From assembly GCA_946617675.1 (NCBI GenBank), contig CAMOKH010000111.1, positions 7,685-71,684 on the forward strand: a stretch of 64,000 nt of DNA. The letters run 5' to 3'. The stretch is from an uncultured Prevotellaceae bacterium (GTDB lineage: Bacteria > Bacteroidota > Bacteroidia > Bacteroidales > Bacteroidaceae). Under the pieces are notes generated by a model, which did no database searches, was not told the origin of the DNA, and was given only the letters and a program-made list of their open reading frames with translations. Positions 1-64,000 of this stretch are shown piece after piece. How positions within the stretch are numbered: position 1 is the stretch's first letter; each line of letters begins with the position of its first letter. The position numbers were made by a program, and so were the translations under genes.

Positions 1-1
1 G

Positions 2-34
2 GGCGGCAAAGTCAGGAAGATCATGGTGAAGTAA
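2..34 (+). CDS. 3' end of a CDS truncated by the window edge; Prevotella-type C-terminal secretion tail
   Basis: Reads GGKVRKIMVK*, similar to the G(G)RKVVVR* tails of other secreted proteins in this window. Confidence 0.55.
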   Translation, partial: GGKVRKIMVK

Positions 35-57
35 GACTGCGGCGCGCCGCAGCCTCT

Positions 58-2898
58 CTACTTGGAATACAGCAAGCGCCCGTCGGCCGTCACGCCGGCG
101 GCGCTTATTTTTATGCGCGTCTCCTTGCCGTTGTTATAGAAGGTGGCGGTGAAGCGGCCGTCCTTGTCGCTGCGGGCGTTGGGGTTCCAGTAGAGCGTTC
201 GGCGGTAGTCGGCGGGAGCCTCGCCGGCGAGGCGGCGGCTGTAGTCGGGCTGGTAGAACTCGGCCGGCTCGCTCATGCCGTGCAGGTAGATGTGGCGGTC
301 GCGATAGACCACCTGCCTGCCGTCATTGGCTATGGGCACCATCTCAACGGTGACATCGGCCACCACCGAGCTCACCACCATCGTCGAGTCCTCGTTGCGC
401 GGCTCGTAGTCGCTGTAGATGCGGATGTCCTGAAGCCGCGACAGCTTCAGGTTGTTATACACGGCAGCGGCGGCGCGCGTCTTCTCCTGGCTCCGCATGC
501 TCTGCGCCATGTCGGCCTCCATGAAACGTGTAGGGTCGTAGTTGCGCCAGTAGGTCTGGCCGTTCAGCCGCCCGTCGACGTTGAAGTGTACGGGCCGACC
601 CATGTTGCCATACAGGTACTTAGCCACCTGCAGCGGGAACTGGCGCATGTCGAATTTGCCGTACGACAGGCCGTAGTCCGTCAACTCGTTGTACACGTCG
701 TAGGCGTCGCGGACGATGGCCGGCTTGCGCCAGTCGATGGACCGCCGGCCGTGGCGACGGCCGCGCACGTTGACATTCTGCAGCTGGTGGACGTCGTTCT
801 CCATCGACAGCGCCGAGAGCGAGTCCTCGTCGATGGTCACCTCCCACTCTGGGGCGTGGTTCTCGTAGTAGTTGTACTTATGGGTGAAGACGGGGTATGG
901 CATGTCGCGCTTCACGTAGAAGTCGGCAAAGGCATCCTCGCGGAACACCGTGGCATCGCTGCGCGACGACATGGCCTTGCGCAGCGTGTCCTTCTCCTTG
1001 TAGGCTTTCAGGTTGAGATAGGTGGCACCGTAGAAGGGCGGTATCTGGAACACGAAGCGGCCGCCGTCCTGCGTGCGCTGTACGCCGCCGGCCACCTCGT
1101 CGCCCATCATCAGCTCGGCCTCGACCATCACCTCGTACTTCAGTCCGCCGTGGTCGACGCCAAGCTCGTTGTTGGCATTCTCGATGCCGCCCATGTCGAG
1201 CGACGACACTTCCTGGTCAGCCACGGGTTCAGCGCCCATGTCGCGACTCTCGATGACGGTGTTCTCTTCGGTGGTCTCCTCGGCCCACGGGTCTTCCTCG
1301 GTACCGGTGTTCGAGAGCGACTTCACGCCGACCATGCCGACGCCGTTCTGCCACGACGACACCTCCTCGAGCTCGACGTCGTTGATGCTCAGCATCTTGT
1401 AGACGTTGCCGCTGACGGTCATCGTCTGCTCTGGCTCGTAGCGCATCTGGCGCGCCGTGTCGCTCAGCTCCGTCCACTTATACTTGCGCCAGCCCTGGAC
1501 CATCATCAGCAGGTCGAGCCGGCGGCGGTGCTCGGCGTCGTCGCTCTCGAAGTAGTAGGCGGGCTTGGCAATGAAGCCGCGCAGCTCGCTCGACAGCAGC
1601 AGGTCGGTCATCAGGTTGCCGTCGTTATAGGTAGGCTCGTCGGTGCCGGTGTCGCGCACGCTCAGCGAGAACGTGGTCTCGGGCGGCAGCTGCAGGCCAA
1701 CGCTGATTGGCTCGTAGGGCTGGTAGGTCGTGGTCGGCTTTATGGATTCGGTGGGCTGAATAGGCGCCTCAGCAAAAAGTCCGTCCTGCCCCTTCCAGAA
1801 GAACAGCCGGTCGGCCAGGACGCGGCCCTCGTCGTCGAACACCGTCACGTCGTTCACGCCGAGGGGCAGCTCGCTCAGGGGCAACGCCACGCTGACGGCG
1901 GCACCGTCGGCCAGCGGCTCCAGCTCGGCGAAATGCTTCAGCACGCCGCGGCAGAGCACCGACAGTCCGTAGCGGCGGTCCTGGGGCAGACCGCGGCCGC
2001 GAATGGTGACGCGGCCGTCGTCGTAGGTCAGCACGGCCCCACTCTTCTCGGCCTTGGGCAACTGGAACGTGTAGGTCTTGCCGCGCCACGTGAAGCGGGC
2101 CTTCAGCCGTTTCTCGCCGGGGGTGACGGTGAACGTGCCGCGCCCCATGTGGCTGGTGCTGAGACGGCCCACCTCGCGGTCGCCGTCGAGCAGGGTGCCC
2201 GCAATGTCGACAGCCTCGGTCAGCTGGTCCTCCACGGCAAAGGCCACGCGGCTCTCAACGCCCTCGACCAGCGAGCCGCCCTCGGGATAGAACGTCACGA
2301 AGAGTTCCTCTTTCTTGGGCTTCTGGATGCGGGCCTTCGGACGCTGGTACATGCGGCGGGCGGCGTAGTCGCCTGCCGTCTCGGGCTTGCTGTAGACGGG
2401 GAACACGCGTGAGTAGAGTCCGTCCCACAGACGGTAATAGTCGGCACACATCTGGCGGTTGAAGAACTTCCACGTCTCCTGCACCGTGTACTTATGCTGC
2501 GCGACGTTGAAGTTCAGCATCCAGCGGGTGTAGGCCCGCAGCTCGTAGTAGCCTGAGTAGAGCGAGTCGGTCAGGACGAACTGCCCGCAGGTGTAGTTCT
2601 CGGGCGCCACGATGATCTGCTGGCGCTCCACGAGCACGCCGTCGGGCGACAGCAGCTCGACGTACAGGATGCGGCTCATGTCGGTCGGCACCAGGTTGTC
2701 GGCCCTGACGACGTAGGCCTTGTACCACAGCGTGTCGCCCACGAAGTAGCATTGGTTGTCGGTATGGATATATACTTTCTCCTGGACCTGCGACACCGAC
2801 GACGACTCAAGCGCCTGACGGATGTCGTCAAGCGAACCTGCCTGCACACCGCCCGTCGTCAGCAACAGCAGGAGCAACAAACTGAACAGATTCTTCAT
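58..2898 (-). CDS. Large secreted Bacteroidota protein with N-terminal macroglobulin (MG2)-like domains
   Basis: Signal peptide MKNLFSLLLLLLLTTGGVQA from ATG 2898; family-type motifs QEKVYIHTD..YFVGDTLWYKAY, FYPEGG, DLLMMVQGWRKY, DYRRTLYWNP. Confidence 0.75.
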   Translation of the reverse strand: MKNLFSLLLLLLLTTGGVQAGSLDDIRQALESSSVSQVQEKVYIHTDNQCYFVGDTLWYKAYVVRADNLVPTDMSRILYVELLSPDGVLVERQQIIVAPENYTCGQFVLTDSLYSGYYELRAYTRWMLNFNVAQHKYTVQETWKFFNRQMCADYYRLWDGLYSRVFPVYSKPETAGDYAARRMYQRPKARIQKPKKEELFVTFYPEGGSLVEGVESRVAFAVEDQLTEAVDIAGTLLDGDREVGRLSTSHMGRGTFTVTPGEKRLKARFTWRGKTYTFQLPKAEKSGAVLTYDDGRVTIRGRGLPQDRRYGLSVLCRGVLKHFAELEPLADGAAVSVALPLSELPLGVNDVTVFDDEGRVLADRLFFWKGQDGLFAEAPIQPTESIKPTTTYQPYEPISVGLQLPPETTFSLSVRDTGTDEPTYNDGNLMTDLLLSSELRGFIAKPAYYFESDDAEHRRRLDLLMMVQGWRKYKWTELSDTARQMRYEPEQTMTVSGNVYKMLSINDVELEEVSSWQNGVGMVGVKSLSNTGTEEDPWAEETTEENTVIESRDMGAEPVADQEVSSLDMGGIENANNELGVDHGGLKYEVMVEAELMMGDEVAGGVQRTQDGGRFVFQIPPFYGATYLNLKAYKEKDTLRKAMSSRSDATVFREDAFADFYVKRDMPYPVFTHKYNYYENHAPEWEVTIDEDSLSALSMENDVHQLQNVNVRGRRHGRRSIDWRKPAIVRDAYDVYNELTDYGLSYGKFDMRQFPLQVAKYLYGNMGRPVHFNVDGRLNGQTYWRNYDPTRFMEADMAQSMRSQEKTRAAAAVYNNLKLSRLQDIRIYSDYEPRNEDSTMVVSSVVADVTVEMVPIANDGRQVVYRDRHIYLHGMSEPAEFYQPDYSRRLAGEAPADYRRTLYWNPNARSDKDGRFTATFYNNGKETRIKISAAGVTADGRLLYSK

Positions 2899-2990
2899 CT
2901 TTTGCAAAAGTTTAGTGACTTTTTGACGCGCAAACCACGCGAAAGTTTAATTTTCTCCGTGATTTCTGGCGTTTTCTTTCCAAAAAGCAG

Positions 2991-3000
2991 TACCTTTGCA
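2991..3000 (+). promoter_or_regulatory. Bacteroidota sigma-A -7 element (TACCTTTGCA) for the TonB-dependent receptor
   Basis: Matches TAnnTTTG, 30 nt before ATG 3031. Confidence 0.65.
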
Positions 3001-3030
3001 GCCGTTTTTCTTTTTATAAACCGTTTAACA

Positions 3031-5166
3031 ATGTACAAACCACTATTCAACAAGCGCCGCGTGCTGGTGTTCCACCAGTTCAAGAACAAGGGCTGGGCCC
3101 TGTTCGGCTGTCTCGGTCGCGAGGTGGTGTGCTCTGTGCTCTCAGTGGCTACGCTCACTTACGCGTCGGCCGAGAGCGTCAGCACCAAGCCCGTCGTCAC
3201 CGACTCTGCCGCCGTCAGCACGCCGCGCGAACTGCTGCTCGACGAGGTGAGCGTCACCGGAAGCCGAGCGCCCCTGACGCGGAGTCAGGCTGCGAGAATG
3301 GTCACTGTACTGGAGCGTGCCGACATTCAGCAGGCCCCGGTGCAAAGTATTAACGATTTGCTGAAACTGGCCGTAGGCATCGATGTCCGCCAGCGCAGTC
3401 CCATTGGCGCGCAGACCGACATCAGCATTCGGGGCGGCACTCAGGAGCAAATCATCGTACTGCTCAACGGCATCAACATCTGCGACCCGCAGACCGGCCA
3501 CAACACGCTCGACCTGCCCTGCCAATTGAGCGACATCCTGCGCATCGAAGTGCTCGAGGGACCTGCCGCCCGCATCTACGGCACGTCGTCGCTCGTAGGA
3601 GCCATCAATATTGTGACAAAAGAAGACCCCTCCCCTGCCTCCCCTGAAGGGGAGGAGCTATTGCTCCTGCGCGCCGAGGGCGGCTCCCACGGTTACGCCA
3701 ACGCCGCAGCACGGATACTGCTCCCTCCCTTTAGGGAGGGCCGGGGTGGGTCTTCCCTTTCCGCCTCCTACACCCGCAGCGACGGCTGGAGCCGTGCCGC
3801 CAACGGCACGCTGAACAGCGACTACTGCGGCACGAAGGCCTTCTACCAGGGCAGCTACGCCAAGAACGCACTGCGGCTAAACTGGCACGTGGGACTCGCC
3901 GACAAGGGCTGGGGCTCGTCCACCGCCTACGCCTCGCCCAAGTGGAAGGCCGACGACCAGTATGAGCACACCACCAAGCTCACCGCCGCCCTCCAAGCCT
4001 CTGTCAAGTCTGGTGCAGTATCACTGCACCCCACCGTCTACTGGAACCAGCACCAGGACCGCTACGAGGGCTACCGGGGGCGCACCGACCTCATGCCCTT
4101 CAACTACAACCGCACCGACGTCATCGGCCTGCAGCTGAACAGCCACTTCGACTGGGCACTGGGGCGCACGGCACTGGGCGCCGAGATGCGTAACGAGAAC
4201 CTGCTGAGCGGCAACCTCGGCGAGCCTCTCGCCCGACCCCACCACATCTACGGCACCGACCGCGACTACACCCGCGGACTGAACCGCACCAACATCAGCG
4301 CCTACGCCGAGCATAACGTGCTGCTGAGGAACCTGACCATCTCGGCCGGATTCGTCGTGGTGAAGAACACCTGGGCCGACATGAACCCCACGTTCTATCC
4401 CGGCATCGACGCCAGCCTGCGACTGGGCCGGCACTGGCGGCTGCACGCCTCGTACAACACGTCGCTGCGCATGCCCTCGTTCACCGAGATGTACTATAAG
4501 GTGCAGGGCTACGCCGCAGACCCACACCTGAAGCCCGAGGAGATGCGGGCCCTGGAGCTGGGCGCCAATTGCCAATTCTCAATTCTCAATTGTCAATTGT
4601 CTCTTTGGCACCACCACGGCCGCAACATGATCGACTGGATCATGGACACCCGCCTGGGCGACGATGCCGTCTGGCAGAGCGTCAACCACACGCGTCTCAA
4701 TAGCGTCGGTCTTGAGACGTCGGCCCAATTGTCGATTCTCAATTCTCAATTGTCAATTAGCTACAGCTACATCCATCAGGCTAAGGACCTGGAGGCTGGC
4801 GTCGTCTCGCAGTACGCCCTGGAATACCTGCGTCACAAGCTCGTGGTAGGCGCCCACATCCCCCTGCTCCGCCTCCCGTCCGCCGCCTCCCGCCAAGGGT
4901 CCGCTGTGCTGCAGCGGTGCCGCAGCCACCTCACCCTCGATGCCAGCCTCCGTTTCCAAGACCGCGCCGGGCAGTACACCGACTTCGACGGCTCCGCCAA
5001 CGACTACAGCCCCTACCCCCTCGTCGACGCCCGACTGACGTGGCAACAGCCCCACTATGACGTCTACCTGAAGGCCGACAACCTGCTGAACACCCGCTAC
5101 CGCGACTACGGTCTCGTCGAGCAGCCCGGCCGCTGGCTCATCGCCGGCTTCGCACTGCGACTGTAA
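3031..5166 (+). CDS. TonB-dependent receptor (plug plus 22-strand barrel, BtuB/Cir-like)
   Basis: LDEVSVTGSR TonB-box-like segment, ISIRGG, RIEVLEGPAARIYG..GAINIVT plug motifs, DNLLNTRY..PGR C-terminus; ATG 3031 chosen because it follows the promoter. Confidence 0.9.
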   Translation: MYKPLFNKRRVLVFHQFKNKGWALFGCLGREVVCSVLSVATLTYASAESVSTKPVVTDSAAVSTPRELLLDEVSVTGSRAPLTRSQAARMVTVLERADIQQAPVQSINDLLKLAVGIDVRQRSPIGAQTDISIRGGTQEQIIVLLNGINICDPQTGHNTLDLPCQLSDILRIEVLEGPAARIYGTSSLVGAINIVTKEDPSPASPEGEELLLLRAEGGSHGYANAAARILLPPFREGRGGSSLSASYTRSDGWSRAANGTLNSDYCGTKAFYQGSYAKNALRLNWHVGLADKGWGSSTAYASPKWKADDQYEHTTKLTAALQASVKSGAVSLHPTVYWNQHQDRYEGYRGRTDLMPFNYNRTDVIGLQLNSHFDWALGRTALGAEMRNENLLSGNLGEPLARPHHIYGTDRDYTRGLNRTNISAYAEHNVLLRNLTISAGFVVVKNTWADMNPTFYPGIDASLRLGRHWRLHASYNTSLRMPSFTEMYYKVQGYAADPHLKPEEMRALELGANCQFSILNCQLSLWHHHGRNMIDWIMDTRLGDDAVWQSVNHTRLNSVGLETSAQLSILNSQLSISYSYIHQAKDLEAGVVSQYALEYLRHKLVVGAHIPLLRLPSAASRQGSAVLQRCRSHLTLDASLRFQDRAGQYTDFDGSANDYSPYPLVDARLTWQQPHYDVYLKADNLLNTRYRDYGLVEQPGRWLIAGFALRL
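3622..3755. repeat. Inverted pair of REP-like CCCTCCC-N4-GGGAGGG elements inside the TBDR
   Basis: Left arm gacccctcccctgcctcccctgaaggggaggag; right arm ctccctccctttagggagggccggggtgggtc; encode EDPSPASPEGEE and LPPFREGRGGS. Confidence 0.8.
4566..4758 (+). repeat. Two CAATT(C/G)T heptamer arrays inside the TBDR (4566-4600, 4726-4758)
   Basis: caattgccaattctcaattctcaattgtcaattgt and caattgtcgattctcaattctcaattgtcaatt; encode NCQFSILNCQL and QLSILNSQLSI. Confidence 0.8.
4903..4927 (+). repeat. 25-nt hairpin element, second copy at 27302-27326
   Basis: gctgtgctgcagcggtgccgcagcc differs at one position from the reverse complement of 27302-27326. Confidence 0.7.
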
Positions 5167-5189
5167 CCGACAACGAAGCAGAACCTGCT

Positions 5190-5352
5190 TTTCCTGCACA
5201 GGACCAGCGCCCGCGACGAGCGGCACTTCAGAGGCATAAAGCAGGCCTTTACAGGTTTTCCCACGGCCTGGGACAAATGTTCCAGGCCGTGGGAACGCTC
5301 TTTTGGCGCCTCCAACCGGCAGGCTTCAAGCCCCCATTCTGCCTCAGTGCAG
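5190..5352. repeat. Degenerate copy of the dispersed element at 38803-39030
   Basis: Core palindrome ttcccacggcctgggacaaatgttccaggccgtgggaa plus tcctgcac...tcagtgcag ends; lies between convergent genes. Confidence 0.7.
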
Positions 5353-5413
5353 CTTCCTGTGCGATTCATTAACACATAGCCCACTGAACAAAGCAACAGA
5401 GTTGCCATTGGCG

Positions 5414-5833
5414 TCAACTTAGAATATGAAACAGGCTCAAACCGAACAACAATCCACCTCCAAGCACACAAATAAACGAGCCTAAAAAGGTGAAAAATCC
5501 TATCGCTATCCATTCAGGGATTGTAACAGTTTTGTCAAACTGCGGCCACAGGCTTTTATCTGGGCTTTCCAATCCCATTTTATTCACATACCTATGTGTT
5601 AAGAAAAAGACACAGCCTGCAATCAAAATGGGAATAACAACTATATAGTCAAAATAGTTTCTGACAAACAAAAAAGTTGGTATAGATGCTATAGCTAAAG
5701 AAATGCCTAACTCAAATCCGACGATGATGTCAATGATTAACCCCCAGGCAAAGTCTCCCTTGCGCTTTGTTTGGTTTATCCACCTCTCAGTATTGGAGTA
5801 CGCGTAATATATTTTATTGAAAAAAAGTTTCGT
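5414..5833 (-). CDS. Low-GC small membrane protein; frame open back to the dnaA stop, start uncertain (ACG 5833 or TTG 5671)
   Basis: Manual translation of 5857-5414 gives no stop: ..TKLFFNKIYYAYSNTERW..FAWGLIIDIIVGFELGISLAIASIPTFLFVRNYFDYIVVIP..; several hydrophobic segments. Confidence 0.55.
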   Translation of the reverse strand, partial: TKLFFNKIYYAYSNTERWINQTKRKGDFAWGLIIDIIVGFELGISLAIASIPTFLFVRNYFDYIVVIPILIAGCVFFLTHRYVNKMGLESPDKSLWPQFDKTVTIPEWIAIGFFTFLGSFICVLGGGLLFGLSLFHILS

Positions 5834-5857
5834 AATTCTTCCCTCCGATTCTTTTAG

Positions 5858-7264
5858 TCAGCTCTTCAGTTTGAAGGAGTTCTCGATGCTGCTGATTTCG
5901 GCCGAGAACGACTTGTCGACCTTCAGCCGAGCCTCAATGGCCGAACAGCTGTGGAGCACCGTGGAGTGGTCGCGACCGCCAATGAGCTGGCCGATGCGCG
6001 AAGCGGGCATCTTGGTGTACTTCTGGGCCAGATACATCGACACCTGGCGCACCAAGACGTAGTCGCGTTTACGACTCTTGCTAAAGACGTGCTGCTGCTG
6101 TACGCCGAAATGGCCGCACACCTTCTCGAGGATGTCGTCGACGGTCAGGGGGTGGTTGTCTATCTTGACGGCTCGCTTGATGACGCGCTCGGCCAGGCGC
6201 ATGTCGACACTGCTGTTGTAGACGATGCTGTAGGCCATGAGCGAGTTGACCACGCCCTCAAGGTCGCGCACGGAACCATTGGCCGAGGTGGCGATAAACT
6301 GAATGACATCGGCGGGAATCTTCAGGCCGTCGCGGCGGCACTTGGCATTCAGGATGTCGATGCAGAGCTGCACGTTGGGCTTCTCCATCTCGGCGATGAG
6401 TCCGCACGAGAAGCGGGTCAGCATGCGGTCCTTCAGCCAGTCGAGGTCAACGGGCGGACGGTCGGAGGCGAGGATGATCTGCTTGCCAAGGCGGAACAGG
6501 TGGTCGAAGATGTGGAAGAAGGTGTTGACGGTCTTCTCGGCCGTTGCCCACTCCTGCACATCGTCGATGATGAGCATGTCGATGGTCTGGTAGAACGAGA
6601 TAAAGTCGTTGACGGTATTACGGCGGCTGGCGTCGGTAAACTGCACCTGGAAGAGGCGGGCCGAGACGTAGAGCACGCGCTTCTTAGGATAAAGCTCCTT
6701 ACAGCGCACGCCGATGGCATTGATGAGGTGGGTCTTGCCACACCCCGAGGGTCCGAAAATGAAGAAGGGGTTGAAGGTGGTCTTACCCGGATGCTCGGCA
6801 ATGCTGAGTCCGACTGTTCGCGGCAACTTATTGGAGTCGCCCTCGATAAAGGTCGAGAAGGTCTTGTGGAGGTCGAGCTGCGGGTTCAGGTCCTGGGGCG
6901 TGGCGTCGAGCACCGTTGGCGACTGGTTGCTATGGGCACTGGGCTGGGGCACGTCGATGTCGGCGGGCTGGTCGGCCTCGACGTCCTGTGTCAGCTTGTG
7001 GGCCTTGTCGGTGACTATGCGGTAGTTGAGCTTAACCTTTGTCTTGAAGCTGTTGGTCAGCGCCCAGTACATCAGCCGGATGTAGTACTGTTCCAGATAT
7101 TCGCAGAAGTAGGCACTCGGCACCTGCAAGAGCAACGTGGCATCGGTTTCCGAGAAAGACTCGAAAACGATGGGCTCGAACCACGTTTTGAATTGCTGCT
7201 CAGTGACGTTCTGCCTGATGAGTTGGAGGCAGTTGTCCCAAAGCGCCTTATGACTGTTCTGCAT
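5858..7264 (-). CDS. dnaA: Chromosomal replication initiator DnaA
   Basis: Walker A GPSGCGKTHL, LIIDDVQ, GGRDHSTVLHS in domain IV. Confidence 0.98.
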   Translation of the reverse strand: MQNSHKALWDNCLQLIRQNVTEQQFKTWFEPIVFESFSETDATLLLQVPSAYFCEYLEQYYIRLMYWALTNSFKTKVKLNYRIVTDKAHKLTQDVEADQPADIDVPQPSAHSNQSPTVLDATPQDLNPQLDLHKTFSTFIEGDSNKLPRTVGLSIAEHPGKTTFNPFFIFGPSGCGKTHLINAIGVRCKELYPKKRVLYVSARLFQVQFTDASRRNTVNDFISFYQTIDMLIIDDVQEWATAEKTVNTFFHIFDHLFRLGKQIILASDRPPVDLDWLKDRMLTRFSCGLIAEMEKPNVQLCIDILNAKCRRDGLKIPADVIQFIATSANGSVRDLEGVVNSLMAYSIVYNSSVDMRLAERVIKRAVKIDNHPLTVDDILEKVCGHFGVQQQHVFSKSRKRDYVLVRQVSMYLAQKYTKMPASRIGQLIGGRDHSTVLHSCSAIEARLKVDKSFSAEISSIENSFKLKS

Positions 7265-7540
7265 CTGGCGTTGTTAAGTTAATTATTAATAGTACAAGGT
7301 TAAACTTGTGGTTTTTACATTTCGACTGCAAAGTTCGCCTTTTTTTTTGAATTGTGCAAATTCAGTGTTTTTCTACACCAAATAGTTTCCCGCGTAACTG
7401 ACTAAGGTTGCGGCATTTAGAATGTTTCACAAATTCTCTTTGGCAAGCCCTATTGCAAATTACGAACGTTCTGTGACTCAGCATCTTACGAAAAAGCAAA
7501 TCGGGCTTTCAGGAAATATTTAATTTAGACGAAATTAAAA

Positions 7541-8443
7541 TTACTTATCTTTTCTGCCGAAAATCGAGAAGTGGACGTAGCGTTTCGGGTGGCTCTTGAG
7601 GTCAATCATCAGCGAGTCGGCATGCATCATTGTAGCGTTCAGATTGTTATACAGTCCGGGGTCACGCATCAGCAGGCCGAGGGAGCCCTCGTTGGAGTTC
7701 AGGCGGGCCGTCAGCTGCTCGACGTTGCGCATCGTCTGGTCGACCTTGGCCATCGTGGCGGCCACGTCAATACTGTTCAGGCTGTGGGTCAGCGTGTCGG
7801 CATTGGCCATCACGCCGTCGGCCTTGCTCATGATGCCGGGCAACTGGCGGTTCAGGCTGGCCGTCAACTGGTGCAGCTGCTGGGTGGTGGTGGTCAGCCC
7901 CGACGTGATATTCTCGACATTATGCAGCGACCGGGCGATGGCGGGGTCGGCCATGAGCGTGTTGACCGAGGCCAGGATAGAGTCGAGCTTGGGCAGCATC
8001 TTCTCAATCTGGGGCACCATGTCGGCAGCCTTGGTCATCAGTCCCGAGGCTGTCTGGCCACTGATGGTGTCGCCGACGGCCAGTGGGCCGGCAGCAGCGT
8101 CGCCGAGCTTCAGTTCGAGGCGCACGTTGCCGAGCAGGTCGCTGGCAATCTCGGCCTTCGTGCCCTTGGGCAGCACCAGTTTCTCGTCGAGACCGAGGAA
8201 GGCCAGTATGCGGTCGGGCTGTGAGTAGTCGCAGTCGATGTTCTCGACCGTGCCTACCTTCACGCCGTTGACATAGACCGGACTCGATGCCGACAAGCCC
8301 GTGACATCGTTAAAAGTGACCACGTAGCTGTTGCCCTCAGAGAACATACTCAGGCCCTTGAGGAACTTCATTCCAAAGAACAGTATCACCAAGCCAAGGA
8401 TAGCTACCAGGGCTATCTGCACTTCTTTCGTCAGAAACTTCAT
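7541..8443 (-). CDS. MlaD/MCE family protein
   Basis: N-terminal TM helix, GLSASSPVYVNGVKVGTV, C-terminal DLKSHPKRYVHFSIFG. Confidence 0.9.
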   Translation of the reverse strand: MKFLTKEVQIALVAILGLVILFFGMKFLKGLSMFSEGNSYVVTFNDVTGLSASSPVYVNGVKVGTVENIDCDYSQPDRILAFLGLDEKLVLPKGTKAEIASDLLGNVRLELKLGDAAAGPLAVGDTISGQTASGLMTKAADMVPQIEKMLPKLDSILASVNTLMADPAIARSLHNVENITSGLTTTTQQLHQLTASLNRQLPGIMSKADGVMANADTLTHSLNSIDVAATMAKVDQTMRNVEQLTARLNSNEGSLGLLMRDPGLYNNLNATMMHADSLMIDLKSHPKRYVHFSIFGRKDK

Positions 8444-8452
8444 ATCTTTCTT

Positions 8453-9700
8453 TTACTTTTTTGCTTTATTTCTCTTGTATTCGCGGATGGCCTCGTTGAC
8501 GTCCATCTTCTCGCTGCCACGGAAGGCTATAATGAAGGCCTCGGGGAACTTGGGCAGCACCTCCTTGCGGAGACGGTAGATTTCCTGATAGTTGGCCGAC
8601 GCTCCGACGGTGTACTTATAGATGCCGCCCTCGCGGAAGTAGGAGGCGTCGGTGCGGCCCTTCAGCAGGCGGCTGCCAGACTTCAAGACGCTGCCGCTCG
8701 TGAGAATCTGGACCTTGAAGACCGGGGCATCGTCCTGACTGGCGCCTGAGGCCACCGGCTGGTCACTGACAGGCTGAGAAACGAGCGGCTGTATGGCGGG
8801 CTGCTCCTTCTGGGTCGTGGCAGGACGTTCTTTCTGGGCCGTGGCGGGCTGCTCCTCACGCGGCGGGTCGGGCAGCTCGGCTATGGGCTTGTAGGGCACC
8901 TTGATGCCCGGTGCCACCTTATTTTTATAAGCCACGAAAGCGTTGTAGAAACCACGTGTGTACTGCTGCAGGGCACGGTCGCTGTTCATGTACTGTTCCT
9001 CGTCGGACGTCGAGATGAAGCCCAGCTCCATCAGACAGGCAGGCATCGACGTCAGACGCAGCACGGCCAGGTTGTCCTGGTAGACGCCCTTGTCAGGCCG
9101 CCCTGTGGCCGAACAGATGTTCTTCTGCATGAACTTGGCCAGCTGGATGCTGTTCTCCAGGTTCTTGTCCTGCACCAGTTCGAAGAGGATGTTGCTTTCC
9201 GGCGAATTGGGGTCGAAGCCCTCATAGTGCTGCTGATAGTCCTTCTCGTAGAGGATGACGGCGTTCTCGCGCTTAGCCACCTCTAAGTTCTCGATGAACC
9301 CTTGCTTGTTGCCGTCGCGACGGCTGCGGCCCAGCGTGTAAGTCTGGTAGCCGCGGGCAATGTGCTTTCCCGGCAAGGAGTTGATATGAACGGAAACGAA
9401 AAGGTCGGCCTTTGCCTTGTTGGCAATCTCGGCGCGCTGCCACAATGGTATAAAGCAGTCGGTCTTGCGGGTGTAGACGACCTTCACGTCGGGACAATTC
9501 TGCTCGATAATGCGGCCGAAGGCCAGGGCATAGCGCAGGGTGAGCGTCTTCTCCTTCGAGATTTTACCCTTGGCCCCAGGGTCTCCGCCGCCATGACCGG
9601 CGTCGATGCACAGCGTAAAGGTCTTCCTCTGAGCAGCGTCCACAGACAGGGCGAGACTCAGCAGCAGGACGAGTATGACGGTCAGTCTTCTGTAAATCAT
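8453..9700 (-). CDS. N-acetylmuramoyl-L-alanine amidase (Amidase_3)
   Basis: IDAGHGGGDPGA, EK, FVSVHIN, LMELGF motifs; signal peptide. Confidence 0.93.
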   Translation of the reverse strand: MIYRRLTVILVLLLSLALSVDAAQRKTFTLCIDAGHGGGDPGAKGKISKEKTLTLRYALAFGRIIEQNCPDVKVVYTRKTDCFIPLWQRAEIANKAKADLFVSVHINSLPGKHIARGYQTYTLGRSRRDGNKQGFIENLEVAKRENAVILYEKDYQQHYEGFDPNSPESNILFELVQDKNLENSIQLAKFMQKNICSATGRPDKGVYQDNLAVLRLTSMPACLMELGFISTSDEEQYMNSDRALQQYTRGFYNAFVAYKNKVAPGIKVPYKPIAELPDPPREEQPATAQKERPATTQKEQPAIQPLVSQPVSDQPVASGASQDDAPVFKVQILTSGSVLKSGSRLLKGRTDASYFREGGIYKYTVGASANYQEIYRLRKEVLPKFPEAFIIAFRGSEKMDVNEAIREYKRNKAKK

Positions 9701-9733
9701 TTGTGCAAAGGTACGGCTTTTCCGTTAAAAAAG

Positions 9734-10120
9734 CTATAATGTCGGCTCAGTTTTATCATTTATTAAGTGTAGCTCCACGCCGGCACCCTCGCTGTCGGCA
9801 CCCATCGGGGGGCACGTCTTGGTCAGCCAGAGGTCAATGGAGCTGATCTTGGGGAAGTCGTGCAGCAGGCTTTTCACGATGCGCCCGGCGACGTGCTCGA
9901 GCAGGCATGACGGCTCGGCCATCTCGCTCGCCACACGGCGGTAGACGGCGGCGTAGTCGAGGGTGTCGGCGACGTCGTCGGTATCAATGGCCGCCTGCCA
10001 CGGGTAGCCGATGCGCAGGGTGACGACGAAGTCGCCACCCACGAGTCGCTCCTGCGGCAGTACGCCGTGCCTCGCCCTAAACCGCAGCTTCTCCAGCCGG
10101 ACGTACGTCTGTAGCTTCAT
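9734..10120 (-). CDS. folB: Dihydroneopterin aldolase
   Basis: ARHGVLPQER, DDVADTLDY, LLEHVA, K-x-x-PP. Confidence 0.93.
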   Translation of the reverse strand: MKLQTYVRLEKLRFRARHGVLPQERLVGGDFVVTLRIGYPWQAAIDTDDVADTLDYAAVYRRVASEMAEPSCLLEHVAGRIVKSLLHDFPKISSIDLWLTKTCPPMGADSEGAGVELHLINDKTEPTL

Positions 10121-10787
10121 CGGCAGGCTCGTTAGTGTCGGCGGAGCCGTTGGCGTATTTCTTCAGCGCGCGCTCCACACCGATTTTCCACGTATTGATG
10201 TTCTCGCTCTGCAACTGCAGCGAGGCCACGAGCTTGATAACATGCTCGATAGGCATGCGGTAGCGCAGCACACCCGAGATGAGCTTGGCGTAGTTCCAAT
10301 ACTCAGGGTTGAACTTCTCTGACAGGCCTTCGACGGTGGTCTTGTAGCCCCGCTTGTTCTCAAACTGGAAGTCGTAGCGCTTCGTGCCGTCGGCACTGAC
10401 CTGCTTCAATATCTTACCGTGGGTAACGGTCTTGGGCAACACTATACCCTCCTCGTCGTCCTGCAGACCGGTAAAAATCTCGTAGGGACGACCGTCGAGC
10501 AGTCCGACGAAGGCGACCCACTTCTCCTTGTTATTCTGGAAGCGCACCACGTCGCACTCAAGCGTCTGCGGACGCACCTCGGTGACCTCGGGGTGGTGAT
10601 TGCTCTCGGCATAGTCGAGGGCCTGGGCCGAGAGCTGGGTCAGGAGGTCGGCCTCCTCGTCGCTCAGTGCCTGGGCGCAGCGGTTAAGCAGTGCGCCGAT
10701 AGTATCCTCACCGACAGGGTTCTCACTTTTCTGGCTGATACGGGCCAGGGCCCGAGCCACGTCATTCAATGTCTGTTCCTTCACCAT
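10077..10787 (-). CDS. Stand-alone C-terminal domain of class II (B12-dependent) ribonucleotide reductase; possible remnant
   Basis: RPQTLECDVVRFQNNKEKWVAFVGLLDGRPYEIFTG...YWNYAKLISGVLR resembles the Bacteroidales NrdJ C-terminus; no catalytic barrel and no terminal Cys cluster. Confidence 0.75.
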   Translation of the reverse strand: MVKEQTLNDVARALARISQKSENPVGEDTIGALLNRCAQALSDEEADLLTQLSAQALDYAESNHHPEVTEVRPQTLECDVVRFQNNKEKWVAFVGLLDGRPYEIFTGLQDDEEGIVLPKTVTHGKILKQVSADGTKRYDFQFENKRGYKTTVEGLSEKFNPEYWNYAKLISGVLRYRMPIEHVIKLVASLQLQSENINTWKIGVERALKKYANGSADTNEPADEATDVRPAGEAAV

Positions 10788-10803
10788 AATATATTATATT
10801 CGC

Positions 10804-10831
10804 TTATTACTTATTACTTATTACTTATTAC
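10804..10831. repeat. TTATTAC heptamer x4 overlapping the stop codon of the upstream gene
   Basis: ttattacttattacttattacttattac. Confidence 0.85.
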
Positions 10832-13269
10832 CTCTTTACCACTTTCCTGCCACCAACGATGTAGACACCACGAGGCAGACCGTCGAGCGAGGTGGAGCCA
10901 CGACGCACGATCTGTCCGGTGAGCATATAGACATTGTCGGAAGCCTGACCGGCTGTACCGCCAGCAGCCACGTCGTGGATGCCCGTCGGGAATGTGTTGT
11001 TGTTGGCCTTGCCGTGGACGTTGGTCTGATAGAACTTCACGCGGTAAGGCCACTGCTCGGTTGCCCCCTCCTCTGACCAGCTGAGCCAGTCGCGCGTCCA
11101 ATAGCTGGTGGGAGCACCGCTGACCACCAGCCACAGATGGCTGCAGTTGGCGGGACAATCGAAGGCGATGACACTATCCGGGGCGGCGTATGTAGCCGTA
11201 GCAATGTCGCCATAGACACGTGTGCCGTTGCGCTGCAGGGCCACGAAGCCGAACTTCCAGCCGGCTTTGCTGACGTTGCGCGAGACGTAGCCCGCCTTAC
11301 CGGCTTCGCCCTCGAACTCGGCATAGACGGTGCGACCGTCAGAGGGCACGTTCAGGCGGATGGCATTATTGCCGAAGTTCTCGATACAGTTAGCTGCCGT
11401 TGGCGACCAGAAGCCTTCGTCGTCCTGGGTGAGCACCGTCTGGGCTCGCTTGCCGATGGTGGCCTTGCCCCGCTGGCGGATGGGGTCCAGGTCGAAGGTG
11501 GTCATGCGTGCGCCGTACTCCCACATCTCGTCGTTCAACTGGTCCAGCTTCTTGGCGGCATTGCCGGTCATCGTCAGTCGCATGTAGGCCTGTAGCGGGT
11601 CTTCGGGACTGACCGACCTGTTCCAGAGCCGGCCGATGACATCCATGCCGTGCTTATGGCAGAAGTAGTCCTGAATGAAGTAGTTGTTGTAGCGCAGGTC
11701 GACGCAGAGCGGATGGCGGTGCAGGCCGTTGAGCGTGCCCGTGAGCCATTCGTTGTCGAACTGCATCGCAGGGTAGAACTTATAAGCCTGCCACTGGGCA
11801 CACATCTCCCAGAACACATTCAGCGTAGACTGGCCCCAGTTGTACATCCAGCCATTCTGGTTGTTGTTGTCGCAGTGGGTCTGATACTGGAAGCAGTGGC
11901 CTATCTCGTGAGCCACAGTCTGACCGCTGCGCGAGGTATGGGCCCCGTTCGAGAGCGTCAGCAGACCTATCATGTTGTCAATGCCGCTGCCGCTGGCCTC
12001 CCACTCGGTGGTGTAGCGCAGGCGGATAATCATCTTATAGGTGTCCGACTTCGACTTACCCTGATTGATGGTGATGAACTTCAGGCTGTCGGCATAGAAC
12101 TCAAAAATCTTGTCGGCAGTACTCAGGATGGTAGTCACCGAGGCCGGCACGCCGGCGCCATAGCCCGACTCCCAGAACAGTATCCAGTGCTTCGACTGCA
12201 GGCTGCGGTCGTAGCACCACTGGCTGGAGGCATTCTTCAGCTGGGCATCAGTGCCACAGGCGTTGGTACTGCAGTAGATTCTCTTGTCGACACCTGTTAT
12301 GCGGTTCCTGAGCTGAGACGTGGCGGTGGTCAGCTGACTCTTGGTCAGGGTATAGTCGGTCACAGTCTGGCGGGCTTTCTCGAGTCCCGTCTTCAAGGTG
12401 GCTATCGCCGTGGCCTTGCGGGGCGTGTCCTCCCACCAGCCGATGACCTTCTCGGCGTAGTCGATGCGCTCCTCTAAAGCGTCGTACAAGTCGCGCGAAG
12501 CCTGGGCCTCCTCTAATGCGGCCTGCAACTGCACATAGGCCTCAGCCAGTGCGCCCTCGTCGTAGAGGGTGTTGCCAGCGTCGTCGGCACCGATTCCCTC
12601 AAGGGCTTTCGCGGCCACAGCCATCGCTGTCCTCAGCGTCTCAGCCACGGCGTTCTGTATGCCTTTATCGAGGAGCGCCTGTCCCTGTTCAACCGCGCTC
12701 TGCAACTCCTTGGCGTAGCTGGCAGCAGTGACCTCGCCGGTGTACTGCAGCGTGAAGTTGTCGACACAAAGATAGTTGCCCGTGGCAGCCTCGGCCTTCA
12801 GGCCTATCTCCACGCTGCCTTTGTCCTCAAGGACGGCGAACGTTACGCTGTACTGCCGCATGGCCGTCACCAACGTCCTGGAATTTCCGGCAAACAGATA
12901 GGCACCCTTCTGGGCCGTCCCCTTGTTTACGGTACTGCCGCTGCTGCTCTGCTGGATGTGCAGCGCCGAGGCCGTCAGCTTATAGGTGCCCTTAGGCAGG
13001 TTACGCAGCGTCTGCGTAACTGAGGCGTCGCCCAACTGCTGGCCGATGCTGACCCATGACTCAGCGTAGTAGCTACCCTTCTTGAGGGTGAACACCGAGT
13101 TGCCCTGCCGGCTCATGCCGTTGACGGTCCAGCCCGTCGCCAGTTCACTCTCGAACGACGGGTTCTGTATGTAGCTCGTTCGGTCTGCGGTTTCGGCCGC
13201 AGCCGGCCCTACCCCAACCATTGCAAGCAGAAGGGCCAGCCACAACCTTAATTGCCAGTTTAAGTGCAT
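10828..13269 (-). CDS. Secreted HExxH metallopeptidase-like protein (DUF6055-like) with C-terminal secretion tail
   Basis: Signal peptide from ATG 13269; IQNPSFE carbohydrate-binding-like N-domain, helical linker, VAHEIGHCFQY, FWEMCAQW, GVYIVGGRKVVKR. Confidence 0.7.
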   Translation of the reverse strand: MHLNWQLRLWLALLLAMVGVGPAAAETADRTSYIQNPSFESELATGWTVNGMSRQGNSVFTLKKGSYYAESWVSIGQQLGDASVTQTLRNLPKGTYKLTASALHIQQSSSGSTVNKGTAQKGAYLFAGNSRTLVTAMRQYSVTFAVLEDKGSVEIGLKAEAATGNYLCVDNFTLQYTGEVTAASYAKELQSAVEQGQALLDKGIQNAVAETLRTAMAVAAKALEGIGADDAGNTLYDEGALAEAYVQLQAALEEAQASRDLYDALEERIDYAEKVIGWWEDTPRKATAIATLKTGLEKARQTVTDYTLTKSQLTTATSQLRNRITGVDKRIYCSTNACGTDAQLKNASSQWCYDRSLQSKHWILFWESGYGAGVPASVTTILSTADKIFEFYADSLKFITINQGKSKSDTYKMIIRLRYTTEWEASGSGIDNMIGLLTLSNGAHTSRSGQTVAHEIGHCFQYQTHCDNNNQNGWMYNWGQSTLNVFWEMCAQWQAYKFYPAMQFDNEWLTGTLNGLHRHPLCVDLRYNNYFIQDYFCHKHGMDVIGRLWNRSVSPEDPLQAYMRLTMTGNAAKKLDQLNDEMWEYGARMTTFDLDPIRQRGKATIGKRAQTVLTQDDEGFWSPTAANCIENFGNNAIRLNVPSDGRTVYAEFEGEAGKAGYVSRNVSKAGWKFGFVALQRNGTRVYGDIATATYAAPDSVIAFDCPANCSHLWLVVSGAPTSYWTRDWLSWSEEGATEQWPYRVKFYQTNVHGKANNNTFPTGIHDVAAGGTAGQASDNVYMLTGQIVRRGSTSLDGLPRGVYIVGGRKVVKR

Positions 13270-13351
13270 AATCAATCCTATCTCCTTTTTTTGCCTGCAA
13301 ATATCGGTAAAAAAACTGAAACGGCCAAATGTTTCGATGAAAAAGTAGGAT

Positions 13352-14296
13352 CTACCCTTCGCCACGCTCATTTCTGGCAAAGATACGGGCGACGATGGCA
13401 CCGCTCAGATTATGCCACACGCTGAACACGGCGCCGGGGATGGTGGCCATCGGATAGGCAGCGAAATGGAGCGTGGCCAGACTGGAGGCAAGGCCTGAGT
13501 TCTGCATGCCCACCTCGATGCTGACAGCACGACGCTTGGCAGGGCTCATGCCCAACAACCGCCCAACGGCATAACCCAGGGAGAGTCCACAGAGATTGTG
13601 GAGCATGACGACGAGGATGATGATCAGTCCGCCGGCCAGCAGCTTCTCAGCATTGGCGGAGATGATGATGAGCACGATGGCACAGATGGTGAGCGACGAC
13701 AGGGCGGGTAGATAGGCCGTGGTCCTCTCAGTGAACCGTGGCCACAGCCACTTGACAATCAGGCCTGCCATGATGGGCAGGATGACCACCCAAAGTATGC
13801 TCAGCAGCATGCCTGCCACATCGACATCCACCGTATGGCCCGCGAGGAGCCACACCAGCAGCGGTGTCAGCACCGGGGCCAACAGCGTCGAGGTGGCCGT
13901 CATGCCCACCGACAAGGCCAGGTCGCCCTTGGCCAGATAGGTAATGACGTTTGAGGCCGTACCGCCGGGGCAACAGCCCACGAGCACCACGCCGACGGCC
14001 AGGGCCTCGTCGAGCGCAAAGAGCCTCGACAGGGCGAACGCCAGCAGCGGCATGATGGTGAACTGGGCCAGGCAGCCGATGAAGATGTCCTTCGGTCGGC
14101 TGAAGACCAGCCGGAAGTCTTCTATACGCAGGGCCATGCCCATACCAAACATGATAACGCCCAACATTGGATTGATGACCGTGGGCTTCACGCCACTAAA
14201 GGCACTGGGTGCTATCATGCCCACAATTGCTGAGAGCAACACCAAGGCACCCATGTAGTCGGAAATCAGTTTACAGATTCGTTTAATCGTATTCAT
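13352..14296 (-). CDS. Bile acid:sodium symporter (BASS) family transporter
   Basis: GVIMFGMG, CCPGGTASNV, SIEVGMQNSGLA. Confidence 0.92.
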   Translation of the reverse strand: MNTIKRICKLISDYMGALVLLSAIVGMIAPSAFSGVKPTVINPMLGVIMFGMGMALRIEDFRLVFSRPKDIFIGCLAQFTIMPLLAFALSRLFALDEALAVGVVLVGCCPGGTASNVITYLAKGDLALSVGMTATSTLLAPVLTPLLVWLLAGHTVDVDVAGMLLSILWVVILPIMAGLIVKWLWPRFTERTTAYLPALSSLTICAIVLIIISANAEKLLAGGLIIILVVMLHNLCGLSLGYAVGRLLGMSPAKRRAVSIEVGMQNSGLASSLATLHFAAYPMATIPGAVFSVWHNLSGAIVARIFARNERGEG

Positions 14297-14300
14297 TTCT

Positions 14301-14345
14301 TTTGGGAGTTTAGGAGTTTAGGAGTTTAGGAGTTTGGGAGTTTAG
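14301..14345. repeat. TTT(A/G)GGAG octamer x5.5 supplying the anSME stop codon
   Basis: tttgggagtttaggagtttaggagtttaggagtttgggagtttag. Confidence 0.85.
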
Positions 14346-15477
14346 ACATTACATTTGCCGGCGGGCGTCCGGCCTCGATTTCTGCGCGCATGAAGTCCAT
14401 CGTTGGGGCGACGTGGGCAAAGAACTGACGGTAGCCCCGGCAGAGGAAGTTCAGGCCGGGCTGGCCCCAGCGGTCGGTCAGCGAGCGATTCTTGGGGCAC
14501 TCGCCATGACAGGCGAACAGCCAACGGCACTCACGACACTGACGGGGCAGCGACGACTGCTTCAGCAGGCCAAACTGACGTTGGCGGTCGCCGTAGAGAA
14601 GACTCACGAGCGGCTGCCGGCGGATATTTCCCAGGCAGTAGTCTGGACGGACGAAGTGGTCGCAGGAGTAGACGCTGCCGTCGGCCTCCATCGCGGCGGC
14701 CTGGCCACAGACCGGCGACATCGAGCAGACGCCGGCCGGTTGACCGCACCAGTTGGCCAGCGTGGCGTCGAAGAGTTGCACGAAGAGGCGGCCCACATCG
14801 CGCTGCACCCATTCGTCGTAGACGGCACAGAGGAAACGACCCCATTGATCGGGCGTGACGGAACAGTCAGGACGGTCAGGCTCGACGACAGGCGTAAACT
14901 GCAGGAACTCGCAGCCGATGTCACGAAAGAAGCGGTAGAACGCTTCGGGGTGTTCAACGTTGACAGCATTCACCGTAGCCATAGCATTCCACTCAACGCC
15001 ATGACGCTGCAACAGGCCGATGGCCCGCATCACGTCGTGCCACGACGCCCCACCCTGCCGAGTGCGGCGGTAGGCGTCGTGCAGCGGTTGTGGCCCGTCG
15101 ATGCTGATGCCCACGAGGAAGTGGTTGTCAGCCAGGAAGCGGCACCACTCGTCGGTGAGCAGCGTGCCGTTGGTCTGCAGACAGTTGTCAATGTGGCATC
15201 CGTGAGCATACTTCCGCTGCAGTGCGAGCGCTTTTTCATAGAACGACAGCGGACGCAGCAGCGGTTCGCCGCCATGCCAGGTGAAGAGCACCTGGGGCAC
15301 GGGCTGCGACTCGATGTACTGGCGGGTGAACTCCTCGAGCAAGGCCTCGTCCATCATCACCCCGCTGCCACGCCCCAGGTAGTAGCAATAGCCACACGAC
15401 AGGTTACAACGGTCGCCGACGGGCTTCAGCATCACGTACGCCGGGCGGGCAAAGGGTTGTATCGGCTGCCTATTCAT
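14326..15477 (-). CDS. Anaerobic sulfatase-maturating radical SAM enzyme (anSME/ChuR-like)
   Basis: CNLSCGYCYY, WHGGEPLL, SPASM cysteines (YSCDH, CRECRWLFACHGECPK); next to the sulfatase. Confidence 0.93.
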   Translation of the reverse strand: MNRQPIQPFARPAYVMLKPVGDRCNLSCGYCYYLGRGSGVMMDEALLEEFTRQYIESQPVPQVLFTWHGGEPLLRPLSFYEKALALQRKYAHGCHIDNCLQTNGTLLTDEWCRFLADNHFLVGISIDGPQPLHDAYRRTRQGGASWHDVMRAIGLLQRHGVEWNAMATVNAVNVEHPEAFYRFFRDIGCEFLQFTPVVEPDRPDCSVTPDQWGRFLCAVYDEWVQRDVGRLFVQLFDATLANWCGQPAGVCSMSPVCGQAAAMEADGSVYSCDHFVRPDYCLGNIRRQPLVSLLYGDRQRQFGLLKQSSLPRQCRECRWLFACHGECPKNRSLTDRWGQPGLNFLCRGYRQFFAHVAPTMDFMRAEIEAGRPPANVMSKLPNS

Positions 15478-16846
15478 CGTCAATAGGATAGTTGGCCGAA
15501 GGTGTGCGCAGTCGTCGCATCAGCGCATCGAGACGCTGCACCACGTCGGGATAGTCGGCTGCCAGATTGTGCTGTTCCAGCGGGTCGTCCTTTATGCGGT
15601 AGAGTTCGAGCGGCGCACCTTTTTTCACCGTCACGGCTTTCCAGCCCTGGTGGCGAATGGCGCGCTGCTTACCCGGAAACTCCCAGTAGAGCGGACGGCT
15701 GTCGGTGTCGATATCGCGACCGAAGAACAGAGGCGAGATGTCCATGCCGTTGGTGTCGTCGGGCACGTACTCAGGATGGCCGGCCAACTGCGCCAGCGTA
15801 GGCATAAAGTCGGCGAAGTAGACGAGGTTGGCAATCTGCCGTGCCGGCACCCGGCCGGGCTGATTGACGATGAGGGGCACACGGATGCCGCCCTCGTAGA
15901 GTTGGCCCTTGCGGCCTTTCAGTCCGGCACCGCAGTTCAGCTCCTTCAGCGGAGCCATAACGGCGGCCCCATTGTCGCTGGCAAAGATCACGATCGTCTG
16001 CTCGCGCTGCCCGAGAGCGTCGAGCGTTGCCAAGAGCCGGCCAATGTTGTAGTCCATGTGTGTAACGAGTGCGGCGTAGCGCTTCGTCTCGGCCGACCAG
16101 TCGCCCCGGTCGTCATACCATGATGTGTCGTCAATGTTGTAAGGCTCGTGGGGAGCGTCATACCCAAGGAACAGGAAGAACGGCTGCTTCCCGGCCCAGC
16201 GATGGATGAACCCGATGGCATCGTCAGTCGAGATTTCGGTGTTGTGGCGCACATGGGCGTCATGCTCGTTCTCGCTGATGTTGACGAGCGAGTCGCCGTG
16301 CAACCGATAATAAGGATAGTAATAAGGCGCATTGCTGTGGACGGTACTGATGGTCCAGCCGTAGAACTCGTCGAAGCCCCTGTGGTTGGGAGCCGCCCCG
16401 GGGTCGTAGCCATCGAGGTGCCACTTATTGACCAGACAGGTGCGGTAGCCCGCCTTTGAGAGCACCGTGCCGAGCGTGACGTCGTCGGGCAAGAGGTTTG
16501 CCCGGCGCACGATGGTCGTGTCGCCGCGCGGATTGATCTTCAGTCCCGTCAGTCCTCCGGCGTAGCACTGGTTGTCGCGGATGCGGGTGTTGCCAGAGTT
16601 CTTGCCCGTCATGAGCGAACAGCGCGAGGGCGAACTGATGCCGCTGCCGGCGTATGCCTGCGTAAACGATGTGCCGGTGCTGGCCAGACGGTCGATGTTC
16701 GGCGTCTGGATATACTGATTGCCATAGCAGGCCAGGTCGCCGTAGCCCATGTCGTCGGCCAGGATAAAGATGATATTGGGCCGCTCGCCGACAGCCATCG
16801 CCTGCTGTGCCAACAGGGCGCCAAAGGCCATTAGAACATTCTTCAT
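15470..16846 (-). CDS. Ser-type S1 sulfatase, secreted
   Basis: PNIIFILADDMGYGD, SSPSRCSLMTG (SxPxR), KWHL, SDNG, YEGGIRVP. Confidence 0.93.
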   Translation of the reverse strand: MKNVLMAFGALLAQQAMAVGERPNIIFILADDMGYGDLACYGNQYIQTPNIDRLASTGTSFTQAYAGSGISSPSRCSLMTGKNSGNTRIRDNQCYAGGLTGLKINPRGDTTIVRRANLLPDDVTLGTVLSKAGYRTCLVNKWHLDGYDPGAAPNHRGFDEFYGWTISTVHSNAPYYYPYYRLHGDSLVNISENEHDAHVRHNTEISTDDAIGFIHRWAGKQPFFLFLGYDAPHEPYNIDDTSWYDDRGDWSAETKRYAALVTHMDYNIGRLLATLDALGQREQTIVIFASDNGAAVMAPLKELNCGAGLKGRKGQLYEGGIRVPLIVNQPGRVPARQIANLVYFADFMPTLAQLAGHPEYVPDDTNGMDISPLFFGRDIDTDSRPLYWEFPGKQRAIRHQGWKAVTVKKGAPLELYRIKDDPLEQHNLAADYPDVVQRLDALMRRLRTPSANYPIDDE

Positions 16847-16859
16847 TTCGTTTTTGCTT

Positions 16860-16890
16860 GCAAATTTACGAAAAAGTTCGTAACTTTGCA
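16860..16890. promoter_or_regulatory. Symmetric bidirectional promoter (sulfatase / nitroreductase)
   Basis: tgcaaatttacgaaaaagttcgtaactttgca holds TAnnTTTGCA on both strands. Confidence 0.7.
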
Positions 16891-16909
16891 CACAAAACAA
16901 AGAAAAACA

Positions 16910-17677
16910 ATGAAAAATCTACTTACACGCCGTACCATCCGCAAATATGCGGACAAAGAAGTTGACCAGCAGCTGCTGAACCGCCTCATGCAGGAGGCCG
17001 CCCGTACACAGACTATGGGTAACCTGCAACTCTACTCCGTCGTCGTCACCCGTTCCGACGAGATGAAACGGAAACTGGCACCGGCACACTTTGGTCAGCC
17101 GATGGTGACCGAAGCACCCGTGGTGCTCACCGTCTGTGCCGACTTCAACCGCACCAGTTTCTGGGCGAAATGCCGCAATGCCGAGCCGGGCTACGACAAC
17201 CTGCTCTCGTTCATGAACGCCGCCACCGACGCCCTGCTCTACGCGCAGACGCTCTGCAACCTCATGGACGAGGAGGGACTGGGCTACTGCTACCTCGGCA
17301 CTACCGTCTACCAGCCGCATCAGATCATCGACATACTGCACCTGCCCAAGCTCACCATGCCCGTGGCCACGCTGACCGTAGGCTGGCCTGCGGAGGAGCC
17401 TCCCCTCTCCGACCGCCTGCCCTTGGAGAGCTTCGTCCACCAGGAGCGCTACAAGGACTACATGGCCAATGACATTGACACCTATTATAACTATAAAGAA
17501 GAACTCGAAGAGAACCGCCATTTCGTCGAGGTCAACCACAAGGAGACGCTCGCCCAGGTTTTCACCGACATCCGCTATACGCGCAAGGACAACGAAGCCA
17601 TGTCAAAGACGCTTATCGAGACCCTCGTCCGCCAGGGCTTCCTGCCATACACACTTAAAATGGGGATGCTCGGCTGA
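16910..17677 (+). CDS. NfsA/Frp-like nitroreductase (NADPH-flavin reductase)
   Basis: RRTIRKY, TMGNLQLYSVV, GLGYCYLG, RLP motifs. Confidence 0.9.
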   Translation: MKNLLTRRTIRKYADKEVDQQLLNRLMQEAARTQTMGNLQLYSVVVTRSDEMKRKLAPAHFGQPMVTEAPVVLTVCADFNRTSFWAKCRNAEPGYDNLLSFMNAATDALLYAQTLCNLMDEEGLGYCYLGTTVYQPHQIIDILHLPKLTMPVATLTVGWPAEEPPLSDRLPLESFVHQERYKDYMANDIDTYYNYKEELEENRHFVEVNHKETLAQVFTDIRYTRKDNEAMSKTLIETLVRQGFLPYTLKMGMLG

Positions 17678-17691
17678 GCATCCCCATTTTT
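17657..17691. terminator. Bidirectional intrinsic terminator between convergent genes
   Basis: aaaatggggatgctc-ggct-gagcatccccatttt. Confidence 0.8.
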
Positions 17692-17715
17692 CATTTTTCA
17701 CTTTTCACTCATCAC

Positions 17716-19170
17716 TTACTCTACTACGATGGGCTTGTACTTCGGCACGAGCGTCTTCATGATGCACCAGCCAATGAGGTAGGCCACGGCGCAGATGCAG
17801 AACACCACCATATAGGCGGCAGGTTTGCCGTCGAAACCGAAGAAGGTGAAGGCCTCACCCTGTCCCTCGGCCCAGGTAAAGAAGTTACCCGAACCCTTGT
17901 TGATAAGGAACGAGCCCACACCGCCGGCCATTGAACCAATGCCAGTGATGGTACCGATGGTCGACTTGGGGAACATATCGCCAATAGTAGAGAAGAGGTT
18001 GGCCGACCAAGCCTGGTGACCGGCACCAAGCAGGCCGATGAGGATAGCAGGCCACCAAGCGCTATAGGCTCCTAAGGGCTGAGCGAAGAGTCCTAACACG
18101 GGGAAGCAGGCAAAGATGAGCATGGCACGCATGCGGCCCAGATAGGGGTTCATGCCCTTTTTCTCTACGAAGTAGGTAGGCAGGTAGCCGCCGCCGATGC
18201 TGAGCACGGTGACGATGGCATAGAGCGTCAGAATGAGCAGGATGCCCATCGTTGAGTCGCTGGTGTAGCCATACTGGTCAGAGAAATAGGCGGGTGCCCA
18301 GAAGAGGAAGAACCACCACACGCCGTCGGTCATGAACTTGCCGACGATGAACGACCACGTCTGCTTGTACTTGAAGCAGTCGAAGAAGGGGATGACCTTC
18401 TCCTCCTTAGCCTCCTGCTTGTTCTGCACCTCGGCAATGTCGATGTCTTGCTCAATGTAGTTCAGTTCAGCCTGGTTGACGAACTTGCTCTTGTGGGGCT
18501 TCTCGTAGAGCCACATCCACAAGCCCATCCACACGTAGCCCAGCACACCGATAATGACGAAGGCCATCTCCCAGCCCCAGGCGCGGGCCAGCAGGGGAAT
18601 GGTGGCGGGAGCAGCCAGAGCGCCGACAGAAGCGCCACTGTTGAAGATGGAGGTAGAGAAGGCACGGTCCTTCTTGGGGAAGTACTCGGCCGTCACCTTG
18701 ATGGCGGCGGGGAAGTTGCCTGCCTCGCCAAGAGCCAGAATCATGCGGCACGAAAGGAAGAGCCACACCGAGACGGTGGCAATGGCCACGGCGGCATCGC
18801 TGCCGGCCTGCACCAGCCTGAGTGCCTCGATGGAGTCGTAGCCCTCTATCTGCATGGCAGCCCAGCCGCAGGCAGCGTGGAGCACGGCACCTGTCGACCA
18901 AACGAAGATGGCAATGAGGTAGCCCTTCTTCGTGCCCATCCAGTCGATGAACTTACCGGCGAAGAGGTTGGCAATGGCATAGAAGATAGAGAACCATCCG
19001 GTGATGGTACCATAGTCGGCATCGCTCCAGTGGAACTCCGGGGCGATGAAGTCTTTCCATGTGAGCGACAGGACCTGGCGGTCCATATAGTTAATCGTGG
19101 TTGCCAAGAACAGCAGCGCACAGATGACCCAACGGAAGTTGGACATTTTGGTGGTTTGTACGGGAGTCAT
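17716..19170 (-). CDS. MFS hexuronate transporter (ExuT-like)
   Basis: RWVICALLFLATTINYMDRQ, GEAGNFPAAIK, FNSGASVGA; downstream of kduI. Confidence 0.88.
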   Translation of the reverse strand: MTPVQTTKMSNFRWVICALLFLATTINYMDRQVLSLTWKDFIAPEFHWSDADYGTITGWFSIFYAIANLFAGKFIDWMGTKKGYLIAIFVWSTGAVLHAACGWAAMQIEGYDSIEALRLVQAGSDAAVAIATVSVWLFLSCRMILALGEAGNFPAAIKVTAEYFPKKDRAFSTSIFNSGASVGALAAPATIPLLARAWGWEMAFVIIGVLGYVWMGLWMWLYEKPHKSKFVNQAELNYIEQDIDIAEVQNKQEAKEEKVIPFFDCFKYKQTWSFIVGKFMTDGVWWFFLFWAPAYFSDQYGYTSDSTMGILLILTLYAIVTVLSIGGGYLPTYFVEKKGMNPYLGRMRAMLIFACFPVLGLFAQPLGAYSAWWPAILIGLLGAGHQAWSANLFSTIGDMFPKSTIGTITGIGSMAGGVGSFLINKGSGNFFTWAEGQGEAFTFFGFDGKPAAYMVVFCICAVAYLIGWCIMKTLVPKYKPIVVE

Positions 19171-19200
19171 AGATATTTACGGTTTCAGATTTTCGATTTA

Positions 19201-20202
19201 CTATTTGATATCGATGACGGGAATGTTGTCCTTGTCGTTATAGTAAAGGTTCTCGCCAGCCATACCCCAGATGAAGGTATAGTAATAGGTGCCGGCAGCG
19301 GCGTGCATCGACCACTCGGGCGACATGATGGCCTGCTCGTTGTGCAGCCAGACGACACGGCTCTCCTCAGGCTGTCCCATGATATGGGCGATGGTCTGCT
19401 CCTGAGGCAGGTTGAAGTAGTAGTAGGCCTCGATGCGGCGGCCGTGGGTGTGGGGCGGCATGGTGTTCCACGCGGCGCCGGGATTGAGCTGTGTCAGGCC
19501 GAGCTGCAGCTGGCAGGGGCCCTCCTCGAGCACGTCGTTGACAATGAGCTTGTAGACGGTGCGGTTGTTGCACTCCTCAAGCGAACCGACGGGGCCCCAG
19601 ACGGCGGCCTTCAGCGAGCCCTTGCGGCCGTCGAGGGTAATCCATTGCGTCTTGAAATGCTGGTGAGCGGTGGCCGAGTTCAGGTAGAACTTGGCGGGAT
19701 TCTTGGGATCCTTCGAGCGGAACTGCACCTTCTTGTTCACATCCTTGTCCTTGGCTATGTGGCCACGGCCGATATACAGGGCCTCCTTCGGCGACAGGGC
19801 ATACTCCTTGCCGTCGACGATGACTACGCCGTCGCCGCCACCGCAGTTCACGACGCCGAGCTCACGGTTGTACATGAAGTACTTCTCCTTGATGGTGTTG
19901 TCGACGTCGAGACCCAGCTCCCAGAAGTTCTCCAGCGTCAGCGTCGTGTTGACGGGCATGGCGCCGCCGAAGATGAAGCGGTCGTAGTGGGAATAGGTGA
20001 GCAGGATGGAGTCAGGTGCCATCACCTTCTCCATGACGAAACGGTCGCGGAGCAGCTTCGTGTCATAGTGTTTTACATCCTCGGGATGGCAGGCCGTCTG
20101 GAACTTCACGTGCTGAACGCCTACATACCTGTCAGCTTCCTGCGCCTGGGCAGAAAGGGTGAGGGCCAGAGCCCCCGCAATGGTCAGAATTGTTTTTTTC
20201 AT
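19201..20202 (-). CDS. kduI: 5-dehydro-4-deoxy-D-glucuronate isomerase with N-terminal Sec signal peptide
   Basis: [48 protein letters not shown]; [21 protein letters not shown] leader. Confidence 0.92.
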
Positions 20203-20215
20203 TGTTGTTTTGTCG

Positions 20216-21583
20216 TTATTTGTTATTTTTTTCTTCTTTGACGATGCGCATGCGGTTCCAGATGACCATGCCGATGGTGATGGCGGTGAGGACAGCAGCA
20301 CCAATCCACTTCAGGTAAGCCACACACTTGTAGATGACCCAGCCGAAGAGCGAGGAGGCGAAGTCGAGGGCACCACCCTCGAAGCCGGCGGGAATGTCGG
20401 CGGCCTTGTCGCCCGTCTGCTCGAAGACGGTGTGGGCGGCCTGCGTGAAGGCGGGCGCCATGTCGGTGACGAAGTAGAGGCCGATGGCCAGGGCTACCAG
20501 TCCGATGATGAACGTCTTGACGACATTACCCTTCGTGAACGGCAGCACCACGGGGAACAGGTAGAACATACCAGCCAGCGAGGCCAGCGGCAGGAACTGG
20601 TTGCCGGGCAGGATGACGGCCAGGCCCAGGGCCACGGGAATGAGCAGCAGCGAGACGACGAGCGTCGTCGGGTGGCCGATGACCACGGCGGGCGACATGC
20701 CGATATACACCTTCTTGCCGTTGAACTTGCGCTTCACCACCTCCTGCGTCTTCTCGGCGATGGGCTTCAGACCCTCGATGAAGAGCGAGGTGATGCGGGG
20801 AATCAGCTCCATGACGGCACCCATCGTGACGCCGAGGAACAGCACCTTCTTGATGTCCATCTGAGCCAGCACGCCGATGAGCGCACCGACGATGACGCCG
20901 AGCACGAGCGGCTCGCCGAGTACGCCGAACTTCTTCTTCAGTCCGTCGGCATCGATATTCAGGCGATCGAAGCCGGGAATCATGTCGAGCAGCTTGCCGA
21001 TGCCCAAGGCGAAGGGCACGAAACTCTGGCAGAAGGGCTGCGGGATGCTGATGCCCTGCCACTCAGGGTAGTACTCCTGGAAGCGGTCGGCGGTGAGGTC
21101 AGCCATGACCAGTGTCACGATGTAACAGACGATGGCGGCGAAGTAGCCCCACAGCAGGCTCCCGTCCATGACAAAGTAGGCTACAGCGCCGATGAAGGCG
21201 AAGTGCCAGTAGTTCCACAGGTCGATATTGACCGTCCGGGTGCAGCCGGTGATGAGCAGCAGGAAGTTCACGCCCAGACAGATAGGGATGATCAGTGCGC
21301 CGACAGCGGTGTTATAGGCCACGGCGGCAGCGGCAGGCCAGCCCATGTCGAAGACCTTCAGCTGAAGGTCGTAGAGCTGAGAGATATCACTAAGCGGCCC
21401 ACCGAAATTGGTGGTCAACAGAGCCGTCACAATGCCCAGGCCCACAAAACCGACACCTACATAGAGGCCCGACTTCAGCGAGCGTCCGAACTTCAGACCG
21501 ATACACAGACCGATGATTGTAAAGAGAATAGGCATCATGACCGACGCCCCCAAACTGATAATGTAACTGAATACTTGTTCCAT
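20216..21583 (-). CDS. Orphan PTS galactitol-type IIC (GatC family) membrane protein
   Basis: [31 protein letters not shown]; no IIA/IIB genes nearby. Confidence 0.9.
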
Positions 21584-21715
21584 TTTATTGATTAGTTTTG
21601 TTTGTTTTAGCGCAGAATACGGTGCAAAAGTACTAATTATTTTCCAAACGGCGGCAGTTTTTCCCAGAAAATGTGTAACTTTGTGCCCTCAAATTTGCTA
21701 ACAATACTTCAAAAT

Positions 21716-23248
21716 ATGACAAGAGCAACCCTTTCGGTCGTCTTTGCCCTGCTTTTTTCGCTGGCACCGGCCAATGCTGCAACCCGCCAGAAAGGCCCCG
21801 GATGCTGGCGTACGGCGACAGCCCGACAGAAGGCTGCGGCCCGCATGGCCGTGAAGCGACCCGTTGACATCGGCGAGCGCACCAACTACCGTGGACAGAA
21901 GCGCGGACTGGTCATCCTGGCCGAGTTTTCCGACACGAAATTCAAGGACACCCACAATCGCGCTAAGTACAACGACATTCTCAATTCGCCGGGCTACACC
22001 ACCAACGAGGGATTCCGAGGCAGTGTGGCCGACTATTTCCGCGACCAGTCGGCAGGCCTGTTCGAACTGCAGTTCGACGTCGTCGGCCCCTACACCACGA
22101 AACACAGCTACCGTTACTACGGCAAGAACGACGACGAGGGCCTGGACCTCTATCCGCAGGACATGATCGAGGAGATGTGCATCGCTGCCGACGGCGAGGT
22201 CGACTTTAGCAATTACGACTGGGACGGCGACGGCATCGTCGACGAGGTGTTCGTGCTCTACGCCGGCAAGGGCGAAGCCGACAACTCGCCCAGCAAGCCC
22301 GACCTCGTCTGGCCTCACATGTGGACGCTCTCCGAAGCCAACGGAGCACCGCTACGACTCGACGGCGTCGATATTGACGTCTATGCCTGCGCCAACGAAC
22401 TGGCGGCCGATGGCACCATCAACGGCATCGGCACCTTCTGCCACGAGTTCTCTCACTGCATGGGGTTCCCCGACTTCTACGACATTAACTACGGCGACAG
22501 CTACGGCATGGGCGACTACGACCTGATGTCGGGCGGCAACTACGCCGGCAACGGGTTCCTGCCTGTGGGCTACACGGCCTACGAGAAGATGGTCTGCGGC
22601 TGGCAGGAGCCTGTCGTGCTGGGCCATGAGGATGTCAGCGTCGACAGCCTGAAACCCATCAGCGAGCATGGCGACACCTACATCATCTACAACGACGGCT
22701 GTCCCGACGAGTACTACATGATAGAGAACCGCCAGCGCACGGGCTGGGACGCCCGCTACCCCTCGCGGGGACTGCTCATCACGCATGTCGACTTCGATGC
22801 CGAGGTGTGGTTCAATAACATTCCCAACACCATAATGACCGATGAGGAGGCTTACGAAATGGAGCTGACCTGCGGCAACGACCACCAGCGCATGACGTTC
22901 TTCCACGCCGACAACACCGAGGACGACTACTCGACACGCACCGACCTCTACCCCTACGGCACGCGCGACTCGCTAACGACCACCTCGCGGCCGGCAGCCA
23001 AGCTCTTCAATAATAATTCGGAGGGGCAGAAGCTCATGCAGGGCGCCATACTCAACATCAAGCAGAACAGTGACGGCACGATGGCCTTCAGCTACCGCGC
23101 ACCGAAAGCCATCGCCGACGCCATCACCCAGCACCCAGCACCCGACACCCAGCACCCGACACCCTTCTACGACCTCCAAGGCCGCAGGGTCAGCAGGCCG
23201 GTGCGTGGGCTTTACATCGTCGGTGGCCGGAAGGTGGTTGTCCGCTAA
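21716..23248 (+). CDS. M6 family (immune inhibitor A-like) metalloprotease with C-terminal secretion tail
   Basis: GSVADYF, WPHMW, GTFCHEFSHCMGFPDFY, DLMSGG, YDLQGRRV..GLYIVGGRKVVVR. Confidence 0.9.
   Translation: MTRATLSVVFALLFSLAPANAATRQKGPGCWRTATARQKAAARMAVKRPVDIGERTNYRGQKRGLVILAEFSDTKFKDTHNRAKYNDILNSPGYTTNEGFRGSVADYFRDQSAGLFELQFDVVGPYTTKHSYRYYGKNDDEGLDLYPQDMIEEMCIAADGEVDFSNYDWDGDGIVDEVFVLYAGKGEADNSPSKPDLVWPHMWTLSEANGAPLRLDGVDIDVYACANELAADGTINGIGTFCHEFSHCMGFPDFYDINYGDSYGMGDYDLMSGGNYAGNGFLPVGYTAYEKMVCGWQEPVVLGHEDVSVDSLKPISEHGDTYIIYNDGCPDEYYMIENRQRTGWDARYPSRGLLITHVDFDAEVWFNNIPNTIMTDEEAYEMELTCGNDHQRMTFFHADNTEDDYSTRTDLYPYGTRDSLTTTSRPAAKLFNNNSEGQKLMQGAILNIKQNSDGTMAFSYRAPKAIADAITQHPAPDTQHPTPFYDLQGRRVSRPVRGLYIVGGRKVVVR
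23125..23164 (+). repeat. CACCC(AG/GA) heptamer array in the linker before the secretion tail
   Basis: cacccagcacccagcacccgacacccagcacccgacaccc encodes TQHPAPDTQHPTP. Confidence 0.8.
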
Positions 23249-25707
23249 TCCTGATAGTAGACGCGCTTCACGCGGTTCGACACGCCCGTCAGCACTTCGT
23301 ACGGTATGGTGTCGGTCAGGTCGCTGAGCACGGTGACCGGCAGTTGCTCGCCAAACACCTCGACGCTGTCGCCCTCGCGGCAGTCGATGCCCGTGACGTC
23401 GATCATGGCCACGTCCATACAGATGTTTCCTACATACTCAGCCCGCTGACCGTTCACCAGACAGTAGCCGTGGCGGTTGCCGAGGTGGCGGTTCAGTCCG
23501 TCGGCATAGCCGATGGGTATGGCCCCTATCAGCGAGTCGCGCTCCAGGACGGTGCGGCGGCTGTAGCCGATGCTGTCGCCAGCCTTGACATGGCGCAGCT
23601 GCAGGATGGTGGTCTTCAGCGTGCTCACGGTACTCAGCATTTCATTGTTACGCGGATTCACGCCGTAGAGCCCGATACCCAGTCGGCACATGTCCATCTG
23701 CCGCTCAGGGAAGTGCTCAATGCCGGCAGAGTTGTCGATATGGCGCAGGATCTTATGGCTGAAGGCGGCCTGCAACCGTCGGCTGCCTTCGTCGAAGAGC
23801 TGGAACTGGCGGGCCGAGAAGTCGTCGAACGTGTCACTGTCGCTGCCCACGAAGTGGCTGAACACCGAGCGCGGAATGACGGCCTGCTGGTGGCGAAGGC
23901 GGTCGATGAGCTCGTCCATGTCGGTCTCTGGGTCGAAGCCCAGTCGGTGCATGCCGGTGTCGAGCTTGATGTGTACGGGCCAGCCGGTGATGCCTTCCTT
24001 GCGGGCAGCACGGACCAGCGCGTCGAGCAGACGGAAGGAGTAGACCTCGGGCTCCAGGTCGTAGTCGAACATCGTCTTGAAGGCGGTCATTTCAGGATTC
24101 ATCACCATGATGTTCGACGTGACCCCTGCGCGGCGAAGGGCCACGCCCTCGTCGGCCACGGCCACGGCGAGGTAGTCTACGCGGTGGTCCTGCAGCGTCT
24201 TGCCCACCTCGACGGCGCCGGCGCCGTAGGCATCGGCCTTCACCATGCACACCATCTTCGTCTCGGGCTTCATCAGCGAGCGGTAGTAGTTCAGGTTGTT
24301 CACCACGGCACCCAGGTTCACCTCGAGTATCGTCTCGTGGACCTTCTGTTCCAGCAGTTCCGTGATATGTTCGAAGCCGAAACGGCGTGCCCCTTTCAGC
24401 AGGATAACCTCGTCGTGAAGGGCGCGGAAGGCGGGACTGGCGATGAACGCCTGTGTGGTGGCGAAAAAGTATTTCTCGCCGACGAGGAAGGCTTGCTGCT
24501 GGGCGGCGAGCTCGTCGCCGATGCCGATGAACTTCGTGACGCCGCGCTTCAGGCAGAGTTCGTTCACCTCGCGGTACAGGTCGGCTGCCGACGTGCCGCT
24601 CTGATAGATGTCGCTCAGCACGAGCGTGTGCCGCTCGTTGCCGTCGCCGCGCCGGTTCATGAAGTCGAGCGCAATGTCGAGCGAGTTGATGTCGTTATTA
24701 TACGAGTCGTTGATGAGTATGCAGCCGCGCTGGCCCTGCTTCACCTCCAGGCGCATGGCCACAGGCTCCAGGCCCGGCGTGCGCTCGGCTATCTGCTCGG
24801 GCGTCAGTCCGAGGTGCAGGGCAGTGACGACGCAGATGATGCTGTCGTCGATGCTGGCCTCGTCGATGAAGGGGATGGCGTACTCGCCTGGCGTACCTTT
24901 ATATATATACGCGATGTGGGCATTCTCGGCGCCGAGGGTAACCTCCTTGACGTAGAAGGGTGCCTGGCTGTCGGTGCGCGACCACCCGAGACGCTCGCCC
25001 TGGTAGCCGAGGCGCCGTATGCAGCGACTCACGGTGTTGTCGTCCATCGGGTAGACCAGTGCCTCGGTGTCGCGCATCAGCTCCAGTTTCTCCAGGCACT
25101 TCTCCTCCATCGAGCGGAAGTTCTCCTGATGGGCACTGCCCAGACAGGTGAGCACGCCGACCGTAGGCTGTATGATGTCGTGCAGGGCCATCATCTCGCC
25201 GGGCTGACTGATACCGGCCTCGAAGATGCCCACGCGGGCCTGCTCGTTGAGCAGCCATACCGACAGCGGCACGCCAATCTGCGAGTTGTAGGAGCGCGGC
25301 GAGCGCACAACCCGCTGCGAGGGCAACAGCAGCTGGTAGAGCCACTCCTTGACCATCGTCTTGCCGTTTGAGCCGGTGATGCCCACGATGGGTATCGAGA
25401 ATTCGTCGCGATGGCGCTCGGCCAGGCGCTGCAGGGCAGCCAGTGCCGAGGGCACCTTCAGGTAGTTGGCGTCGGCTTGCGGTTCAGCGGGCACCTGCTC
25501 TACCACAAACGAGCGCACGCCCCGGCGGTAGAGGTCGTCGATATAGCGGTGGCCGTCGCCGTGCTTTGTGCGGAAGGCGAAAAAGAGTGTTTCTTCAGGA
25601 AAACATAGTGAGCGGCTGTCGGTCAGCAGCCAGCGCACGCTGGCGTCGTTGTCGCCGTAGCGGCGTGCGCCGATGAGTGTGGTAATTTTCTCAATAGTAT
25701 ATGTCAT
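23245..25707 (-). CDS. alr: Bifunctional MurF-like ligase / alanine racemase
   Basis: GITGSNGKT, INDSYN, MVKADAYG (PLP lysine), HIKLDTGMHRLGF, GNICMD. Confidence 0.95.
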   Translation of the reverse strand: MTYTIEKITTLIGARRYGDNDASVRWLLTDSRSLCFPEETLFFAFRTKHGDGHRYIDDLYRRGVRSFVVEQVPAEPQADANYLKVPSALAALQRLAERHRDEFSIPIVGITGSNGKTMVKEWLYQLLLPSQRVVRSPRSYNSQIGVPLSVWLLNEQARVGIFEAGISQPGEMMALHDIIQPTVGVLTCLGSAHQENFRSMEEKCLEKLELMRDTEALVYPMDDNTVSRCIRRLGYQGERLGWSRTDSQAPFYVKEVTLGAENAHIAYIYKGTPGEYAIPFIDEASIDDSIICVVTALHLGLTPEQIAERTPGLEPVAMRLEVKQGQRGCILINDSYNNDINSLDIALDFMNRRGDGNERHTLVLSDIYQSGTSAADLYREVNELCLKRGVTKFIGIGDELAAQQQAFLVGEKYFFATTQAFIASPAFRALHDEVILLKGARRFGFEHITELLEQKVHETILEVNLGAVVNNLNYYRSLMKPETKMVCMVKADAYGAGAVEVGKTLQDHRVDYLAVAVADEGVALRRAGVTSNIMVMNPEMTAFKTMFDYDLEPEVYSFRLLDALVRAARKEGITGWPVHIKLDTGMHRLGFDPETDMDELIDRLRHQQAVIPRSVFSHFVGSDSDTFDDFSARQFQLFDEGSRRLQAAFSHKILRHIDNSAGIEHFPERQMDMCRLGIGLYGVNPRNNEMLSTVSTLKTTILQLRHVKAGDSIGYSRRTVLERDSLIGAIPIGYADGLNRHLGNRHGYCLVNGQRAEYVGNICMDVAMIDVTGIDCREGDSVEVFGEQLPVTVLSDLTDTIPYEVLTGVSNRVKRVYYQD

Positions 25708-25711
25708 GGTC

Positions 25712-26515
25712 TTATGATTTATATTTCTGCAGTAGTGCGTCGGCCCTGGCGCGGGTGTCGGCCAGGAAACGGCGGTACTCGTCACTGTCAGGGTTGAAGG
25801 GGCGATGGCCCAGGGCTGCCTTCAGCGGTGCCCATTCGCGCAGGAATTGCTTGGCCCGGGGCGAGAAGTAGTGCTCCACCAGTTGTTGCCAGATGAACTC
25901 AACGGCCACCGCTGACGGGTGGAGCATGTCGTCGGCATAGAAGCGGTAGTCGCGCAACTCGTCGAGCACGATTTCGTAGGCGGGGAAGTAGGTGAGGTGA
26001 GCAGTAAGAGGTGAGAGACAAGAGATGACCTGATTAACGGCAAGGAGGAGGGTGGCTTTCGAGAGCTGGCTCCCGTGGTAGCCATACTTGCGATAACGGA
26101 TGGGGCTGACGGTCAGGACGACATGGACGTCGGGACGACGGCTGACGAGCAGGCTGACGGCACGGCGCAGGTAGTCGGCACACTCGTCGACGCTGAGCAG
26201 TTCCTCCTGGAACAGCGCGGCGGGGCGCTTCTGGCAGTTATCTACAATCTCGCCCGTCTCGCGGAGACGGTAGACGTGGTTGGTGCCCAGGGTGATGAAT
26301 GCCACGCGGGGGGCTCCCTCGTAGCGCTCCACGGTGTGCAGCACCGAGGCGGGGTTGTACATCGTGCCGTAGGGGTTTACCGCAGCGCGGAACTGCTCGT
26401 CCTGGAAGCGCAGGCCAATGCTGTCGGCAAAGCAGCTGCCCACGAAGAGCATCTCCTCAAGGGGTTCTATCTGGAACTCCGGCGTCGGTATGTCTACTAT
26501 GGTTCGGAACTCCAT
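25712..26515 (-). CDS. GSCFA domain protein
   Basis: VGSCFA motif, TVSPIR, YFPAYEIVLDELRDYRFY..DMLHPS. Confidence 0.9.
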   Translation of the reverse strand: MEFRTIVDIPTPEFQIEPLEEMLFVGSCFADSIGLRFQDEQFRAAVNPYGTMYNPASVLHTVERYEGAPRVAFITLGTNHVYRLRETGEIVDNCQKRPAALFQEELLSVDECADYLRRAVSLLVSRRPDVHVVLTVSPIRYRKYGYHGSQLSKATLLLAVNQVISCLSPLTAHLTYFPAYEIVLDELRDYRFYADDMLHPSAVAVEFIWQQLVEHYFSPRAKQFLREWAPLKAALGHRPFNPDSDEYRRFLADTRARADALLQKYKS

Positions 26516-29205
26516 CAGCTACGGCTCATTTGCAAACCGCTCTTAGAGAGCGTCATGTCGACGAAGCGGGCATTGGCGTTGCGGCGGTTCTCGTTGAGTA
26601 TGGTCTTGATACGTGCGGCAGCCTCGGGGTCTTTGGCTACCATGTAGAGGAAGCCGCCACCTCCGGCTCCGGGTAGCTTGTAGCCCAGGCAGAGGTCGTC
26701 GACGAGGGCGGTCAGCGCCGCCACCTCGGGCGGGTTGGTACCGCTGTCGAGCAGCTGGTTCTGCTGCCACGTCTTGCCGACGAGCAGGCCCATCGTCCGG
26801 AAGTCCTGCCGCAGGATGGCATCGTACATGTCCATCGTGTGCTGCTTCATCTGGCGCAGCAGGAGCAGCTGGTCGTGCTCGTTGAGGAACATGCGGCGCA
26901 CGATCTCGGCCAGTATCTTCTTGGCCGTGCGGGTGATGCCCGTATAATATAACAGGTGGCACTGCTGATACTCGGGCTGGGTGTACAGCCCGTCGGGCAG
27001 CCAGCGCACCGAGGGGTTCTGTATGAAGTCACGGCCGGTCTGCAGCAGTTTGACTCCACCCAGCACGCCGCCGAACTGGTCTTGCCAGCCACCACCGGTG
27101 GTGAGCATCTGTTCGAGGATGAGCGTGCGGTAGCCTATCTCGTTCTTGTCCCAGCCCAGCTGGCAGAAGTCGCTGAGGGCTCCGAGGACGGTGGCAGCCA
27201 GAATGCTCGACGTGCCGAGACCACTACCGGCGGGCACGGCTGAGAGCAACGTCAGTTCAATGCCGCAGCCGAAGGCTTCGAGCTGGGAGCGGAGCGAGGA
27301 GGGCTGCGGCACCGCCGCAGCACAGCCGACAGCAACAGGACTGCCGAAGCCAGCGAGCGTCAGGGCGGCCTTGGGGATTGAGAAGGGCGAGCCCACTTTC
27401 CTATAGTCGGAGAGCTGCTCGTTGGTCTCCACGACTTCAGTGGCTCCGAGGTCGATGCTGCGCAGCACGATGTGGGGTTCGCGGCAGGGCTTGACATAGC
27501 ACTGCAGCGGCGGCTGGCCGTTCAGTTCGATGGCGAGGTTGACGACATTGCCGCCTTCCATCAGACAATAGGGCGGCGTGTCGGTCCATCCGCCGGCGAT
27601 GTCGATGCGCACAGGGGAGCGCGCCCAGACAATCTGGTCGGGGAAAGCCTCACCCCCGCCCCCTCTCCAATGGGAAAGGGGAGTAAAATGCTTAACGGCA
27701 GTATCAGCAGCAGAGTAATCACTCCCCTCTCCCCTTGGAGAGGGGCTGGGGGTGAGGCTTTCCCGCAACAGCTCAAACGCCCGCTCGCTGTCGCCACGAA
27801 ACATGGCATCGTGGATGCGCGTCATCAACGGAGCGTCGGCGGGCAGGGGCGGCGGCAGGGGAATGTTCTCCCGGGCAAACTGCTCGGCGGCATCGGCCAG
27901 GTCGAGTTGATAGAAGACGGAGTGCTGCCAGTTGCGGGCCAGGGCCGGCCAGTTCTCGCGGCGGAACAGGCGCCGCTGCTCGAAGAGGCGGTGCAGGTTG
28001 GCACGCTCGGCCACAGCGTTGCTGTCTACGGGGTCGTCTATATGGTAGCGGCGCACCTCGTAGTCGCTGTCGCCCACGGGCACGACGTCGATACACTCGC
28101 CGGGGGCGAGGGTGATGTCCCAGTCGTTGCGCGGCACGCCGGTGATGACGTGGTCGTGACTGAGGTGCCAAGTCTTGGGTATGTGTGAGTTCTCTATCCA
28201 GATGTTCGTATTCTGCTCGTTGAACGTCACCTCGGTGACGGCGTTCTGCACGAAGATGCTGGGGTGCGGCTTACGGTCGAGGTGCATAATCTGCCGCTGG
28301 TCGCTCACCAGGTTCTGCAAGGCGAGCGTCGACGAGATCATCTCGCGCGACGTGCCGAAGTGGTAGAACTCACCGCCCGCCAACGGCAGGATGGCCACAC
28401 TCAAGGAGCGAAGCTCTGCATCGTCAATCGTCGGGTCGGTGCCAAGCGAACAGCCAAACTCAGCATATAAATCGTAAGGAGTTACCACTCCCCTCCCTTC
28501 AGGGAGGGGCTGCGGGTGGGTCTTTTCCATCAGTGCCTTCACCGCCCGGTCGCTGAGCATCCAGATGCCGACGTCGGTCAGGTAGTAGTGGTCCTTCTGC
28601 AGGTCGTTGAGGGTCTGCACCGACGGTTTCTGCAGCATCTGCTTCAGCACGGAGGGCGTCTCGCGACGGCTGACGAACACGCCGTGGTTCTTGGCCGTCG
28701 AGGCCGGCATCCACAGTCCGTAACACACCACGTCGGCATCGGGCACTGGGGGCAGGGGCTGCGTAGCTCGCACGCAGACGTCGCCGCTGACCACCATCGT
28801 GTGGATGTTGTCGGGTGCCATGTCCATCATCTGTCGGTAGAGTGGCAGTTGCATGTCCATCAGCGTCTGACTGAGCCGCTGGCCCCGCTCCCAGCGGAGC
28901 ACGGGCAGAGGCATCAGCACCTTGCCGCTGACGGCATAGCCCGGCAGCCTCCGGCTCTGTCCGCCGGCATGTATCAGTATGCGGTTGTCCTTCGACAGCC
29001 ATGCTTCGAAGTCATCATCTCGCTCACTTCTCACCTCTCCTCTCTCATCTAAACAAGCTTGCTCCAGCAGCCAGGCCGTGCCGCCCCCGCTGCCGAGGCG
29101 GTGGCCCACGGGGTCGCAGGTGCAGAAGTACTCCTCGCGGCTCAGGCCGGAGATGTCATGGAAGCAGTCTACCACATTAGGGGGTAGCGATAGCAGGATC
29201 TTCAT
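26515..29205 (-). CDS. fkp: Bifunctional L-fucokinase / GDP-fucose pyrophosphorylase
   Basis: LGSGGGT, HAGGQSRRLP, PVRIDIAGGWTD, GHMP motif PAGSGLGTSS, GAGGGG. Confidence 0.95.
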   Translation of the reverse strand: MKILLSLPPNVVDCFHDISGLSREEYFCTCDPVGHRLGSGGGTAWLLEQACLDERGEVRSERDDDFEAWLSKDNRILIHAGGQSRRLPGYAVSGKVLMPLPVLRWERGQRLSQTLMDMQLPLYRQMMDMAPDNIHTMVVSGDVCVRATQPLPPVPDADVVCYGLWMPASTAKNHGVFVSRRETPSVLKQMLQKPSVQTLNDLQKDHYYLTDVGIWMLSDRAVKALMEKTHPQPLPEGRGVVTPYDLYAEFGCSLGTDPTIDDAELRSLSVAILPLAGGEFYHFGTSREMISSTLALQNLVSDQRQIMHLDRKPHPSIFVQNAVTEVTFNEQNTNIWIENSHIPKTWHLSHDHVITGVPRNDWDITLAPGECIDVVPVGDSDYEVRRYHIDDPVDSNAVAERANLHRLFEQRRLFRRENWPALARNWQHSVFYQLDLADAAEQFARENIPLPPPLPADAPLMTRIHDAMFRGDSERAFELLRESLTPSPSPRGEGSDYSAADTAVKHFTPLSHWRGGGGEAFPDQIVWARSPVRIDIAGGWTDTPPYCLMEGGNVVNLAIELNGQPPLQCYVKPCREPHIVLRSIDLGATEVVETNEQLSDYRKVGSPFSIPKAALTLAGFGSPVAVGCAAAVPQPSSLRSQLEAFGCGIELTLLSAVPAGSGLGTSSILAATVLGALSDFCQLGWDKNEIGYRTLILEQMLTTGGGWQDQFGGVLGGVKLLQTGRDFIQNPSVRWLPDGLYTQPEYQQCHLLYYTGITRTAKKILAEIVRRMFLNEHDQLLLLRQMKQHTMDMYDAILRQDFRTMGLLVGKTWQQNQLLDSGTNPPEVAALTALVDDLCLGYKLPGAGGGGFLYMVAKDPEAAARIKTILNENRRNANARFVDMTLSKSGLQMSRS
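27641..27764. repeat. 124-nt palindromic element in-frame in fkp
   Basis: 44-nt arms with 4 mismatches (gggaaagcctcaccccc...aggggagt); encodes ESLTPSPSPRGEGSDYSAADTAVKHFTPLSHWRGGGGEAF. Confidence 0.9.
28487..28524. repeat. Single REP-like arm in-frame in fkp
   Basis: actcccctcccttcagggaggggctgcgggtgggtctt encodes KTHPQPLPEGRGV. Confidence 0.85.
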
Positions 29206-31709
29206 TGTGCTACGGGCGCTTTACGGTTCTTACGGAAGGAGATGGCGATGGCCAGCAGCACCAGCAGCACAAACATGCCGAACGAGGCGTAGGCCACGGT
29301 CTCGGTGACGTCGAGCGAGCGGGGGAAGAAGGTCAGCTCCACCTTATGCTGGCCGGGGCCGACGGTGAGGGCACGCAGCACGTAGTTGACGCGGCCCAGC
29401 CGGGCGGGCTGGCCGTCGACGGTGGCCTCCCAGCCGGGGTAGTAGATTTCCGAGAACACCACTACCCCACCCCGCTGCGACGCCACGTCGTACTGCAGCC
29501 GGTTGGGCTCGTAGGCCGTCAGCGTGACCATAGCGGCCGAGTCGGCGGCCTGCTCGGCAACGGGCTTCAGCTGCTCGCGGAACTTGGCGTCGGCCACAGC
29601 CTCGTGGCGCAGGTCGAGCTTGCCGAGGGCGTCGAGCTCCTGGTTGGCATTATCGACGAACTTCACCGAATTGACAAACCAGGCATTGCCGTAGCTGTAG
29701 GGATTCTCTACGGGCACGGTCTTTCCGTCCTGCAGGGGCAGTATGAAGTAGCGCGTATTGAGCATGTTGAGCACCGGGTAGATGGAGTCGCCCTTTACCT
29801 GGGTCATGTCGCCGGAGGCGTCGGCCACGGCCTGGAACGTCTGCTGCATCTCGGGGGCGATATAGGCCTCGATGAGTTCCTGGTAGCGGCGCAGTTTGGC
29901 GGCGTGATAGCCGCCGATAGACTTATGGTAGTACGATGTCTCGTTCTCGTTGAACGTGTTCGAGGCGAGGTTCAGCACGCGGTAGTCCAGCGTCTTGTCG
30001 GCCAGGATAATCTCGTCGGTCTCAGTCTTGGGCTGGGCCTGCTCGCGCTCATACTTGGGCACGAACATCGCGTCGTTCAGGTAGCGCTTGTTCACCATCC
30101 AGAGGTCGACGAGACAGAGCGCCAACAGCAGTCCGCTCAGGGTGACACTCTTCAGCTTGCCAGCCATATAGAGCACCAGACAGACGGTGCCAATAAGGAT
30201 AATGAAGAACGAGCGCCAGGCGTCGCTGGTGAACATGGCGCGGCGCATCTCGCTGAGATTCTGCAGCAGCGGCTGCAGCTGGTCGGCGGGGAACTGCGAC
30301 AGCGCCTCCATCTCGGCCGACGAGACGTAGTTGCCGAAGAACAAGTCGGGCATCGCCGCAAAGAGCAGTGCAAAGCCGCCGGTCAGTGCGAAGGCGGCCA
30401 CGACAGCCTTTCTCAGCTTATCTGTCTGCACTTTTCCACCTATCACCTCCTTCAGAGCCAGCATGGCCAGCAGGGGAATGGTGAACTCGGCCACGACGAG
30501 GATGGAGGCCACGGTTCGGAACTTGGCATACATCGGCACGTAGTCGATAAACAGGTCGGTCAGTCCCATGAAGTTCTTACCCCACGACAGCATGATGCTC
30601 AGCACCGTGGCGGCCAGGAGTGCCCACTTCATAGGTCCCTTGACGATGAACAGGCCCAGTACAAAGAGGAACAGGACGAAGGCGCCCACGTAGACGGGTC
30701 CCGACGTGCCGGGCTGCTCGCCCCAGTACTGGCCTATCTGCTGGTAGAGTCCAATGTAGTTGTTGTCGGCGTGCTTCATGGCCGTCTTATTCATCACCAG
30801 CGGCTGCGAGGCACCGCCCTTGGCGTTAGGCACGAGCAGGGTCCACGTCTCGCCGATGCCATACGACCACTGCGTGATGTAGTCGCGATCCAGTCCGCTC
30901 GAGGTCTGGTTGGCGGTGTTCTCCTTCACCAGCTCACTCTTGCCGCGCATCGACTCTTTCTGGTATTGCCACGTATGGTAGAGATTCGACAGGTTCACCA
31001 ACACGCCGATCAGGGCGCCGACGGCACAGACCGCCGTGGCCTTCAGGAAGTGGGCCATGCGCTTCTGCCGGATGGCGTCTACCAGATAGGCCACGACCAT
31101 GAATAAGATGACCATCAGGAAGTAGTACGTCATCTGGACATGGTTGGCATACACCTCGAAGGCCGAGAAGAGCGCCGTCACGACAAGTCCCCACAGGTAC
31201 TTGCCGCGGTAGGCCAGCACGATGCCCGCTATCAGCGGCGGCAGGTAGGCCAGGGCCCACACCTTCCAGATGTGGCCGGCGGCGATGATAATCAGGAAAT
31301 AGGTGCTGAAGGCCCACATCACCGAGCCTAACGCCGCCAGATACCAACGGAAGTCGAAGGCACGCAGCAGCAGGTAGAAGCCTAAGAGGTAGACGAAGAC
31401 ATACCAGACATTCTCGGGCAGCCACAGGTGGTAGGCATTGACAACCTTTCCCAGCAGGTTGGTGCTCTCGTACGACGGAGCCGACTGGTAGGTGGGCATG
31501 CCGCTAAACAGGGCGTTGGTCCAGCGGGTGCGCTCCCCCGTGCGCTGATAATACTCCTGCTGCTCCTGGCCCGCACCCACGCCGGCCGACGCATCGTGGC
31601 GGTAGAGGATGCGCCCCTCCGTGTCGGCGGGGAAGAAGTAGGCAAAGGCCAGTACGGCAAACAACAACACGGCCACAATGTCGGGCACGAGTTTCTTCAG
31701 TGTAGTCAT
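29202..31709 (-). CDS. YfhO family membrane protein (GT-C-like)
   Basis: WTNALFSGMPTYQ, many TM helices, SIGGYHAAKLRRY, SEIYYPGW. Confidence 0.88.
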   Translation of the reverse strand: MTTLKKLVPDIVAVLLFAVLAFAYFFPADTEGRILYRHDASAGVGAGQEQQEYYQRTGERTRWTNALFSGMPTYQSAPSYESTNLLGKVVNAYHLWLPENVWYVFVYLLGFYLLLRAFDFRWYLAALGSVMWAFSTYFLIIIAAGHIWKVWALAYLPPLIAGIVLAYRGKYLWGLVVTALFSAFEVYANHVQMTYYFLMVILFMVVAYLVDAIRQKRMAHFLKATAVCAVGALIGVLVNLSNLYHTWQYQKESMRGKSELVKENTANQTSSGLDRDYITQWSYGIGETWTLLVPNAKGGASQPLVMNKTAMKHADNNYIGLYQQIGQYWGEQPGTSGPVYVGAFVLFLFVLGLFIVKGPMKWALLAATVLSIMLSWGKNFMGLTDLFIDYVPMYAKFRTVASILVVAEFTIPLLAMLALKEVIGGKVQTDKLRKAVVAAFALTGGFALLFAAMPDLFFGNYVSSAEMEALSQFPADQLQPLLQNLSEMRRAMFTSDAWRSFFIILIGTVCLVLYMAGKLKSVTLSGLLLALCLVDLWMVNKRYLNDAMFVPKYEREQAQPKTETDEIILADKTLDYRVLNLASNTFNENETSYYHKSIGGYHAAKLRRYQELIEAYIAPEMQQTFQAVADASGDMTQVKGDSIYPVLNMLNTRYFILPLQDGKTVPVENPYSYGNAWFVNSVKFVDNANQELDALGKLDLRHEAVADAKFREQLKPVAEQAADSAAMVTLTAYEPNRLQYDVASQRGGVVVFSEIYYPGWEATVDGQPARLGRVNYVLRALTVGPGQHKVELTFFPRSLDVTETVAYASFGMFVLLVLLAIAISFRKNRKAPVAQ

Positions 31710-31727
31710 AACTTGCAAGTTTTTTAC

Positions 31728-31777
31728 GTTTCTGCGTGCAAAGGTACGAAAATTTTCGTACCTTTGCACGCAGAAAC
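31728..31777. promoter_or_regulatory. Perfect 50-bp palindrome with divergent -7 elements (yfhO / luxS)
   Basis: gtttctgcgtgcaaaggtacgaaaa|ttttcgtacctttgcacgcagaaac. Confidence 0.85.
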
Positions 31778-31826
31778 CATAGAAAAAAGAATAAAAAAGG
31801 GAAAATCACTCTAAACAAGCAGTAAT

Positions 31827-32321
31827 ATGGAAGCCATACAAAGTTTCACCATCGACCACACCCGTCTGAAGCCGGGCATCTACATATCGCGCGAGGACAA
31901 GGGATTTACGACGTACGACCTGCGCATCACCGAGCCCAACAAGGAGCCTGCCGTGGCGCCAGCCGCCATCCACAGTCTGGAGCACCTGATGGCTACCTGG
32001 TTCCGCAACTCACGCGTCAAGGACGACGTGGTGTATGTAGGGCCTATGGGCTGCCTGACGGGCATGTATATCATCATGCTGGGCCAGTACTCGGTCGAGG
32101 ACATGCGCCAGCTGACCATCGAGTGCCTGGAGTGGATTCTCACGCAGACCGAGGTGCCGGCCACGGAGCCGCAGACCTGCGGCAACTACCTGCTCCACGA
32201 CCTGCCGATGTGCCAGTGGGAGAGCCGCCGCTATCTCGACCGCCTGCAGCACGACTTCCACTCGGAATACACCAAGCTACAGGTCACCCTCAGCGACGGC
32301 CGCCAGTTTGCCGACGCATAA
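31827..32321 (+). CDS. luxS: S-ribosylhomocysteine lyase
   Basis: SFTIDHT, HSLEH, GPMGCLTG, CGNY..H. Confidence 0.95.
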   Translation: MEAIQSFTIDHTRLKPGIYISREDKGFTTYDLRITEPNKEPAVAPAAIHSLEHLMATWFRNSRVKDDVVYVGPMGCLTGMYIIMLGQYSVEDMRQLTIECLEWILTQTEVPATEPQTCGNYLLHDLPMCQWESRRYLDRLQHDFHSEYTKLQVTLSDGRQFADA

Positions 32322-34218
32322 CCACGCGGCCATTCTCGATGTAGAGTCCCTCAGCAGGCGGTGCCGACAGTCGCTGGCCGTTCAGGTTGTAGAGCTGGCC
32401 GGCAGTCGTCGGCTGGTCGCCAGGCGTAGGCTGGCCGATACCGACAGTCCCTCCCTCGACGGGACCATTGCTGCACGTGAGTGCACCGACGAAGAAGATG
32501 GCGCCCGTCGATTGCTCGCTGATGATATAAAGGAACGGGCGCGTAGCGTAGAACTCAGCATATTCCGGCATTCCTATTGCCAGATCACCAATGATGGTCA
32601 CGGCGGCAGCCTCTGTACCCTGCTCGTCGAGCTTGATTCGTGCCACCTGCTTCATCAGTCCGATATAGGTCTCCACGTTGCAGAACTCCGGAAACTCTGC
32701 TCTTAGCGTGAATGCGGTAGGCATACCCAAGGCCGACATCACATCCTTTAAAGACATATCAGTCTTCGTCTCGAAACGCGGCAGCTTCAGGTAAACCATC
32801 GTCGAACGCATATTCCGGCACAGCTGCCCGAACTGTGCGGCTGTCGGCACCTGGGGCACCGTGTTCACTATCTTCGAGCCTGTCAGCTTGGGCAGCAGGA
32901 CGGTCATCGCGTACGCCCCGTTGCCGTATGGCAGCCTGACGGCCTGATAGTCGTCATCTTCAGCGTAGGCGAACTCCTCCATCTGGCGCATCATCGGGAC
33001 TGTGGTCAATTCTTTCGTATAGCCAGCATGGTCGAAGACTTCCTCCTTCGTATTCCTTTCGTCGAACTTGTTCTGCCATGCACCCTTGAAGTAGATGGCG
33101 TTCAGCAGGTAGCTCACGTAGTCAGGGTCGAACGTCTCCTCGTCAAGCACCTTCTCAATCATCTTCTGCGTGTGGTCGCTGGCCCACTGGTTGATGACGT
33201 CCACCGTCTGCCCGTCGTGGAAGTCGCGCCTCTCAGGCTGGGCGTCGTAGTAGGTGTTGGCCTTCTCAACGAACGAGGGCTTCAGCTGGTATGGCTCGTT
33301 CACATAGATGGTGTTGGCTATCGAGACCTTGGTCGTCGGGTCGAGCAAGCCGCTTTCGGTCATCATCTTGCGGCAGAACTGGTTGATGGCCTCGGGCGAA
33401 CCGACGTCGGCACCGCCCAGTACGCTGCAGATTTCCTGCTGCGTCTGTCCGGCGGCCCCGTTGTTGAGCATCCCCAGGGCGTAGGTGATGCTCAGCGGCG
33501 AGAGAATGAAATCCCAGCCACGATTCACCTCGCCCATCAGCCGGAAGGCGAAGTCGTTGTTCTGCTCCACCAGCCGCTGCTCGTCCTGTGTCAGTTCAAT
33601 GTATTTGGGGGCATTGAAATCGGTTGCGCTGAAATAGTAGTCGCCTGACACATACTCAAACGACTCATAGTCGCAGATGCAGTCTGGCTCAGGTTCAAAC
33701 AGCCAGTGTACCAGCCCTTTCCCTTGGAATCCGACACCCTCGACAGCTACAAATCCCAACGTATAGAGGCTGCCGTCGGGACGCACGTTCTGATAGCGGA
33801 AACGGCGAAACAGCTGTCTGTTCACCTGGATGGTCTCCTCAATGGGCGTCGCTTCGGGGAACAGATTGTCGCCGAAATGCAGACTGACGTCAAACAGCAG
33901 GAAGTCCTTCTTGTCGCCCAGATAGTCGTACTGCCACACCCTGCCCTCTTCGTCTTCGCGGAAGGCACCATAGTAGCTGTTGGTGCCATTGCCTTGGCGG
34001 TACATCCTCATATACCGCCACCCGTCGATGACGGTGTCGCCTCTCAGCGTATAGGCCACCGGCCACGTAGAAGTCTCGTGAGGGTTCTCGTAGTCCACGT
34101 CCTCAAAGTGGTGATACGTGTACCACCACGTCTTGCCTTCCTCCAGCATGGGCCGACGGTCGGCGGCACTGACGCTCAGAGCTGTCAGCACCACGGTCAG
34201 TAATGTCATTGTTCTCAT
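32290..34218 (-). CDS. Secreted serpin with extra N-terminal domain and C-terminal secretion tail
   Basis: ILSPLSI, LLNAIYFKGAW, hinge EQGTEAAAVT, RPFLYII; YNLNGQRL..GLYIENGR tail. Confidence 0.93.
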   Translation of the reverse strand: MRTMTLLTVVLTALSVSAADRRPMLEEGKTWWYTYHHFEDVDYENPHETSTWPVAYTLRGDTVIDGWRYMRMYRQGNGTNSYYGAFREDEEGRVWQYDYLGDKKDFLLFDVSLHFGDNLFPEATPIEETIQVNRQLFRRFRYQNVRPDGSLYTLGFVAVEGVGFQGKGLVHWLFEPEPDCICDYESFEYVSGDYYFSATDFNAPKYIELTQDEQRLVEQNNDFAFRLMGEVNRGWDFILSPLSITYALGMLNNGAAGQTQQEICSVLGGADVGSPEAINQFCRKMMTESGLLDPTTKVSIANTIYVNEPYQLKPSFVEKANTYYDAQPERRDFHDGQTVDVINQWASDHTQKMIEKVLDEETFDPDYVSYLLNAIYFKGAWQNKFDERNTKEEVFDHAGYTKELTTVPMMRQMEEFAYAEDDDYQAVRLPYGNGAYAMTVLLPKLTGSKIVNTVPQVPTAAQFGQLCRNMRSTMVYLKLPRFETKTDMSLKDVMSALGMPTAFTLRAEFPEFCNVETYIGLMKQVARIKLDEQGTEAAAVTIIGDLAIGMPEYAEFYATRPFLYIISEQSTGAIFFVGALTCSNGPVEGGTVGIGQPTPGDQPTTAGQLYNLNGQRLSAPPAEGLYIENGRVVMRRQTGGRR

Positions 34219-34228
34219 AGTCAGTCGT

Positions 34229-35752
34229 TTATTTAATCGTTATTCTTATGCCTAATGGTACGGTCACGACGAAGGGGTGCTCCGTCTGCCACGTCTCGAC
34301 GCCGCTGCCGTTGCGGAAGTAGTGCTGCAGACTCGGTTCGACGAAGAAGCCCACGGCGGGCGTCACGTTGTACTCCAGCCCGAGGCCCACGCCCGCTGAC
34401 CACTGCCAACCGGGGCGGAGGCGATCATGACCAGCCTCTACGACTGAACCGTTTATCACATAGCGGCTATCGAGGGTGGAGCGCAGCGGCAGCTGGAGCG
34501 TGACGTTGGCGGCGGCGTTGAGACTGAGCCTCGGCAACAGCTGCTGTCGCCATCCTGCCTGCAGCGGCAGACCAAGATAATGCACGCGCTGCTCCTGCTG
34601 CAACTGGGCAAAGGTATTGCCCGAGGCCAGGCTCGACGACAGCCGCGTGTATTGCAGGCCGAGGCTCACCTGCCAGTGCTTGCCGAGATGGCGGCTGACG
34701 GTCAGCCCGACGGTGAGCGGCAGCCGGTGGTTGGCCACGGAGTCATAGACGGAGGGGTTCATATCCGGGTCGGCGTATGGCAGCCGCGTGTCGTCGCTGC
34801 CGCCCATGCCGCTGTAGGCAAGGGCTACCGTCCACGCTGAGGCGGAGGCGTGTGGCACCGCCACACGACAGCCGACATCCGGGACTGAGGGGCTGACGGT
34901 TGAGGCAGCGGTATCTGGCGCTTCGGTTTCTGCGGCTGCAACGACGGCTGCGATGGCGGCGGTATCTGGCGCTACGGTTTCTGCGACTGCTACGGCAGCG
35001 GTGCTAACGGCAGCAGTGGCGGCTACGACGGCGGTGCTAACGGCATCGGTGGCGGCTACGACGGCGGTTGCAGTATCGCCGGTGCTTACGGTTTCAGCAG
35101 CGGCAATGACAGGTTTCGCGTGTTCGCCTGCGGCATTTATTCCCCTCCCCTCCAGGGGAGGGGCCAGGGGTGGGGTCTTCGTCGTCTTCAACGGCAGCAG
35201 CGCCGCCACGAGCAGCAGCACCATAGGCCGCAGCCACCGCCGCAGCAGCAGCTTGGCACGCGAGAGCTGGGCCGACGACGTGTGGGGCTCAATGCCGAGC
35301 AGGGCGGCAATCTCCTGATGGCTCATGCCGTCGAGCACCGACAGGCGGAACACGCGGCGATAGCTCTGCGGCAGGGCGTCGACCAGGCGCAGAATCTCGT
35401 CGTAACTGACAGCGGCCGGGACGGTGGCGGCTGCCGCCGACAGTGGGCGCTCCAGGTCGTCGAGCGAGACGACGGGCGCCTGGCGCTGCCGATGCTGCCA
35501 GGTGCGCCCCAGATTGTGGACCACCCGCGCCATCCAAGCCTCAGCCTTGGCGGGGTCGTTCACCGTGTCAATCTTACTGAATATCAGCACGAACGCGTCG
35601 TGCAGCAAGTCGTCGGCCGTGGCCTCGTCGGCCACGTAGTGGCGGCACACCCGGCGCAGCCGGTCGTGCATCACGGTGTAGAGCAGTCCGAACGCCTGCT
35701 GGTCGCCCCTCTGGCACCGCTCGACGATTTGCTTGATACTCAGTTCGCCCAT
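34229..35752 (-). CDS. ECF sigma factor fused through a TM helix and Ala/Thr/Val linker to an outer-membrane beta-barrel
   Basis: Sigma2 (DLLHDAF), sigma4 (GMSHQEIAALLGI..SSAQLSRAK), MVLLLVAALLPL, barrel motifs HYLGLPL, WQWSAGVGLGLEY, FVEPSLQHYF. Confidence 0.85.
   Translation of the reverse strand: MGELSIKQIVERCQRGDQQAFGLLYTVMHDRLRRVCRHYVADEATADDLLHDAFVLIFSKIDTVNDPAKAEAWMARVVHNLGRTWQHRQRQAPVVSLDDLERPLSAAAATVPAAVSYDEILRLVDALPQSYRRVFRLSVLDGMSHQEIAALLGIEPHTSSAQLSRAKLLLRRWLRPMVLLLVAALLPLKTTKTPPLAPPLEGRGINAAGEHAKPVIAAAETVSTGDTATAVVAATDAVSTAVVAATAAVSTAAVAVAETVAPDTAAIAAVVAAAETEAPDTAASTVSPSVPDVGCRVAVPHASASAWTVALAYSGMGGSDDTRLPYADPDMNPSVYDSVANHRLPLTVGLTVSRHLGKHWQVSLGLQYTRLSSSLASGNTFAQLQQEQRVHYLGLPLQAGWRQQLLPRLSLNAAANVTLQLPLRSTLDSRYVINGSVVEAGHDRLRPGWQWSAGVGLGLEYNVTPAVGFFVEPSLQHYFRNGSGVETWQTEHPFVVTVPLGIRITIK
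35139..35180. repeat. Single REP-like arm in-frame in the sigma fusion
   Basis: tcccctcccctccaggggaggggccaggggtggggtcttc encodes KTPPLAPPLEGRGI. Confidence 0.85.
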
Positions 35753-35760
35753 CTCAACGA

Positions 35761-37599
35761 TTATCTGACGACGGTCTTCCGTCCACCTATTATATATATA
35801 CCGGGCCTCAGTCCGTCACGACCGGCAGTGCCTACGCGCTGGCCGCTGAGGGTGTAGACGGGCTGCACCCCGACCGCAACGCCACTGCCGGGCGAAGCAA
35901 CGGAGGTCGGCTGTTCCCAAGTTCCGTCATGGCTAAGCTCACTGATGCCCCTGATTAGCAAAAGACCGGGCATGGCGGGCGTTGCATCCTCCGTTCTACT
36001 GACATACTGCATACACGGCATGAACGGCCGCTCCAGGTCGTCAGTAGCCATCTGGACAAAAGTCATGTCGTAGCTACTCCAGCGATAAGTCGACAGCGAC
36101 GGCACCAGCTCGGAGGTGACGCCGACAAAGTCGAAGTCGGTGCCGTGGACCAGCGCCGGTCTTGTGGCCGGCACGGTTGTATCGTCAGCATGGAGCACGA
36201 CCGGAAGCGGCAGCGTCCACATCATATATGGCTCGTAGGCGCACAGATGGCCCGGCGGCACCGGCCGGAAATCGACCACGCCGTTAGCGTCGCCGACGAA
36301 CCGATAGAAGCCCACTTCGGGACGGTAAGGCAGCACGTCGGCACCGGCTCCGTCGTTGACATCAGGATACCAGGCCTGCTTCGCACTAAAGGGAAGTACC
36401 ACGGGCCGGAAGAGGATTTCACGGCCTGAGTCATCGTGAATGACGGCGTTGGCCGGAGCCGCCGGCCTGCAGCTGAACTCAGCCAGACTGGCCTCGAAGG
36501 GCATGGGACAATAATAGGCATGGTCGGCACTGACGGTCAGCTTCTTCGCTTCATAATCGCGCACGATGTTGGCCGAAGCGGGGATGCCCGCAGGCAGGTT
36601 GTCCATGAAGTCGAGGTAGTAAATACAGTTGGGGTTGGCGCCCTTCGTGTCAATCGAGGCAATGACGTTGTTCACCTTGTACAGTCCGCGCAGGTCGACG
36701 GCAACGGCCTCGTAGGGCAGGCTCCGGTACTTACTGTCGCCTCTCATCGGCAGCGGTTTCACCTCCTTTCGTGACGTCCAGTAGGTGGCCAGGCCGCTAC
36801 GCGACTCGAAGTCGTAGATACCCACCTGCGAGATCATGCCGTGGGCGGTGCTCCAGAGCACGCCAAGGTTGTAGCGCTGACCGTATTTCATGTCGACGTC
36901 GAAGCAGAAATCGCGGACGATGGTGTCGTGGGCCGCTATCGTCTCGGCTATCTTGAGCTGTGCCACACGGGTAATCTGCGCGCTGTTGTCGAGGTCGGTC
37001 ACCAGAAGCAGGTCGAAGCCGTTCAGTCCCGCAAAGTTGTAATAGCCCGTGAAAGCCTGGTCGTCGTCATTGATGAGCAGCAGCCGCCCCGACACCCGGT
37101 TGCCGTAGACCACGTTCAGGCTGTCGGCCATCGTCGACATGTTCACCTCGTACTCTGCCCGCAAGGCCGGTTTCCGATACGCCGTCACGTCGATCGTGAC
37201 GGACACGGGCAACAGCTTGTCGCGGGTGATGTCCAGCAGGTCGTCGTCCCACTGGGTCACAAACAGCTGGTAGGTGCCGGGGTGAAAGATGTTGGCCGGA
37301 ATCACCAACTCGCGCGTTTCGCCGGCAGCGACTGCAGCCCATACATTCCCGATGGGCCTAAAAACCTCCTTTCCCTCATGGTCGGCAAGCGTGACGATTT
37401 CAAAGAAGTCGCTGCCGTCGGCCAAGGCCTCGGCCCCGTGGTTCGTCACGAGCAGGTGAACCTCGAAGTCGTAGCAGGCCATTAGCCTGCCCTCCGTCCA
37501 CATGGAGTCTACCGTCACGCCGTCGTTGGCAGCGGCCAGGACTGCCGGCCAGCAAAGGGCCAGCACCGTTAGTCGGCATAAAGTCAAAAGTCTGTTCAT
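35761..37599 (-). CDS. Secreted beta-rich hypothetical protein with C-terminal secretion tail
   Basis: Signal peptide MNRLLTL..; AVAVDLRG/NPNCIYY segment; VYTLSGQRV..GIYIIGGRKTVVR. Confidence 0.75.
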   Translation of the reverse strand: MNRLLTLCRLTVLALCWPAVLAAANDGVTVDSMWTEGRLMACYDFEVHLLVTNHGAEALADGSDFFEIVTLADHEGKEVFRPIGNVWAAVAAGETRELVIPANIFHPGTYQLFVTQWDDDLLDITRDKLLPVSVTIDVTAYRKPALRAEYEVNMSTMADSLNVVYGNRVSGRLLLINDDDQAFTGYYNFAGLNGFDLLLVTDLDNSAQITRVAQLKIAETIAAHDTIVRDFCFDVDMKYGQRYNLGVLWSTAHGMISQVGIYDFESRSGLATYWTSRKEVKPLPMRGDSKYRSLPYEAVAVDLRGLYKVNNVIASIDTKGANPNCIYYLDFMDNLPAGIPASANIVRDYEAKKLTVSADHAYYCPMPFEASLAEFSCRPAAPANAVIHDDSGREILFRPVVLPFSAKQAWYPDVNDGAGADVLPYRPEVGFYRFVGDANGVVDFRPVPPGHLCAYEPYMMWTLPLPVVLHADDTTVPATRPALVHGTDFDFVGVTSELVPSLSTYRWSSYDMTFVQMATDDLERPFMPCMQYVSRTEDATPAMPGLLLIRGISELSHDGTWEQPTSVASPGSGVAVGVQPVYTLSGQRVGTAGRDGLRPGIYIIGGRKTVVR

Positions 37600-37639
37600 T
37601 TCGTTCTGTCTTCTTATTTCGTTAAACACTGTAGTTCAT

Positions 37640-38650
37640 CTATCTTACGATTTTTGTCACTCGCCCGCCCCGGCGGTGGATGTAGAGGCGACGGCCACGG
37701 TCGGGCAAGGTCGTGCAACGTACCCCCGACAGTGAGTAGACGGCCGCGTCGGCTGCTGGCGGCGATGCGCCGCGCTCGCTGATGCCGCTGCCATTTAAAT
37801 CGCCAAAAGCCCATTGGTCGCCTAACTCGGCGGGCAGCGAGACGTAGGCGGGCGTCTCTGGCCGCCGGTCGTGCTGCCGTGCGTAGCTGAAAGCCTCGCT
37901 CATCGTCACCCGCCCGTCGGCGTCGGCATCGGCGGCGACGCCCCGTCCCGACAAGTCTTGCCCGGCAATGGCACACGTCCAGTGGTAGACGAACTCGTCG
38001 TAGGGCAGGTCCTCGCAGGCCCACGACTGCTCGTCGCTGCCACAGGCCGCCGCGATGACCCGTCCTTCGCGCTGCAATGCCGTGAGGAATCCGCCGGCAT
38101 AGCACTGCCCCAGCACCATGCTCATGGATTTCACACGGAAGCGGCTGAGCAGACTGCCCAGACGGGAGGCAAGCAGCCGCTCGTCGTTCCACAGCCAGAC
38201 GAAGGGTTCGGCCCATTGGTTGTCGATGCCACCGTGGTCGATGACGAACACAAACAGGCGGTCCTTAGCCGTCAGACGCTGGGCCATTCCGCTGAGCACG
38301 CGCTCAACGGTCAGCAGCGTGGCGTCGAAATAGACGTCGATATCGCCGTCGCCGTCGAGGTCGGCGGGCGACGAGGCGAAGCCCGTCCCGTCGGCGCGTA
38401 TCATGTCTTCTGCCGGATCGCCGCCGTCGCTCATCAACACGGCGATGTTGCGCTGTGGCACGTGGTAGGTATGGCGCAGCGCGCGGTAGAGCAGCGAACA
38501 GTCGTTCCAGTAGCGTTCCGGATTGGTCAGCCGGTTGCGCCCGCCACTGATGAGCACGGCGTAGAGCTGACCGTCGGCGTCGGCGGTCTGGGCAAGGGCG
38601 GCAAGCGTGTAGAGCCACACGGCTATGATGGCGAGCAATAGTCTGTTCAT
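37640..38650 (-). CDS. C13 (legumain-like, clan CD) cysteine peptidase, secreted
   Basis: YAVLISGG, RYWNDC, catalytic dyad FVIDHGG / LGQCYAGGF, secretion tail. Confidence 0.85.
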   Translation of the reverse strand: MNRLLLAIIAVWLYTLAALAQTADADGQLYAVLISGGRNRLTNPERYWNDCSLLYRALRHTYHVPQRNIAVLMSDGGDPAEDMIRADGTGFASSPADLDGDGDIDVYFDATLLTVERVLSGMAQRLTAKDRLFVFVIDHGGIDNQWAEPFVWLWNDERLLASRLGSLLSRFRVKSMSMVLGQCYAGGFLTALQREGRVIAAACGSDEQSWACEDLPYDEFVYHWTCAIAGQDLSGRGVAADADADGRVTMSEAFSYARQHDRRPETPAYVSLPAELGDQWAFGDLNGSGISERGASPPAADAAVYSLSGVRCTTLPDRGRRLYIHRRGGRVTKIVR

Positions 38651-38802
38651 ATCGTTAACAACTCTGCAAATATAGCATTTTCTTGTCTGTCTTTCACTCT
38701 TATTGACAAGAAAAAGCCGAAAAGACTGCCCCGTATTAACAATGTTTAACCCTAATCAGCCGGCTGGCGTAAGCACTACTACCTAAGGAACGGCGTATTT
38801 TT

Positions 38803-39030
38803 TCCTGCACTTCCTGCACTGAGCCTCATTTCCAGCAGGTTAGGGCAATCTGGGCAATGACGATCCTGCACTGGAAGTTGCACTTTACCTGCACTGGACT
38901 ACGGACGGCACGCCAAGGACGAAAAGCGGCGCTTTACAAGCGTTCCCACGGCCTGGGACAAACGTCCCAGGCCGTGGGAACGCCCGAAAGGCGCCGCCAA
39001 AAGGAATAAGTCAGTGCAGGAAGTGCAGGA
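38803..39030. mobile_element. 228-bp MITE-like element with perfect 20-bp terminal inverted repeats
   Basis: tcctgcacttcctgcactga ... tcagtgcaggaagtgcagga; internal palindrome gcgttcccacggcctgggac-aaac-gtcccaggccgtgggaacgc; T-runs on both flanks. Confidence 0.65.
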
Positions 39031-39039
39031 TTTTTTTCG

Positions 39040-41184
39040 TTATGAACCAGACCGCCGACCCTCCTCTGACGCGCCTCGGCTGTGGCGTAACTTGAGCATC
39101 TGCTTCCCCCACTGCAGGTTGTAGCGGACCGTCAGGCCTACGCGGTGAGGCGCCGGGAGCGAGCGCTGGCGGCTCTCGACGTCGCCCGTCACCACACGCG
39201 TCTCGAAATGGGGCACGTAGAAGTAGTTAAGGGTCAGCGTCAGCCGGCGGTTGAGCAGTTGTTTGGTCAGGCTGCCTGTCAACTGCCAGTGGTCGTCCGT
39301 CTGGAAAGTCAGTTCCTTGGTCGACGTGCGGTACATTCCGTTCACCATGATATTGACCCCAGACTTCAGCATCGACGTTACGGCCAGCGACGCACGGAAG
39401 GAGTTGCTCGTCGAACTGAGCTGCTCATAGTCGCTCGTCTGGTGGGTGTAAGCCATGTTGCCATTGAGCATGAGCCACGACGCGAACTGCTTTGTGGCTC
39501 CCGACGACAGACTGACCGCGTGTACGCTCTCGCCGTTGACGTAAGTCGCGTAATAGAGGTTCGGCGTACTGTCTTCAAGATAGACCTGATGGAACGTGCT
39601 GTTACGCCCCCACGAAAGGCCGACCCAGTAGTTGTGCCAGAGCCTGAGCGTGCCACTGACGTAATCGCTGGAGGCGGGCTGGAGGAAGGGGTTGCCCTTG
39701 GCATACTGGTATTCCGACTGCCACCTGACCGTGGGGTTCAGCATGTGCATGAGGGGCATGATGACGCCATGAGAGTAAGACAGGCTGAGGCGATGGCCCC
39801 GCGCCTGACTGAGGGTCCATCCCAGCTGGACGCTGGGATAGAGGTTGTCGTAACGGCTGCGATGGTTGAGCTCGGGCGTCACGACTGACTGCGGGTCGAT
39901 CACACGGTGCTCATATCGCAGGCCGAGCGAGGCTGAGAGGCGTCGCAGCTGGTACTGCCAACTGGCATAGGCCGCATAGTCTTGCTCACGGTAACGGTAG
40001 ACATCGGCGAAGGTGGCAAAAGGGTTGTCGGCGCCATTCTGGGTAAGTCGGTTTCGGGTGTCGTCGTCGCTGCGCCACGTTGAGACCAGCAGACCGGCCT
40101 TCAGGCTGCCCCACCCTTCAGGCAGGCGCTGCTCGACATCGGCCTGCAGCTCCCTGTGGGTACGGTCGGTGGCTGTTGCCGAAGCCGTGCTCCACAGCCG
40201 GGGCATGCCCTCACGCTGCGCCTCGTCGGTGGTGTTGACGTCGTAGTCAGAGATGGTGCCCGAGACCGTCAGCTGGCCGGTTTTCCACAGATGGGTATAG
40301 TCTATCGTGGCGCGAAGTGAGACTGAGTGGTTATCGTTCGTGCCGATGTTCCGATATTCCGAACCAGGGCTGCCCGGGACAGTGGTTGCCGTCAGCTGTG
40401 CAAGGCTGACCGTGGTCTTGCTGTTGTCGTAGGCCAACTCGGCGGTCAGGAAGTCGTCGTCGCTGAGGTCATAGCCGACGCCGAGCGTGCCGTCGCCACT
40501 GTTAGGCTCGCTTACAGTGGTCTGGCTGCCGACGGTCTGCAGTCCTGTTGCCACGAAGGTATTGCTGCTTTCAGCATCAATCTCGGTGCGCGACCAACGA
40601 TAGCTGCCATTACCATACACCGACCACCGGCCGTAACGCAGCCCGGCGTTGACCGTAGGCAGGACGTAGGTGTGGAAGCCTCGGGCCTGGAAGGTGCTGC
40701 CGCTGACCGTCAGCTGGCCCCCGTCGTCTATCCGCTGTGTCGTAATACGTACGATGGCCTGCCCTGCCTCGGTGGCACTGACGTCGGCTCCGGCCGACGT
40801 GACGACCTTGACCTCCTTGATGTTCCCGGCCTCGAACGACTGCAGGTAGTTGGCCAGGGCTTCGCCGGTGAGCCTGACCCTGCGGCGATTGACGTAGACA
40901 CGCGCCACGGCCTTGTTAAACACGCTTATCTGTGTGCCGTCAACTTCCATGCCCGGCAGGAAGGCTAACGCCTCCATCAGATTCAGGCTCTTGAGCTGAG
41001 GAATAGCCGAAAGATTCACCCGGTAGCCTTCGGCATCGTACTTCAACAGGCTGCCTCGCACGACTACCTCACGGAGTGAGTCGGTCTTTACTATAGGTAT
41101 CGTGTCGGGACGAACACTTGTATTGCCATACCCGTAGGATGGGAACAGCAAGACGACTAACAGGAGAATTGTCACCATACGCAT
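39040..41184 (-). CDS. Outer-membrane beta-barrel protein (TonB-receptor-like)
   Basis: LREVVVRG, plug-like domain, GLRYEH, YAKGNPFLQP, VRYNLQWGK. Confidence 0.8.
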   Translation of the reverse strand: MRMVTILLLVVLLFPSYGYGNTSVRPDTIPIVKTDSLREVVVRGSLLKYDAEGYRVNLSAIPQLKSLNLMEALAFLPGMEVDGTQISVFNKAVARVYVNRRRVRLTGEALANYLQSFEAGNIKEVKVVTSAGADVSATEAGQAIVRITTQRIDDGGQLTVSGSTFQARGFHTYVLPTVNAGLRYGRWSVYGNGSYRWSRTEIDAESSNTFVATGLQTVGSQTTVSEPNSGDGTLGVGYDLSDDDFLTAELAYDNSKTTVSLAQLTATTVPGSPGSEYRNIGTNDNHSVSLRATIDYTHLWKTGQLTVSGTISDYDVNTTDEAQREGMPRLWSTASATATDRTHRELQADVEQRLPEGWGSLKAGLLVSTWRSDDDTRNRLTQNGADNPFATFADVYRYREQDYAAYASWQYQLRRLSASLGLRYEHRVIDPQSVVTPELNHRSRYDNLYPSVQLGWTLSQARGHRLSLSYSHGVIMPLMHMLNPTVRWQSEYQYAKGNPFLQPASSDYVSGTLRLWHNYWVGLSWGRNSTFHQVYLEDSTPNLYYATYVNGESVHAVSLSSGATKQFASWLMLNGNMAYTHQTSDYEQLSSTSNSFRASLAVTSMLKSGVNIMVNGMYRTSTKELTFQTDDHWQLTGSLTKQLLNRRLTLTLNYFYVPHFETRVVTGDVESRQRSLPAPHRVGLTVRYNLQWGKQMLKLRHSRGASEEGRRSGS

Positions 41185-41191
41185 TTATAAA

Positions 41192-41773
41192 TTAAATCCC
41201 GAAAATCCAATGCCACCACCTTCTTCTTTTAACCCGTATTTCCGGAGGCCCCAAAAGGTCTGCGCCAGTATAAGGTATCACATAGATTGCCTCTACTTTG
41301 CGCCCCTTAACTTTTTTAAGGCGCTTCATGGTTTTGGGATTGTCCATCCGCAGACAGCGCCGGTTGATGTAGATTCGCTCCACCGGACGACGAAAGACAC
41401 TATATCTACCGTCTGATGCCTTAACGAGGGGCAGGAACGCAATAACCTTTGACAGGTCATAGTCTCTCAACTGCTGAATACGACGTACGTAAACCGTGTC
41501 GTTAAGACCCATTTCTCCAAAATGCCGCGCTGGTATTACAAAAAACCTTAGCGTATCGCCATCTTGAACAGACCACTCATGGACATGACAAAAAATACGG
41601 TGGTGAAAGCGCACAGGAATTGTATCGCCATCCCTCACGTTACAAACTGCGACATGGTGGACAGTGTCGCGGCAACTGACGTTGACGTGAATAGTATCTG
41701 AAGCCTCATGTGCCGACACACCGACATGAGCCCAGAAGGACAAGGCTGCTGCGGCAAGAAATACTTTTCTCAT
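41192..41773 (-). CDS. Secreted hypothetical protein with a plug-like segment paralogous to the neighbouring barrel gene
   Basis: Signal peptide MRKVFLAAAALSFWAHVGVSA; IAFLP..SVFRRPVERIYINRR..TGAD. Confidence 0.65.
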   Translation of the reverse strand: MRKVFLAAAALSFWAHVGVSAHEASDTIHVNVSCRDTVHHVAVCNVRDGDTIPVRFHHRIFCHVHEWSVQDGDTLRFFVIPARHFGEMGLNDTVYVRRIQQLRDYDLSKVIAFLPLVKASDGRYSVFRRPVERIYINRRCLRMDNPKTMKRLKKVKGRKVEAIYVIPYTGADLLGPPEIRVKRRRWWHWIFGI

Positions 41774-41896
41774 ACTGATAACATTTGGGTTAATACTTAG
41801 TACACCATAAGTCTTATGGGACGGTGCAAAGGTATGGAAAAGATGGGCTACAGGCAAAGAAAACGGTTACACTTTTTACACTTACGGGTAAACACC

Positions 41897-43234
41897 TTAC
41901 ACTTCAGTGCCTAAATGGAAGATTTTCTCGTCGAAATCACGGGCGCCGCCCTCCTCCTTGAACAGGTTGGCGAGCAACCGTCGCTTCTGATTGGTCACCG
42001 CCTGAGGCGACTTACCCAAAAGGACGGAGAGCTCGGAAGGGAGGAAGTGCAACCTGACGAGCATACAGAAGACGAGATTCTGGCTTGAGACAGACACGCC
42101 ATATTGGTGCAGGGCAGAAACGAACTTCGGCATGCTGCCCTCAACGAACAGCTTGAGCCGCTGCAGCTCGCCGTCGGTGGCTTGATGGCCCAACGAGGCA
42201 CTCTTGTGCAAATCGCTCACGATGGGCGATGAGAGCGGTTCGGACGAATCGTCCCATAAAGCGTCGGGCGACAGCTCGGCCAGTCGCAGCCTGACATCGG
42301 CAAGCTGCTGTTCTACTACTGCTTTTTCCTCCACCTGACGGCTCAGACGGTCACATTCTGCCCGCAGCTCGTTATAGCGCGCCAGCTCAAGGGCATAGCG
42401 GGTGTTGACTTCCCTGAGCTGCCTGTGCATTCGCCGGCGATAATAGCCGTAAAGCACGAAGGCACCGACGAAAAGCACGATGCCGACGACGGCAGTGTAG
42501 AGTTGCCGGGTGGCCATCTGCTCCTGCTTCTTCCGCTCGTCCTGCCTATGGCGGAAGAAGTTGGTGATGACGTCGGGCGAGAACACTTTTACGTGCGATC
42601 CGCCCATGAAGTCGGGGTCGGTGATGCCAGGGTGAGCCACGACCCTCATGACGGTTACGCCCGTTGCGGCATTGACAAGGGCCAGCGTGTCAGCCTGCCG
42701 ACGCATCCACGTAAATTCTGCAAGGCTATCCGTTCTCTGGCGATGCTTGGAGGCGACAAGTATCAACTGGCGGCAGTTGTACTGAAACAGCGTGTCGCCA
42801 CAGCGTTCAGCATAGCGTTCGGCCATGCGGAGATCCCTGATGCCGCTCTCTACCACCTGCAGTGAATCCGTATCATCCTGAAACTGGACGTATTGCTTAC
42901 CGATGTAGGCATACAGACGTGACATCATACGCAGATTGGCGGTATCAGCTGTTGAGAGTGCCTCGCGGTAACACAGGAGCGCCATCGACACTTCGCCCAT
43001 GACATCGTAAGCCCGGCCCAGGAGATAATAAGACTGGGTACGCTCGGAGGGGGTTCCGTAGATACTGAAATAATCGACAAGCGACAAGGGGATACTGTCG
43101 CTTGTAAACCATTGGTGGCAGGAGTCATAACGGACGGCCTCAGCCAACAGGCCCTGCATCTGACGATGGACCTGACGGTCGCTACAGGCGAGGAGCCCGG
43201 CCACGAATGCTGCAGCTACGACCAGCCGTCTCAT
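41897..43234 (-). CDS. Membrane-anchored TPR sensor with C-terminal HTH-type DNA-binding region
   Basis: YYLLGRAY TPR, central TM helix, coiled coil, CMLVRLHFLPSELSVLLGKSPQAVTNQKRRL. Confidence 0.75.
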   Translation of the reverse strand: MRRLVVAAAFVAGLLACSDRQVHRQMQGLLAEAVRYDSCHQWFTSDSIPLSLVDYFSIYGTPSERTQSYYLLGRAYDVMGEVSMALLCYREALSTADTANLRMMSRLYAYIGKQYVQFQDDTDSLQVVESGIRDLRMAERYAERCGDTLFQYNCRQLILVASKHRQRTDSLAEFTWMRRQADTLALVNAATGVTVMRVVAHPGITDPDFMGGSHVKVFSPDVITNFFRHRQDERKKQEQMATRQLYTAVVGIVLFVGAFVLYGYYRRRMHRQLREVNTRYALELARYNELRAECDRLSRQVEEKAVVEQQLADVRLRLAELSPDALWDDSSEPLSSPIVSDLHKSASLGHQATDGELQRLKLFVEGSMPKFVSALHQYGVSVSSQNLVFCMLVRLHFLPSELSVLLGKSPQAVTNQKRRLLANLFKEEGGARDFDEKIFHLGTEV

Positions 43235-45144
43235 CAGTGCTTGATGTTGGCCTTCTTGCGCTGGTCGTGGTCGAGTATGACCTTACGCATGCGCATCGAC
43301 TTGGGCGTCACCTCGACGAGCTCGTCCTCCTTGATGTACTCCAGGCACTCCTCGAGCGACATGACGGTCTTGGGGATGATGCGGGCCTTGTCGTCGGTAC
43401 CCGAGGCACGGACGTTGGTCAGCTGCTTGGCCTTGCAGACGTTGATGACGAGGTCGTTGTCGTGGACGTGCTCGCCGACGACCTGGCCCAGGTAGACCTC
43501 CTCGCCGGGGTCGATGAAGAAGCGGCCGCGGTCCTGCAGCTTGTCGATGGCGTAGGCGTAGGCGGTGCCCGTCTCGAGGGCGATCATCGAACCGTTGACG
43601 CGGCGCTCAATCTCGCCCTTGTAGGGCTGGTACTCCTTGAAGCGGTGGGCCATGATGGCCTCGCCCTGACTGGCCGTCAGCACGTTGGTGCGCAGGCCGA
43701 TGATGCCGCGCGAGGGTATGTCGAACTCGATGTTGGTGCGCTCGCCCTGGCTCTCCATCGACGTCATCTCGCCCTTGCGGCGCGTCACCATGTCGATCAT
43801 CTTCGAGGCGAACTCCTCGGGCACGTTGATGGTCAGCTCCTCGATAGGCTCGCACTTGATCAATTGAGAATTGAGAGTTGAGGATTGAGAATTATGATTA
43901 CCTGCTTCAGCAGTGTTTCCGCCCTTGGAGTTATCATAATTCTCCATTTTCAATTCTCCATTCTCCATTCGTCCGTAACGGTAGATGACCTGCGGCTGTC
44001 CCACCTGCAGCTCGTAGCCCTCGCGGCGCATGGTCTCGATGAGCACCGAGAGATGGAGCACGCCACGGCCGGAGACGACCCACTTGTCGGTGGAGTCCTC
44101 GAACTGCTCGACGCGCAGGGCCAGGTTCTTCTCGAGCTCGCGTGCCAGACGGTCGCTGATGTGGCGCGAGGTGACGAACTTACCCTCGCGGCCGAAGAAG
44201 GGCGAGTCGTTGATGGTGAAGAGCATCGACATCGTCGGCTCGTCGATGGCGATGGGCGGCAGCGGCTCGGGCTGCTCAAGGTCGCAGATGGTGTCGCCAA
44301 TCTCGAACCGTTCCAGACCGATGACGGCGCAGATGTCGCCGCAGTCCACCTGGTCGGTGCGCTGGTGGCCCATGCCGTCGAACGTATGCAGCTCCTTGAT
44401 CTTCGTCTTCTCCTGCGTACCGTCGCGGTGGGCGATGGTCACCTGCTGACCGTCGCGCAGCGTGCCACGGTGGACGCGGCCCACGGCGATGCGCCCCGTG
44501 TAGCTCGAGTAGTCGAGCGAGGTGATGAGCATCTGGGGCGTGCCCTCTATCTGCTTCGGGGCGGGAATCACCTCGATAATCTTATCTAATAAATAGGTAA
44601 TGTCAGTGGTGGGCTTGTTGTAGTCCTCGCCCATCCAGCCGTTCTTGGCCGAACCGTAGACGACGGGGAAGTCGAGCTGGTCCTCGGTGGCATTCAGTGA
44701 GAACATCAAGTCAAAGACCATCTCGTAGACCTCCTCGGGGCGGCAGTTGGGCTTGTCGACCTTGTTCACCACGACGATGGGCTTCAGTCCGATCTCGAGG
44801 GCCTTCTGCAGCACGAAGCGCGTCTGCGGCATCGGACCCTCGAAGGCGTCGACCAGCAGCAGGCAGCCGTCGGCCATGTTGAGCACGCGCTCCACCTCGC
44901 CGCCGAAGTCCGAGTGTCCCGGCGTGTCGATGATGTTAATCTTCGTGCCCTTCCAGTTGATGGAGACGTTCTTCGAGAGGATGGTGATGCCACGCTCGCG
45001 TTCGAGGTCGTTGGCGTCGAGTACTTGGTTGCTGAGGTCCTGGCCTTCGCGAAAGAGGTTTCCGGCCAGCATCATCTTGTCCACGAGTGTCGTCTTACCG
45101 TGGTCTACGTGCGCAATAATCGCAATGTTTCGGATATCCTGCAT
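43234..45144 (-). CDS. typA: Translational GTPase TypA/BipA
   Basis: [41 protein letters not shown]. Confidence 0.97.
43861..43970. repeat. Heptamer-based palindromic element in-frame in typA
   Basis: caattgagaattgagagttgaggattgagaattatgat ... atcataattctccattttcaattctccattctccattc. Confidence 0.88.
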
Positions 45145-45177
45145 AAGTCGTTTTCTTGAAATCGGCTGCAAAGGTAC

Positions 45178-45210
45178 AAAAAAAAAGCGTAAACCGTATG
45201 GGTTTACGCC
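45178..45210 (-). terminator. Intrinsic terminator after the porin remnant
   Basis: Minus strand gcgtaaacc-catac-ggtttacgc followed by a T-run. Confidence 0.75.
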
Positions 45211-45232
45211 TAAAAAGTGTATCAGCCGCTGT

Positions 45233-45581
45233 TTAGAACGGAATCTTGTAGCCCAGGGTCAGCATGATGACGCTGTTCTTCATATCCTTGTCCAAGAGCT
45301 TGTTATCCTTATTGACCTTGGTCAGACCCAGGTTGTAGCGGGCGTCGATGACGAAGTCAGAGAACTCGTACGACAGGCCGAGGGGAATCGACAGGTCGAA
45401 GGTTTTCAGTTCGTCCGTGCTGGTGTTCTCTTCCTTTTCTCCCAGTATGGTATACTTAGACTTATGAGAGAGCAGGAAACCGGGCTGGATACCAGCCTTC
45501 ACGGCCAGACCAGGAATGATGTAGTAATTGGCCAGGATGGGAACGTTCAGGTAGGTCAGCGTGGTGCTGGCGTCCTCTCAT
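45233..45581 (-). pseudogene. PorT/OmpA-like porin family pseudogene lacking its N-terminal half
   Basis: ATG 45581 is out of frame with ..[39 protein letters not shown]; no signal peptide. Confidence 0.75.
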
Positions 45582-45775
45582 GTTGTTCTTTTTTTTAAGT
45601 TTGACATACATTTTTTTCTTTTGCGGCGCAAAAGTAGAACATTAAATCGAGATAAGGCGAAAAACGAGACGTCCCAAGGCTAAAACTTAAACATTTTTAA
45701 CGCTTTTAGCAAAAAGAGGGGCCAAAAAGTTGGCTGAATCGCAAAAAAGTAGTACCTTTGCAGCCGCATTTGAAA

Positions 45776-45811
45776 GATGTGCCTGTCCTGATGATGTGGC
45801 GGGCGGCATCT
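45776..45811 (+). promoter_or_regulatory. Structured rpsO leader, candidate S15 autoregulatory element
   Basis: Imperfect hairpin gatgtgcctgtcc...ggcgggcggcatc between a TACCTTTGCA promoter and the rpsO ATG. Confidence 0.45.
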
Positions 45812-45851
45812 GAACGATGTTTAGTATTAACAAAAATCATCATTAAAAGTT

Positions 45852-46121
45852 ATGTATTTAGACAAAGAGAAGAAAGTCGAGATTTTCAGCCAGTACGGCA
45901 AGTCGGCCACTGACACGGGTTCACCCGAGGCTCAGATTGCCCTGTTCACCTACCGCATCAAGCACCTGACGGAGCACCTGAAGAAGAACCACAAGGACTT
46001 CGCTACCGCCCGCTCGCTGACCATGATGGTAGGTCGTCGCCGCAAGCTGCTGAAGTATCTCTACACCAACGACATCGAGCGCTACCGCGCCATCATCAAG
46101 ACGCTCGGCCTGCGTAAGTAA
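45852..46121 (+). CDS. rpsO: 30S ribosomal protein S15
   Basis: [33 protein letters not shown]. Confidence 0.98.
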
Positions 46122-46144
46122 TAAGGTAAAGGAGCAAGAAACCA

Positions 46145-46178
46145 AAAAGCCGCATAGGGAAATCCCTATGCGGTTTTA
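46145..46178 (+). terminator. Intrinsic terminator of rpsO
   Basis: ccgcataggg-aaat-ccctatgcgg followed by tttt. Confidence 0.85.
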
Positions 46179-46270
46179 TGTTTTTCCCCCTTGCCGTGTC
46201 AGAAATATTGTGTATCTTTGCACCAGGAAAAAGAAAACTTAGTTATTCACCTTATTAAAACTTTACGACA

Positions 46271-46846
46271 ATGAAGAAGTTATACACACTACTGGCCATG
46301 CTGCTGACCATTACGGCCACGGCAACCTTTACCGCCTGCGACTGGGACGACGACAGCGCAATAGCATACACCCTGGAAGGGACCTGGAAGGGCAATATGT
46401 ACGTGAACACATACTACAACGGCAACACCTACTACGCCACGGCAACGGAGATAACCTTCCTGCGCGACCCCTACCGCTACTCAAGCGGCGACGGCTACTG
46501 GGTGGACTACTACTCGAGGGCGCCGTGGGACTATGTGGCTAACCACATCCGCTGGACGGTGAACTACGGCCGCATCCACGTCTACTTCGTCGAGGAGGGC
46601 ACCGAGATGGAAATCTACAACTACCGTCTGAACGACAACCGCTTCACGGGTTACATTGCCGAGTACGACAACGACGTGGAGTTCAGCCTCTACCACGTGT
46701 CGTCGCCCAACTGGAGCAGCTACCGCTGGGGCTACGATGCCTGGTATGACAACGACTACTACTGGTCGCGCCAGACGCGCGGTGACGAGGCCGACACCAC
46801 GACGGTCGGGAAGCCCGTCAGGAGAATCCAGAAGGTCAACGACTAA
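46271..46846 (+). CDS. Hypothetical lipoprotein
   Basis: Lipobox FTAC followed by an acidic DWDDD segment; LEGTWKG; own TATCTTTGCA promoter. Confidence 0.8.
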   Translation: MKKLYTLLAMLLTITATATFTACDWDDDSAIAYTLEGTWKGNMYVNTYYNGNTYYATATEITFLRDPYRYSSGDGYWVDYYSRAPWDYVANHIRWTVNYGRIHVYFVEEGTEMEIYNYRLNDNRFTGYIAEYDNDVEFSLYHVSSPNWSSYRWGYDAWYDNDYYWSRQTRGDEADTTTVGKPVRRIQKVND

Positions 46847-47003
46847 ATACCGGCTACGATTAAATACTGACTACGATTAAATACTGACTACGATTAAATA
46901 CTGACTACGATTAAATACTGACTACGAATTTCACGAATTATACGAATTTGGCCGTGGCTGACGGTGACCTGCGGCGATTCGTATAATTCGTAAAATTCGT
47001 AGT
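46844..47003. repeat. 17-bp tandem repeat x5 fused to a 27-bp inverted repeat
   Basis: (taaatactgactacgat)x5 at 46844-46928; arms 46921-46947 and 46977-47003 with one mismatch. Confidence 0.9.
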
Positions 47004-47029
47004 CGTATTCCCGGAATCCGTAGTAGTCC

Positions 47030-48499
47030 TTATTCCGTCAGCCGCACTCTGACGTTCTCGCGGATGATGTTCTGACAGTTCTGGAACGTCGCGTCATGAC
47101 GGGCCGAGATGTCGATGTTGCGCAGCGTGATGCGGTCGATGGGCATCTCGGGCAGTCCGTTGAACTCCATGGCGAAGCCGGCATTGTGGCAGATGACGTT
47201 GCGGATGTCGATGTTGCGGAAGATGGGCGTCTCCTCAGTCACGGGCATGGCCTTCGCCTCGGGCTGCGTCCCGCCTTCGGCCAGCACCTCGGCCACCGAC
47301 TTGCCGCCGTAGTACATGTTGAACGTCAGGGCGTAGGTCTTGATGTCGGTCATCGAGATACCGTCGATGAAGATGTTCTCGACGACACCGCCACGGCCGC
47401 GCGTCGACTTGAAGCGCAGGCCCACGTCGGTGCCTAAGAACTGGCAGTTCTTGACGCTGATGTTCCTCACGCCGCCGCTCATCTCGGAGCCCACGACGAA
47501 GCCGCCATGACCGGCAAAGACGGTGCAGCCGTCGACGACAACGTTCTGGCAGGGCTTGCCGCGGCGGCGCCCGTCGGCGTCCTTGCCGCTCTTGATGCAG
47601 ATGCCGTCGTCGCCGGCGTCGAACTTCGAGTTGACGATCAGGGCGTTGGTACACGATTCCAGGTCGAGGGCGTCGCCGTTCTGGGCGTAGGCGGGGTTGC
47701 GCGCCAGTACATTATCTATAATAATATTCTCGCACATCAGCGGGTGGAGGTTCCAGGCCGGCGAGTTCTGGAAGATGACCCCTTCGAGCAGCACGTTCTT
47801 ACAGCCCACGAGGCTCACCATCACCGGGCGCAGGAATCGCTTCACCTGCTGCCACTCCTCGTCGGTCTGGGCGGCGGGCACGTTCATGTTGGCACCGGCC
47901 TCGCCACGCTCGTAGCCCTCGGAGGGCACCCAGTAGCCCTTCTTCATCTCGCGGCCGCCGGGGCGCTGCAGGATTTCCTTCCACTGGGCGTCGGTCACCT
48001 TCTGTCGCTTCACGGGGCGCCAGTACTGGCCGTTGCCGTCGATGACGCCCTGGCCGGTAATCGAGATGTTGGTGGCGCCGTTGGCACTCAGCGGCGACTG
48101 GCAGCGGCGGGTGTCGAGGCCCTCGAACGACGTCTTGATCAGCGGGTAGAGGTTCTCGTCGGCGGCAAACTGTATGACGGCGCCCTTCTCGAGGTGCAGG
48201 TCGATGTTCGACTCTAACACGATGGGGCCCGTGAGCCACACGCCACGCGGCACGATGAGGTGGCCGCCGCCGTTGCGTTTCAGGTAGCTGACGGCCTTGG
48301 CGAAGGCCTCGGTGCAGAGGGTCTCGCCGTTGCCCACGGCGTCGAAGTTGGTCAGTTCAATCTTGCGGTCAGGAATGACCGGAGCTTTCACTTCGGCCAT
48401 CTGGAACGGCAGGCCGTCGGTGTACTGCTTGTAGTCTTTCTGTGCATTCAGACTAAGGAACGTGCCAAGAAGCAGGCACAAAAGGATTGTTTTCTTCAT
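47030..48499 (-). CDS. GH28 polygalacturonase-family glycoside hydrolase
   Basis: NGDALD, GDDGICIKSG, GHGGFVVGSE, RFKS; signal peptide. Confidence 0.93.
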   Translation of the reverse strand: MKKTILLCLLLGTFLSLNAQKDYKQYTDGLPFQMAEVKAPVIPDRKIELTNFDAVGNGETLCTEAFAKAVSYLKRNGGGHLIVPRGVWLTGPIVLESNIDLHLEKGAVIQFAADENLYPLIKTSFEGLDTRRCQSPLSANGATNISITGQGVIDGNGQYWRPVKRQKVTDAQWKEILQRPGGREMKKGYWVPSEGYERGEAGANMNVPAAQTDEEWQQVKRFLRPVMVSLVGCKNVLLEGVIFQNSPAWNLHPLMCENIIIDNVLARNPAYAQNGDALDLESCTNALIVNSKFDAGDDGICIKSGKDADGRRRGKPCQNVVVDGCTVFAGHGGFVVGSEMSGGVRNISVKNCQFLGTDVGLRFKSTRGRGGVVENIFIDGISMTDIKTYALTFNMYYGGKSVAEVLAEGGTQPEAKAMPVTEETPIFRNIDIRNVICHNAGFAMEFNGLPEMPIDRITLRNIDISARHDATFQNCQNIIRENVRVRLTE

Positions 48500-48544
48500 T
48501 GCTGTTAGTTTTTTAGTTATGGTAATTGTATTGTTGAAGTCTTG

Positions 48545-48997
48545 TCAGTCAGGCTGGTATATCTCACGCAGCGGAATCATCACGAAGTCGCGCTCGCGCA
48601 TCAGTGGGTGAGGTATCTTCAGGTCGGGCTCGTCGACGGTCAGGTCGTCGTAGAGCAGGATGTCGATGTCGATGGGCCGGTCCTTGTAGCGGCGCCTCGG
48701 CAGCCCGCCGCCCTTAGGGGCGGGAGATGGGACGGCGGGCGGTAGTTCGCGCCCCATCTCGCGCTCTATCTGCTTGACGGCGGTCAGTATCTGGCGCGGC
48801 GAGAGGCTGCTGTGGCAGAGGATGACGCAGTTGAGAAACCGGTTTGCCGACTCGAAGCCCCACGGCTCGGTCTCGACGACCGACGACTGGCGCACGACCT
48901 TGCCCACCCGCTCGCCGACGAGCCTGACGGCCTTCTGCAAATGCGCTTCGCGCCGGCCGAGATTGCTGCCCAAACCGAGGTAAACCTGATGTTCCAT
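48545..48997 (-). CDS. folK: Hydroxymethyldihydropteridine pyrophosphokinase
   Basis: YLGLGSNLG, ETEPWG, DRPIDIDIL, IPHP. Confidence 0.95.
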   Translation of the reverse strand: MEHQVYLGLGSNLGRREAHLQKAVRLVGERVGKVVRQSSVVETEPWGFESANRFLNCVILCHSSLSPRQILTAVKQIEREMGRELPPAVPSPAPKGGGLPRRRYKDRPIDIDILLYDDLTVDEPDLKIPHPLMRERDFVMIPLREIYQPD

Positions 48998-49027
48998 CCT
49001 TGTCAGCCTGAAGTCTGTCGCGCCGGC

Positions 49028-50170
49028 TCAGTCGTCGAGTATCAGCAGGGCGTCGCCGAAGCAGCCGAACTGGTAGCCCTTCTCGACGGCCAGCTCGTAA
49101 GCCTGCATGACGATGTCGTAGCCACCGAAGGCAGCCGTCAGCATCATCATCGTCGACTCGGGGTGATAGAAGTTGGATATCAGCGTGTTGGCCAGGCCGA
49201 AGTCGTAAGGCGGGAAGATGAACTTGTTGGTCCAGCCGTCGAAGGGCTTCAGCAGTCCGTCGGTGCCGACGGCACTCTCGGTAGCGCGCGTGGTGCTGAT
49301 GCCGACGGTACAGACGCGGCGCCCGTTCTGCTTGGCCTCGTTCACCAGCTTGCAGCACTCCTCGCCGATGATGACCTGCTCGGAGCTCATCTTGTGCTTC
49401 GTCAGGTCCTCAACCTCGATGGATTCGAAGCAGCCCAGGCCGCAGTGGACAGTGAGGTAGGCGAAGTTGAAGCCGCGTATCTCCATCAGCTTCATCAGTT
49501 CGCGGCTGAAGTGCAGCCCCGTGGCGGGAGCCGTCACGGCGCCCTCGTGGCGGGCGAAGATGGTCTGGAAGTTCTCAGCGTCCTCGGGCTCCGTCGGGCG
49601 GCGGTCAATGATGTAGCGCGGCAGCGGGGCCGACCCTAAGGCGTAGAGCTCGCGCTTGAACTCCTCGTGCTCGCAGTCGTAGAGGAAGCGCAGCGTGCGG
49701 CCGCGGCTCGTGGTGTTGTCGATGACCTCGGCCACCATCGGTCCGTCCTCCTCGAAGAAGAGTTTGTTGCCGATACGTATCTTACGCGCCGGCTCCACCA
49801 GCACGTCCCACAGACGCAGCTCGGGGTTCAGCTCACGCAGCAGGAACACCTCTATCTGGGCATCGGTCTTCTCCTTCGTACCGAAGAGCCGCGCCGGGAA
49901 CACCCGCGTGTCGTTGAAGACGAAGGTGTCGCCCTCGTCGAAATAGTCAACGAGGTCGCGGAACGACAGGAACTGGTCGGTGTCGTTGCCGTCGGCATCC
50001 TTCTTGTACATCTCGATGGTCTGACGCTTACGGTGGATGACCATCAGCCGCGCCTGGTCGCGGCTGTAGATTCGCTCCACGGTGCCGTCGGCGTTCGTGA
50101 AGGTGCGGTGCGGCGGATAGAGGGCCACTTGCTCCTCAGGCAGTCTGAATCTGAATTGTGATAGTTTCAT
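49028..50170 (-). CDS. queA: SAM:tRNA ribosyltransferase-isomerase
   Basis: VFNDTRVFPARL, PLPRYI, APATGLHF, SNFYHPEST, FGDALLI. Confidence 0.93.
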   Translation of the reverse strand: MKLSQFRFRLPEEQVALYPPHRTFTNADGTVERIYSRDQARLMVIHRKRQTIEMYKKDADGNDTDQFLSFRDLVDYFDEGDTFVFNDTRVFPARLFGTKEKTDAQIEVFLLRELNPELRLWDVLVEPARKIRIGNKLFFEEDGPMVAEVIDNTTSRGRTLRFLYDCEHEEFKRELYALGSAPLPRYIIDRRPTEPEDAENFQTIFARHEGAVTAPATGLHFSRELMKLMEIRGFNFAYLTVHCGLGCFESIEVEDLTKHKMSSEQVIIGEECCKLVNEAKQNGRRVCTVGISTTRATESAVGTDGLLKPFDGWTNKFIFPPYDFGLANTLISNFYHPESTMMMLTAAFGGYDIVMQAYELAVEKGYQFGCFGDALLILDD

Positions 50171-50224
50171 CTATATTATTTTCGATTTACTGATTTTCGA
50201 TTTACTGATTGTTCGGTTTACTGT

Positions 50225-50923
50225 CTACTGCCGGCAGTGCTCGTCGAGCCACTGCGGAAACGAGTCGAACGTCTGGCAGTCCCCAATGCGCACGTCGCCG
50301 AGGCGCGTACGGCAGAGGGCCGTCAGGAAGGCGCCGCTGCCAAGGGCCAGGCCGATGTCGCGGGCCAGCGAGCGGATGTAGGTGCCCTTGCCGCAGACCA
50401 CGCGGATGCTCATCTGCATCGTGGCGGGGTCGAAGGCCGTCAGCTCAATCTCGTCTATGCGCACGGTCTTGGCCGCCAGCTCGACGGCCGCCCCCTTGCG
50501 TGCCAGCTCGTAGGCCCGGTCGCCCTTGACCATGACCGCCGAGTAGACGGGCGGCACCTGCTTAATGTCGCCGACGAACCCCTGGAGCACGCTGAGTATC
50601 AGCTCGCGGGTGATGTGGCGCGTGGGGTACGTCATGTCGACGGTGTGCTCGCGGTCGAACGACGCTGTCGTGGCGCCGAGCTGCAGGGTGGCCGTGTACT
50701 CCTTGTCGTTCAGCTGCAGCCGCTCTATCTGTTTCGTGGCCTTGCCCGTACAGAGTATCAGTACGCCCGTGGCCAGGGGGTCGAGCGTGCCGGCATGGCC
50801 CGTCTTCACCCGCCTGACGCGCATCTTCTTTGAGATGAGGAAGCGGATGTGGGCCAGCGCTCCGAACGACGACATCCGGTAGGGCTTGTTGATGTATATG
50901 AACGCGCCTTCGTTGAAGTCCAT
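50225..50923 (-). CDS. truB: tRNA pseudouridine-55 synthase
   Basis: GHAGTLDPLATG, QVPPVYSA, KGTYIRSLARD. Confidence 0.96.
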   Translation of the reverse strand: MDFNEGAFIYINKPYRMSSFGALAHIRFLISKKMRVRRVKTGHAGTLDPLATGVLILCTGKATKQIERLQLNDKEYTATLQLGATTASFDREHTVDMTYPTRHITRELILSVLQGFVGDIKQVPPVYSAVMVKGDRAYELARKGAAVELAAKTVRIDEIELTAFDPATMQMSIRVVCGKGTYIRSLARDIGLALGSGAFLTALCRTRLGDVRIGDCQTFDSFPQWLDEHCRQ

Positions 50924-50924
50924 C

Positions 50925-51782
50925 TTAGTCGACCATTGCGAGTGAGTGACCGGTCAGCAGCAGCACGATGATGATGGCGCCGACGATGATGCGATAGATA
51001 CCGAAGGCCTTGAAGCCGTACTTCGTCAGGAAGGCCACAAACCACTTCATGGCCGCCAGGGCCACGACGAAGGCCACGGCGCAGCCTAAGAGCAGCATCC
51101 ACAGGTTGTGGGGCGTCGCCCACACGGCGTCCTCCTTCACCAGGTCGAGCAGGTCGAGCAGGGTGGCGCCGGCCATTGTCGGCACGGCCAGGAAGAACGA
51201 GAACTCGGCGGCGCGCTTGCGCGTCAGGCCCTGAGCCATGCCGCCCACGATGGTAGCCATCGAGCGCGACACGCCGGGAATAACCGATATACACTGGTAG
51301 AGACCAATCTTGAAAGCCCGCTTCTCGTTGACGCGCTTCTCGTCGGAGCCCTTGTTGAACAGGCGGTCGCAGAACAGCATGAACACGCCGCCCACGACCA
51401 GCATCACGGCTACCACCTCGACGCTGTCGAGCAGCCAGTCGAGCAGACCCGACTTCTTGGCCAGCAGACCGATGACGACCGCCGGCAGCACGCCCACGAA
51501 GAGGAGCCAGTAGAAGTAGTACCGATGCTTGAGCCGCTGCCACAGCGAACTGCCCTCGGGGGCGGGGCTGTTGTCAAGCTTGAAGAAGCGCTTCCAGTAG
51601 AGGCACACCACCGACAGGATGGCGCCAAACTGAATGATAAACGTGAAGGCGTGGACGAAGGGGTCGCCCTGCTCAATGCCCAGCAGGTTCTGGGTGATAA
51701 TCATGTGTCCCGTCGACGAGACGGGCAGGAACTCCGTCAGTCCCTCAACGATGGCTATGATGACGGTCTCTATCCAGGTCAT
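50925..51782 (-). CDS. uppP: Undecaprenyl-diphosphatase
   Basis: EGLTEFLPVSSTGH, PGVSRS, AAEFSFFLA. Confidence 0.95.
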   Translation of the reverse strand: MTWIETVIIAIVEGLTEFLPVSSTGHMIITQNLLGIEQGDPFVHAFTFIIQFGAILSVVCLYWKRFFKLDNSPAPEGSSLWQRLKHRYYFYWLLFVGVLPAVVIGLLAKKSGLLDWLLDSVEVVAVMLVVGGVFMLFCDRLFNKGSDEKRVNEKRAFKIGLYQCISVIPGVSRSMATIVGGMAQGLTRKRAAEFSFFLAVPTMAGATLLDLLDLVKEDAVWATPHNLWMLLLGCAVAFVVALAAMKWFVAFLTKYGFKAFGIYRIIVGAIIIVLLLTGHSLAMVD

Positions 51783-52030
51783 TCCGTCACCTCCTTCTGT
51801 GCTTCGTCCTTAGGCTTATGCACTACGGCGTAAATCATCGACACAAAGCCCAGCAGGCAGACTATCGGGGCCACCACCGTGCGACGTGTGCTGAAGATGT
51901 CGGGCTCGTAAGCCGTTTCCGACGAGCTGTTGCCGCTCATCAGTATGAAGCCCAGAATCACCACAGCCATGCCCACGGCAAGCAGGATGAAGTTCATGCG
52001 GCCAAATGCAAAATCTCTCTTGTCTGTCAT
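51779..52030 (-). CDS. DUF3098 family small membrane protein
   Basis: FAFGRMNF, two TM helices, position between ftsX and uppP. Confidence 0.8.
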   Translation of the reverse strand: MTDKRDFAFGRMNFILLAVGMAVVILGFILMSGNSSSETAYEPDIFSTRRTVVAPIVCLLGFVSMIYAVVHKPKDEAQKEVTE

Positions 52031-52055
52031 ATCTTACTTATTATACTTATTTCGT

Positions 52056-52099
52056 TACTTCTTACCTCTCACCTCTTACCTCTCACCTCTTACCTCTTA
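52056..52099. repeat. (T/C)ACCTCT heptamer array abutting the ftsX stop
   Basis: cttacctctcacctcttacctctcacctcttacctctta. Confidence 0.85.
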
Positions 52100-52975
52100 T
52101 ATTTTATAAAGATCGTGCGCCCGCATTCGCAGGAAGCGGTTCACCGAGATATACGAGCAGAGCAGAGTGATGACGAGTCCGAACAGCACCACGGCGACGC
52201 CCGTCACGGCCAGCACCTGCCACGTGATGATGCCCCTCAGACCGGGCTCATAGCGGAACAGCCACCACACGCCGCCGCCCAGCACGAGGCAGGCCAGCAG
52301 GGCAGCCACAAGGCCCACCACCATACCGTCGCGCATGAAAGGCCGCCGGATGAAGCCCCACGAGGCTCCCACCAGCTTCATCGTGTGAATCAGGAAGCGG
52401 CGCGCATAGACGCCGAGCCTCACCGTGTTGCTGATGAGCTGGTAGCTGATGAACGTCAGCAGCGCCGCCAGTATTAGCAGCACCAGCGACACCTTCTGCA
52501 GGTTCTTGTTCACCTTGTCCATCAGGTCCTCCTGATAGACCACGTCGCTCACCTTCGGGTTGCCGGTCAGCTCCTTCTCAATCCACTGTAGCGAGTCGCG
52601 GTTGGCATAGTCCGACTTCAGCTGCAGTTCCAGGGTAGCCACAAAGGGGTTCACGCCGAGAAATTCCGACGGGTCGCTACCCATCGCCTCGCTCTGCTCC
52701 TTCAGGGCCTGCTCCTTGCTCACGTAGTCAATGTTGCGCGCGTAGGGGCGGTGGTAGAGGTCGCGGCACAGCCGGTGGGCTTCGTTCGTCGTCACCGTGT
52801 CGCCCAGCATGACGGTCACCGTCAGGTTCTCCTTCACGTAGTTCGACAAGTTGTGCGCCGTCAGCACCGACAGCACCACAAGACCAATCAATATCAGCAC
52901 CATAGTCGTACTGATACACAGTGTAACAACCTGCATGCCATGGCGGCGCCGGGTTGTCTTTCTACTTTTCTTCAT
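52097..52975 (-). CDS. ftsX: Cell division permease FtsX
   Basis: YVSKEQAL, ISNTVRL, MKLVGASWGFIRRPF. Confidence 0.93.
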   Translation of the reverse strand: MKKSRKTTRRRHGMQVVTLCISTTMVLILIGLVVLSVLTAHNLSNYVKENLTVTVMLGDTVTTNEAHRLCRDLYHRPYARNIDYVSKEQALKEQSEAMGSDPSEFLGVNPFVATLELQLKSDYANRDSLQWIEKELTGNPKVSDVVYQEDLMDKVNKNLQKVSLVLLILAALLTFISYQLISNTVRLGVYARRFLIHTMKLVGASWGFIRRPFMRDGMVVGLVAALLACLVLGGGVWWLFRYEPGLRGIITWQVLAVTGVAVVLFGLVITLLCSYISVNRFLRMRAHDLYKI

Positions 52976-53171
52976 TTACTTTACGTACGTAAAAATCGAA
53001 TTCGTGTGCAAAGATAAGCAATTATTCTGAAACGGCCAAACATTTCCGGTCTTACTATAGGAAAAAATTAAAGCCCTTTTTACTCTTGAAGGTAAAATCT
53101 AATCACTTCGAGTTCGAAAAAGTCATTATTATTTCGTTCTTCCTAAATTATTTCGTAACTTTGCAACCGAT

Positions 53172-53939
53172 ATGAGTACTATCATTTATCCGTCGCCCGT
53201 GTTCGGCCCTGTACAGAGCCGGCGATTGGGCATTTCGTTAGGCATCAACTTGCTGCCGGCAGACGGCAAGGTGTGCTCGTTCGACTGCATCTACTGCGAG
53301 TGTGGTTTCAACGAGAGCCACCGTCCCAAGCAGCCACTGCCCACACGTGAACAAGTGGCAACGGCCCTCGAACGGAAGCTCCGACAAATGCAGGAGGACG
53401 GCCAGATGCCCGGCGTGCTGACCTTCGCCGGCAACGGCGAGCCGACATGCCACCCGCACTTCGCCGAAATTATCGGCGACACCATCGGGCTGCGCAACCG
53501 CTACTGCCCCGAGGCGAAGGTGTCGGTGCTGTCGAACGCCACGATGATTCACCGAAAGGAGGTGCACGACGCCCTGATGCGCGTGGACAACAACATACAG
53601 AAGCTCGACACCACCGACCTGGACTTCATTCGGCAGGTGGACCGACCCAACGGCGCCTACGACGTGGAGGCCACGGTGGAGCGGCTGAAGGCGTTCCAGG
53701 GCCACGTCATCATACAGACCATGTTCCTGCGCTCTACCGAGGGGCTCGACAACACCACGCCCCACTACGTCGAGCCGTGGCTCAAGACCGTTGAGGCGAT
53801 CCGCCCGCAGCAGGTGATGATCTACACCATCGACCGCGAGACGCCCGACCCGACACTGCGCAAGGCGCCCCGCGACGTGCTCGATGACATCCGCGACCGC
53901 GTCATCGCTGCCGGCATACCGTGCACGGCAAGCTATTGA
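53172..53939 (+). CDS. Radical SAM protein of unknown function
   Basis: FGPVQSRRLGISLGIN, CSFDCIYCECG, GNGEPT. Confidence 0.88.
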   Translation: MSTIIYPSPVFGPVQSRRLGISLGINLLPADGKVCSFDCIYCECGFNESHRPKQPLPTREQVATALERKLRQMQEDGQMPGVLTFAGNGEPTCHPHFAEIIGDTIGLRNRYCPEAKVSVLSNATMIHRKEVHDALMRVDNNIQKLDTTDLDFIRQVDRPNGAYDVEATVERLKAFQGHVIIQTMFLRSTEGLDNTTPHYVEPWLKTVEAIRPQQVMIYTIDRETPDPTLRKAPRDVLDDIRDRVIAAGIPCTASY

Positions 53940-53946
53940 CATACAA

Positions 53947-53990
53947 CGCCCGCATCGACATTGCCATTCCGGCAAATATCGACGCGGGCG
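53947..53990. terminator. Hairpin between the convergent radical SAM and lpxA-like genes
   Basis: cgcccgcatcga...tcgacgcgggcg. Confidence 0.5.
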
Positions 53991-54029
53991 ACTATAAGGA
54001 TAGAGGAGTAGGCGCGCGGGCGCTACGGG

Positions 54030-54806
54030 CTACATCCTTGAGATGACGCCGAGCCTGGTGGCGCGGAGGAACTCGATGATGTGGCGGATCTCCGGACCGT
54101 CGGGCACCTGCTGCTCAATCTGCAGGATGGCGTCGAAGAGCGACGTACCACCGTTGAACACCAGACGATAGGCGTTGGCAATGTGCTTCAGCGTCTTCTC
54201 GTCGACCCCATGCTGACGACCTACGGCGAAGTTCACACCGCCGTAGGTATTTTTATTCGTAGCCACGATGTAAGGCGGAACGTCGCGCGAGAAGGAGGTG
54301 CCGGCCTGGACCATCGACCCCCTGCCGACGCGCGTGCCGGCATTCTCGATGACCGACGACGAGAAGATGACGCTGTCCTCAATCTCGCAGTCGCCGGCAA
54401 TCTTCGTGCCATAGCCGAAGACGCAGCGGTTGCCGACCTTCGTGTCGTGCGAGATGTGGGCACCCTCCATGAGCACGTTCTCGTTGCCGATGACGGTCTG
54501 TCCGCCGGTGTGGGTAGCACGGTTGACGACGACATTCTCGCGGAAGATGTTGCCGTCGCCGATGATGCACTCCGACTTCTCGCCGCGGAACTCGAAGTCC
54601 TGCGGCAGGGCACCGATGACCGAGCCCTGGTGGACTTTGTTTCCCTTACCCATGCGCGTACCGCTACATATACTGACGAACGGGAAGATGATGCAGTTGT
54701 CACCTATCACCACGTCGTCCTCGATGTAGACAAAGGGGAATATCTTACAGTTGTTGCCGATTCTAGCCTTTGGGCTGATTTCGGCTTTCGGACTTATATC
54801 TGACAT
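54030..54806 (-). CDS. LpxA-like hexapeptide-repeat acyltransferase (paralogue)
   Basis: Left-handed beta-helix repeats, PQD, RE, GAHISHD, DVPPY. Confidence 0.85.
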   Translation of the reverse strand: MSDISPKAEISPKARIGNNCKIFPFVYIEDDVVIGDNCIIFPFVSICSGTRMGKGNKVHQGSVIGALPQDFEFRGEKSECIIGDGNIFRENVVVNRATHTGGQTVIGNENVLMEGAHISHDTKVGNRCVFGYGTKIAGDCEIEDSVIFSSSVIENAGTRVGRGSMVQAGTSFSRDVPPYIVATNKNTYGGVNFAVGRQHGVDEKTLKHIANAYRLVFNGGTSLFDAILQIEQQVPDGPEIRHIIEFLRATRLGVISRM

Positions 54807-54890
54807 AATTATAATGTTTTTTTGCAGCTGACAACAGGACTAAGACGACTTCTTTTAAGTCCTTAAGTCCTGTCGTCCGCTGCTTAATTA

Positions 54891-56291
54891 TTACTTTGCT
54901 CCGCCGCCTAAGGCCTGGTAGAGGTTGACGACAGCCTGCATCTTGTTAAACTGGTCGGTGACCTCCGAGATTTCGGCGTTGAGCAGGTTCGACTGCGCCG
55001 AGATGACCTCGAGATAGGTTGTGTTCGAGCTTGACTCCATCAGCTTCTTCGTGTCCTCGACGTTCTTTCTGAGCACCTCGACGCGCTTGGTGTCGAGCTT
55101 GCCCTTCTCGGCCGAGGCGTTGTAGGTGACGAGGGCGTTGCTGACCTCGTTGCCAGCCTTGAGCACGGTGTTCTGCCAGGTATTGTAGGCCTGTTCATAC
55201 TGCAACTTGGCCACCTTCAGTCCGGCAACAATCTGCCCGTGCTGGAAGATGGGCTGCACCAGTCCGGCGACAGCCGACCAGAGCATCTTGCCGGGGTTCA
55301 CCATGCCATTGTTGTTGGTGAAGGCTCCGGTGCCGCTGATGGTGATGCTGGGGTAGAAGCGCGAGCGGGCCTGCTGGACGTCGTAGAAGCACTGGGCCAG
55401 AGCCATCTCAGAGGCATGGACGTCGGCGCGGTTGTTGAGCAGCTGGACGCTGACGCCCGTTGCAAACTGCGACGGCAGCGACTGGTCGGCGAGCCGTCCG
55501 CGCTTGATGGCCTGGGCGGGATGTCCGATGAGCAGCGAGAGCGAGTTCTCCATCTCGCGCACCTGGCGCTGCAGGTCGACCTTCTGAGCCTGTACGGAGT
55601 AGTAGGCAGCCTCGGCGCTCTGGACGGCGGTCGAGCGGTAGCCCACGCGGTTCTCGTGCATGAACTGCATCTTCTCCCACGTCTCCTTGGTCAGCTGTTC
55701 CATGTCGCCGACAATCTCAATCTGGCGGTCGAGCATGAGCAGCGTATAATAGAGGTTGGCGATGCCCGAGACGATGCCGCACTGGGCAGCCACCTGATAG
55801 TCCTTGGTAGCCATGAGCTGCATCTGGGCCGACCGTTTGGCATTGAGCAGGTTGCCGAAGAGGTCGAGATTCCACGATGCCGAGACAGGCAGCTGGTAGG
55901 ACTTCGTCGACGGGTTGTCAGAGAACTTGGCTATCGTGCCCTGCGGCGAGAAGACGACGGAGGGCAGGAAGGCCAGACGGGCCACCTTCAGCCCCTCGTT
56001 GACCATCTGGACGTTGAGGGCAGCGTTCAGCAGGTCGGGGTTCTTCTCCAGTCCCTGCTCGATGAGCAGCTGCAGCTGAGGGTCAGTGAACAGCTGTCGC
56101 CAGGGCAGGTTGCCGAACGACGTGGTGTCGGTCGTCTGCAGTGCTCCGTTCTGGGCCAGCGGGTCGCGGACGATACCGTCGGCGACGACCTCCGGCCGCT
56201 CGTACTTGTTGTAAAGGCCGCAGCTGGACAAAAGGAGGCAGAACAAGCCCACCCCAACCCCTCCCCAAGGGAGGGGCTTGTGATTAGTCAT
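54891..56291 (-). CDS. RND outer-membrane factor (TolC/NodT lipoprotein)
   Basis: Lipobox LLLSSC, SWNLDLFG, RADV, NLYQALGGG. Confidence 0.92.
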   Translation of the reverse strand: MTNHKPLPWGGVGVGLFCLLLSSCGLYNKYERPEVVADGIVRDPLAQNGALQTTDTTSFGNLPWRQLFTDPQLQLLIEQGLEKNPDLLNAALNVQMVNEGLKVARLAFLPSVVFSPQGTIAKFSDNPSTKSYQLPVSASWNLDLFGNLLNAKRSAQMQLMATKDYQVAAQCGIVSGIANLYYTLLMLDRQIEIVGDMEQLTKETWEKMQFMHENRVGYRSTAVQSAEAAYYSVQAQKVDLQRQVREMENSLSLLIGHPAQAIKRGRLADQSLPSQFATGVSVQLLNNRADVHASEMALAQCFYDVQQARSRFYPSITISGTGAFTNNNGMVNPGKMLWSAVAGLVQPIFQHGQIVAGLKVAKLQYEQAYNTWQNTVLKAGNEVSNALVTYNASAEKGKLDTKRVEVLRKNVEDTKKLMESSSNTTYLEVISAQSNLLNAEISEVTDQFNKMQAVVNLYQALGGGAK

Positions 56292-56379
56292 ACAGCCAAA
56301 TATTGGTTTAAATCTTAATGCTATCATAATAGTAAGTCATTCTAAACATCCCTCCCTTTGGGAGGGCTTGGGTGGGCTT
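56245..56379. repeat. Inverted REP-like pair straddling the tolC start codon
   Basis: aagcccaccccaacccctccccaagggagggg ... ccctccctttgggagggcttgggtgggctt. Confidence 0.85.
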
Positions 56380-56381
56380 TT

Positions 56382-59300
56382 TTACTTCTCTAATTCATAA
56401 TCGACGGGGCGGTGGGCATACTGTGCAATCTCGGAAGCCACTTCGGGGTTCTCGTCCTCGTTGTCGAACTTCATCGGGCTGATTCTCTCCTGGAGGCTCT
56501 GGAAGAGAGTGAACAGCGTGGGCACGACGAATATCTGGCACAACGTACCGATGAGCATACCGCCGACGGCGGCAGCGCCGAGCGTCTGGTTACCATTCTT
56601 GCCTACGCCGGAGGCAAACATCAGCGGCAGCAGACCGACGACCATGGCCAGCGACGTCATCAGGATAGGACGCAGACGGGCGGCAGCACCCAGCACGGCC
56701 GACCACGAGACGGCCATACCCAGGCGGCGGCGCTCCAGTGCGAACTGTACAATCAGGATGGCGTTCTTGGCCAGCAGACCAATCAGCATGATGAGCGAAA
56801 TCTGCATGTATATGTCGTTGGCGTGGCCGAAGAGCATCGTGAACAGGAAGCAGCCGGCCAGTCCGAACGGCACGGAGAGTACCACGGACAAAGGCAGGAT
56901 GTACGACTCGTACTGTGCCGACAGAATGAGGTAGATAAAGATGAAGCAGAGCACGAAAATCAGCGCCGTCGAGTTCGAGGCCTTGGCCTCCTCACGTGTC
57001 AGACCCTGGTAGTCGTAGCTGTAGCCCGTGGGCAGCACCTCGTCAGCCACCTCCTGGGCGGCCTTGATGGCCTCACCCGTTGAGTAGCCGTCGGCGACGG
57101 TTCCCGTCACGTTGATGGACGTAAAGAGGTTGAAGCGCGAGATGTTGGTAGGTCCGTAGACGCGCTCCATGTTACAGAACTCCTCGATGGGTGCCATGCC
57201 CTTCGGCGTGCGAACGTAGACACTCTTCAGCGACTCCGCCGTCATGCGGGTCTCAGGCGAGCCCTGCACCATCACGCGGTAGAGTTTGCCATAGGCGTTG
57301 AAGTTCGAGGCGTAGAGTCCGCCGTAGTAGCCCTGCAGCGTCGAGAGCACCGTCTGCGGCGAGATGCCCGACTGCTTACACTTTGCCACGTCGACGTGGA
57401 TCATATACTGCGGATAGTTCGGGTTGTACGCCGTCTGGGCCATCTGGAACTCCGGCCGCTTGTTCAGTCCGGCGATGAACTCCTTGGTAACGTCGAAGAA
57501 TTTGTTCAGCGAGCCGCCCGTGCGGTCCTGCATGACGATGGACACACCCGAGTTGGCTGAGAAGCCGGGAATCATGGGCGGCGAGAAGGCCAGGATGGAG
57601 GCATCCTTGATGTGTGCTGTCTTGATGAATATCTGTGCCTGCACCCCCGTCGCATCCATCGGGTTGAGGAAGAAGCGGTAGATGCCGTCGCCCTGCCACA
57701 GTCCCGAGAGTTTCCACCAGAAGCCCTTCTGGCGCTCCTTGAACGGCTTCAGCTTCAGGATGAACGTTGCCTGGTCGGAACCGGCACCGGCTATGAAGTT
57801 GTAGCCCTGAATCTGCTCACGGCTCTGGATAGCGGGGTCAGCAGCCAGTATCGAGTCCACTTCATTTATAATCTGACGCGTGCGCGCAACTGAAGTTGCC
57901 GGCGGCATGCTGATGGTACAGAACATCGTGCCGGTGTCCTCGTCGGGCACCAGGCCGGTCTTCGTGGTCAGCATGGTTCCTACAAGAACCACAATACCGA
58001 CAACGACGGCGATGATGACGGCCACGGGCTTGCGCACCAGTTTCTCGATAGACTTCTTATACTTGCCCAGCACCGACTCATAGGCCGTGTTGAACGAGGC
58101 GTGGAAGCGGTCGATGCGCGACATCTTGCGCTCGTGGCCCTCCTTGTCGTGGGGCTTCAGGAAGATGGCACACAGGGCCGGCGACAGCGTCAGGGCGTTC
58201 AGCGCCGAGATGAAGATGGAGACAGCCATCGTCACGCCGAACTCACGGTAGAACGTACCCGTCGTGCCGCCGATGAACGACACGGGGATGAACACCGAGG
58301 CCATGACCAGCGTGATGGAGATGATGGCACCCGAGATTTCGTTCATGGCGTCGATGGAGGCCGTCAGCGTCGACTTGTAGCCCTGATCGAGCTTGGCGTG
58401 CACGGCCTCGACCACCACGATGGCATCGTCGACCACGATGGCAATAGCCAGCAGCAGGGCCGACAGCGTCAGCAGGTTGATGGAGAATCCGAAGACGCTC
58501 AGGAAGAAGAACGTACCTATCAGCGACACCGGCACGGCAATCAGCGGGATGAGCGTCGAGCGCCAGTCCTGTAGGAAGACGTAGATGACGATGAACACCA
58601 GCACCAGGGTGAACAGCAGCGTGAACACCACCTCCTCGATAGAGGCATAGAGGAACTCGGTCACGTCGTAGTTGATCTTATAGAACATGCCCGGCGGGAA
58701 GAGCTTGGCCTGCTCCTCGAGCTCGGCCTTCACCTGCTTGGCAATCTCGTTGGCGTTCGAACCGGCCACCTGCTGCACCATACCCATCACCGACGGGATG
58801 TTGTTGTTCTTCATCGACACGGAGTACTGCAGTCCGCCCAGCTCAATGCGGGCCACGTCCTTCAGCTTCAGCGTCTGGCCGTCGGCGTCGCTCGAGATGA
58901 TGATGTTGCCGAACTCCTCGGCCGTCTTCAGGCGGCCGGTGTAGCGCATGGCGTACTCATAGGCCACATTCGCCTCCTGGCCGAAGCTGCCCGGCGCGGC
59001 CTCGATGTTCTGCTCAGCCAGCACGGCACTGATGTCCGAGGGCATCAGGTTGTACTGCTTCATCACCTCGGGCTTCAGCCAGATACGCATCGAGTAGGTC
59101 TTCACACCCGGCGACTGCACATCGCCCACGCCCTGGATACGCTTGATGGCAGGGACAATGTTGATGTTGTTATAGTTCGTCAGGAACTCGTCGTCGTAGC
59201 GGCCGTCTGAGGTCAGGGTGAACATCATCACCTGCGACGTCTGGCGCTTCATGACGGTCACGCCGATACGTGTCACCTCAGCCGGCAGCAAGGCCTGCGC

Positions 59301-59639
59301 CTGCTGCACGCGGTTCTGTACGTTCACGGCACACATGTCAGGATTCAGTCCCTGGCGGAACAGGATGGAGAGGCTGGCCGAGCCCGATGAGGCACTCGAC
59401 GATATATAGTCCATACCCTCCACGCCGTTGATACTCTCTTCGAGCGGCGTGATGACGGAGTTCTTCACCGTCTCGGCATCGGCACCGGGATAGCTGGTGA
59501 ATACCACGACCGTTGGCGGTGCGATATCAGGGTACTGCTCAATAGGCAGTGACACAAGTCCGATGAAACCCAGCAGGACGATGAGGATGGAGATCACCGT
59601 CGACAATACCGGTCTTTTTATAAAGTTTGTAAAAGTCAT
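56382..59639 (-). CDS. HAE1 RND efflux permease (AcrB-like)
   Basis: FIKRPV, YPDIAPP, VDDAIVVVE, AKNAILIV, RLRPILMT. Confidence 0.96.
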   Translation of the reverse strand: MTFTNFIKRPVLSTVISILIVLLGFIGLVSLPIEQYPDIAPPTVVVFTSYPGADAETVKNSVITPLEESINGVEGMDYISSSASSGSASLSILFRQGLNPDMCAVNVQNRVQQAQALLPAEVTRIGVTVMKRQTSQVMMFTLTSDGRYDDEFLTNYNNINIVPAIKRIQGVGDVQSPGVKTYSMRIWLKPEVMKQYNLMPSDISAVLAEQNIEAAPGSFGQEANVAYEYAMRYTGRLKTAEEFGNIIISSDADGQTLKLKDVARIELGGLQYSVSMKNNNIPSVMGMVQQVAGSNANEIAKQVKAELEEQAKLFPPGMFYKINYDVTEFLYASIEEVVFTLLFTLVLVFIVIYVFLQDWRSTLIPLIAVPVSLIGTFFFLSVFGFSINLLTLSALLLAIAIVVDDAIVVVEAVHAKLDQGYKSTLTASIDAMNEISGAIISITLVMASVFIPVSFIGGTTGTFYREFGVTMAVSIFISALNALTLSPALCAIFLKPHDKEGHERKMSRIDRFHASFNTAYESVLGKYKKSIEKLVRKPVAVIIAVVVGIVVLVGTMLTTKTGLVPDEDTGTMFCTISMPPATSVARTRQIINEVDSILAADPAIQSREQIQGYNFIAGAGSDQATFILKLKPFKERQKGFWWKLSGLWQGDGIYRFFLNPMDATGVQAQIFIKTAHIKDASILAFSPPMIPGFSANSGVSIVMQDRTGGSLNKFFDVTKEFIAGLNKRPEFQMAQTAYNPNYPQYMIHVDVAKCKQSGISPQTVLSTLQGYYGGLYASNFNAYGKLYRVMVQGSPETRMTAESLKSVYVRTPKGMAPIEEFCNMERVYGPTNISRFNLFTSINVTGTVADGYSTGEAIKAAQEVADEVLPTGYSYDYQGLTREEAKASNSTALIFVLCFIFIYLILSAQYESYILPLSVVLSVPFGLAGCFLFTMLFGHANDIYMQISLIMLIGLLAKNAILIVQFALERRRLGMAVSWSAVLGAAARLRPILMTSLAMVVGLLPLMFASGVGKNGNQTLGAAAVGGMLIGTLCQIFVVPTLFTLFQSLQERISPMKFDNEDENPEVASEIAQYAHRPVDYELEK

Positions 59640-59642
59640 ATC

Positions 59643-60812
59643 TTACTTCTTCATTGCGTTAACGATGTCGCCGGCAGTCATGGCCTTGGCCTGCTCTTGA
59701 ATCTTCTGCTGGTAGCGCTCGGGCGTGATGGGCACAATCTCCATCTTGTCAGAGAGTTTTGTGATGCCGTTGGTCACGTACTTGTCGCCAACCTTCAGGC
59801 CGTCGGTCACGACGTAGTTCATGCCGTCGTTCTGCGGAGCCACCTTAATCTCGGTGTACGCCACCTTGTTGTCCTTGCCCACTGTATAGACGAACATCTT
59901 GTTCTGAACCTCCATCACGCAGGCCTGCGGAATGACGATGGCCGACGAGTTGTGGTGGGGAATGACGATGGAGCCTGAGCCGCCGCTCTTCAACAGGCGC
60001 TCGGGGTTGGGGAACACGGCAATCATCTGCACCGTACCCGTGGCAGCGTCGATGACGCCGCTCATCTTCGTCACCTTGCCCTCATGGCCGTAGATGGTAC
60101 CGTCGGCCAGCTTCAGCTGTACCGAGGGCAAGGCCTGCAGGCCGTCACCGCTCTTCGACATATCGAGGGCGTCCTTCTCGGTCATCGAGAAGTAGACCTC
60201 CATCTGCGAGATGTTGCTCACGGTGGTCAGCGTGTTGGCAGCACTAACCAGTGCGCCCACCTTGAAAGGCAGCGTGCCCACCACACCGGCGGCGGGCGAC
60301 TTGACGTAGCAGAAGCTCAGCGTCTCCTTAGCCGAGGCCAGTGCAGCCTGAGCCTGGGCCAGTCCGGCCTTAGCCTGCTCATACTGGTTGGTGGCCGACT
60401 GCAGCTCGAAGTCGCCGATGACCTTGTTCTCATAGAGTTTCTTCGAGTTCTCGTACGACAGCTTGGCCGTGTTGCACGAAGCCTGGGCCGTGTTGACGCT
60501 GGCCTGAGCCTGGCGCACCTGGGCCTGGTAGGTGGCATTGTCGATGACGAACAGCACCTGGCCAGCCGAGACCGACTGACCCTCCTTGACATTGATACGC
60601 GTAATAAATCCCTGCACCTTCGGCGCAATCTGCACATCCTGAACGCCCTTGATGGAAGCAGGGTAAGTGGCCTGCGAAGAGGCACTCGTGGTGCCGACCT
60701 CCAACACAGGGTACTCGTTGTCGCCAAACTGGGGACGACCGTTACCACCGCCGCCACACGAGACAAATAGCAGCGCTGAAGCTGCCAAAGCTAAAAACTT
60801 CTTTTCTTTCAT
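59643..60812 (-). CDS. RND periplasmic adaptor (MFP) lipoprotein
   Basis: Lipobox FVSC, VKEGQSVSAGQVLFVID, VKSPAAG, GLKVGD. Confidence 0.93.
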   Translation of the reverse strand: MKEKKFLALAASALLFVSCGGGGNGRPQFGDNEYPVLEVGTTSASSQATYPASIKGVQDVQIAPKVQGFITRINVKEGQSVSAGQVLFVIDNATYQAQVRQAQASVNTAQASCNTAKLSYENSKKLYENKVIGDFELQSATNQYEQAKAGLAQAQAALASAKETLSFCYVKSPAAGVVGTLPFKVGALVSAANTLTTVSNISQMEVYFSMTEKDALDMSKSGDGLQALPSVQLKLADGTIYGHEGKVTKMSGVIDAATGTVQMIAVFPNPERLLKSGGSGSIVIPHHNSSAIVIPQACVMEVQNKMFVYTVGKDNKVAYTEIKVAPQNDGMNYVVTDGLKVGDKYVTNGITKLSDKMEIVPITPERYQQKIQEQAKAMTAGDIVNAMKK

Positions 60813-61155
60813 ACACTTATAATAAACTTACGATATTACTTTCAGTGGTCCTGAAAACTCAGCGTCGATTATTTACAGCGTGCAAAAGTACAAAAAAAAG
60901 GAGGACTGGGGCACCTCTTAACCATACTTTTAACAAAGTTTATTTTATATAAATATATTCTTTTCCGTTTTTATTTGGCTATTTCGTTTTTTATGTCTAC
61001 TTTTGTATCCTGTAGTAGAAAAAAATGGCAGAATACGCCCGTACGGAAACTATAATCTTACAACTTTGTCAAGTCATGCCAAGCCCATCTGGCGGGCTTT
61101 CTCCATGAGCAGCTTCATGAGCGGTTCGCGCCCGTTACTGCCAGGTTCTTTTTTA

Positions 61156-61225
61156 GGCACGGAAGAACGCGGAGTTACACGGAATCTCATCAGTCCAACC
61201 GTGTTCCTCCGTGTTCTTCCGTGCC
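61156..61225. repeat. Palindromic element built from ~9-nt CACGGA units
   Basis: ggcacggaagaacgcggag ... ctccgtgttcttccgtgcc (19-bp arms, 1 mismatch). Confidence 0.8.
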
Positions 61226-61423
61226 AAGGAAAACTGAGGCTGATTTAAAACAGTTAACTGAACGCGAAGTCCTCATTGTTTCTTTATTTCTGCAAAGATA
61301 CGTAAAATTCTCTATTGTGGTTCTCCGATAGCGTTAAATAGTTTTAAATCCCGAAACGTCATTTCCTCTTTTCCGCCGAGCGGTGCAGCATCCTATGCAA
61401 AATTGATTATCTTTGCAACTGCT

Positions 61424-62056
61424 ATGCCAAGAAAGAAAGACGGAATGTTGTTTGAGGTGCACCCCTCGCCCATGAAGGACGACGAGGGCAAGCCCTACGT
61501 TTATGTACGCCCGGCCAGCAGACAGCGGGTGAGTATGAAGGACATCGACGCCTACTGCGCCGAATACTATGCGCTCAGGCCCGGCGAACTGACACGCGCC
61601 TTCGAGGCCTTCATCCAGGCGTCGGCACACTGGCTCTCTGAGGGCTACCGCATGGAGACACCCATCGGAACGTTTGCACCGAAGATCGGGCTGCGCCCCG
61701 GACTGCGCACCTCCGACCCGAAAGCCGTCAGGAGCCGAGACGTGGTGTTCGAGGGCATAGAGTTCAAGTCGGCCAAGGACTACGAGGGTAAGGTGCGCTC
61801 ATGGATTACCAACGGCTACCGCCGCGTCGACAAGCCCGACACCAGCCAGCTCCTGGCCGACAAGGAGCAGCTGCTGACGGTGCTCCGCGAGAGTCTCGCC
61901 GCGTTCGGCGGCTACGTCACCGCCCGCATCTTCGCCCTGCGCAGCGGCCTTACCTACTATTCGGCCCGCAAGCTACTCAACACGTGGACTGAGGGCGATG
62001 CACCCCTGCTGCTGAAGACGCGCCGGGGCCACGACTATATCTACACCGAGGTTTAG
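61424..62056 (+). CDS. Bacteroidota HU/IHF-like DNA-binding protein with C-terminal HTH-like extension
   Basis: LSEGYRMETPIGTFAPKIG, IEFKSAK; C-terminal SGLTYYSARKLL; TATCTTTGCA promoter. Confidence 0.7.
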   Translation: MPRKKDGMLFEVHPSPMKDDEGKPYVYVRPASRQRVSMKDIDAYCAEYYALRPGELTRAFEAFIQASAHWLSEGYRMETPIGTFAPKIGLRPGLRTSDPKAVRSRDVVFEGIEFKSAKDYEGKVRSWITNGYRRVDKPDTSQLLADKEQLLTVLRESLAAFGGYVTARIFALRSGLTYYSARKLLNTWTEGDAPLLLKTRRGHDYIYTEV

Positions 62057-62211
62057 CGCGGTCTTTGTCTGAGCAGGCTGATTCCCACCCGACGATCCCC
62101 CTACCCCACTATCTTTTGGCATAACCGATTGACAGGCGGACTGTTAGCTGGTAGAACAATTGCCTGAAATGACACGACCTACGCCCTATCACTCACCTAC
62201 CGACGGTTTTA

Positions 62212-62322
62212 TTTTGGGCCGCGCCGCACATAATTTTGCCCCGAGCCGCACAAAGTTTTGAGCTAAGGCGCACACGCAAAAGGCGGCACCTTTGTCCCTG
62301 AAAGGCGGTGCCCATATCCCTG
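62212..62322 (+). repeat. Two sets of degenerate 22-bp tandem repeats
   Basis: ttttg..cgcac x3 (62212-62277); aaaggcgg..tccctg x2 (62279-62322). Confidence 0.65.
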
Positions 62323-62485
62323 AAAACCAGCGCGTAGCGCCTGTTAACCGGCGGACGGCGCCAGCGTCGCGCTGCGTTGCGAAGTCAGGCTTCCCCTTTG
62401 CTTGCACGTCCCGGCTCTTCTTCGTACCTTTGCAGCGCGATTTCGGGATACTGACCACAAGAATAATAACCAAACATAAGCAACG

Positions 62486-64000
62486 ATGAAAATTACGAAA
62501 GTGAAGACATGCATGGGGGAACTCGGGAGCCCCGTAACAACCGAACTGGAAACGATAGTGGAGCGCATGCGCAGCGAGACGACGAAGGCAGCAGCACAGC
62601 GCATCGCGCAAAACGCGCTGGCGGGCCGACTGGCCGCTGACGAGGGCGCCGGGACCTTCATGCTGGGCGGTGCCGACGCACTGCCCTACCTGGTGTTCAG
62701 TGCCACCTTCGGCCGCAGCGGCTTCAGCCAGCCGACAGCGCTCACGGGACTACTGCTGCTCAGCATCCGATGCCCCGAAGGCGGACGGCAGGTGGCCGAG
62801 ATGCGGCGCCGGGCCAGCCAGGTGCCCTACACGCTGCTGGCCTTCGCGGGGGTCAGCGGCGTCACGCTGAAGGTGGTGGTCAGATGCCGCTACGACGGCC
62901 CTGCCGACGAGGCTGACTACCTCGCCTTCATGAGGGAGGCCCGCCAGTGTGCCACCGACCTCTACGGCGCGCTGCTGCACTGCGACTTCTACGTTGCCGA
63001 GCCGGCGCTCTGGCGCGGCTGCCGCATGAGCTACGACCCGCAGCTGTGCTACCAGCCCGAGGCGCAGCCGATGCCGGTGGTCGTCAAGAGCAGCGACCCG
63101 CTGGCACCCTATGAGGGCACGCACGCTGACGACGACGGACGGGTGACGCACCACCCCGACGACGACGAGCGCCAACGCCTGCTGATGGAGTTCCAGACGT
63201 GCCTCGCCAAAGCCATCGACGAGAGCGTCGGCGAGCCCGAGCACTGCCTGCAGCTGCTGGCCGACTACTGCGCCAAGGCCCACCTGCCCGAAGAGGGCTG
63301 CACCGTCAGGGCCGGGTGGGTAAGCCGCTTCCGCACGATAGGCGCCGACGTGGTGCGCAAGACCTTCCGCAACGCCTACAAAAAGCCGCTGGGCGACAGT
63401 CCCCTGTCGCAGATGAACGAGAAGGAGCGCATCATCCGTAGCATCGAGGGCTTCCTCACGCGCCGCTACCAGCTGCGCTTCAACGTGGTGAAGCAGCAGC
63501 GCGAGTTCCGGCCCAACGACCTGCACTTCCGCGACTGGCGACCGCTGACCGACCGCGAGCTGAAGTCCATCGTCGTCGAGGAGATGAAGGAGGGCGGCGA
63601 GAGCTGGATGAACGACCTCCGGACCTACATCGAGTCGGCACACATCAGCGACTACAACCCCGTTCACGAGTTCCTCGCCGGCTGCGGGCGCTGGGACGGC
63701 CGACGCAACTACATCGAGGACTTTGCGCGCTACCTGACGACCGACTACGCCGACTGGCCGCGCTACTTCCACCGCTGGTTCCTGGCGATGGTGGCGCAGG
63801 CCCTGAACCTGAACCGCGACTACGGCAACTCGATGGTGCCGCTGCTCATCGGCACGCAGGGCGTCAGGAAGTCGACTTTCTGCAAGAACATCCTGCCGCC
63901 GGCCATGCGCGAGTACTACATGGACGACATCAAGATGGACAACGCCGAACAGGTGGAGCGCGTGCTGGGACGCATGTGGCTCGTCTGCATCGACGAGTAC
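62486..64000 (+). CDS. BT4734-like N-domain plus VirE/VapE P-loop ATPase (primase-helicase-like), truncated by the window end; absent from the ORF track
   Basis: From ATG 62486 MKITKVKT..; LPYLVFSATF, SGVTLKVVV, RMSYDP, Walker A GTQGVRKSTF, Walker B WLVCIDEY at the window end. Confidence 0.85.
   Translation, partial: MKITKVKTCMGELGSPVTTELETIVERMRSETTKAAAQRIAQNALAGRLAADEGAGTFMLGGADALPYLVFSATFGRSGFSQPTALTGLLLLSIRCPEGGRQVAEMRRRASQVPYTLLAFAGVSGVTLKVVVRCRYDGPADEADYLAFMREARQCATDLYGALLHCDFYVAEPALWRGCRMSYDPQLCYQPEAQPMPVVVKSSDPLAPYEGTHADDDGRVTHHPDDDERQRLLMEFQTCLAKAIDESVGEPEHCLQLLADYCAKAHLPEEGCTVRAGWVSRFRTIGADVVRKTFRNAYKKPLGDSPLSQMNEKERIIRSIEGFLTRRYQLRFNVVKQQREFRPNDLHFRDWRPLTDRELKSIVVEEMKEGGESWMNDLRTYIESAHISDYNPVHEFLAGCGRWDGRRNYIEDFARYLTTDYADWPRYFHRWFLAMVAQALNLNRDYGNSMVPLLIGTQGVRKSTFCKNILPPAMREYYMDDIKMDNAEQVERVLGRMWLVCIDEY

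Follow-up and report, generated by a model that had tools for sequence, protein, structure and literature searches.

How do several families of short palindromic repeats come to lie, in frame, inside housekeeping genes? The question is raised by a window of 64,000 nucleotides (the whole stretch of DNA that was analysed) from an uncultured Prevotellaceae bacterium. The genome (G000) is a rumen Prevotella metagenome bin, fragmented, 2.1 Mb in size and 56% complete, with home-made gene calls. By Pfam, the hosts in the window are a TonB-dependent receptor (TBDR), Fkp, an ECF-sigma/OMP-barrel fusion, TolC, TypA, a GSCFA protein and an M6 peptidase, and the reading frame is open through the repeats in all seven of these Pfam-confirmed hosts. 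A sequence-only reading had described at least three unrelated families within intact open reading frames, none of them breaking the frame. Its coordinates and hosts hold (Table 1): detector arms place family A in the TBDR, fkp and the sigma fusion, period-7 arrays located by TRF place family B in the TBDR, typA, fkp, GSCFA and M6 genes, and family C hairpins are present in the TBDR and fkp. The tolC copy, however, straddles the start codon, one arm being intergenic and the other encoding part of the signal peptide. Nor are the families all unrelated: in orthologues, families A and B are found at shared pairs of loops and have their inverted-pair layout in common.

Table 1. Repeat features in the window (positions in the 64,000-nucleotide stretch)
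Feature and location	Position	Strand	Evidence and remarks
Family A arm, left of pair, TBDR just after plug domain	3622..3656 (detector 3626-3656)	-	Orthologue alignment, ~+7 aa
Native TBDR sequence between arms (first barrel hairpin, EGGSxGY)	3657..3721	+	Residue-for-residue match to 15 arm-less orthologues
Family A arm, right of TBDR pair	3722..3755 (detector 3722-3751)	+	Detector, fixed-gap pattern, orthologue alignment
Family B array CAATTGT/CAATTCT, TBDR barrel strand	4566..4601	+	TRF; gap-free orthologue alignment, no net length change
Second family B array, TBDR	4726..4758	+	TRF; in frame, coding on both flanks
Family C hairpin core within 18-aa TBDR-specific insertion	4899..4927	+	Repeat search; insertion missing from all 15 orthologues
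Heptamer array CCAGCAC near C-terminus of M6 peptidase ORF	23121..23164	+	TRF, Pfam; coordinate placement only
Period-7/14 array inside GSCFA ORF	25994..26028	-	TRF, Pfam; coordinate placement only
Family C hairpin, fkp GHMP-kinase half, ~+11-13 aa	27302..27330	-	Absent in P0022-P0024, P0026-P0028, P0031
Family A inverted pair, fkp inter-domain linker	27634..27771	-	Repeat search; detector arms 27651-27681(-), 27724-27754(+)
Family A solo arm, fkp pyrophosphorylase domain (THPQPLPEGRGV)	28487..28524 (detector 28489-28521)	+	Detector, fixed-gap pattern
Heptamer-derived segment in fkp (DERGEVRSERD)	29023..29047	-	TRF; only in homologues at least 93% identical
Family A solo arm, linker after membrane helix of ECF-sigma/barrel fusion	35139..35180 (detector 35141-35176)	+	Detector
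Heptamer-armed hairpin element in typA, +35 aa	43858..43980	-	Repeat search; arrays 43862-43893, 43939-43970
Family A pair bracketing tolC start codon and ribosome-binding region	56245..56379	-	Detector arms 56247-56276(-), 56349-56377(+)
Gene-less intergenic hairpin	61149..61232	.	Repeat search; arm type matches GxxExxY gene arms G000:C55:3405-3734

Each of the three families is real, occurs throughout the genome and far exceeds chance expectation. For family A, a detector that requires a pyrimidine stem and, beyond a loop, its purine complement, followed by a G-rich third run, finds 141 arms in the 2.1 Mb, 8 of them in the window, against 1 in a Markov-shuffled genome. A fixed-gap pattern matches three times in the window, where 0.01 matches are expected, and a looser one 90 times genome-wide, with none in the reversed control. 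Detector, patterns and consensus comparison all give the three-block layout of the intrastrand triplex motif, for which the published consensus is CCCTCNCCC-N3-6-GGGNGAGGG-N3-GGGNGAGGG, in which a C-rich stem is followed by a G-rich stem complementary to it and then by another G-rich block (Holder et al. 2015, PMC4666352). From its sequence, family A could accordingly be read as a BoxC/PIT-type triplex former, but the G-rich runs could also form a G-quadruplex. It shares with BoxC/PIT/TM_ECO this layout and the many near-identical dispersed copies. The E. coli motif is reported to be always intergenic and to have neither a link to mobile elements nor a partner gene (PMC4666352), whereas family A is found in frame in genes in 55% of cases, forms inverted pairs and brackets DUF559 genes. 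Family B belongs to a strong genome excess of 7-base arrays: at a minimum of three copies and a score of at least 36, 222 arrays have period 7, compared with 20 for period 6 and 29 for period 8. Family C, with the unit GGCTGCGGC-NNC-GCCGCAGC-ACAGC, is a small REP-like hairpin whose 13-18 genome copies have covarying stems; 8 of 13 copies lie in frame within coding sequence, and no partner gene for it was found.

Are these sequences coding by design? The scan of coding against intergenic copies places 50 of the 90 family A units in frame with coding flanks, compared with 64% of random intervals. Relative to the host's reading frame, arms fall into every one of the six combinations of frame and orientation, no frame of the two family A arm consensus sequences read contains a stop codon, and the host frame stays open through every copy classed as intragenic. 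Co-directional intergenic pairs divide into 12 frameshift and 6 same-frame cases, which is the chance ratio. The recurring peptides noticed earlier are seen again (THPQPLPxGRGV, SPSPSEGG, ASPSGGGLEGA and NSQLSI-type sequences). The possibility that there are no elements at all, only convergent low-complexity coding sequence under peptide-level selection or artefacts of bin assembly, draws on the Pro/Gly/Ser-rich, loop-bound nature of these peptides and on the fragmented state of the bin, but is extremely improbable: identical DNA is read in each of the six frames and is also present outside coding sequence, independent public assemblies contain further copies, and shuffled controls give close to none.

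Orthologues record rapid gain, loss and replacement of repeats at the same protein loops. The inserted peptides are absent from orthologues, or other repeats stand at the same loops. Different arm families occupy the same loops by lineage in the TBDR, TypA, Fkp and the CCA-adding enzyme. The typA site is empty in most Prevotella, and the element is polymorphic within the species: contigs with flanks about 99% identical have 18 nt (K-EIDGR) at the empty site, and the 123-nt element has replaced these with no duplication. In fkp, an allele 94.5% identical differs at the linker site in both arm subfamily and spacer, and other alleles carry heptamers there; the spacer being wholly different, an exchange here may have involved the element in its entirety. 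The fkp solo-arm site is empty in P0012/P0014 and others, the filled site having about 49 nt in place of about 19 nt, and P0022 has a full hairpin at the site of the heptamer-derived segment. The linker that holds the sigma-fusion arm is of low complexity, and the same position in G070 carries a different tandem repeat.

The arms overwrite host bases, often around native coding sequence. Spacers are host-derived in the TBDR, in both PyrG pairs and in two C36 pairs, and one spacer contains a tandemly triplicated host segment. No target duplications were found at the typA, fkp, CCA and PyrG junctions. Arms around native DNA, overwritten host bases and missing duplications argue against MITE-type transposition. 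Among neighbouring arms within 520 nt, the -+ orientation occurs 44 times and all other orientations together 13 times; only the arms are conserved, the spacers showing no conservation from copy to copy. The closest arm is the own partner in only 7 of 46 pairs, though partners share a subfamily, so one arm simply being copied locally from its partner does not account for the pairs. Nested arm layers are present in G072. At the loop of the CCA enzyme, a DUF559 cassette is present in 39 of 120 homologues; others have the two arms without the gene, a solo arm or an 11-nt remnant, and all share one left junction. Some gene-less copies are the remains of a full cassette that decayed where it stood, first to the arms alone (arm-arm) and then to a single arm.

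Which genes could be the partners of these repeats? None lies in the window, but nuclease and related genes with the same kinds of arms, which the sequence-only reading had named as candidates, are located elsewhere in the genome. Family A arms stand on either side of each of the four DUF559 (Vsr-like) nuclease genes. Both four-helix-bundle genes lie between inverted tandem arrays: the one at C86:14808-15122 (PF05635) between AATTGAC-type arrays of 7-nt units, the unit seen in typA and in the first TBDR array, and the one at C6 between arrays of an 8-base unit. Both GxxExxY genes are bracketed by other inverted arms of a dispersed family. Triplex-motif (BoxC/PIT-type) hairpin arms are thus paired with DUF559 genes, heptamer arrays with genes of the four-helix-bundle (23S-rRNA-IVS-protein) family and a further hairpin with GxxExxY nuclease genes. 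DUF559 (PF04480, PD-(D/E)XK type) is a large family of unknown function, and a DUF559/hairpin system was not found described in the searchable literature. The catalytic block E-x-D-G-G-x-H is present in three of the four genome copies, the C103 copy reading EIDGEYH, and among solved structures the nearest relatives are 3HRL and the homing endonuclease I-Bth0305I (3R3P, E = 0.003). The latter, Vsr-like with an EDxHD motif, is a selfish enzyme that invades essential genes within a spliced-out group I intron; it is a distant sequence relative, whereas DUF559 cassettes are read through in frame between hairpin arms and occur so in many unrelated genes.

The DUF559 association extends to the genus, represented by 61 species. 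Of 27 DUF559 loci, 19 have family A-type arms on each side and 23 have them on one side or both, compared with 2 of 1587 among all predicted G000 genes. At least two arms are present in 23 of 23 genomes with full-length DUF559 and in 9 of 38 without (Fisher 8e-10), and DUF559 presence correlates with arm count (Spearman 0.78), statistics that overstate the co-occurrence because related genomes are not independent. Twenty-one genomes are at least 98% complete. Seven arms or more are present in every one of the 11 that have full-length DUF559; among the 10 without, nine have none and G023, with DUF559 fragments only, has four. Six incomplete genomes have 7-21 arms yet no DUF559 was found in them.

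The repeats of the window are probably gene-less copies (‘arms’) of these small arm-gene-arm cassettes. As selfish repeat DNA, the arms settle in those loops and linkers of proteins that are permissive, and the encoded peptides (PLPxGRG, NSQLSI and others) appear to be tolerated passengers. How might new arms be made? The predicted nuclease would recognise a folded arm and nick nearby; template-copying repair, of a gene-conversion or template-switch-like kind, may then write new arms, usually as an inverted pair around short existing DNA, with no cut-and-paste of a ready-made element. That DUF559, four-helix-bundle and GxxExxY genes with their arms make up an undescribed, non-transposing selfish class of this kind is a tentative proposal. 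The earlier idea of a trans-mobilised system that adds peptide segments survives in part, since peptides are added or replaced in housekeeping proteins; the movement of a ready-made element does not fit unconserved spacers. The nuclease-arm association could also reflect regulation or targeting rather than mobilisation.

Among the alternatives, one that is unlikely but has a close published parallel holds that a domesticated site-specific nuclease recognises the arms, which mark DNA for transformation, recombination or repair control, and that they spread mainly by homologous recombination between strains, the nuclease not mobilising them. In Neisseria, the gene for Ssn, a small single-domain GIY-YIG nuclease, lies between NTS/SRM hairpin repeats (Chenal et al. 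2025, PMC11893778), of which there are hundreds of dispersed copies whose abundance tracks the Ssn gene and of which 2% are intragenic (PMC11893778). The likeness is clear: a nuclease gene flanked on both sides by a dispersed hairpin (4/4 in the genome, 19/27 in the genus), arm counts that follow the nuclease, and filled and empty typA alleles that recombination could swap. The nuclease here is, however, a Vsr-like PD-(D/E)XK DUF559 protein and the repeat is also different. The 55% of units in frame in genes, and the in-frame DUF559 cassettes in unrelated genes, do not sit well with a domesticated site marker; and as the same loops acquire different arm families across lineages, new sites must be created somehow.

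Are the arms instead classical non-autonomous transposons of MITE or REPIN type, moved as finished units by a transposase or RAYT encoded in the 44% of the genome that is not assembled? The inverted pairs, which are compact (75-150 bp) and have similar arms, the unit-like appearance of the typA and fkp elements and the 56% completeness would allow it. REP/REPIN systems, too, have short palindromes, often inverted doublets, and a RAYT gene flanked by the same repeats (PMC3733652). Yet no Y1 (HUH) transposase (PF01797/RAYT) matched in the 56% complete genome; the arm listings have no GTAG/CGTC tag, and the repeats are not confined to extragenic DNA. Of the terminal inverted repeats, target-site duplication and conserved interior that define MITEs, the combination is lacking, as spacers are unrelated and duplications absent, and native conserved coding sequence is bracketed in the TBDR and PyrG. 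This origin is improbable.

Growth in place without a trans-acting partner, where slippage gives the heptamers and palindrome-correcting template switching the inverted arms, and where the small genes merely tolerate or attract arms, is slightly more improbable still. It would account for heptamer units that differ by lineage at the same loops, for the nested layers and the triplicated segment, and for overwriting in place of insertion. Family A arms at unrelated loci are nevertheless near-identical to the genome-wide consensus, DUF559 co-occurs strongly, and in 39 of 46 pairs a closer arm is found at another locus, so that sequence must be imported.

Two further precedents are related. Ogata and co-workers are said to have reported in 2000 that Rickettsia palindromic elements lie in frame in housekeeping genes and are translated as extra loop peptides. 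In-frame palindromes in open reading frames are common to both systems, but the Rickettsia elements are whole units with conserved internal sequence, whereas here only arms are conserved, spacers are often host DNA and candidate partner genes exist. Heptanucleotide tandem repeats form the cyanobacterial STRR class, and 23S rRNA intervening sequences (IVS) that bear open reading frames are known. Family B shares the tandem 7-base units, and IVS cassettes are laid out like the four-helix-bundle gene with its inverted arms; the arrays here, in contrast, are inside protein genes rather than rRNA, as inverted pairs around native coding sequence.

We know of no origin or partner for the BoxC/PIT triplex repeats, known since the 1990s, or for heptamer arrays, and of no transposition mechanism that explains arms around native DNA without target duplication. 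Repeat-bracketed nucleases offer a testable partner enzyme for this long-unexplained class of bacterial repeats, and with the consistent DUF559 link, binding and cutting of own arms can be tested biochemically. Housekeeping proteins (such as TypA, PyrG, Fkp, the CCA-adding enzyme and outer-membrane receptors) contain the translation of about half of this genome's family A units, which matters for annotation and protein evolution, and the same loops are re-used across species. Elements present or absent between near-identical strains may serve strain typing in rumen metagenomes. If true, a non-transposing, arm-writing class would account for how BoxC/triplex repeats and the bacterial heptamer excess arose.

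At least three unrelated families of palindromic repeats had been seen in frame within protein-coding genes of the window, and the three described are real. The family A unit is an arm of about 45 nt in which an inner box (GGTAAYCAC, GGTATCTAC or GGTAAYCAAACA) is followed by a C-rich stem that a loop of 4-5 nt joins to its G-rich complement; about 3 nt further on come a third G-rich run and YCTT. This is the layout of the published intrastrand triplex motif (BoxC/PIT/TM_ECO), which in E. coli is described as always intergenic and unlinked to mobile elements (PMC4666352). An arm detector returns 141 arms from the source genome and one from a Markov-shuffled genome; eight are in the window, where the sequence-only reading had placed them. 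A fixed-gap pattern matches three times in the window (0.01 expected), and a looser one 90 times in the genome (reversed control, 0). The genome is a metagenome bin of 2.14 Mb in 117 contigs (56% complete, 58% G+C), with the window at C111:7685-71684, and its TypA relatives place it among rumen Prevotella.

How are the arms arranged? Where arms lie no more than 520 nt apart, the -+ orientation (G-rich ends outward) occurs 44 times, against 13 for all others together, and the genome holds 46 pairs and 49 solo arms. Spacers between paired arms show no similarity between loci, except those with a DUF559 gene, and partner arms belong to the same subfamily (0 of 5000 permutations). A model in which one arm of a pair is copied locally and inverted to give the other is rejected as the main recent process, since an arm is most similar to its own partner in only 7 of the 46 pairs; each arm seems to be drawn from a genome-wide pool instead. 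Overlapping nested pairs of two arm subfamilies are found at C98:27371-27788, where they surround 310 nt of coding DNA, rich in G+C, within an open reading frame of 516 aa. Head-to-tail tandem triplex arms are rare in the source genome; in G047, a closed genome from the genus, they form runs of up to about nine at a period of 44 nt (C1, e.g. 294764-295143 and 371604-371985).

The units were classed by the coding potential and frame of their two flanks, with calibration on random intervals. Fifty of 90 family A units (24 pairs, 26 solos) are in frame and open with both flanks coding, as against 64% of random 33-nt intervals in frame with coding on both sides; genes thus show scarcely any depletion of family A. 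Among pairs whose coding flanks are co-directional, 12 have flanks in different frames and six have flanks in the same frame with a stop. This is the 2:1 split that neighbouring genes with no relation to each other would give, and an excess of intragenic copies that break the frame is therefore not seen among them. Relative to the host reading frame, each of the six frame-and-orientation classes is represented among the arms, and the two arm consensus sequences read contain no stop codon in any frame.

Family B is evident as an excess of period-7 arrays: there are 222 of them, compared with 20 at period 6 and 29 at period 8. After merging, 209 remain, of which 13% are in frame inside genes and 97 have one coding flank; gene ends are the commonest array class genome-wide. 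Family C (GGCTGCGGC-NNC-GCCGCAGC-ACAGC) has 13-18 copies, with stem changes compensated on both sides, and 8 of 13 are in frame in genes. The window carries other repeats as well. A perfect CTTATTA x4 array (10803-10831) and a period-8 array (TTTAGGAG x5.6; 14301-14345) each abut a gene end. A long palindrome based on TTCCCACGGCCTGGGAC / GTCCCAGGCCGTGGGAA is present in two intergenic copies of 100 nt, 77% identical (5216-5315 and 38901-39000), and represents a further family. A perfect 50-bp palindrome without a loop lies between divergent luxS and yfhO-like genes (31728-31777), and in intergenic DNA at 46839-47004 a 17-nt unit (ACGATTAAATACTGACT) repeated five times in tandem is followed by inverted 9-mer arrays (ACGAATTTC / ATTCGTAAA).

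Pfam agrees with the host genes as they had been named from the sequence alone (see table), and alignment of the receptor, fkp and typA with orthologues yields empty sites of the kind that had been looked to for defining insertions. In the TonB-dependent receptor, the stretch enclosed by two family A arms is native: it is the first barrel hairpin (EGGSxGY) and can be aligned with 15 orthologues. Among other genomes of the genus, the same two loops hold inverted GGTGAAG arrays (G070), GTGGAAT/ATTCCAC (G065), another repeat (G017), a CAATTGT array on one side (G015) or no repeat (G024). In the orthologue of another species (locus L199, G072:C61:34650-35150), the same native hairpin is enclosed by nested layers: to its left are two triplex-type arms and a short tandem array, to its right two arms, and the region is in frame throughout. 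Two CAATT(G/C)T arrays in the receptor replace strand codons with length unchanged, and its family C hairpin lies within an 18-aa insertion found in the source genome only.

Features of the source genome, with window positions for host genes and contig positions for DUF559 genes
Feature	Position	Strand	Basis or setting
TonB-dependent receptor	2752-5166	+	Pfam
M6 peptidase	21671-23248	+	Pfam
Fkp	26515-29205	-	Pfam
ECF-sigma/OMP-barrel fusion	34229-35752	-	Pfam
TypA	43234-45171	-	Pfam
TolC	54891-56327	-	Pfam
GSCFA	in window		Pfam
DUF559 gene	C60:2926-3237		inverted family A arms
DUF559 gene	C70:15711-16022		inverted family A arms
DUF559 gene	C76:32184-32501		inverted family A arms
DUF559 gene	C103:52941-53258		inverted family A arms

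Along a graded series of public homologues, fkp shows site-by-site turnover. Its heptamer segment occurs only in homologues at least 93% identical; its solo arm is present at 83-99% identity and absent at 85% (homologues P0012/P0014), compared with which about 49 nt stand in place of about 19 nt. The linker site of an allele with 94.5% DNA identity (P0002) has a different arm subfamily and an unrelated spacer, so that evidence for a native fkp spacer is ambiguous; other homologues have heptamer arrays there. A repeat-derived peptide predicted in Fkp is THPQPLPEGRGV. In the sigma fusion the arm falls in a variable linker after the membrane helix. The tolC pair, reported as in frame, brackets the start codon: one arm does contribute KPLPWGGVGVG to the signal peptide, the other arm being intergenic.

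A within-species empty site is found in typA. Most Prevotella have the loop QPQVIYK-EIDGQ-KCEP, where the TypA studied here is longer by 35 residues, which inverted heptamer arms encode; other elements, triplex-type and heptamer-type, occupy this loop in at least six other species. When four public runs were compared with typA, contigs of a sheep-gut run and one RNA library, with flanks about 99% identical (1 mismatch in 248 nt), joined 43857 to 43981 through 18 nt encoding K-EIDGR. The element thus puts 123 nt in place of 18 nt without target duplication, and is therefore polymorphic among near-identical strains. No RNA contig spans the filled element, and those that match within it continue into other loci.

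Which genes accompany the arms? A search for nuclease or transposase genes flanked by the same arms had been suggested, and three of the suggested kinds are present. Inverted family A arms, of a different subfamily for each gene, bracket all four DUF559 genes. The two four-helix-bundle genes are enclosed by inverted tandem arrays, with the unit AATTGAC/AATTGAG, as in the receptor and typA, on C86, and an 8-base unit (AATTGAAG) on C6. Both GxxExxY genes are between inverted arms, and a copy of one such arm type, without the gene, is found at 61149-61232 of the window. A Y1 transposase or RAYT was not found in this genome, a weak negative at 56% completeness.

Of the 27 DUF559 loci in 60 other species of the genus, 19 are flanked by family A-type arms on both sides and 23 on one side or both, against 2 of 1587 for all predicted genes of the source genome. 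Each of the 23 genomes that carry full-length DUF559 has two arms or more (median about 27), as do 9 of the 38 that lack it (Fisher 8e-10, Spearman 0.78; the non-independence of related genomes makes the figures overstate). Of the 21 genomes with a completeness of at least 98%, 11 have full-length DUF559, and every one of these has seven arms or more, a figure that kinship likewise inflates; nine of the other ten have none, and G023, with DUF559 fragments only, has four. The E-x-D-G-G-x-H block is kept in three of the four DUF559 copies and reads EIDGEYH in that of C103. The closest match to these proteins is PDB 3HRL and, distantly, the homing endonuclease I-Bth0305I; of the papers mentioning DUF559 in the literature searched, none deals with repeats, to judge from titles and abstracts.

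The HD domain of a CCA-adding enzyme holds the C76 DUF559 cassette (447 nt), through which the reading frame continues. The cassette is absent at this site from 58 genus representatives and present in 39 of 120 public homologues. At the same junction P0168 has two fused arms without the gene, P0195 a solo left arm and G070 only the first 11 nt of the arm. The 11-nt identity between the G070 site and the arm terminus might be taken for target microhomology, but a deletion remnant is at least as likely, because the cassette, arm-arm and solo series has the same junction. The series shows at least some gene-less pairs and solos to be what full cassettes leave when they decay in place. Other homologues carry different triplex-type or heptamer hairpins in the loop, and only a few a short plain one. 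On a host-only tree, DUF559 presence requires 19 changes (shuffled mean 33, minimum 25), clustered yet often gained or lost. Besides the cassette, the open reading frame (locus L003:472-2445) has two more separate repeat-derived inserts, a solo triplex arm at about residue 74 and a small SSPEG...APSGAVGG hairpin at about residue 140.

How the arms arrive was approached by aligning DNA with relatives at PyrG (two pairs) and, on contig 36, at a glycosidase-like gene and the gene next to it. Each arm takes the place of 12-30 nt of variable loop, and no target duplication was found at these junctions. Host-derived sequence survives in the spacers, as 135 nt of essential PyrG sequence with GGTMRLG in it, as short stretches of ATTCC-CGG and CGAGGCTG and, in one case, as a tandemly triplicated host segment. 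Overwriting, lack of duplication, host spacers and apparently pool-drawn arms fit templated repair or template switching better than transposition, and we infer that arms might arrive in that way.

The nearest published system in layout is Ssn, a small GIY-YIG nuclease whose flanking hairpin repeats (NTS) are cut in single-stranded DNA (PMC11893778); REP/RAYT and Rickettsia palindromic elements are relatives in kind. The present system differs in its nuclease family, triplex-type repeat, very high in-frame intragenic share and arms around native sequence. The repeats noticed from the sequence alone stand as observed; their interpretation as a mobilised system adding peptide segments to proteins is supported in part, with a mode of spread that we only infer. 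The best explanation, and a reasonably probable one, is a selfish repeat system associated with a nuclease, whose arms, where they lack the gene, are tolerated in loops of proteins.

Follow-up and report, generated by a model that had tools for sequence, protein, structure and literature searches.

The locus consists of three genes on the minus strand of a 64,000-nt stretch of DNA (the window) from a rumen Prevotella MAG, which encode a permease of the galactitol (Gat) family of EIIC proteins (IIC), a homologue of the isomerase KduI and an MFS transporter (Table 1). Since this MAG is only 56% complete, our statements on absent genes rest on the genomes of relatives. The initial annotation described the three genes as tightly spaced and co-directional, and this proved to be correct: the IIC stop codon precedes the kduI ATG by 13 nt, the kduI stop codon precedes the MFS ATG by 30 nt, and the genes form one unit. 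The open reading frame listed for kduI (19201-20304) starts at an upstream TTG and overlaps the IIC gene; the true start is the ATG at 20202, which lies in an A-rich context. The candidate promoter box upstream of IIC matches TAnnTTTG, the -7 consensus of Bacteroidota, and a TTTG is found further upstream. The putative terminator lies 30 nt past the MFS stop codon, and no comparable hairpin was found in the 13-nt and 30-nt gaps within the unit. Contigs from rumen RNA libraries, with about 94% identity, extend over the whole trio and run across the junction between IIC and kduI with the leader described below; strand, ends and level are not readable from such contigs, and they are compatible with co-transcription without proving it.

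Table 1 Genes and predicted sequence elements of the IIC-kduI-MFS unit, with positions in the window.
Feature	Position	Strand	Remarks
Candidate Bacteroidota-type -7 promoter box TACTTTTG	21625..21632	-	About 40 nt before the start of IIC
EIIC-Gat permease (orphan EIIC, galactitol (Gat) family)	20216..21583	-	455 aa; PF03611 241 bits (cut-off 24.2)
KduI	19201..20202	-	333 aa counted from the ATG; NF002091 335.5 bits (cut-off 250; profile positions 2-277)
KduI signal peptide, codons 1-20	20143..20202	-	Cleavage by signal peptidase I predicted ahead of Gln21
MFS transporter, anion:cation symporter group (DgoT/ExuT-like)	17716..19170	-	484 aa; PF07690 176 bits
Intrinsic-terminator-like hairpin GGGGATGCTC-agcc-GAGCATCCCC, then ATTTTA	17656..17685	-	Putative

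The third gene clearly belongs to the MFS family, but the name ExuT that it had been given is a family-level guess only, since its score against TIGR00893 (170.8 bits) is below the cut-off of 395; the nearest solved chain is DgoT (6E9N, 95 bits). The gene adjoins the other two in 55 of 80 species-level loci and is missing from several distant contexts, and is probably an accessory sugar-acid importer, a frequent but dispensable third member. Of the three-gene pathway proposed originally, the IIC-KduI pair is thus retained as the conserved core.

Within the window, the unit is located outside any pectin or glycosaminoglycan utilisation locus. A GH28 gene is present at 47030-48499, 26 kb from the operon and alone amid housekeeping genes; it had been taken to fit pectin use, but it adds little.

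Enzyme family and leader of KduI

In addition to NF002091, KduI matches PF04962 (60.5 bits, cut-off 23.9). Among solved structures, PDB 9KD0 scores 392 bits, and the canonical 9KCZ, 1XRU and 1X8M score 245-275 bits. Canonical KduI (E. coli 1XRU/1X8M, L. rhamnosus 7E4S and PDB 9KCZ) belongs to the same family and has the HxH...E...H motif in common with the protein described here, in which it reads H251-x-H253...E258...H300. This metal motif is invariant in 34 exported KduIs and aligns with its counterparts in 9KD0 and 9KCZ; in E. coli KduI, the metal site is formed by His196/His198/Glu203/His245. The exported forms fall into three lineages that are 46-62% identical to one another and to canonical KduI, with values of 46-54% for the exported forms against canonical KduI, and type A has inserts of its own. 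9KD0 is a member of this same exported subfamily (type A) and shares the inserts GRKGSLKA and EEGPCQLQ, and it is closest to a Bacteroides gene (locus L110) that has the leader and an IIC upstream. The depositors named it DKI isomerase; a search of the accessible literature yielded no paper on this structure. Residue 5 of the 9KD0 chain aligns to residue 32 of the present protein, and the chain thus begins approximately at the expected mature start, which suggests that the depositors had removed the leader.

Characterised KduI enzymes (EC 5.3.1.17) are cytoplasmic according to textbooks. The present protein departs from them by a predicted Sec leader with a signal peptidase I site: it begins with an MKK n-region, a 13-residue hydrophobic core and a SAQA-Q site, the predicted mature protein starts with QEADRY, and homology to the KduI family begins about 33 residues past the ATG. 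The Sec signal peptide ending in AQA-Q that had been recognised at the outset therefore has the n-region, h-region and site as described, and it is conserved across relatives. Compared to canonical KduI, the exported form adds this predicted cleavable leader of 20 residues, about ten mature N-terminal residues and the internal inserts.

The leader is present in all 79 species-level loci that could be scored, which represent 67 distinct leader sequences, and it is kept in all of about 130 relatives examined, where its sequence is divergent and the hydrophobic core is retained; this goes far beyond what chance would give. It is also found in more distant relatives, down to 45% identity. In the relatives, the Lys-Lys pair, the hydrophobic core and an A/G-x-A/G site followed by Gln are kept, and length changes consist of whole codons and remain in frame. 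Among the 34 exported KduIs of the three lineages, Gln21 at position +1 is at least 90% conserved, whereas the remainder of the leader is variable. Substrates of signal peptidase I in Bacteroidetes follow a Q-rule, i.e. they carry Gln at +1 (PMC5837995, PMC10653852), and the leader combines this residue with a basic n-region, a hydrophobic core and small residues at -3 and -1. By these features, the leader is a genuine and conserved export signal. With regard to its origin, the free tree requires two changes, and a single exported clade is not rejected by the AU test (p = 0.31).

The IIC permease and the PTS

The IIC shares its Pfam family with GatC and with UlaA, the ascorbate EIIC, and its nearest solved chain is a GatC (9U82; 261 bits, residues 3-406). 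By homology, the elevator-type carrier fold of UlaA (PMC6048161) would be expected for the IIC as well. In contrast to GatC and UlaA, the IIC belongs to a tight subfamily of its own, whose identity to PTS-linked relatives is 42% at most, and its fixed partner is an enzyme predicted to be periplasmic. In an exhaustive search, the nearest relatives outside Bacteroidales did not exceed 42% identity, and a PTS_IIB neighbour was seen for one; a word-based homologue search returned close rumen relatives only, and the gap to the PTS-linked relatives became visible in the exhaustive search. Since a phylum-wide census of 300 genomes, nearly all of them outside Bacteroidales, contained no EIIC-Gat above the cut-off, no comparison outside Bacteroidales was possible in these genomes.

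The view of the IIC as an orphan is borne out by the genomes. Neither in the incomplete source MAG (cognate EIIA, EIIB, EI and HPr) nor in five congeners of 98-99% completeness that carry the same pair (EI, HPr, EIIA_2 and PTS_IIB) were the other PTS components found, and EI was detected in none of the 16 genomes of the genus and in 5 of the 300 genomes sampled from the family. The same searches were positive in E. coli and B. subtilis and negative in B. thetaiotaomicron, itself an EIIC carrier. Near-complete carriers of the IIC thus differ from GatC and UlaA systems in that no EIIA, EIIB, EI or HPr was found in them.

Conservation and context of the IIC-KduI pair

In all 80 species-level loci, the IIC gene was found directly upstream of an exported KduI, separated from it by a median of 25 nt, and coordinates revealed the same order in 60 further genomes of the family (61 pairs). 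The association that had been suggested between the two genes therefore turned out to be a strict coupling. Behind the three exported KduI lineages, the IIC remains 57-80% identical and in the same slot, and within genera exported KduI and the IIC occur together nearly one to one. About a third of the sampled family genomes harbour the pair, among them Bacteroides from the human gut and many Prevotella from the rumen; in an order-level sample, it was present in four genomes, i.e. one Bacteroides of the same family and three genomes from two other Bacteroidales families. In distant contexts, next to gyrA, to GH31 or to an operon for RND efflux, the pair alone is kept. Whereas exported KduI is always paired with an EIIC, the canonical forms in the genus (MKTNYE..., 280 aa) have no leader and no IIC neighbour in any case seen. 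A second, cytoplasmic kduI was sought in the five 98-99% complete congeners, all of which hold exported KduI only. A complex prediction with IIC and mature KduI (alignments A2 and A1) gave a score of 0.00 and was uninformative on binding. We found no description of an exported KduI plus IIC system in the literature.

Several genomes place the pair among uronate genes. Each of the five congeners, in which exported KduI is the sole KduI, has two to four GH88/GH105 genes. In one 98-99% complete congener (G002), genes for a DUF2264 protein, a GH88/105, an unknown protein, an SDR reductase, the IIC, exported KduI and a DUF4861 protein are co-directional; the reductase is of the DhuD type (NF005488, 500 bits), and BT3233, a homologue of the DUF4861 protein, is required by B. 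thetaiotaomicron for growth on chondroitin sulfate, hyaluronan and heparin (PMC8121099). Two pectinesterase genes adjoin the trio in B. finegoldii. Canonical KduI has, in some genomes, the same pathway neighbours as exported KduI. In the assembled part of the source MAG (56% complete), no KduD/DhuD orthologue was found, the best short-chain reductases being of the FabG and FlxB types, and tblastn with the DhuD-type reductases of the congeners returned FabG only (37-41% identity). A survey of kduI-dhuD and kduI-kduD clusters, which represent the same pathway, treats KduI as one class and mentions neither a signal peptide nor a PTS-type permease (PMC12838403). A DhuD-type reductase adjoins the module described here in one congener, but it is the permease, not the reductase, that constantly neighbours the isomerase.

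Proposed periplasmic route and alternative explanations

An export signal on the isomerase and a permease directly upstream, in a lineage without a PTS, suggest that one step of pectin and glycosaminoglycan breakdown probably takes place in the periplasm before uptake. The interpretation put forward at the outset held in each part open to computation, apart from the weight it gave to the MFS gene, to the name ExuT and to GH28. We consider it fairly likely, from sequence and genomic context, that periplasmic KduI makes DKII from DKI, that the IIC imports DKII without phosphorylation and that a cytoplasmic reductase converts it to KDG. KduI would be exported by Sec and cut by signal peptidase I before Gln21, and would therefore work in the periplasm. 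There, GH88/GH105 unsaturated uronyl hydrolases would free the 4,5-unsaturated uronate, which would open to DKI (= DHU) and be isomerised by KduI to DKII (3-deoxy-D-glycero-2,5-hexodiulosonate). The Gat-family EIIC would act as a non-phosphorylating carrier of DKII across the inner membrane, and reduction of DKII to KDG by a cytoplasmic short-chain reductase (DhuD or 'gluconate 5-dehydrogenase' type) would thereby pull the uptake forward. A precedent for DKII import is Dickeya dadantii, in which KdgT takes up DKI, DKII and KDG; KdgT, however, belongs to a transporter family unrelated to the IIC, and in D. dadantii these compounds arise in the cytoplasm or the medium, without a dedicated periplasmic isomerase. 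Several points speak against the proposed route: no KduD/DhuD orthologue was found in the assembled part of the source MAG, the unit lies outside any pectin or glycosaminoglycan locus in the window, two IIC carriers of one genus possess EI, and no Gat-family EIIC is known to work without a PTS.

The module would represent a concrete route for the unsaturated uronate product, with a textbook cytoplasmic step relocated to the periplasm. If true, a Gat-family EIIC would here function in nature without any PTS, which bears on transporter classification and on pipelines that assign the label "PTS subunit" in PTS-less organisms, and, since the pair is common in the family, metabolic reconstructions that deal with the use of fibre and mucosal glycans would be affected. 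More tentatively, we envisage that in Bacteroidales a PTS permease has become an importer that no longer depends on the PTS, with a substrate that is there solely because a normally cytoplasmic isomerase was moved to the periplasm, that KduI and EIIC form an obligate pair, possibly a physical complex, and that gut and rumen Bacteroidales have in this pair their inner-membrane route, missing for so long, for the unsaturated uronates of pectin and host glycosaminoglycans; this wider reading is quite possible, but we would not yet call it probable.

The strongest alternative is that the pair handles a different sugar acid, i.e. that the KduI-like cupin isomerises another keto- or aldo-uronate in the periplasm, such as the saturated forms glucuronate or galacturonate, and that its product enters through the IIC, while the MFS transporter and not the IIC carries DKI or DKII. 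The low identity of exported forms to canonical KduI and the inserts of type A are in line with this idea, the NF002091 match defines a family and not a substrate, many contexts of the pair are devoid of any uronate enzyme, and E. coli KduI is reported to act on hexuronates (Rothe et al. 2013). We nevertheless regard it as unlikely, as the exported form is the sole KduI in several near-complete genomes with GH88/GH105, clusters with GH88/105 plus a DhuD-type reductase (G002) or with pectinesterases (B. finegoldii) exist, the metal site is unchanged and 9KD0 was named DKI isomerase by its depositors.

A much smaller probability is assigned to exported KduI being mainly a partner that binds or docks to the IIC in the periplasm, similar to a solute-binding protein, rather than a free enzyme. 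The strict adjacency with very short gaps and the nearly one-to-one co-occurrence within genera would fit such a role, but the catalytic metal ligands are invariant, although mere binding would not require them, and in one genome (G641) a second exported KduI has no adjoining IIC.

Scarcely any weight is left, compared with PTS-independent import, for the IIC as part of a normal PTS for uptake and phosphorylation of galactitol or a related polyol with its other components elsewhere in the genome: the source annotations do name it a galactitol-specific IIC, the source genome is incomplete and two IIC carriers of one other genus (G638 and G671) possess EI, but the score against the galactitol-specific TIGR00827 (379.9 bits) is below its cut-off of 542.2, and the control searches, the five near-complete congeners and the rarity of EI in genus and family all argue against it. 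It is just as hard to believe that the leader is untranslated or uncleaved, with KduI either starting at the GTG at residue 32, where canonical KduI begins, and remaining cytoplasmic or staying anchored in the membrane, since neither this GTG nor any other downstream start is conserved among relatives, which read QTVQY, VNYKM or TEYTI in this region, the IIC stop codon lies just ahead of the ATG, and the leader is in frame and keeps its properties throughout the relatives.

Gene arrangement and the leader of KduI

The genes for the galactitol-family permease (IIC), KduI and the MFS transporter lie in this order on the minus strand between 17716 and 21583, separated by gaps of 13 and 30 nt. Since these gaps are short and the genes are bracketed by a -7 box and a 3' hairpin, the three look like a single transcription unit. 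Contigs of RNA libraries from rumen samples extend across the whole trio, the IIC-kduI junction included; this fits expression as one unit but is no proof of it. The initial annotation had named the transporter ExuT; its MFS membership stands on the PF07690 match, but the ExuT label is unproven, as the TIGR00893 score lies well below the cut-off. The neighbouring genes are unrelated, with a divergent M6 peptidase upstream and, downstream, a plus-strand nitroreductase followed by sulfatase, maturase, SBF transporter and DUF6055 genes. This last block is set apart from the operon by the nitroreductase gene, is not kept beside the pair in other genomes and hints at a possible use of sulfated glycans.

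Features of the window discussed in the text
Feature	Position	Strand	Evidence or context
EIIC of galactitol family (IIC)	20216-21583	-	PF03611, 241 bits; TIGR00827, 380 bits (under cut-off 542)
KduI	19201-20202	-	NCBIfam NF002091, 335.5 bits (cut-off 250)
MFS, anion:cation symporter group	17716-19170	-	PF07690, 176 bits; TIGR00893, 171 bits (under cut-off 395)
Bacteroidota-type -7 box TACTTTTG	21625-21632	-	about 40 nt upstream of IIC start
Hairpin, perfect 10-bp GC-rich, then ATTTTA	17656-17685	-	30 nt past MFS stop
DUF6055, SBF (sodium/bile-acid family) transporter, radical-SAM/SPASM anaerobic sulfatase-maturating enzyme, sulfatase	10828-16900	-	co-directional
murF-alr (alanine racemase) fusion	23245-25785	-	
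GH28	47030-48499	-	among bipA, queA, truB, bacA, ftsX

The KduI profile match begins about 33 residues past the ATG at 20202, and the extra N-terminus consists of a 20-residue leader followed, after the predicted cleavage site, by QEADRY. A GTG sits at the start position of canonical KduI; this codon is not retained in relatives, which argues against a start downstream of the leader. The leader is in frame in all 79 scorable species-level loci (67 distinct sequences, with length differences of whole codons), and Gln21, with which the mature protein is predicted to begin, shows at least 90% conservation over three divergent lineages, unlike the variable remainder of the leader. Among the 120 database relatives listed (at least 65% identity), the full-length ones start with an n-region rich in Lys, followed by a hydrophobic core and an A/G-x-A/G-Q site; the exceptions are one leaderless protein, P0105, and some N-terminally truncated fragments. 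On these comparative grounds, the clear Sec signal peptide of the initial annotation is judged to be genuine. Gln at +1 follows the Q-rule for signal peptidase I substrates of Bacteroidetes (PMC5837995, PMC10653852), and since the protein sequence contains neither a lipobox cysteine nor a type IX secretion C-terminal domain, the periplasm is the predicted destination of KduI.

The exported subfamily includes a protein of solved structure, PDB 9KD0. As its chain begins approximately at the mature N-terminus, the leader has probably already been noticed by at least one laboratory; our literature search found no paper describing the exported KduI/9KD0 system. Both the IIC and KduI families are known, and what appears to be new is the predicted location of KduI, the PTS-free state of IIC and their obligate pairing.

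Pairing of IIC with exported KduI

IIC lies directly upstream of exported KduI in 80/80 species-level loci, the median distance from its stop codon to the kduI ATG being 25 nt. The co-directional, tight arrangement of the three genes was borne out; the MFS gene is accessory, being next in 55 of these loci. In distant contexts the pair stands alone, beside gyrA (locus L083), beside GH31 (L085) or, in a Bacteroides (L110), flanked by an RND efflux operon and tatC. Within a family sample of 300 genomes, IIC was present in 101 and any KduI in 169. For 60 of the family genomes (61 pairs), the listed coordinates place KduI just 3' of IIC on the same strand, and among the coordinates read only a contig break (L120) interrupts the adjacency. 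In most IIC-carrying genera, equal numbers of genomes have the two genes (e.g. 16/16, 12/16, 10/16 and 2/16), and IIC is absent from genera whose KduI is all leaderless (0/16 in two such genera). The leaderless KduI of the window's genus (MKTNYE..., 280 aa) was never found with an IIC neighbour. In the order-level sample, IIC occurred in four genomes, one Bacteroides of the window's family and three from two other families, with a leader-bearing KduI behind it in 4/4; in a phylum sample of 300 genomes, nearly all non-Bacteroidales, IIC was not found above cut-off. Judged by gene order, exported KduI and IIC form a fixed, apparently obligate pair.

Two genomes carry additional copies. One (G641) has a second identical exported KduI including the leader with no IIC within 3 kb (L116, C1:233500-238500), while an IIC still accompanies the first copy (L115); the other (G674, L118) has two separate pairs on different contigs.

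A permease without a PTS and the lineages of exported KduI

Searches for EI, HPr, EIIA_2 and PTS_IIB gave no match in five pair-carrying congeners that are 98-99% complete, in line with the proposed orphan state of IIC. EI was present in 0/16 genomes of the genus and 5/300 of the family, where the only IIC carriers with EI were G638 and G671, both sampled genomes of one other genus, which carry the pair plus an EI gene. Controls for the PTS searches were as expected, B. thetaiotaomicron giving an EIIC match and no EI or HPr match. By these gene inventories, IIC is a putative orphan permease. An exhaustive search placed the Bacteroidales IIC in a tight subfamily, beyond which full-length relatives reach no more than 42% identity; a PTS_IIB neighbour lies beside one of two inspected outside relatives, and among solved chains GatC 9U82 comes nearest. 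One IIC relative, P0125 (677 aa), has only 61% identity yet the highest bit score and may contain a duplication or fusion.

Exported KduIs fall into type A (this window and 9KD0), type B (L096-L100) and type C (L112, L114-L119), which share only 46-62% identity mutually and with canonical KduI; each type nevertheless takes up the position behind an IIC, which stays 57-80% identical. In a maximum-likelihood tree with leader columns omitted, all three types lie inside one well-supported Bacteroidales clade. Leaderless Bacteroidaceae KduIs are nested within it as sister to type C (support 81/85), which requires two state changes; a single exported clade was not rejected in an AU test (p = 0.31), from which P0105 was excluded as it looks chimeric. 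This protein (302 aa) has a canonical leaderless N-terminus on a type A body, forms a long branch nested among the exported forms and is probably the product of a chimeric metagenome contig of 1.7 kb. The metal site HxH...E...H is invariant in exported KduIs, which argues that they are still enzymes. Some type B members (L097, L098, L100) have an extra 15-residue Cys-containing segment (QCGKCGYEVKAEN..., QNCKTSLYPMKSEN...) between cleavage site and KduI core.

Unsaturated uronates and a proposed import route

KduI occurs in 26/41 genomes of the genus, and the five near-complete congeners have the exported form only, with no second cytoplasmic KduI, and 2-4 GH88/GH105 genes each. One of the five (G002) has a co-directional cluster that runs from DUF2264 through GH88/105, an unknown gene, a short-chain reductase, IIC and exported KduI to DUF4861; the reductase matches NF005488 ('gluconate 5-dehydrogenase', 500 bits) and is of the type named DhuD in PMC12838403. 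The source MAG (2.14 Mb, 117 contigs, 56% complete) has GH88/GH105 genes on other contigs, and a reductase orthologue was not found in its assembled half.

The initial annotation had proposed a periplasmic KduI step and import of a keto-uronate by IIC without phosphorylation, alongside the MFS protein; its observation as a whole was confirmed and this interpretation gains support from the comparisons. The Bacteroidales hydrolases freeing unsaturated uronate are periplasmic (PMC9067506), so DKI, the keto-uronate from the opened sugar, arises outside the inner membrane. Exported KduI would convert DKI to DKII in the periplasm, IIC would import this DKII, working without a PTS as a uniporter or ion-coupled carrier, and the flux would be drawn inward by reduction to KDG in the cytoplasm and by phosphorylation. 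The strict coupling is most simply read as IIC taking the product of exported KduI as its substrate; this would explain why IIC never occurs without exported KduI, because periplasmic DKII would exist only with KduI there.

In G002, the gene immediately 3' of exported KduI encodes the DUF4861 protein (L098, 5774-6943, minus strand), a member of the BT3233 family. By its published fitness defect, BT3233 is required for growth of B. thetaiotaomicron on three glycosaminoglycans, chondroitin sulfate, hyaluronan and heparin (PMC8121099), which have the unsaturated uronate product in common, and this periplasmic intermediate may also be what the DUF4861 protein acts on.

The GH28 gene, cited initially as fitting pectin use, is indeed present but gives weak support, as it stands alone among housekeeping genes outside any polysaccharide utilisation locus. 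In B. finegoldii (L148), the IIC-kduI-MFS trio adjoins two pectinesterase genes. The trio is syntenic between the window and B. finegoldii via the murF-alr fusion gene, an old Prevotella-Bacteroides synteny; in L148, the fusion and the trio are separated by tatA/tatC and an AAA-domain gene.

Follow-up and report, generated by a model that had tools for sequence, protein, structure and literature searches.

Known Trans-Envelope Sigma Factor Systems

The closest described counterpart of the locus reported here is Dma3 (BT_2778) of Bacteroides thetaiotaomicron, a sigma-fused member of the Dma family (PMC10927553). Its architecture was published in 2024 and has been reported mainly in Bacteroides and Prevotella (PMC10927553; PMC13088901): a single polypeptide starts with an ECF sigma factor and continues through one transmembrane (TM) helix and a long disordered linker into a C-terminal OMP_b-brl_2 barrel of eight strands. 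According to the authors who described Dma3, very little is known of fused sigma factors of this type. Deletion of dma3 in B. thetaiotaomicron causes no visible OMV phenotype. Expression of the gene rises in mutants of dma1 and dma2, and BT_2779, which encodes a class I SAM methyltransferase, is co-induced with BT_2778. For Dma3, the literature gives neither a promoter motif nor a partner.

Other systems share parts of this design. Dma1/Das1 and Dma2/Das2 of B. thetaiotaomicron and Reo/EcfO of B. fragilis also place an inner-membrane helix, a disordered tether and an outer-membrane barrel in control of an ECF sigma factor, and a proteolytic cascade has been proposed for their activation; in the published model for Dma1 and Dma2, the barrel acts as an envelope-stress sensor (PMC10927553). 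For Dma1, the spanning of both membranes was addressed by fractionation of protein tagged at either terminus. In these systems, however, a separate sigma factor is held by an N-terminal anti-sigma segment of ~40 residues, and the genes they control relate to OMV biogenesis, PULs and oxidative stress. The FecA-FecR-FecI system and the SusC-like/anti-sigma/ECF systems likewise convey an outer-membrane signal to an ECF sigma factor, rely on regulated proteolysis and form autoregulated operons, but they use three proteins and TonB-dependent transducers.

A Four-Gene Cassette in a Rumen Prevotella

The window analyzed is a stretch of 64,000 nucleotides from a ruminant-gut (rumen) Prevotella, of which the metagenome-assembled genome (MAG) is 56% complete and comprises 2.1 Mb. 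The open reading frames of the window include four co-directional genes on the minus strand, with intergenic gaps of 8-40 nt. In order of transcription, they encode a C13 peptidase (P0001, 37640-38650, 336 aa), an all-beta secreted protein (P0002, ORF 35761-37629 with a likely true start at the ATG at 37599, 612 aa), an ECF sigma-barrel fusion (P0003, 34229-35752, 507 aa) and a serpin (P0004, 32290-34218, 642 aa); the successive gaps are 40 nt (10 nt if the longer P0002 ORF is used), 8 nt and 10 nt. All features described below lie on this strand. The four identities proposed in the initial annotation were correct, as judged from Pfam and, for P0002 and P0003, AlphaFold2 (AF2) models. Conservation of gene order had been set beforehand as a point on which the cluster could be refuted, and the order was found to be kept across dozens of species. 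The fusion, for which a sequencing artefact had been considered, recurs in over 80 species and was also seen in contigs from RNA libraries. Because the identical order recurs in dozens of species while the flanking genes differ, the cluster is neither a chance arrangement nor an artefact.

The reading that we favor, with slightly better than even confidence, is that of a Dma3-type trans-envelope ECF sigma module that belongs to a specialized clade and forms a self-contained, autoregulated cassette. Its dedicated partner would be the C13 peptidase, and its regulon would often include serpins.

The Sigma-Barrel Fusion

Residues 5-168 of P0003 match the Pfam families Sigma70_r2 (1.9e-8), Sigma70_r4_2 (4.9e-14) and Sigma70_ECF (2.3e-8). 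This ECF sigma domain (35228..35752, regions 2 and 4) also exceeds the cut-off of the NCBIfam model TIGR02937 and resembles SigW (VIA Z 13.7) and SigK (Z 13.6). It is followed by a single hydrophobic helix (residues ~174-188, 35189..35233) with the conserved pattern LRRWLRPxVLLLxAxxLPL. In the AF2 model, the helix formed by residues 160-188 passes unbroken from sigma4 into the membrane segment, and neither the alignment nor the model contains an anti-sigma domain between sigma region 4 and the membrane helix. The next segment (residues ~189-301, 34850..35188) is a predicted periplasmic tether rich in Ala, Thr, Val and Pro. It is disordered in the model (residues 186-301, pLDDT ~30), of low complexity, variable in length and sequence, unalignable among homologues, and subject to in-frame indels among strains represented in RNA-library contigs. 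The C-terminal part (34229..34849) is an 8-stranded outer-membrane barrel with long strands: residues 332-471 match OMP_b-brl_2 (PF13568; 31.7 bits, cut-off 27, E 2.1e-7), residues 307-506 are modeled as a barrel with a pLDDT of ~90, and VIA comparison with the 8-stranded OprF/OmpA/NspA barrels gives Z values of 16-17.4, OprF being the best match (Z 17.4, rmsd 2.0, 132 residues aligned) and OmpA scoring 16.6. Two segments of the barrel are kept among homologues, LPYAD (residues 324-328) and WQTEHP (residues 488-493).

The AF2 run, which had been suggested as a check of the sigma-TM-linker-barrel topology, predicted all of its parts. The models point to a sigma factor that is anchored in the inner membrane through its sigma4, fused directly to the TM helix, and to a disordered tether that is predicted to bridge the periplasm between this helix and the 8-stranded barrel in the outer membrane. 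By its architecture, P0003 can be classed as a Dma3-type regulator, the comparison with BT_2778 being made by description. The sigma-fused Dma member mentioned in the initial annotation does exist; the sigma-barrel fusion itself is already published as Dma3, and what is new here is the C13-linked clade, the promoter-like motif, the link to serpins, the kinship of the middle protein with C10 proteases, the metatranscriptome contigs over the cassette and the fold test of barrel and C13 peptidase. Assignment of P0003 to the anti-sigma factors of the Dma1/Dma2/Reo type was considered and rejected: sigma4 enters the membrane helix directly, and the cassette contains no separate sigma gene. In contrast to the Fec and SusC-like systems, P0003 is a single protein with a small barrel that has neither TonB box nor plug.

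Proteolytic release of the sigma factor is plausible and is what we infer from this topology. The sigma factor could instead be active while tethered, in the manner of ToxR/CadC-type regulators, with the barrel affecting only how stable it is or where it sits, and without a release step. This would fit the direct passage from sigma4 to the membrane helix with no anti-sigma domain between them, as well as the additional presence of a probable basal sigma-A-type promoter before the cassette. The continuous helix, however, would pin sigma4 to the membrane, which is hard to square with binding of core RNA polymerase and of the -35 element, and known membrane-held sigma factors, pro-sigma-K among them, gain activity only on cleavage; activity in the tethered state is very improbable.

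The C13 Peptidase as Genetic Partner

The distribution of the cassette was followed in a set of 81 Prevotellaceae/Bacteroidales sigma-barrel genes and their proteins. In 38 of 39 clade-A loci the sigma-barrel gene is adjoined by a C13 gene, and the remaining locus is cut by the contig end. In the tree of the 81 proteins, the 38 C13-adjacent loci and the contig-end locus form one branch (SH-like support 100), which holds none of the other 42 sigma-barrel proteins. The C13 gene, the middle gene and the sigma-barrel gene were likewise found together in all seven metagenomic contexts (7/7), with unrelated flanks. From these gene neighborhoods, the C13 peptidase appears to be an obligatory genetic partner of the clade-A sigma-barrel protein. 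The clade of P0003 is separate from the methyltransferase-linked clade, to which it is ~30% identical: relatives at 26-37% identity carry a sigma-barrel and SAM methyltransferase pair like BT_2778-BT_2779, and members of the SAM methyltransferase family of BT_2779 are encoded next to clade-B and to some clade-A sigma-barrel genes. This recurring neighbor is a further likeness to Dma3, whereas the C13 peptidase, the C10-module or BspA protein and the serpin are all absent from the B. thetaiotaomicron locus.

The C13 peptidase (37640..38650; legumain/GPI8 family, clan CD, MEROPS C13) was assigned by its match to PF01650 (Peptidase_C13; 36.7 bits, cut-off 22.8, E 4.5e-9, profile positions 2-194 of 258) and by residue conservation. 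It shares with legumain and GPI8 the positions of the Asn, His and Cys residues and the His-Gly...Gln-Cys motif. H139-G140, C183, N43 and R46 are kept in at least 95% of 42 orthologues, H139-G140 and C183 being invariant or at least 95% conserved in alignments of 26-42 orthologues. Unlike legumain and GPI8, P0001 is bacterial and very divergent, with a Sec signal peptide, two Asp-rich, calcium-type loops resembling dockerins or EF-hands, and a C-terminal secretion tail (37643-37747). No legumain prodomain was detected in it, and a sequence search of the PDB gave no match. Judged by its residues, the peptidase is probably exported and catalytically intact. Its location, in the periplasm or at the surface, is not uniform, since the tail is truncated in one subclade.

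In a fold test, the pair of barrel and C13 peptidase scored 0.60, the best control reaching 0.14. Of 80 solved complexes, 58 reach the mark of this test, as do 2 of 110 mismatched pairs; among these, only 7 of the solved complexes but both mismatches have scores of no more than 0.60. For the barrel-C13 pair, contact agreement between runs was at least 97% and partner pLDDT at least 85, and the prediction yields no interface. The test thus weakly suggests that the C13 peptidase may dock on the barrel.

These observations bear on the possibility of a generic envelope-stress Dma system, in which the barrel would sense outer-membrane perturbation, and the C13 peptidase, the surface protein and the serpin would be mere regulon cargo, with no signaling role for the peptidase. 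Such a reading would follow the published family model for Dma1 and Dma2 (PMC10927553). It would also fit the induction of dma3 in their mutants and the interchangeable middle gene of the cassette, a pattern typical of outputs. Against it stand the clade-defining linkage to C13, maintained in ~38 species while the flanks and the other members vary, and the weak pass of barrel-C13 docking in the fold test. In ECF systems, strict linkage usually marks signaling partners rather than outputs. The generic envelope-stress reading is possible, and we regard it as doubtful.

Under the dedicated-partner reading, signaling would begin with a change at the barrel or the cell surface, most likely via a barrel-bound C13 peptidase, that leads to cutting of the tether. 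An M50 site-2 protease, which is found in five of five congeners, would then cleave within the membrane. The freed sigma factor would recognize the GCAGTCTTT-N~13-TRTCTTTA promoter of the cassette and of serpin or methyltransferase genes detached from it, yielding more protease, surface protein, sigma factor and serpin, and the serpin would serve as a surface brake or shield. If the C13 peptidase does signal, this clade would show how one polypeptide spanning both membranes is switched on. A stricter version makes the peptidase a gatekeeper, which docks on the barrel and cuts barrel or tether as the site-1 protease, with the co-regulated serpin as brake. We consider this version quite unlikely; if true, one cassette would hold a whole trans-envelope switch, gated by a protease and damped by a serpin, and this would be the first signaling pathway in bacteria known to be under serpin control.

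The Middle Protein and the Secretion Tails

The second gene encodes a secreted all-beta protein (35761..37599) composed of two Ig/CARDB-like sandwiches, a conserved beta domain of ~280 aa, a disordered spacer and a secretion tail (35764-35868). The AF2 model (pLDDT 81, pTM 0.73) is all-beta with a signal peptide, and VIA finds resemblance to FnIII-like/CARDB domains (Z ~10). A Pfam scan of P0002 returned no family, the C10 catalytic domain included. In profile searches it matches residues ~520-1060 of I69+C10 proteases, that is, the part after the catalytic domain (pairwise E 1e-17), full-length P0002 aligning to their C-terminal ~540 residues. P0002 thus corresponds to the C-terminal part of those C10 proteases of the streptopain family that have long C-terminal extensions (interpain A and PrtT types), and its alignment identifies it as a stand-alone paralogue of their non-catalytic module. 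The option that it is itself a C10 protease was rejected, as the propeptide and catalytic domain are missing. Across loci, the middle gene varies between a long and a short form of this protein (UNK long, UNK short) and a BspA-type LRR protein.

The three proteins other than the sigma-barrel fusion do have the secretion tails first ascribed to them, with Sec signal peptides and C-terminal ends of the type Y-x-L-x-G-[RQ]...G-x-Y-I-x-x-G-x-K. The same tail motif occurs on 36 ORFs of the genome (at least 150 aa), and AF2 models the P0002 tail as four short strands behind the disordered spacer. The last 73-113 residues of the three tailed proteins gave no match to the type IX secretion system (T9SS) CTD model TIGR04183 at E values up to 10. 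A search of the genome itself, a MAG that is only 56% complete, gave neither SprA (SprA_N) nor GldM; SprA is present in 12 of 12 genomes of the same genus.

The cassette could on these grounds be a monitor of T9SS traffic, in which tailed cargo, including the C13 peptidase, piles up in the periplasm, cuts the tether and activates the sigma factor. All three partner proteins bear the tail common to the 36 ORFs, the genus has a T9SS, the cargo crosses the compartment in which the tether lies, and the truncated-tail C13 peptidase of one subclade might remain periplasmic. Neither a genome-wide PWM scan nor a pattern search of cassette genomes, however, found secretion-machinery genes in the regulon. 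To our knowledge, B. thetaiotaomicron lacks a T9SS; since Dma3 exists there, monitoring of this kind cannot account for the whole family. For the cassette, we judge it highly unlikely.

The Serpin

The serpin (32290..34218) consists of a signal peptide, an N-terminal domain (33574-34218), a serpin core (32479-33564), which includes the hinge and reactive loop (32554-32625), and a secretion tail (32293-32406). Residues 219-580 match Serpin (PF00079, E 1.6e-89), and the N-terminal domain of ~215 aa received no Pfam assignment. The hinge EQGTEAAAVT (residues 532-541) fits the inhibitory P17-P8 pattern ExGTEAAA, which marks P0004 as an inhibitory-type serpin. It shares this canonical hinge and a secreted or surface location with miropin of Tannerella forsythia and other serpins of Bacteroidota, as well as a host group that bears T9SS. 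Miropin has a lipoprotein anchor. P0004 differs from miropin in its extra N-terminal domain, its T9SS-like tail and its placement behind a putative ECF-type promoter, and its relatives include tandem double-serpin forms.

P0004 is the sole serpin of the genome as assembled. Serpins occur in 22 of 39 clade-A loci, with varying position and one to three attached units per locus, and are absent from 17. In an even draw of 80 congeners, the serpin lies 3.5-4.5 kb past the C13 gene in all five classic cassettes; there is usually about one serpin per genome, and most serpins of the genus sit outside such cassettes. The reactive loop is hypervariable and has no clear P1. An Asn at the predicted P1 is found only in the N-terminal units of two tandem serpins (L026 and L067), and the loop of the window's own serpin has none at or near this position.

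Sensing of external proteolysis may be part of the function of the cassette. In one scheme, tether and barrel would be bait for foreign extracellular proteases; their cleavage would free the sigma factor, with a C13/serpin pair as output and the serpin inhibiting its own C13 peptidase. An inhibitory hinge combined with a hypervariable loop is what would be expected of inhibitors that track diverse proteases, detached serpins still have the cassette promoter motif, and two tandem units carry Asn at the predicted P1. There is also precedent for inhibition of clan-CD enzymes by serpins, namely CrmA with caspases. On the other side, 17 of 39 clade-A loci have no serpin while C13 is constant, the window serpin does not carry the Asn, and the serpins of the genus are mostly found elsewhere. 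The bait scheme is unlikely. In particular, the proposal that the serpin targets the C13 enzyme is not supported, given an obligatory C13 peptidase (38/39), an accessory serpin (22/39) and a hypervariable loop.

Candidate Promoter Elements, Predicted Regulon and Expression

For the Dma3 family, the C13-linked clade gives the first concrete clues to the role of such regulators. It offers three handles: a protease that is its obligatory genetic partner, a candidate for the cognate promoter that could serve as a reporter, and a small predicted regulon with serpins and, family-wide, a SAM methyltransferase. The cassette also has a bearing on protein breakdown by rumen Prevotella and hence on nitrogen use in ruminants.

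The candidate promoter was recognized in an alignment of 26 non-redundant cassette upstream regions as a bipartite motif, GCAGTCTTT-N~13-T(A/G)TCTTTA. In the window, this promoter-like module (38701..38750) comprises an AT-rich GTTAAACATTGTTAAT (38750-38735), a -35-like GCAGTC (38729-24) and a -10-like TGTCAATA (38708-01), with a predicted ECF-type start site at about 38694. Under some definitions of the elements, the -35 and -10 parts lie somewhat close together for an ECF promoter, and another regulator could instead bind the motif. It scores 35.0 bits with the PWM; nowhere else in the 2.1-Mb genome does a site exceed 26 bits, the next best reaching 25.8. The predicted regulon appears narrow, essentially the cassette itself. 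As a pattern, the motif finds the cassette in four of five cassette genomes, the reversed control giving 0-1 matches. Copies also precede detached serpins (L024, L037, L047 and L048), the short-form middle gene and BT_2779-like methyltransferase genes, and occur in clade-B loci. Its presence before both the cassette and detached serpins lends computational support to the initial view of the cluster as one regulatory unit.

A second element, TATATTTG (38667..38674), lies ~17 nt before the C13 ATG and is kept in nearer relatives. From established knowledge of Bacteroides promoters, we take it to be the -7 box of the Bacteroidota primary sigma factor (TAnnTTTG), and it probably represents a basal promoter. 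Metatranscriptome contigs, which derive from a ~90-95% identical relative, may include DNA carry-over and cannot prove a single transcript or start site, span all four cassette genes, one of 5325 nt covering 32328-37658. In three such contigs the sequence stops at 38680-38687, which is upstream of the sigma-A box and lies ~10 nt beyond the start site predicted for the ECF-type promoter.

Organization of the cassette and architecture of the fusion protein

The source genome is a metagenome-assembled genome (MAG) of 2.1 Mb (56% complete), whose closest named relative at the cassette locus is a Prevotella MAG from goat abomasum with a 91% identical fusion protein. Positions 32290-38650 are occupied by four minus-strand ORFs separated by 8-10 nt, except that the gap before the middle gene widens to 40 nt if this gene begins at the ATG at 37599, the equivalent of which is where its homologues begin. 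Pfam and protein comparisons bore out the initial annotation for all four gene identities: a Peptidase_C13 protein (P0001), a 612-aa middle protein matching no Pfam family (P0002), a fusion of ECF sigma regions 2 and 4 with an OMP_b-brl_2 barrel (P0003), and a Serpin domain that follows an N-terminal domain of about 215 aa of no assigned family (P0004).

The AF2 model of the fusion protein, based on an alignment of 38 homologues, comprises a confidently modelled sigma2 domain, a last sigma4 helix (residues 160-188) that runs unbroken into the sole hydrophobic segment of the protein, a stretch with a pLDDT of about 30 (residues 186-301) and a confidently modelled barrel (residues 307-506). In structural comparisons, the N terminus matched ECF sigma2 domains (SigW, Z 13.7; SigK, Z 13.6) and the barrel matched eight-stranded outer-membrane barrels (N-domain of OprF, Z 17.4; OmpA, 16.6; NspA, 15.9). 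As modelled, the protein has no space for an anti-sigma segment. Among homologues, the sigma and barrel parts are strongly conserved and the linker is unalignable and variable in length. Within the Ala/Thr-rich tether (34978-35188), strains represented in RNA libraries differ by in-frame indels (3, 12 and 15 nt, among others), and tether length is thus polymorphic between strains.

That the fusion might be a sequencing or assembly artefact was ruled out, since over 80 species-level genomes have it, as do RNA-library contigs. The precedent given in the initial annotation was likewise correct: Dma3 (BT_2778; WP_011108473.1) is a member of the Dma family with an N-terminally fused sigma factor, found mainly in Bacteroides and Prevotella (Pardue et al., 2024; PMC10927553). 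The sigma-barrel architecture itself is therefore already known. A 2026 paper describes knowledge of Dma3 as very limited, and with the C13-linked cassette this orphan family of regulators becomes amenable to testing. The same genome carries a second ECF sigma gene (G000:C17:11304-11858, locus L002), which shares 43% identity with the sigma portion of the fusion protein and reaches the contig end; this gene may be what the assembly retained of another sigma-barrel gene, of the non-C13 clade (clade B).

A C13-linked clade of sigma-barrel genes

The C13 gene, a gene for a protein of about 600 aa and the sigma-barrel gene kept their order in seven of seven metagenomic contexts (homologues 43-82% identical), among unrelated flanking genes, and a serpin was also present in four of these. 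The fused trans-envelope architecture and the conservation of the cassette are both strongly supported. For a wider view, 80 species-level loci from named genomes were analyzed by tblastn, phmmer mapping and a tree. One branch of the sigma-barrel tree (SH-like support 100), hereafter clade A, holds 39 rows, in 38 of which a C13 gene adjoins the sigma-barrel gene; the remaining row begins at a contig end. None of the 42 rows outside this branch (clade B) has an adjacent C13 gene. Both clades coexist in some genomes, which indicates that they are paralogues.

Serpins occur at 22 of the 39 clade-A loci. Some follow the sigma gene, some precede the C13 gene and others are 1-3 kb distant, in one case on the opposite strand; they take the form of an N-domain plus serpin, a plain serpin or a tandem double serpin. 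An even draw of 80 congeners gave C13 homologues in 9 of 81 genomes and serpins in 50 of 81, mostly one per genome, and in all five classic cassettes of this draw a serpin lies 3.5-4.5 kb past the C13 gene. These counts, together with 38/39 versus 22/39 loci, make C13 an obligatory cassette member and the serpin a frequent one, yet neither universal nor cassette-exclusive. It is strongly supported that C13 linkage defines the clade and that serpin linkage is recurrent. A narrower reading, along the lines of the initial annotation, is that the cluster senses foreign proteolysis and that its serpin is matched to the C13 enzyme; this may hold, but it found no specific support and is weakened by the accessory role of the serpin in the cassette.

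An upstream OMP_b-brl_3 receptor was rejected as a member of the unit, being present in only three clade-A loci. In the window, its gene lies between typA and the cassette (39040-43234) with two others, for a TPR protein and a 221-aa protein; all three are missing from the nearest relatives (L009 and L011), where typA directly precedes the cassette. Together with a repeat element at 38803-39030, they look like an insertion. RNA-library contigs have loose ends at 38804 and 38844.

The exported proteins

In the C13 protein, N43, R46, H139-G140 and C183 are kept in at least 95% of 42 orthologues, and the protein is therefore likely to be active as a clan-CD peptidase. Its sequence further includes two conserved Asp-rich loops of calcium type (residues 97-105 and 241-246; 38335-38362 and 37915-37932), similar in style to the dockerin type I-like modules of Prevotella proteins, such as those at L023:3872-5896 and L023:6676-7962 (Pfam Dockerin_1, 8.8e-8). 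A PDB sequence search with the C13 protein returned a single, dockerin-like match (E 0.077), judged to be due to chance. In other congeners, a C13 domain 42-50% identical (G005:C18:2758-3537, G041:C44:2540-3319, G056:C6:9112-9882 and G021:C72:23262-24020) lies within open frames of 680-920 aa that have no serpin neighbour, and these sequences represent a second, fused architecture of the peptidase.

The 612-aa middle protein (pLDDT 81, pTM 0.73) is modelled with two Ig/CARDB-like sandwiches followed by a beta domain that is conserved; a disordered spacer then leads to a tail of four strands. In a profile search against 1.84 billion representatives, its full length aligned to residues ~520-1060 of proteins of ~1050 aa that start with Inhibitor_I69 and Peptidase_C10 (pairwise E, 1e-17). 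Because its whole length matches the C-terminal part of these proteins, its sequence identifies it as the non-catalytic module of C10 proteases, here encoded by itself. Foldseek matches of the whole model were generic tandem Ig-like proteins (TM scores 0.11-0.19) and were set aside; those of VIA-align were confined to the first two sandwiches. Across clade A, the middle gene encodes one of three proteins: the C10 module in its long form, a version of about 350 aa that corresponds to the conserved half, or a BspA-type LRR protein.

The secretion tails noted earlier on three cassette proteins were borne out: the C13 protein, the 612-aa protein and the serpin have Sec signal peptides and a common C-terminal Y-x-L-x-G-[RQ]...G-x-Y-I-x-x-G-x-K motif, similar to the motifs at the end of T9SS C-terminal domains. 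The tails of the three proteins gave no match to TIGR04183, and 36 large ORFs of the same genome (e.g., C1:548-5245 and C79:26450-31816) end in the tail Y-D/N-L-x-G-R/Q...G-x-Y-I-x-x-G-K-K, so TIGR04183 may under-detect the cargo tails of Prevotella. SprA, GldM and M50 were not found in this 56% complete genome, which is no evidence of their absence; SprA is present in 12 of 12 congeners and M50 in five of five. At nine loci (L015, L030, L033, L039, L040, L085, L088, L042 and L035), the C13 protein has no final tail strand and ends right after the first tail motif (…YDLQGRK). A serpin accompanies one of the nine, i.e., it is lacking at about 8/9 of these loci versus 9/29 of the others, an association that counts as one event because it is confined to one subclade.

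The serpin of the window has an inhibitory hinge (EQGTEAAAVT). Its reactive loop differs between even close relatives, a T-[GS]-M-P stretch being common, and the first units of two tandem serpins (L026 and L067) were the only ones with Asn at the predicted P1. Tandem serpins are single ORFs of 826-871 aa composed of two full units, each with its own hinge and with differing reactive loops (L026:5858-8446, L044:4331-6853, L047:4153-6768, L048:542-3082, L049:6-2531, L067:2887-5415, L090:10735-13215 and L036:3684-6221); the last of these ends in a dockerin-like repeat and not in the usual tail. A protein-atlas search with the N-terminal domain of the serpin was uninformative (top score 0.76).

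Promoter-like motif and RNA libraries

Regions upstream of the first cassette gene have a common motif, TTAAA-n-GTTAA-n~5-GCAGTCTTTT-n~13-T(A/G)TC(T)TTA, whose layout, judged by sequence, is that of a bipartite ECF-type promoter. With a 31-nt weight matrix (training sites, 24-41 bits), the cassette site (38731-38701) scored 35.0 bits and was the sole site above 26 bits on both strands of the genome; the second-best match (C97:80652, 25.8 bits) is not followed by an ORF. A degenerate pattern matched the cassette in four of five cassette-bearing genomes, with 1-4 matches per genome versus 0-1 for the reversed control. In the related loci (1.5 Mb), the motif directly precedes detached serpins (L024, 23.9 bits; L037, 27.2; L047, 27.5; L048, 30.1), as well as the short middle gene, one methyltransferase gene and a small number of additional ORFs. 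At clade-B loci, it lies before sigma-barrel genes or small lipoprotein neighbours (e.g., L076, 33.5 and 34.2 bits). An invertible promoter at L015-type loci was rejected, since a forward copy lies directly before the C13 gene and the reverse-strand copies face a divergent methyltransferase gene. ECF sigma factors often drive their own operons, and we infer that the sigma factor of the fusion reads this motif.

The cassette stretch was found in four metatranscriptomic runs from two studies (90-99% identity). One contig of 5325 nt corresponds to 32328-37658 and spans the end of the C13 gene followed by the middle, sigma-barrel and serpin genes; the convergent luxS is on separate contigs of lower depth. 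Contigs over the C13 gene stop at 38680, 38685 and 38687 (three runs of one study, hence not independent). These ends lie upstream of the sigma-A box, ~10 nt beyond where the ECF-type motif predicts transcription to start. The primary-sigma -7 box TATATTTG is at 38674-38667 on the minus strand. These contigs are supporting evidence and no proof of a single transcript or of a start site. The cassette specificity of the motif and the presence of the cassette in RNA libraries are strongly supported. An 8-bp inverted repeat with a 17-nt loop (38680-38712; TTCTTGTC at 38712-38705 and GACAAGAA at 38687-38680), kept in the closest relatives only, extends into the -10-like element, and it is on this repeat that the contigs from RNA libraries end.

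Proposed mechanism and possible C13-barrel contact

In the mechanism that we propose, the sigma factor would be inactive while pinned to the membrane, and a cut in the tether, followed by intramembrane cleavage by M50, would free it to act on the promoter-like motif; C13 would participate in this switch, and the serpin would damp or shield. The main rival explanation is that generic envelope stress is sensed and that C13 is mere cargo. Because C13 is the invariant partner, the barrel (residues 296-507) and the mature peptidase (residues 22-296) were co-folded, each with its own alignment. The score was 0.60 versus 0.14 for the best control, runs shared at least 97% of contacts, and the pLDDT of the partners was at least 85. 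Of 80 solved complexes, 58 reached the mark used, as did 2 of 110 mismatched pairs; those that reached it with scores of 0.60 or less were only seven of the solved complexes and both of the mismatched pairs. The prediction is weak support for direct contact between C13 and the barrel, which it makes modestly more likely and does not establish.

Relationship to Dma3

Among the papers covered by the literature searches, none was on a C13/sigma-barrel/serpin cluster, and none reported the C13-linked clade, the inclusion of serpins in it, the promoter motif, what the middle protein is or the methyltransferase link described here. The dma3 locus of B. thetaiotaomicron comprises BT_2778-2779, and BT_2779 is a class I SAM-dependent methyltransferase co-induced with BT_2778. 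It is through neighbours of BT_2779 type that the fusion protein of the window is tied to the Dma3 family; when homologues of the S. copri sigma-barrel protein were sought, the matches listed were S. copri variants, with no named Bacteroides protein among them. A methyltransferase of this type directly follows the sigma-barrel gene in a subclade of S. copri, Leyella, Hallella and Alloprevotella (L074-L075, L081, L083-L084 and L094-L098). Such genes, with the motif upstream, also lie beside four C13-clade cassettes (L015:4249-5142, L018:4312-5100, L031:5317-6105 and L085:4466-5260). The recurrence of this neighbour suggests that an older sigma-barrel module gained a protease, a surface protein and serpins in the C13 clade. 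Upstream of the methyltransferase genes of L018 and L031, the cassette motif scores 27.2 bits.
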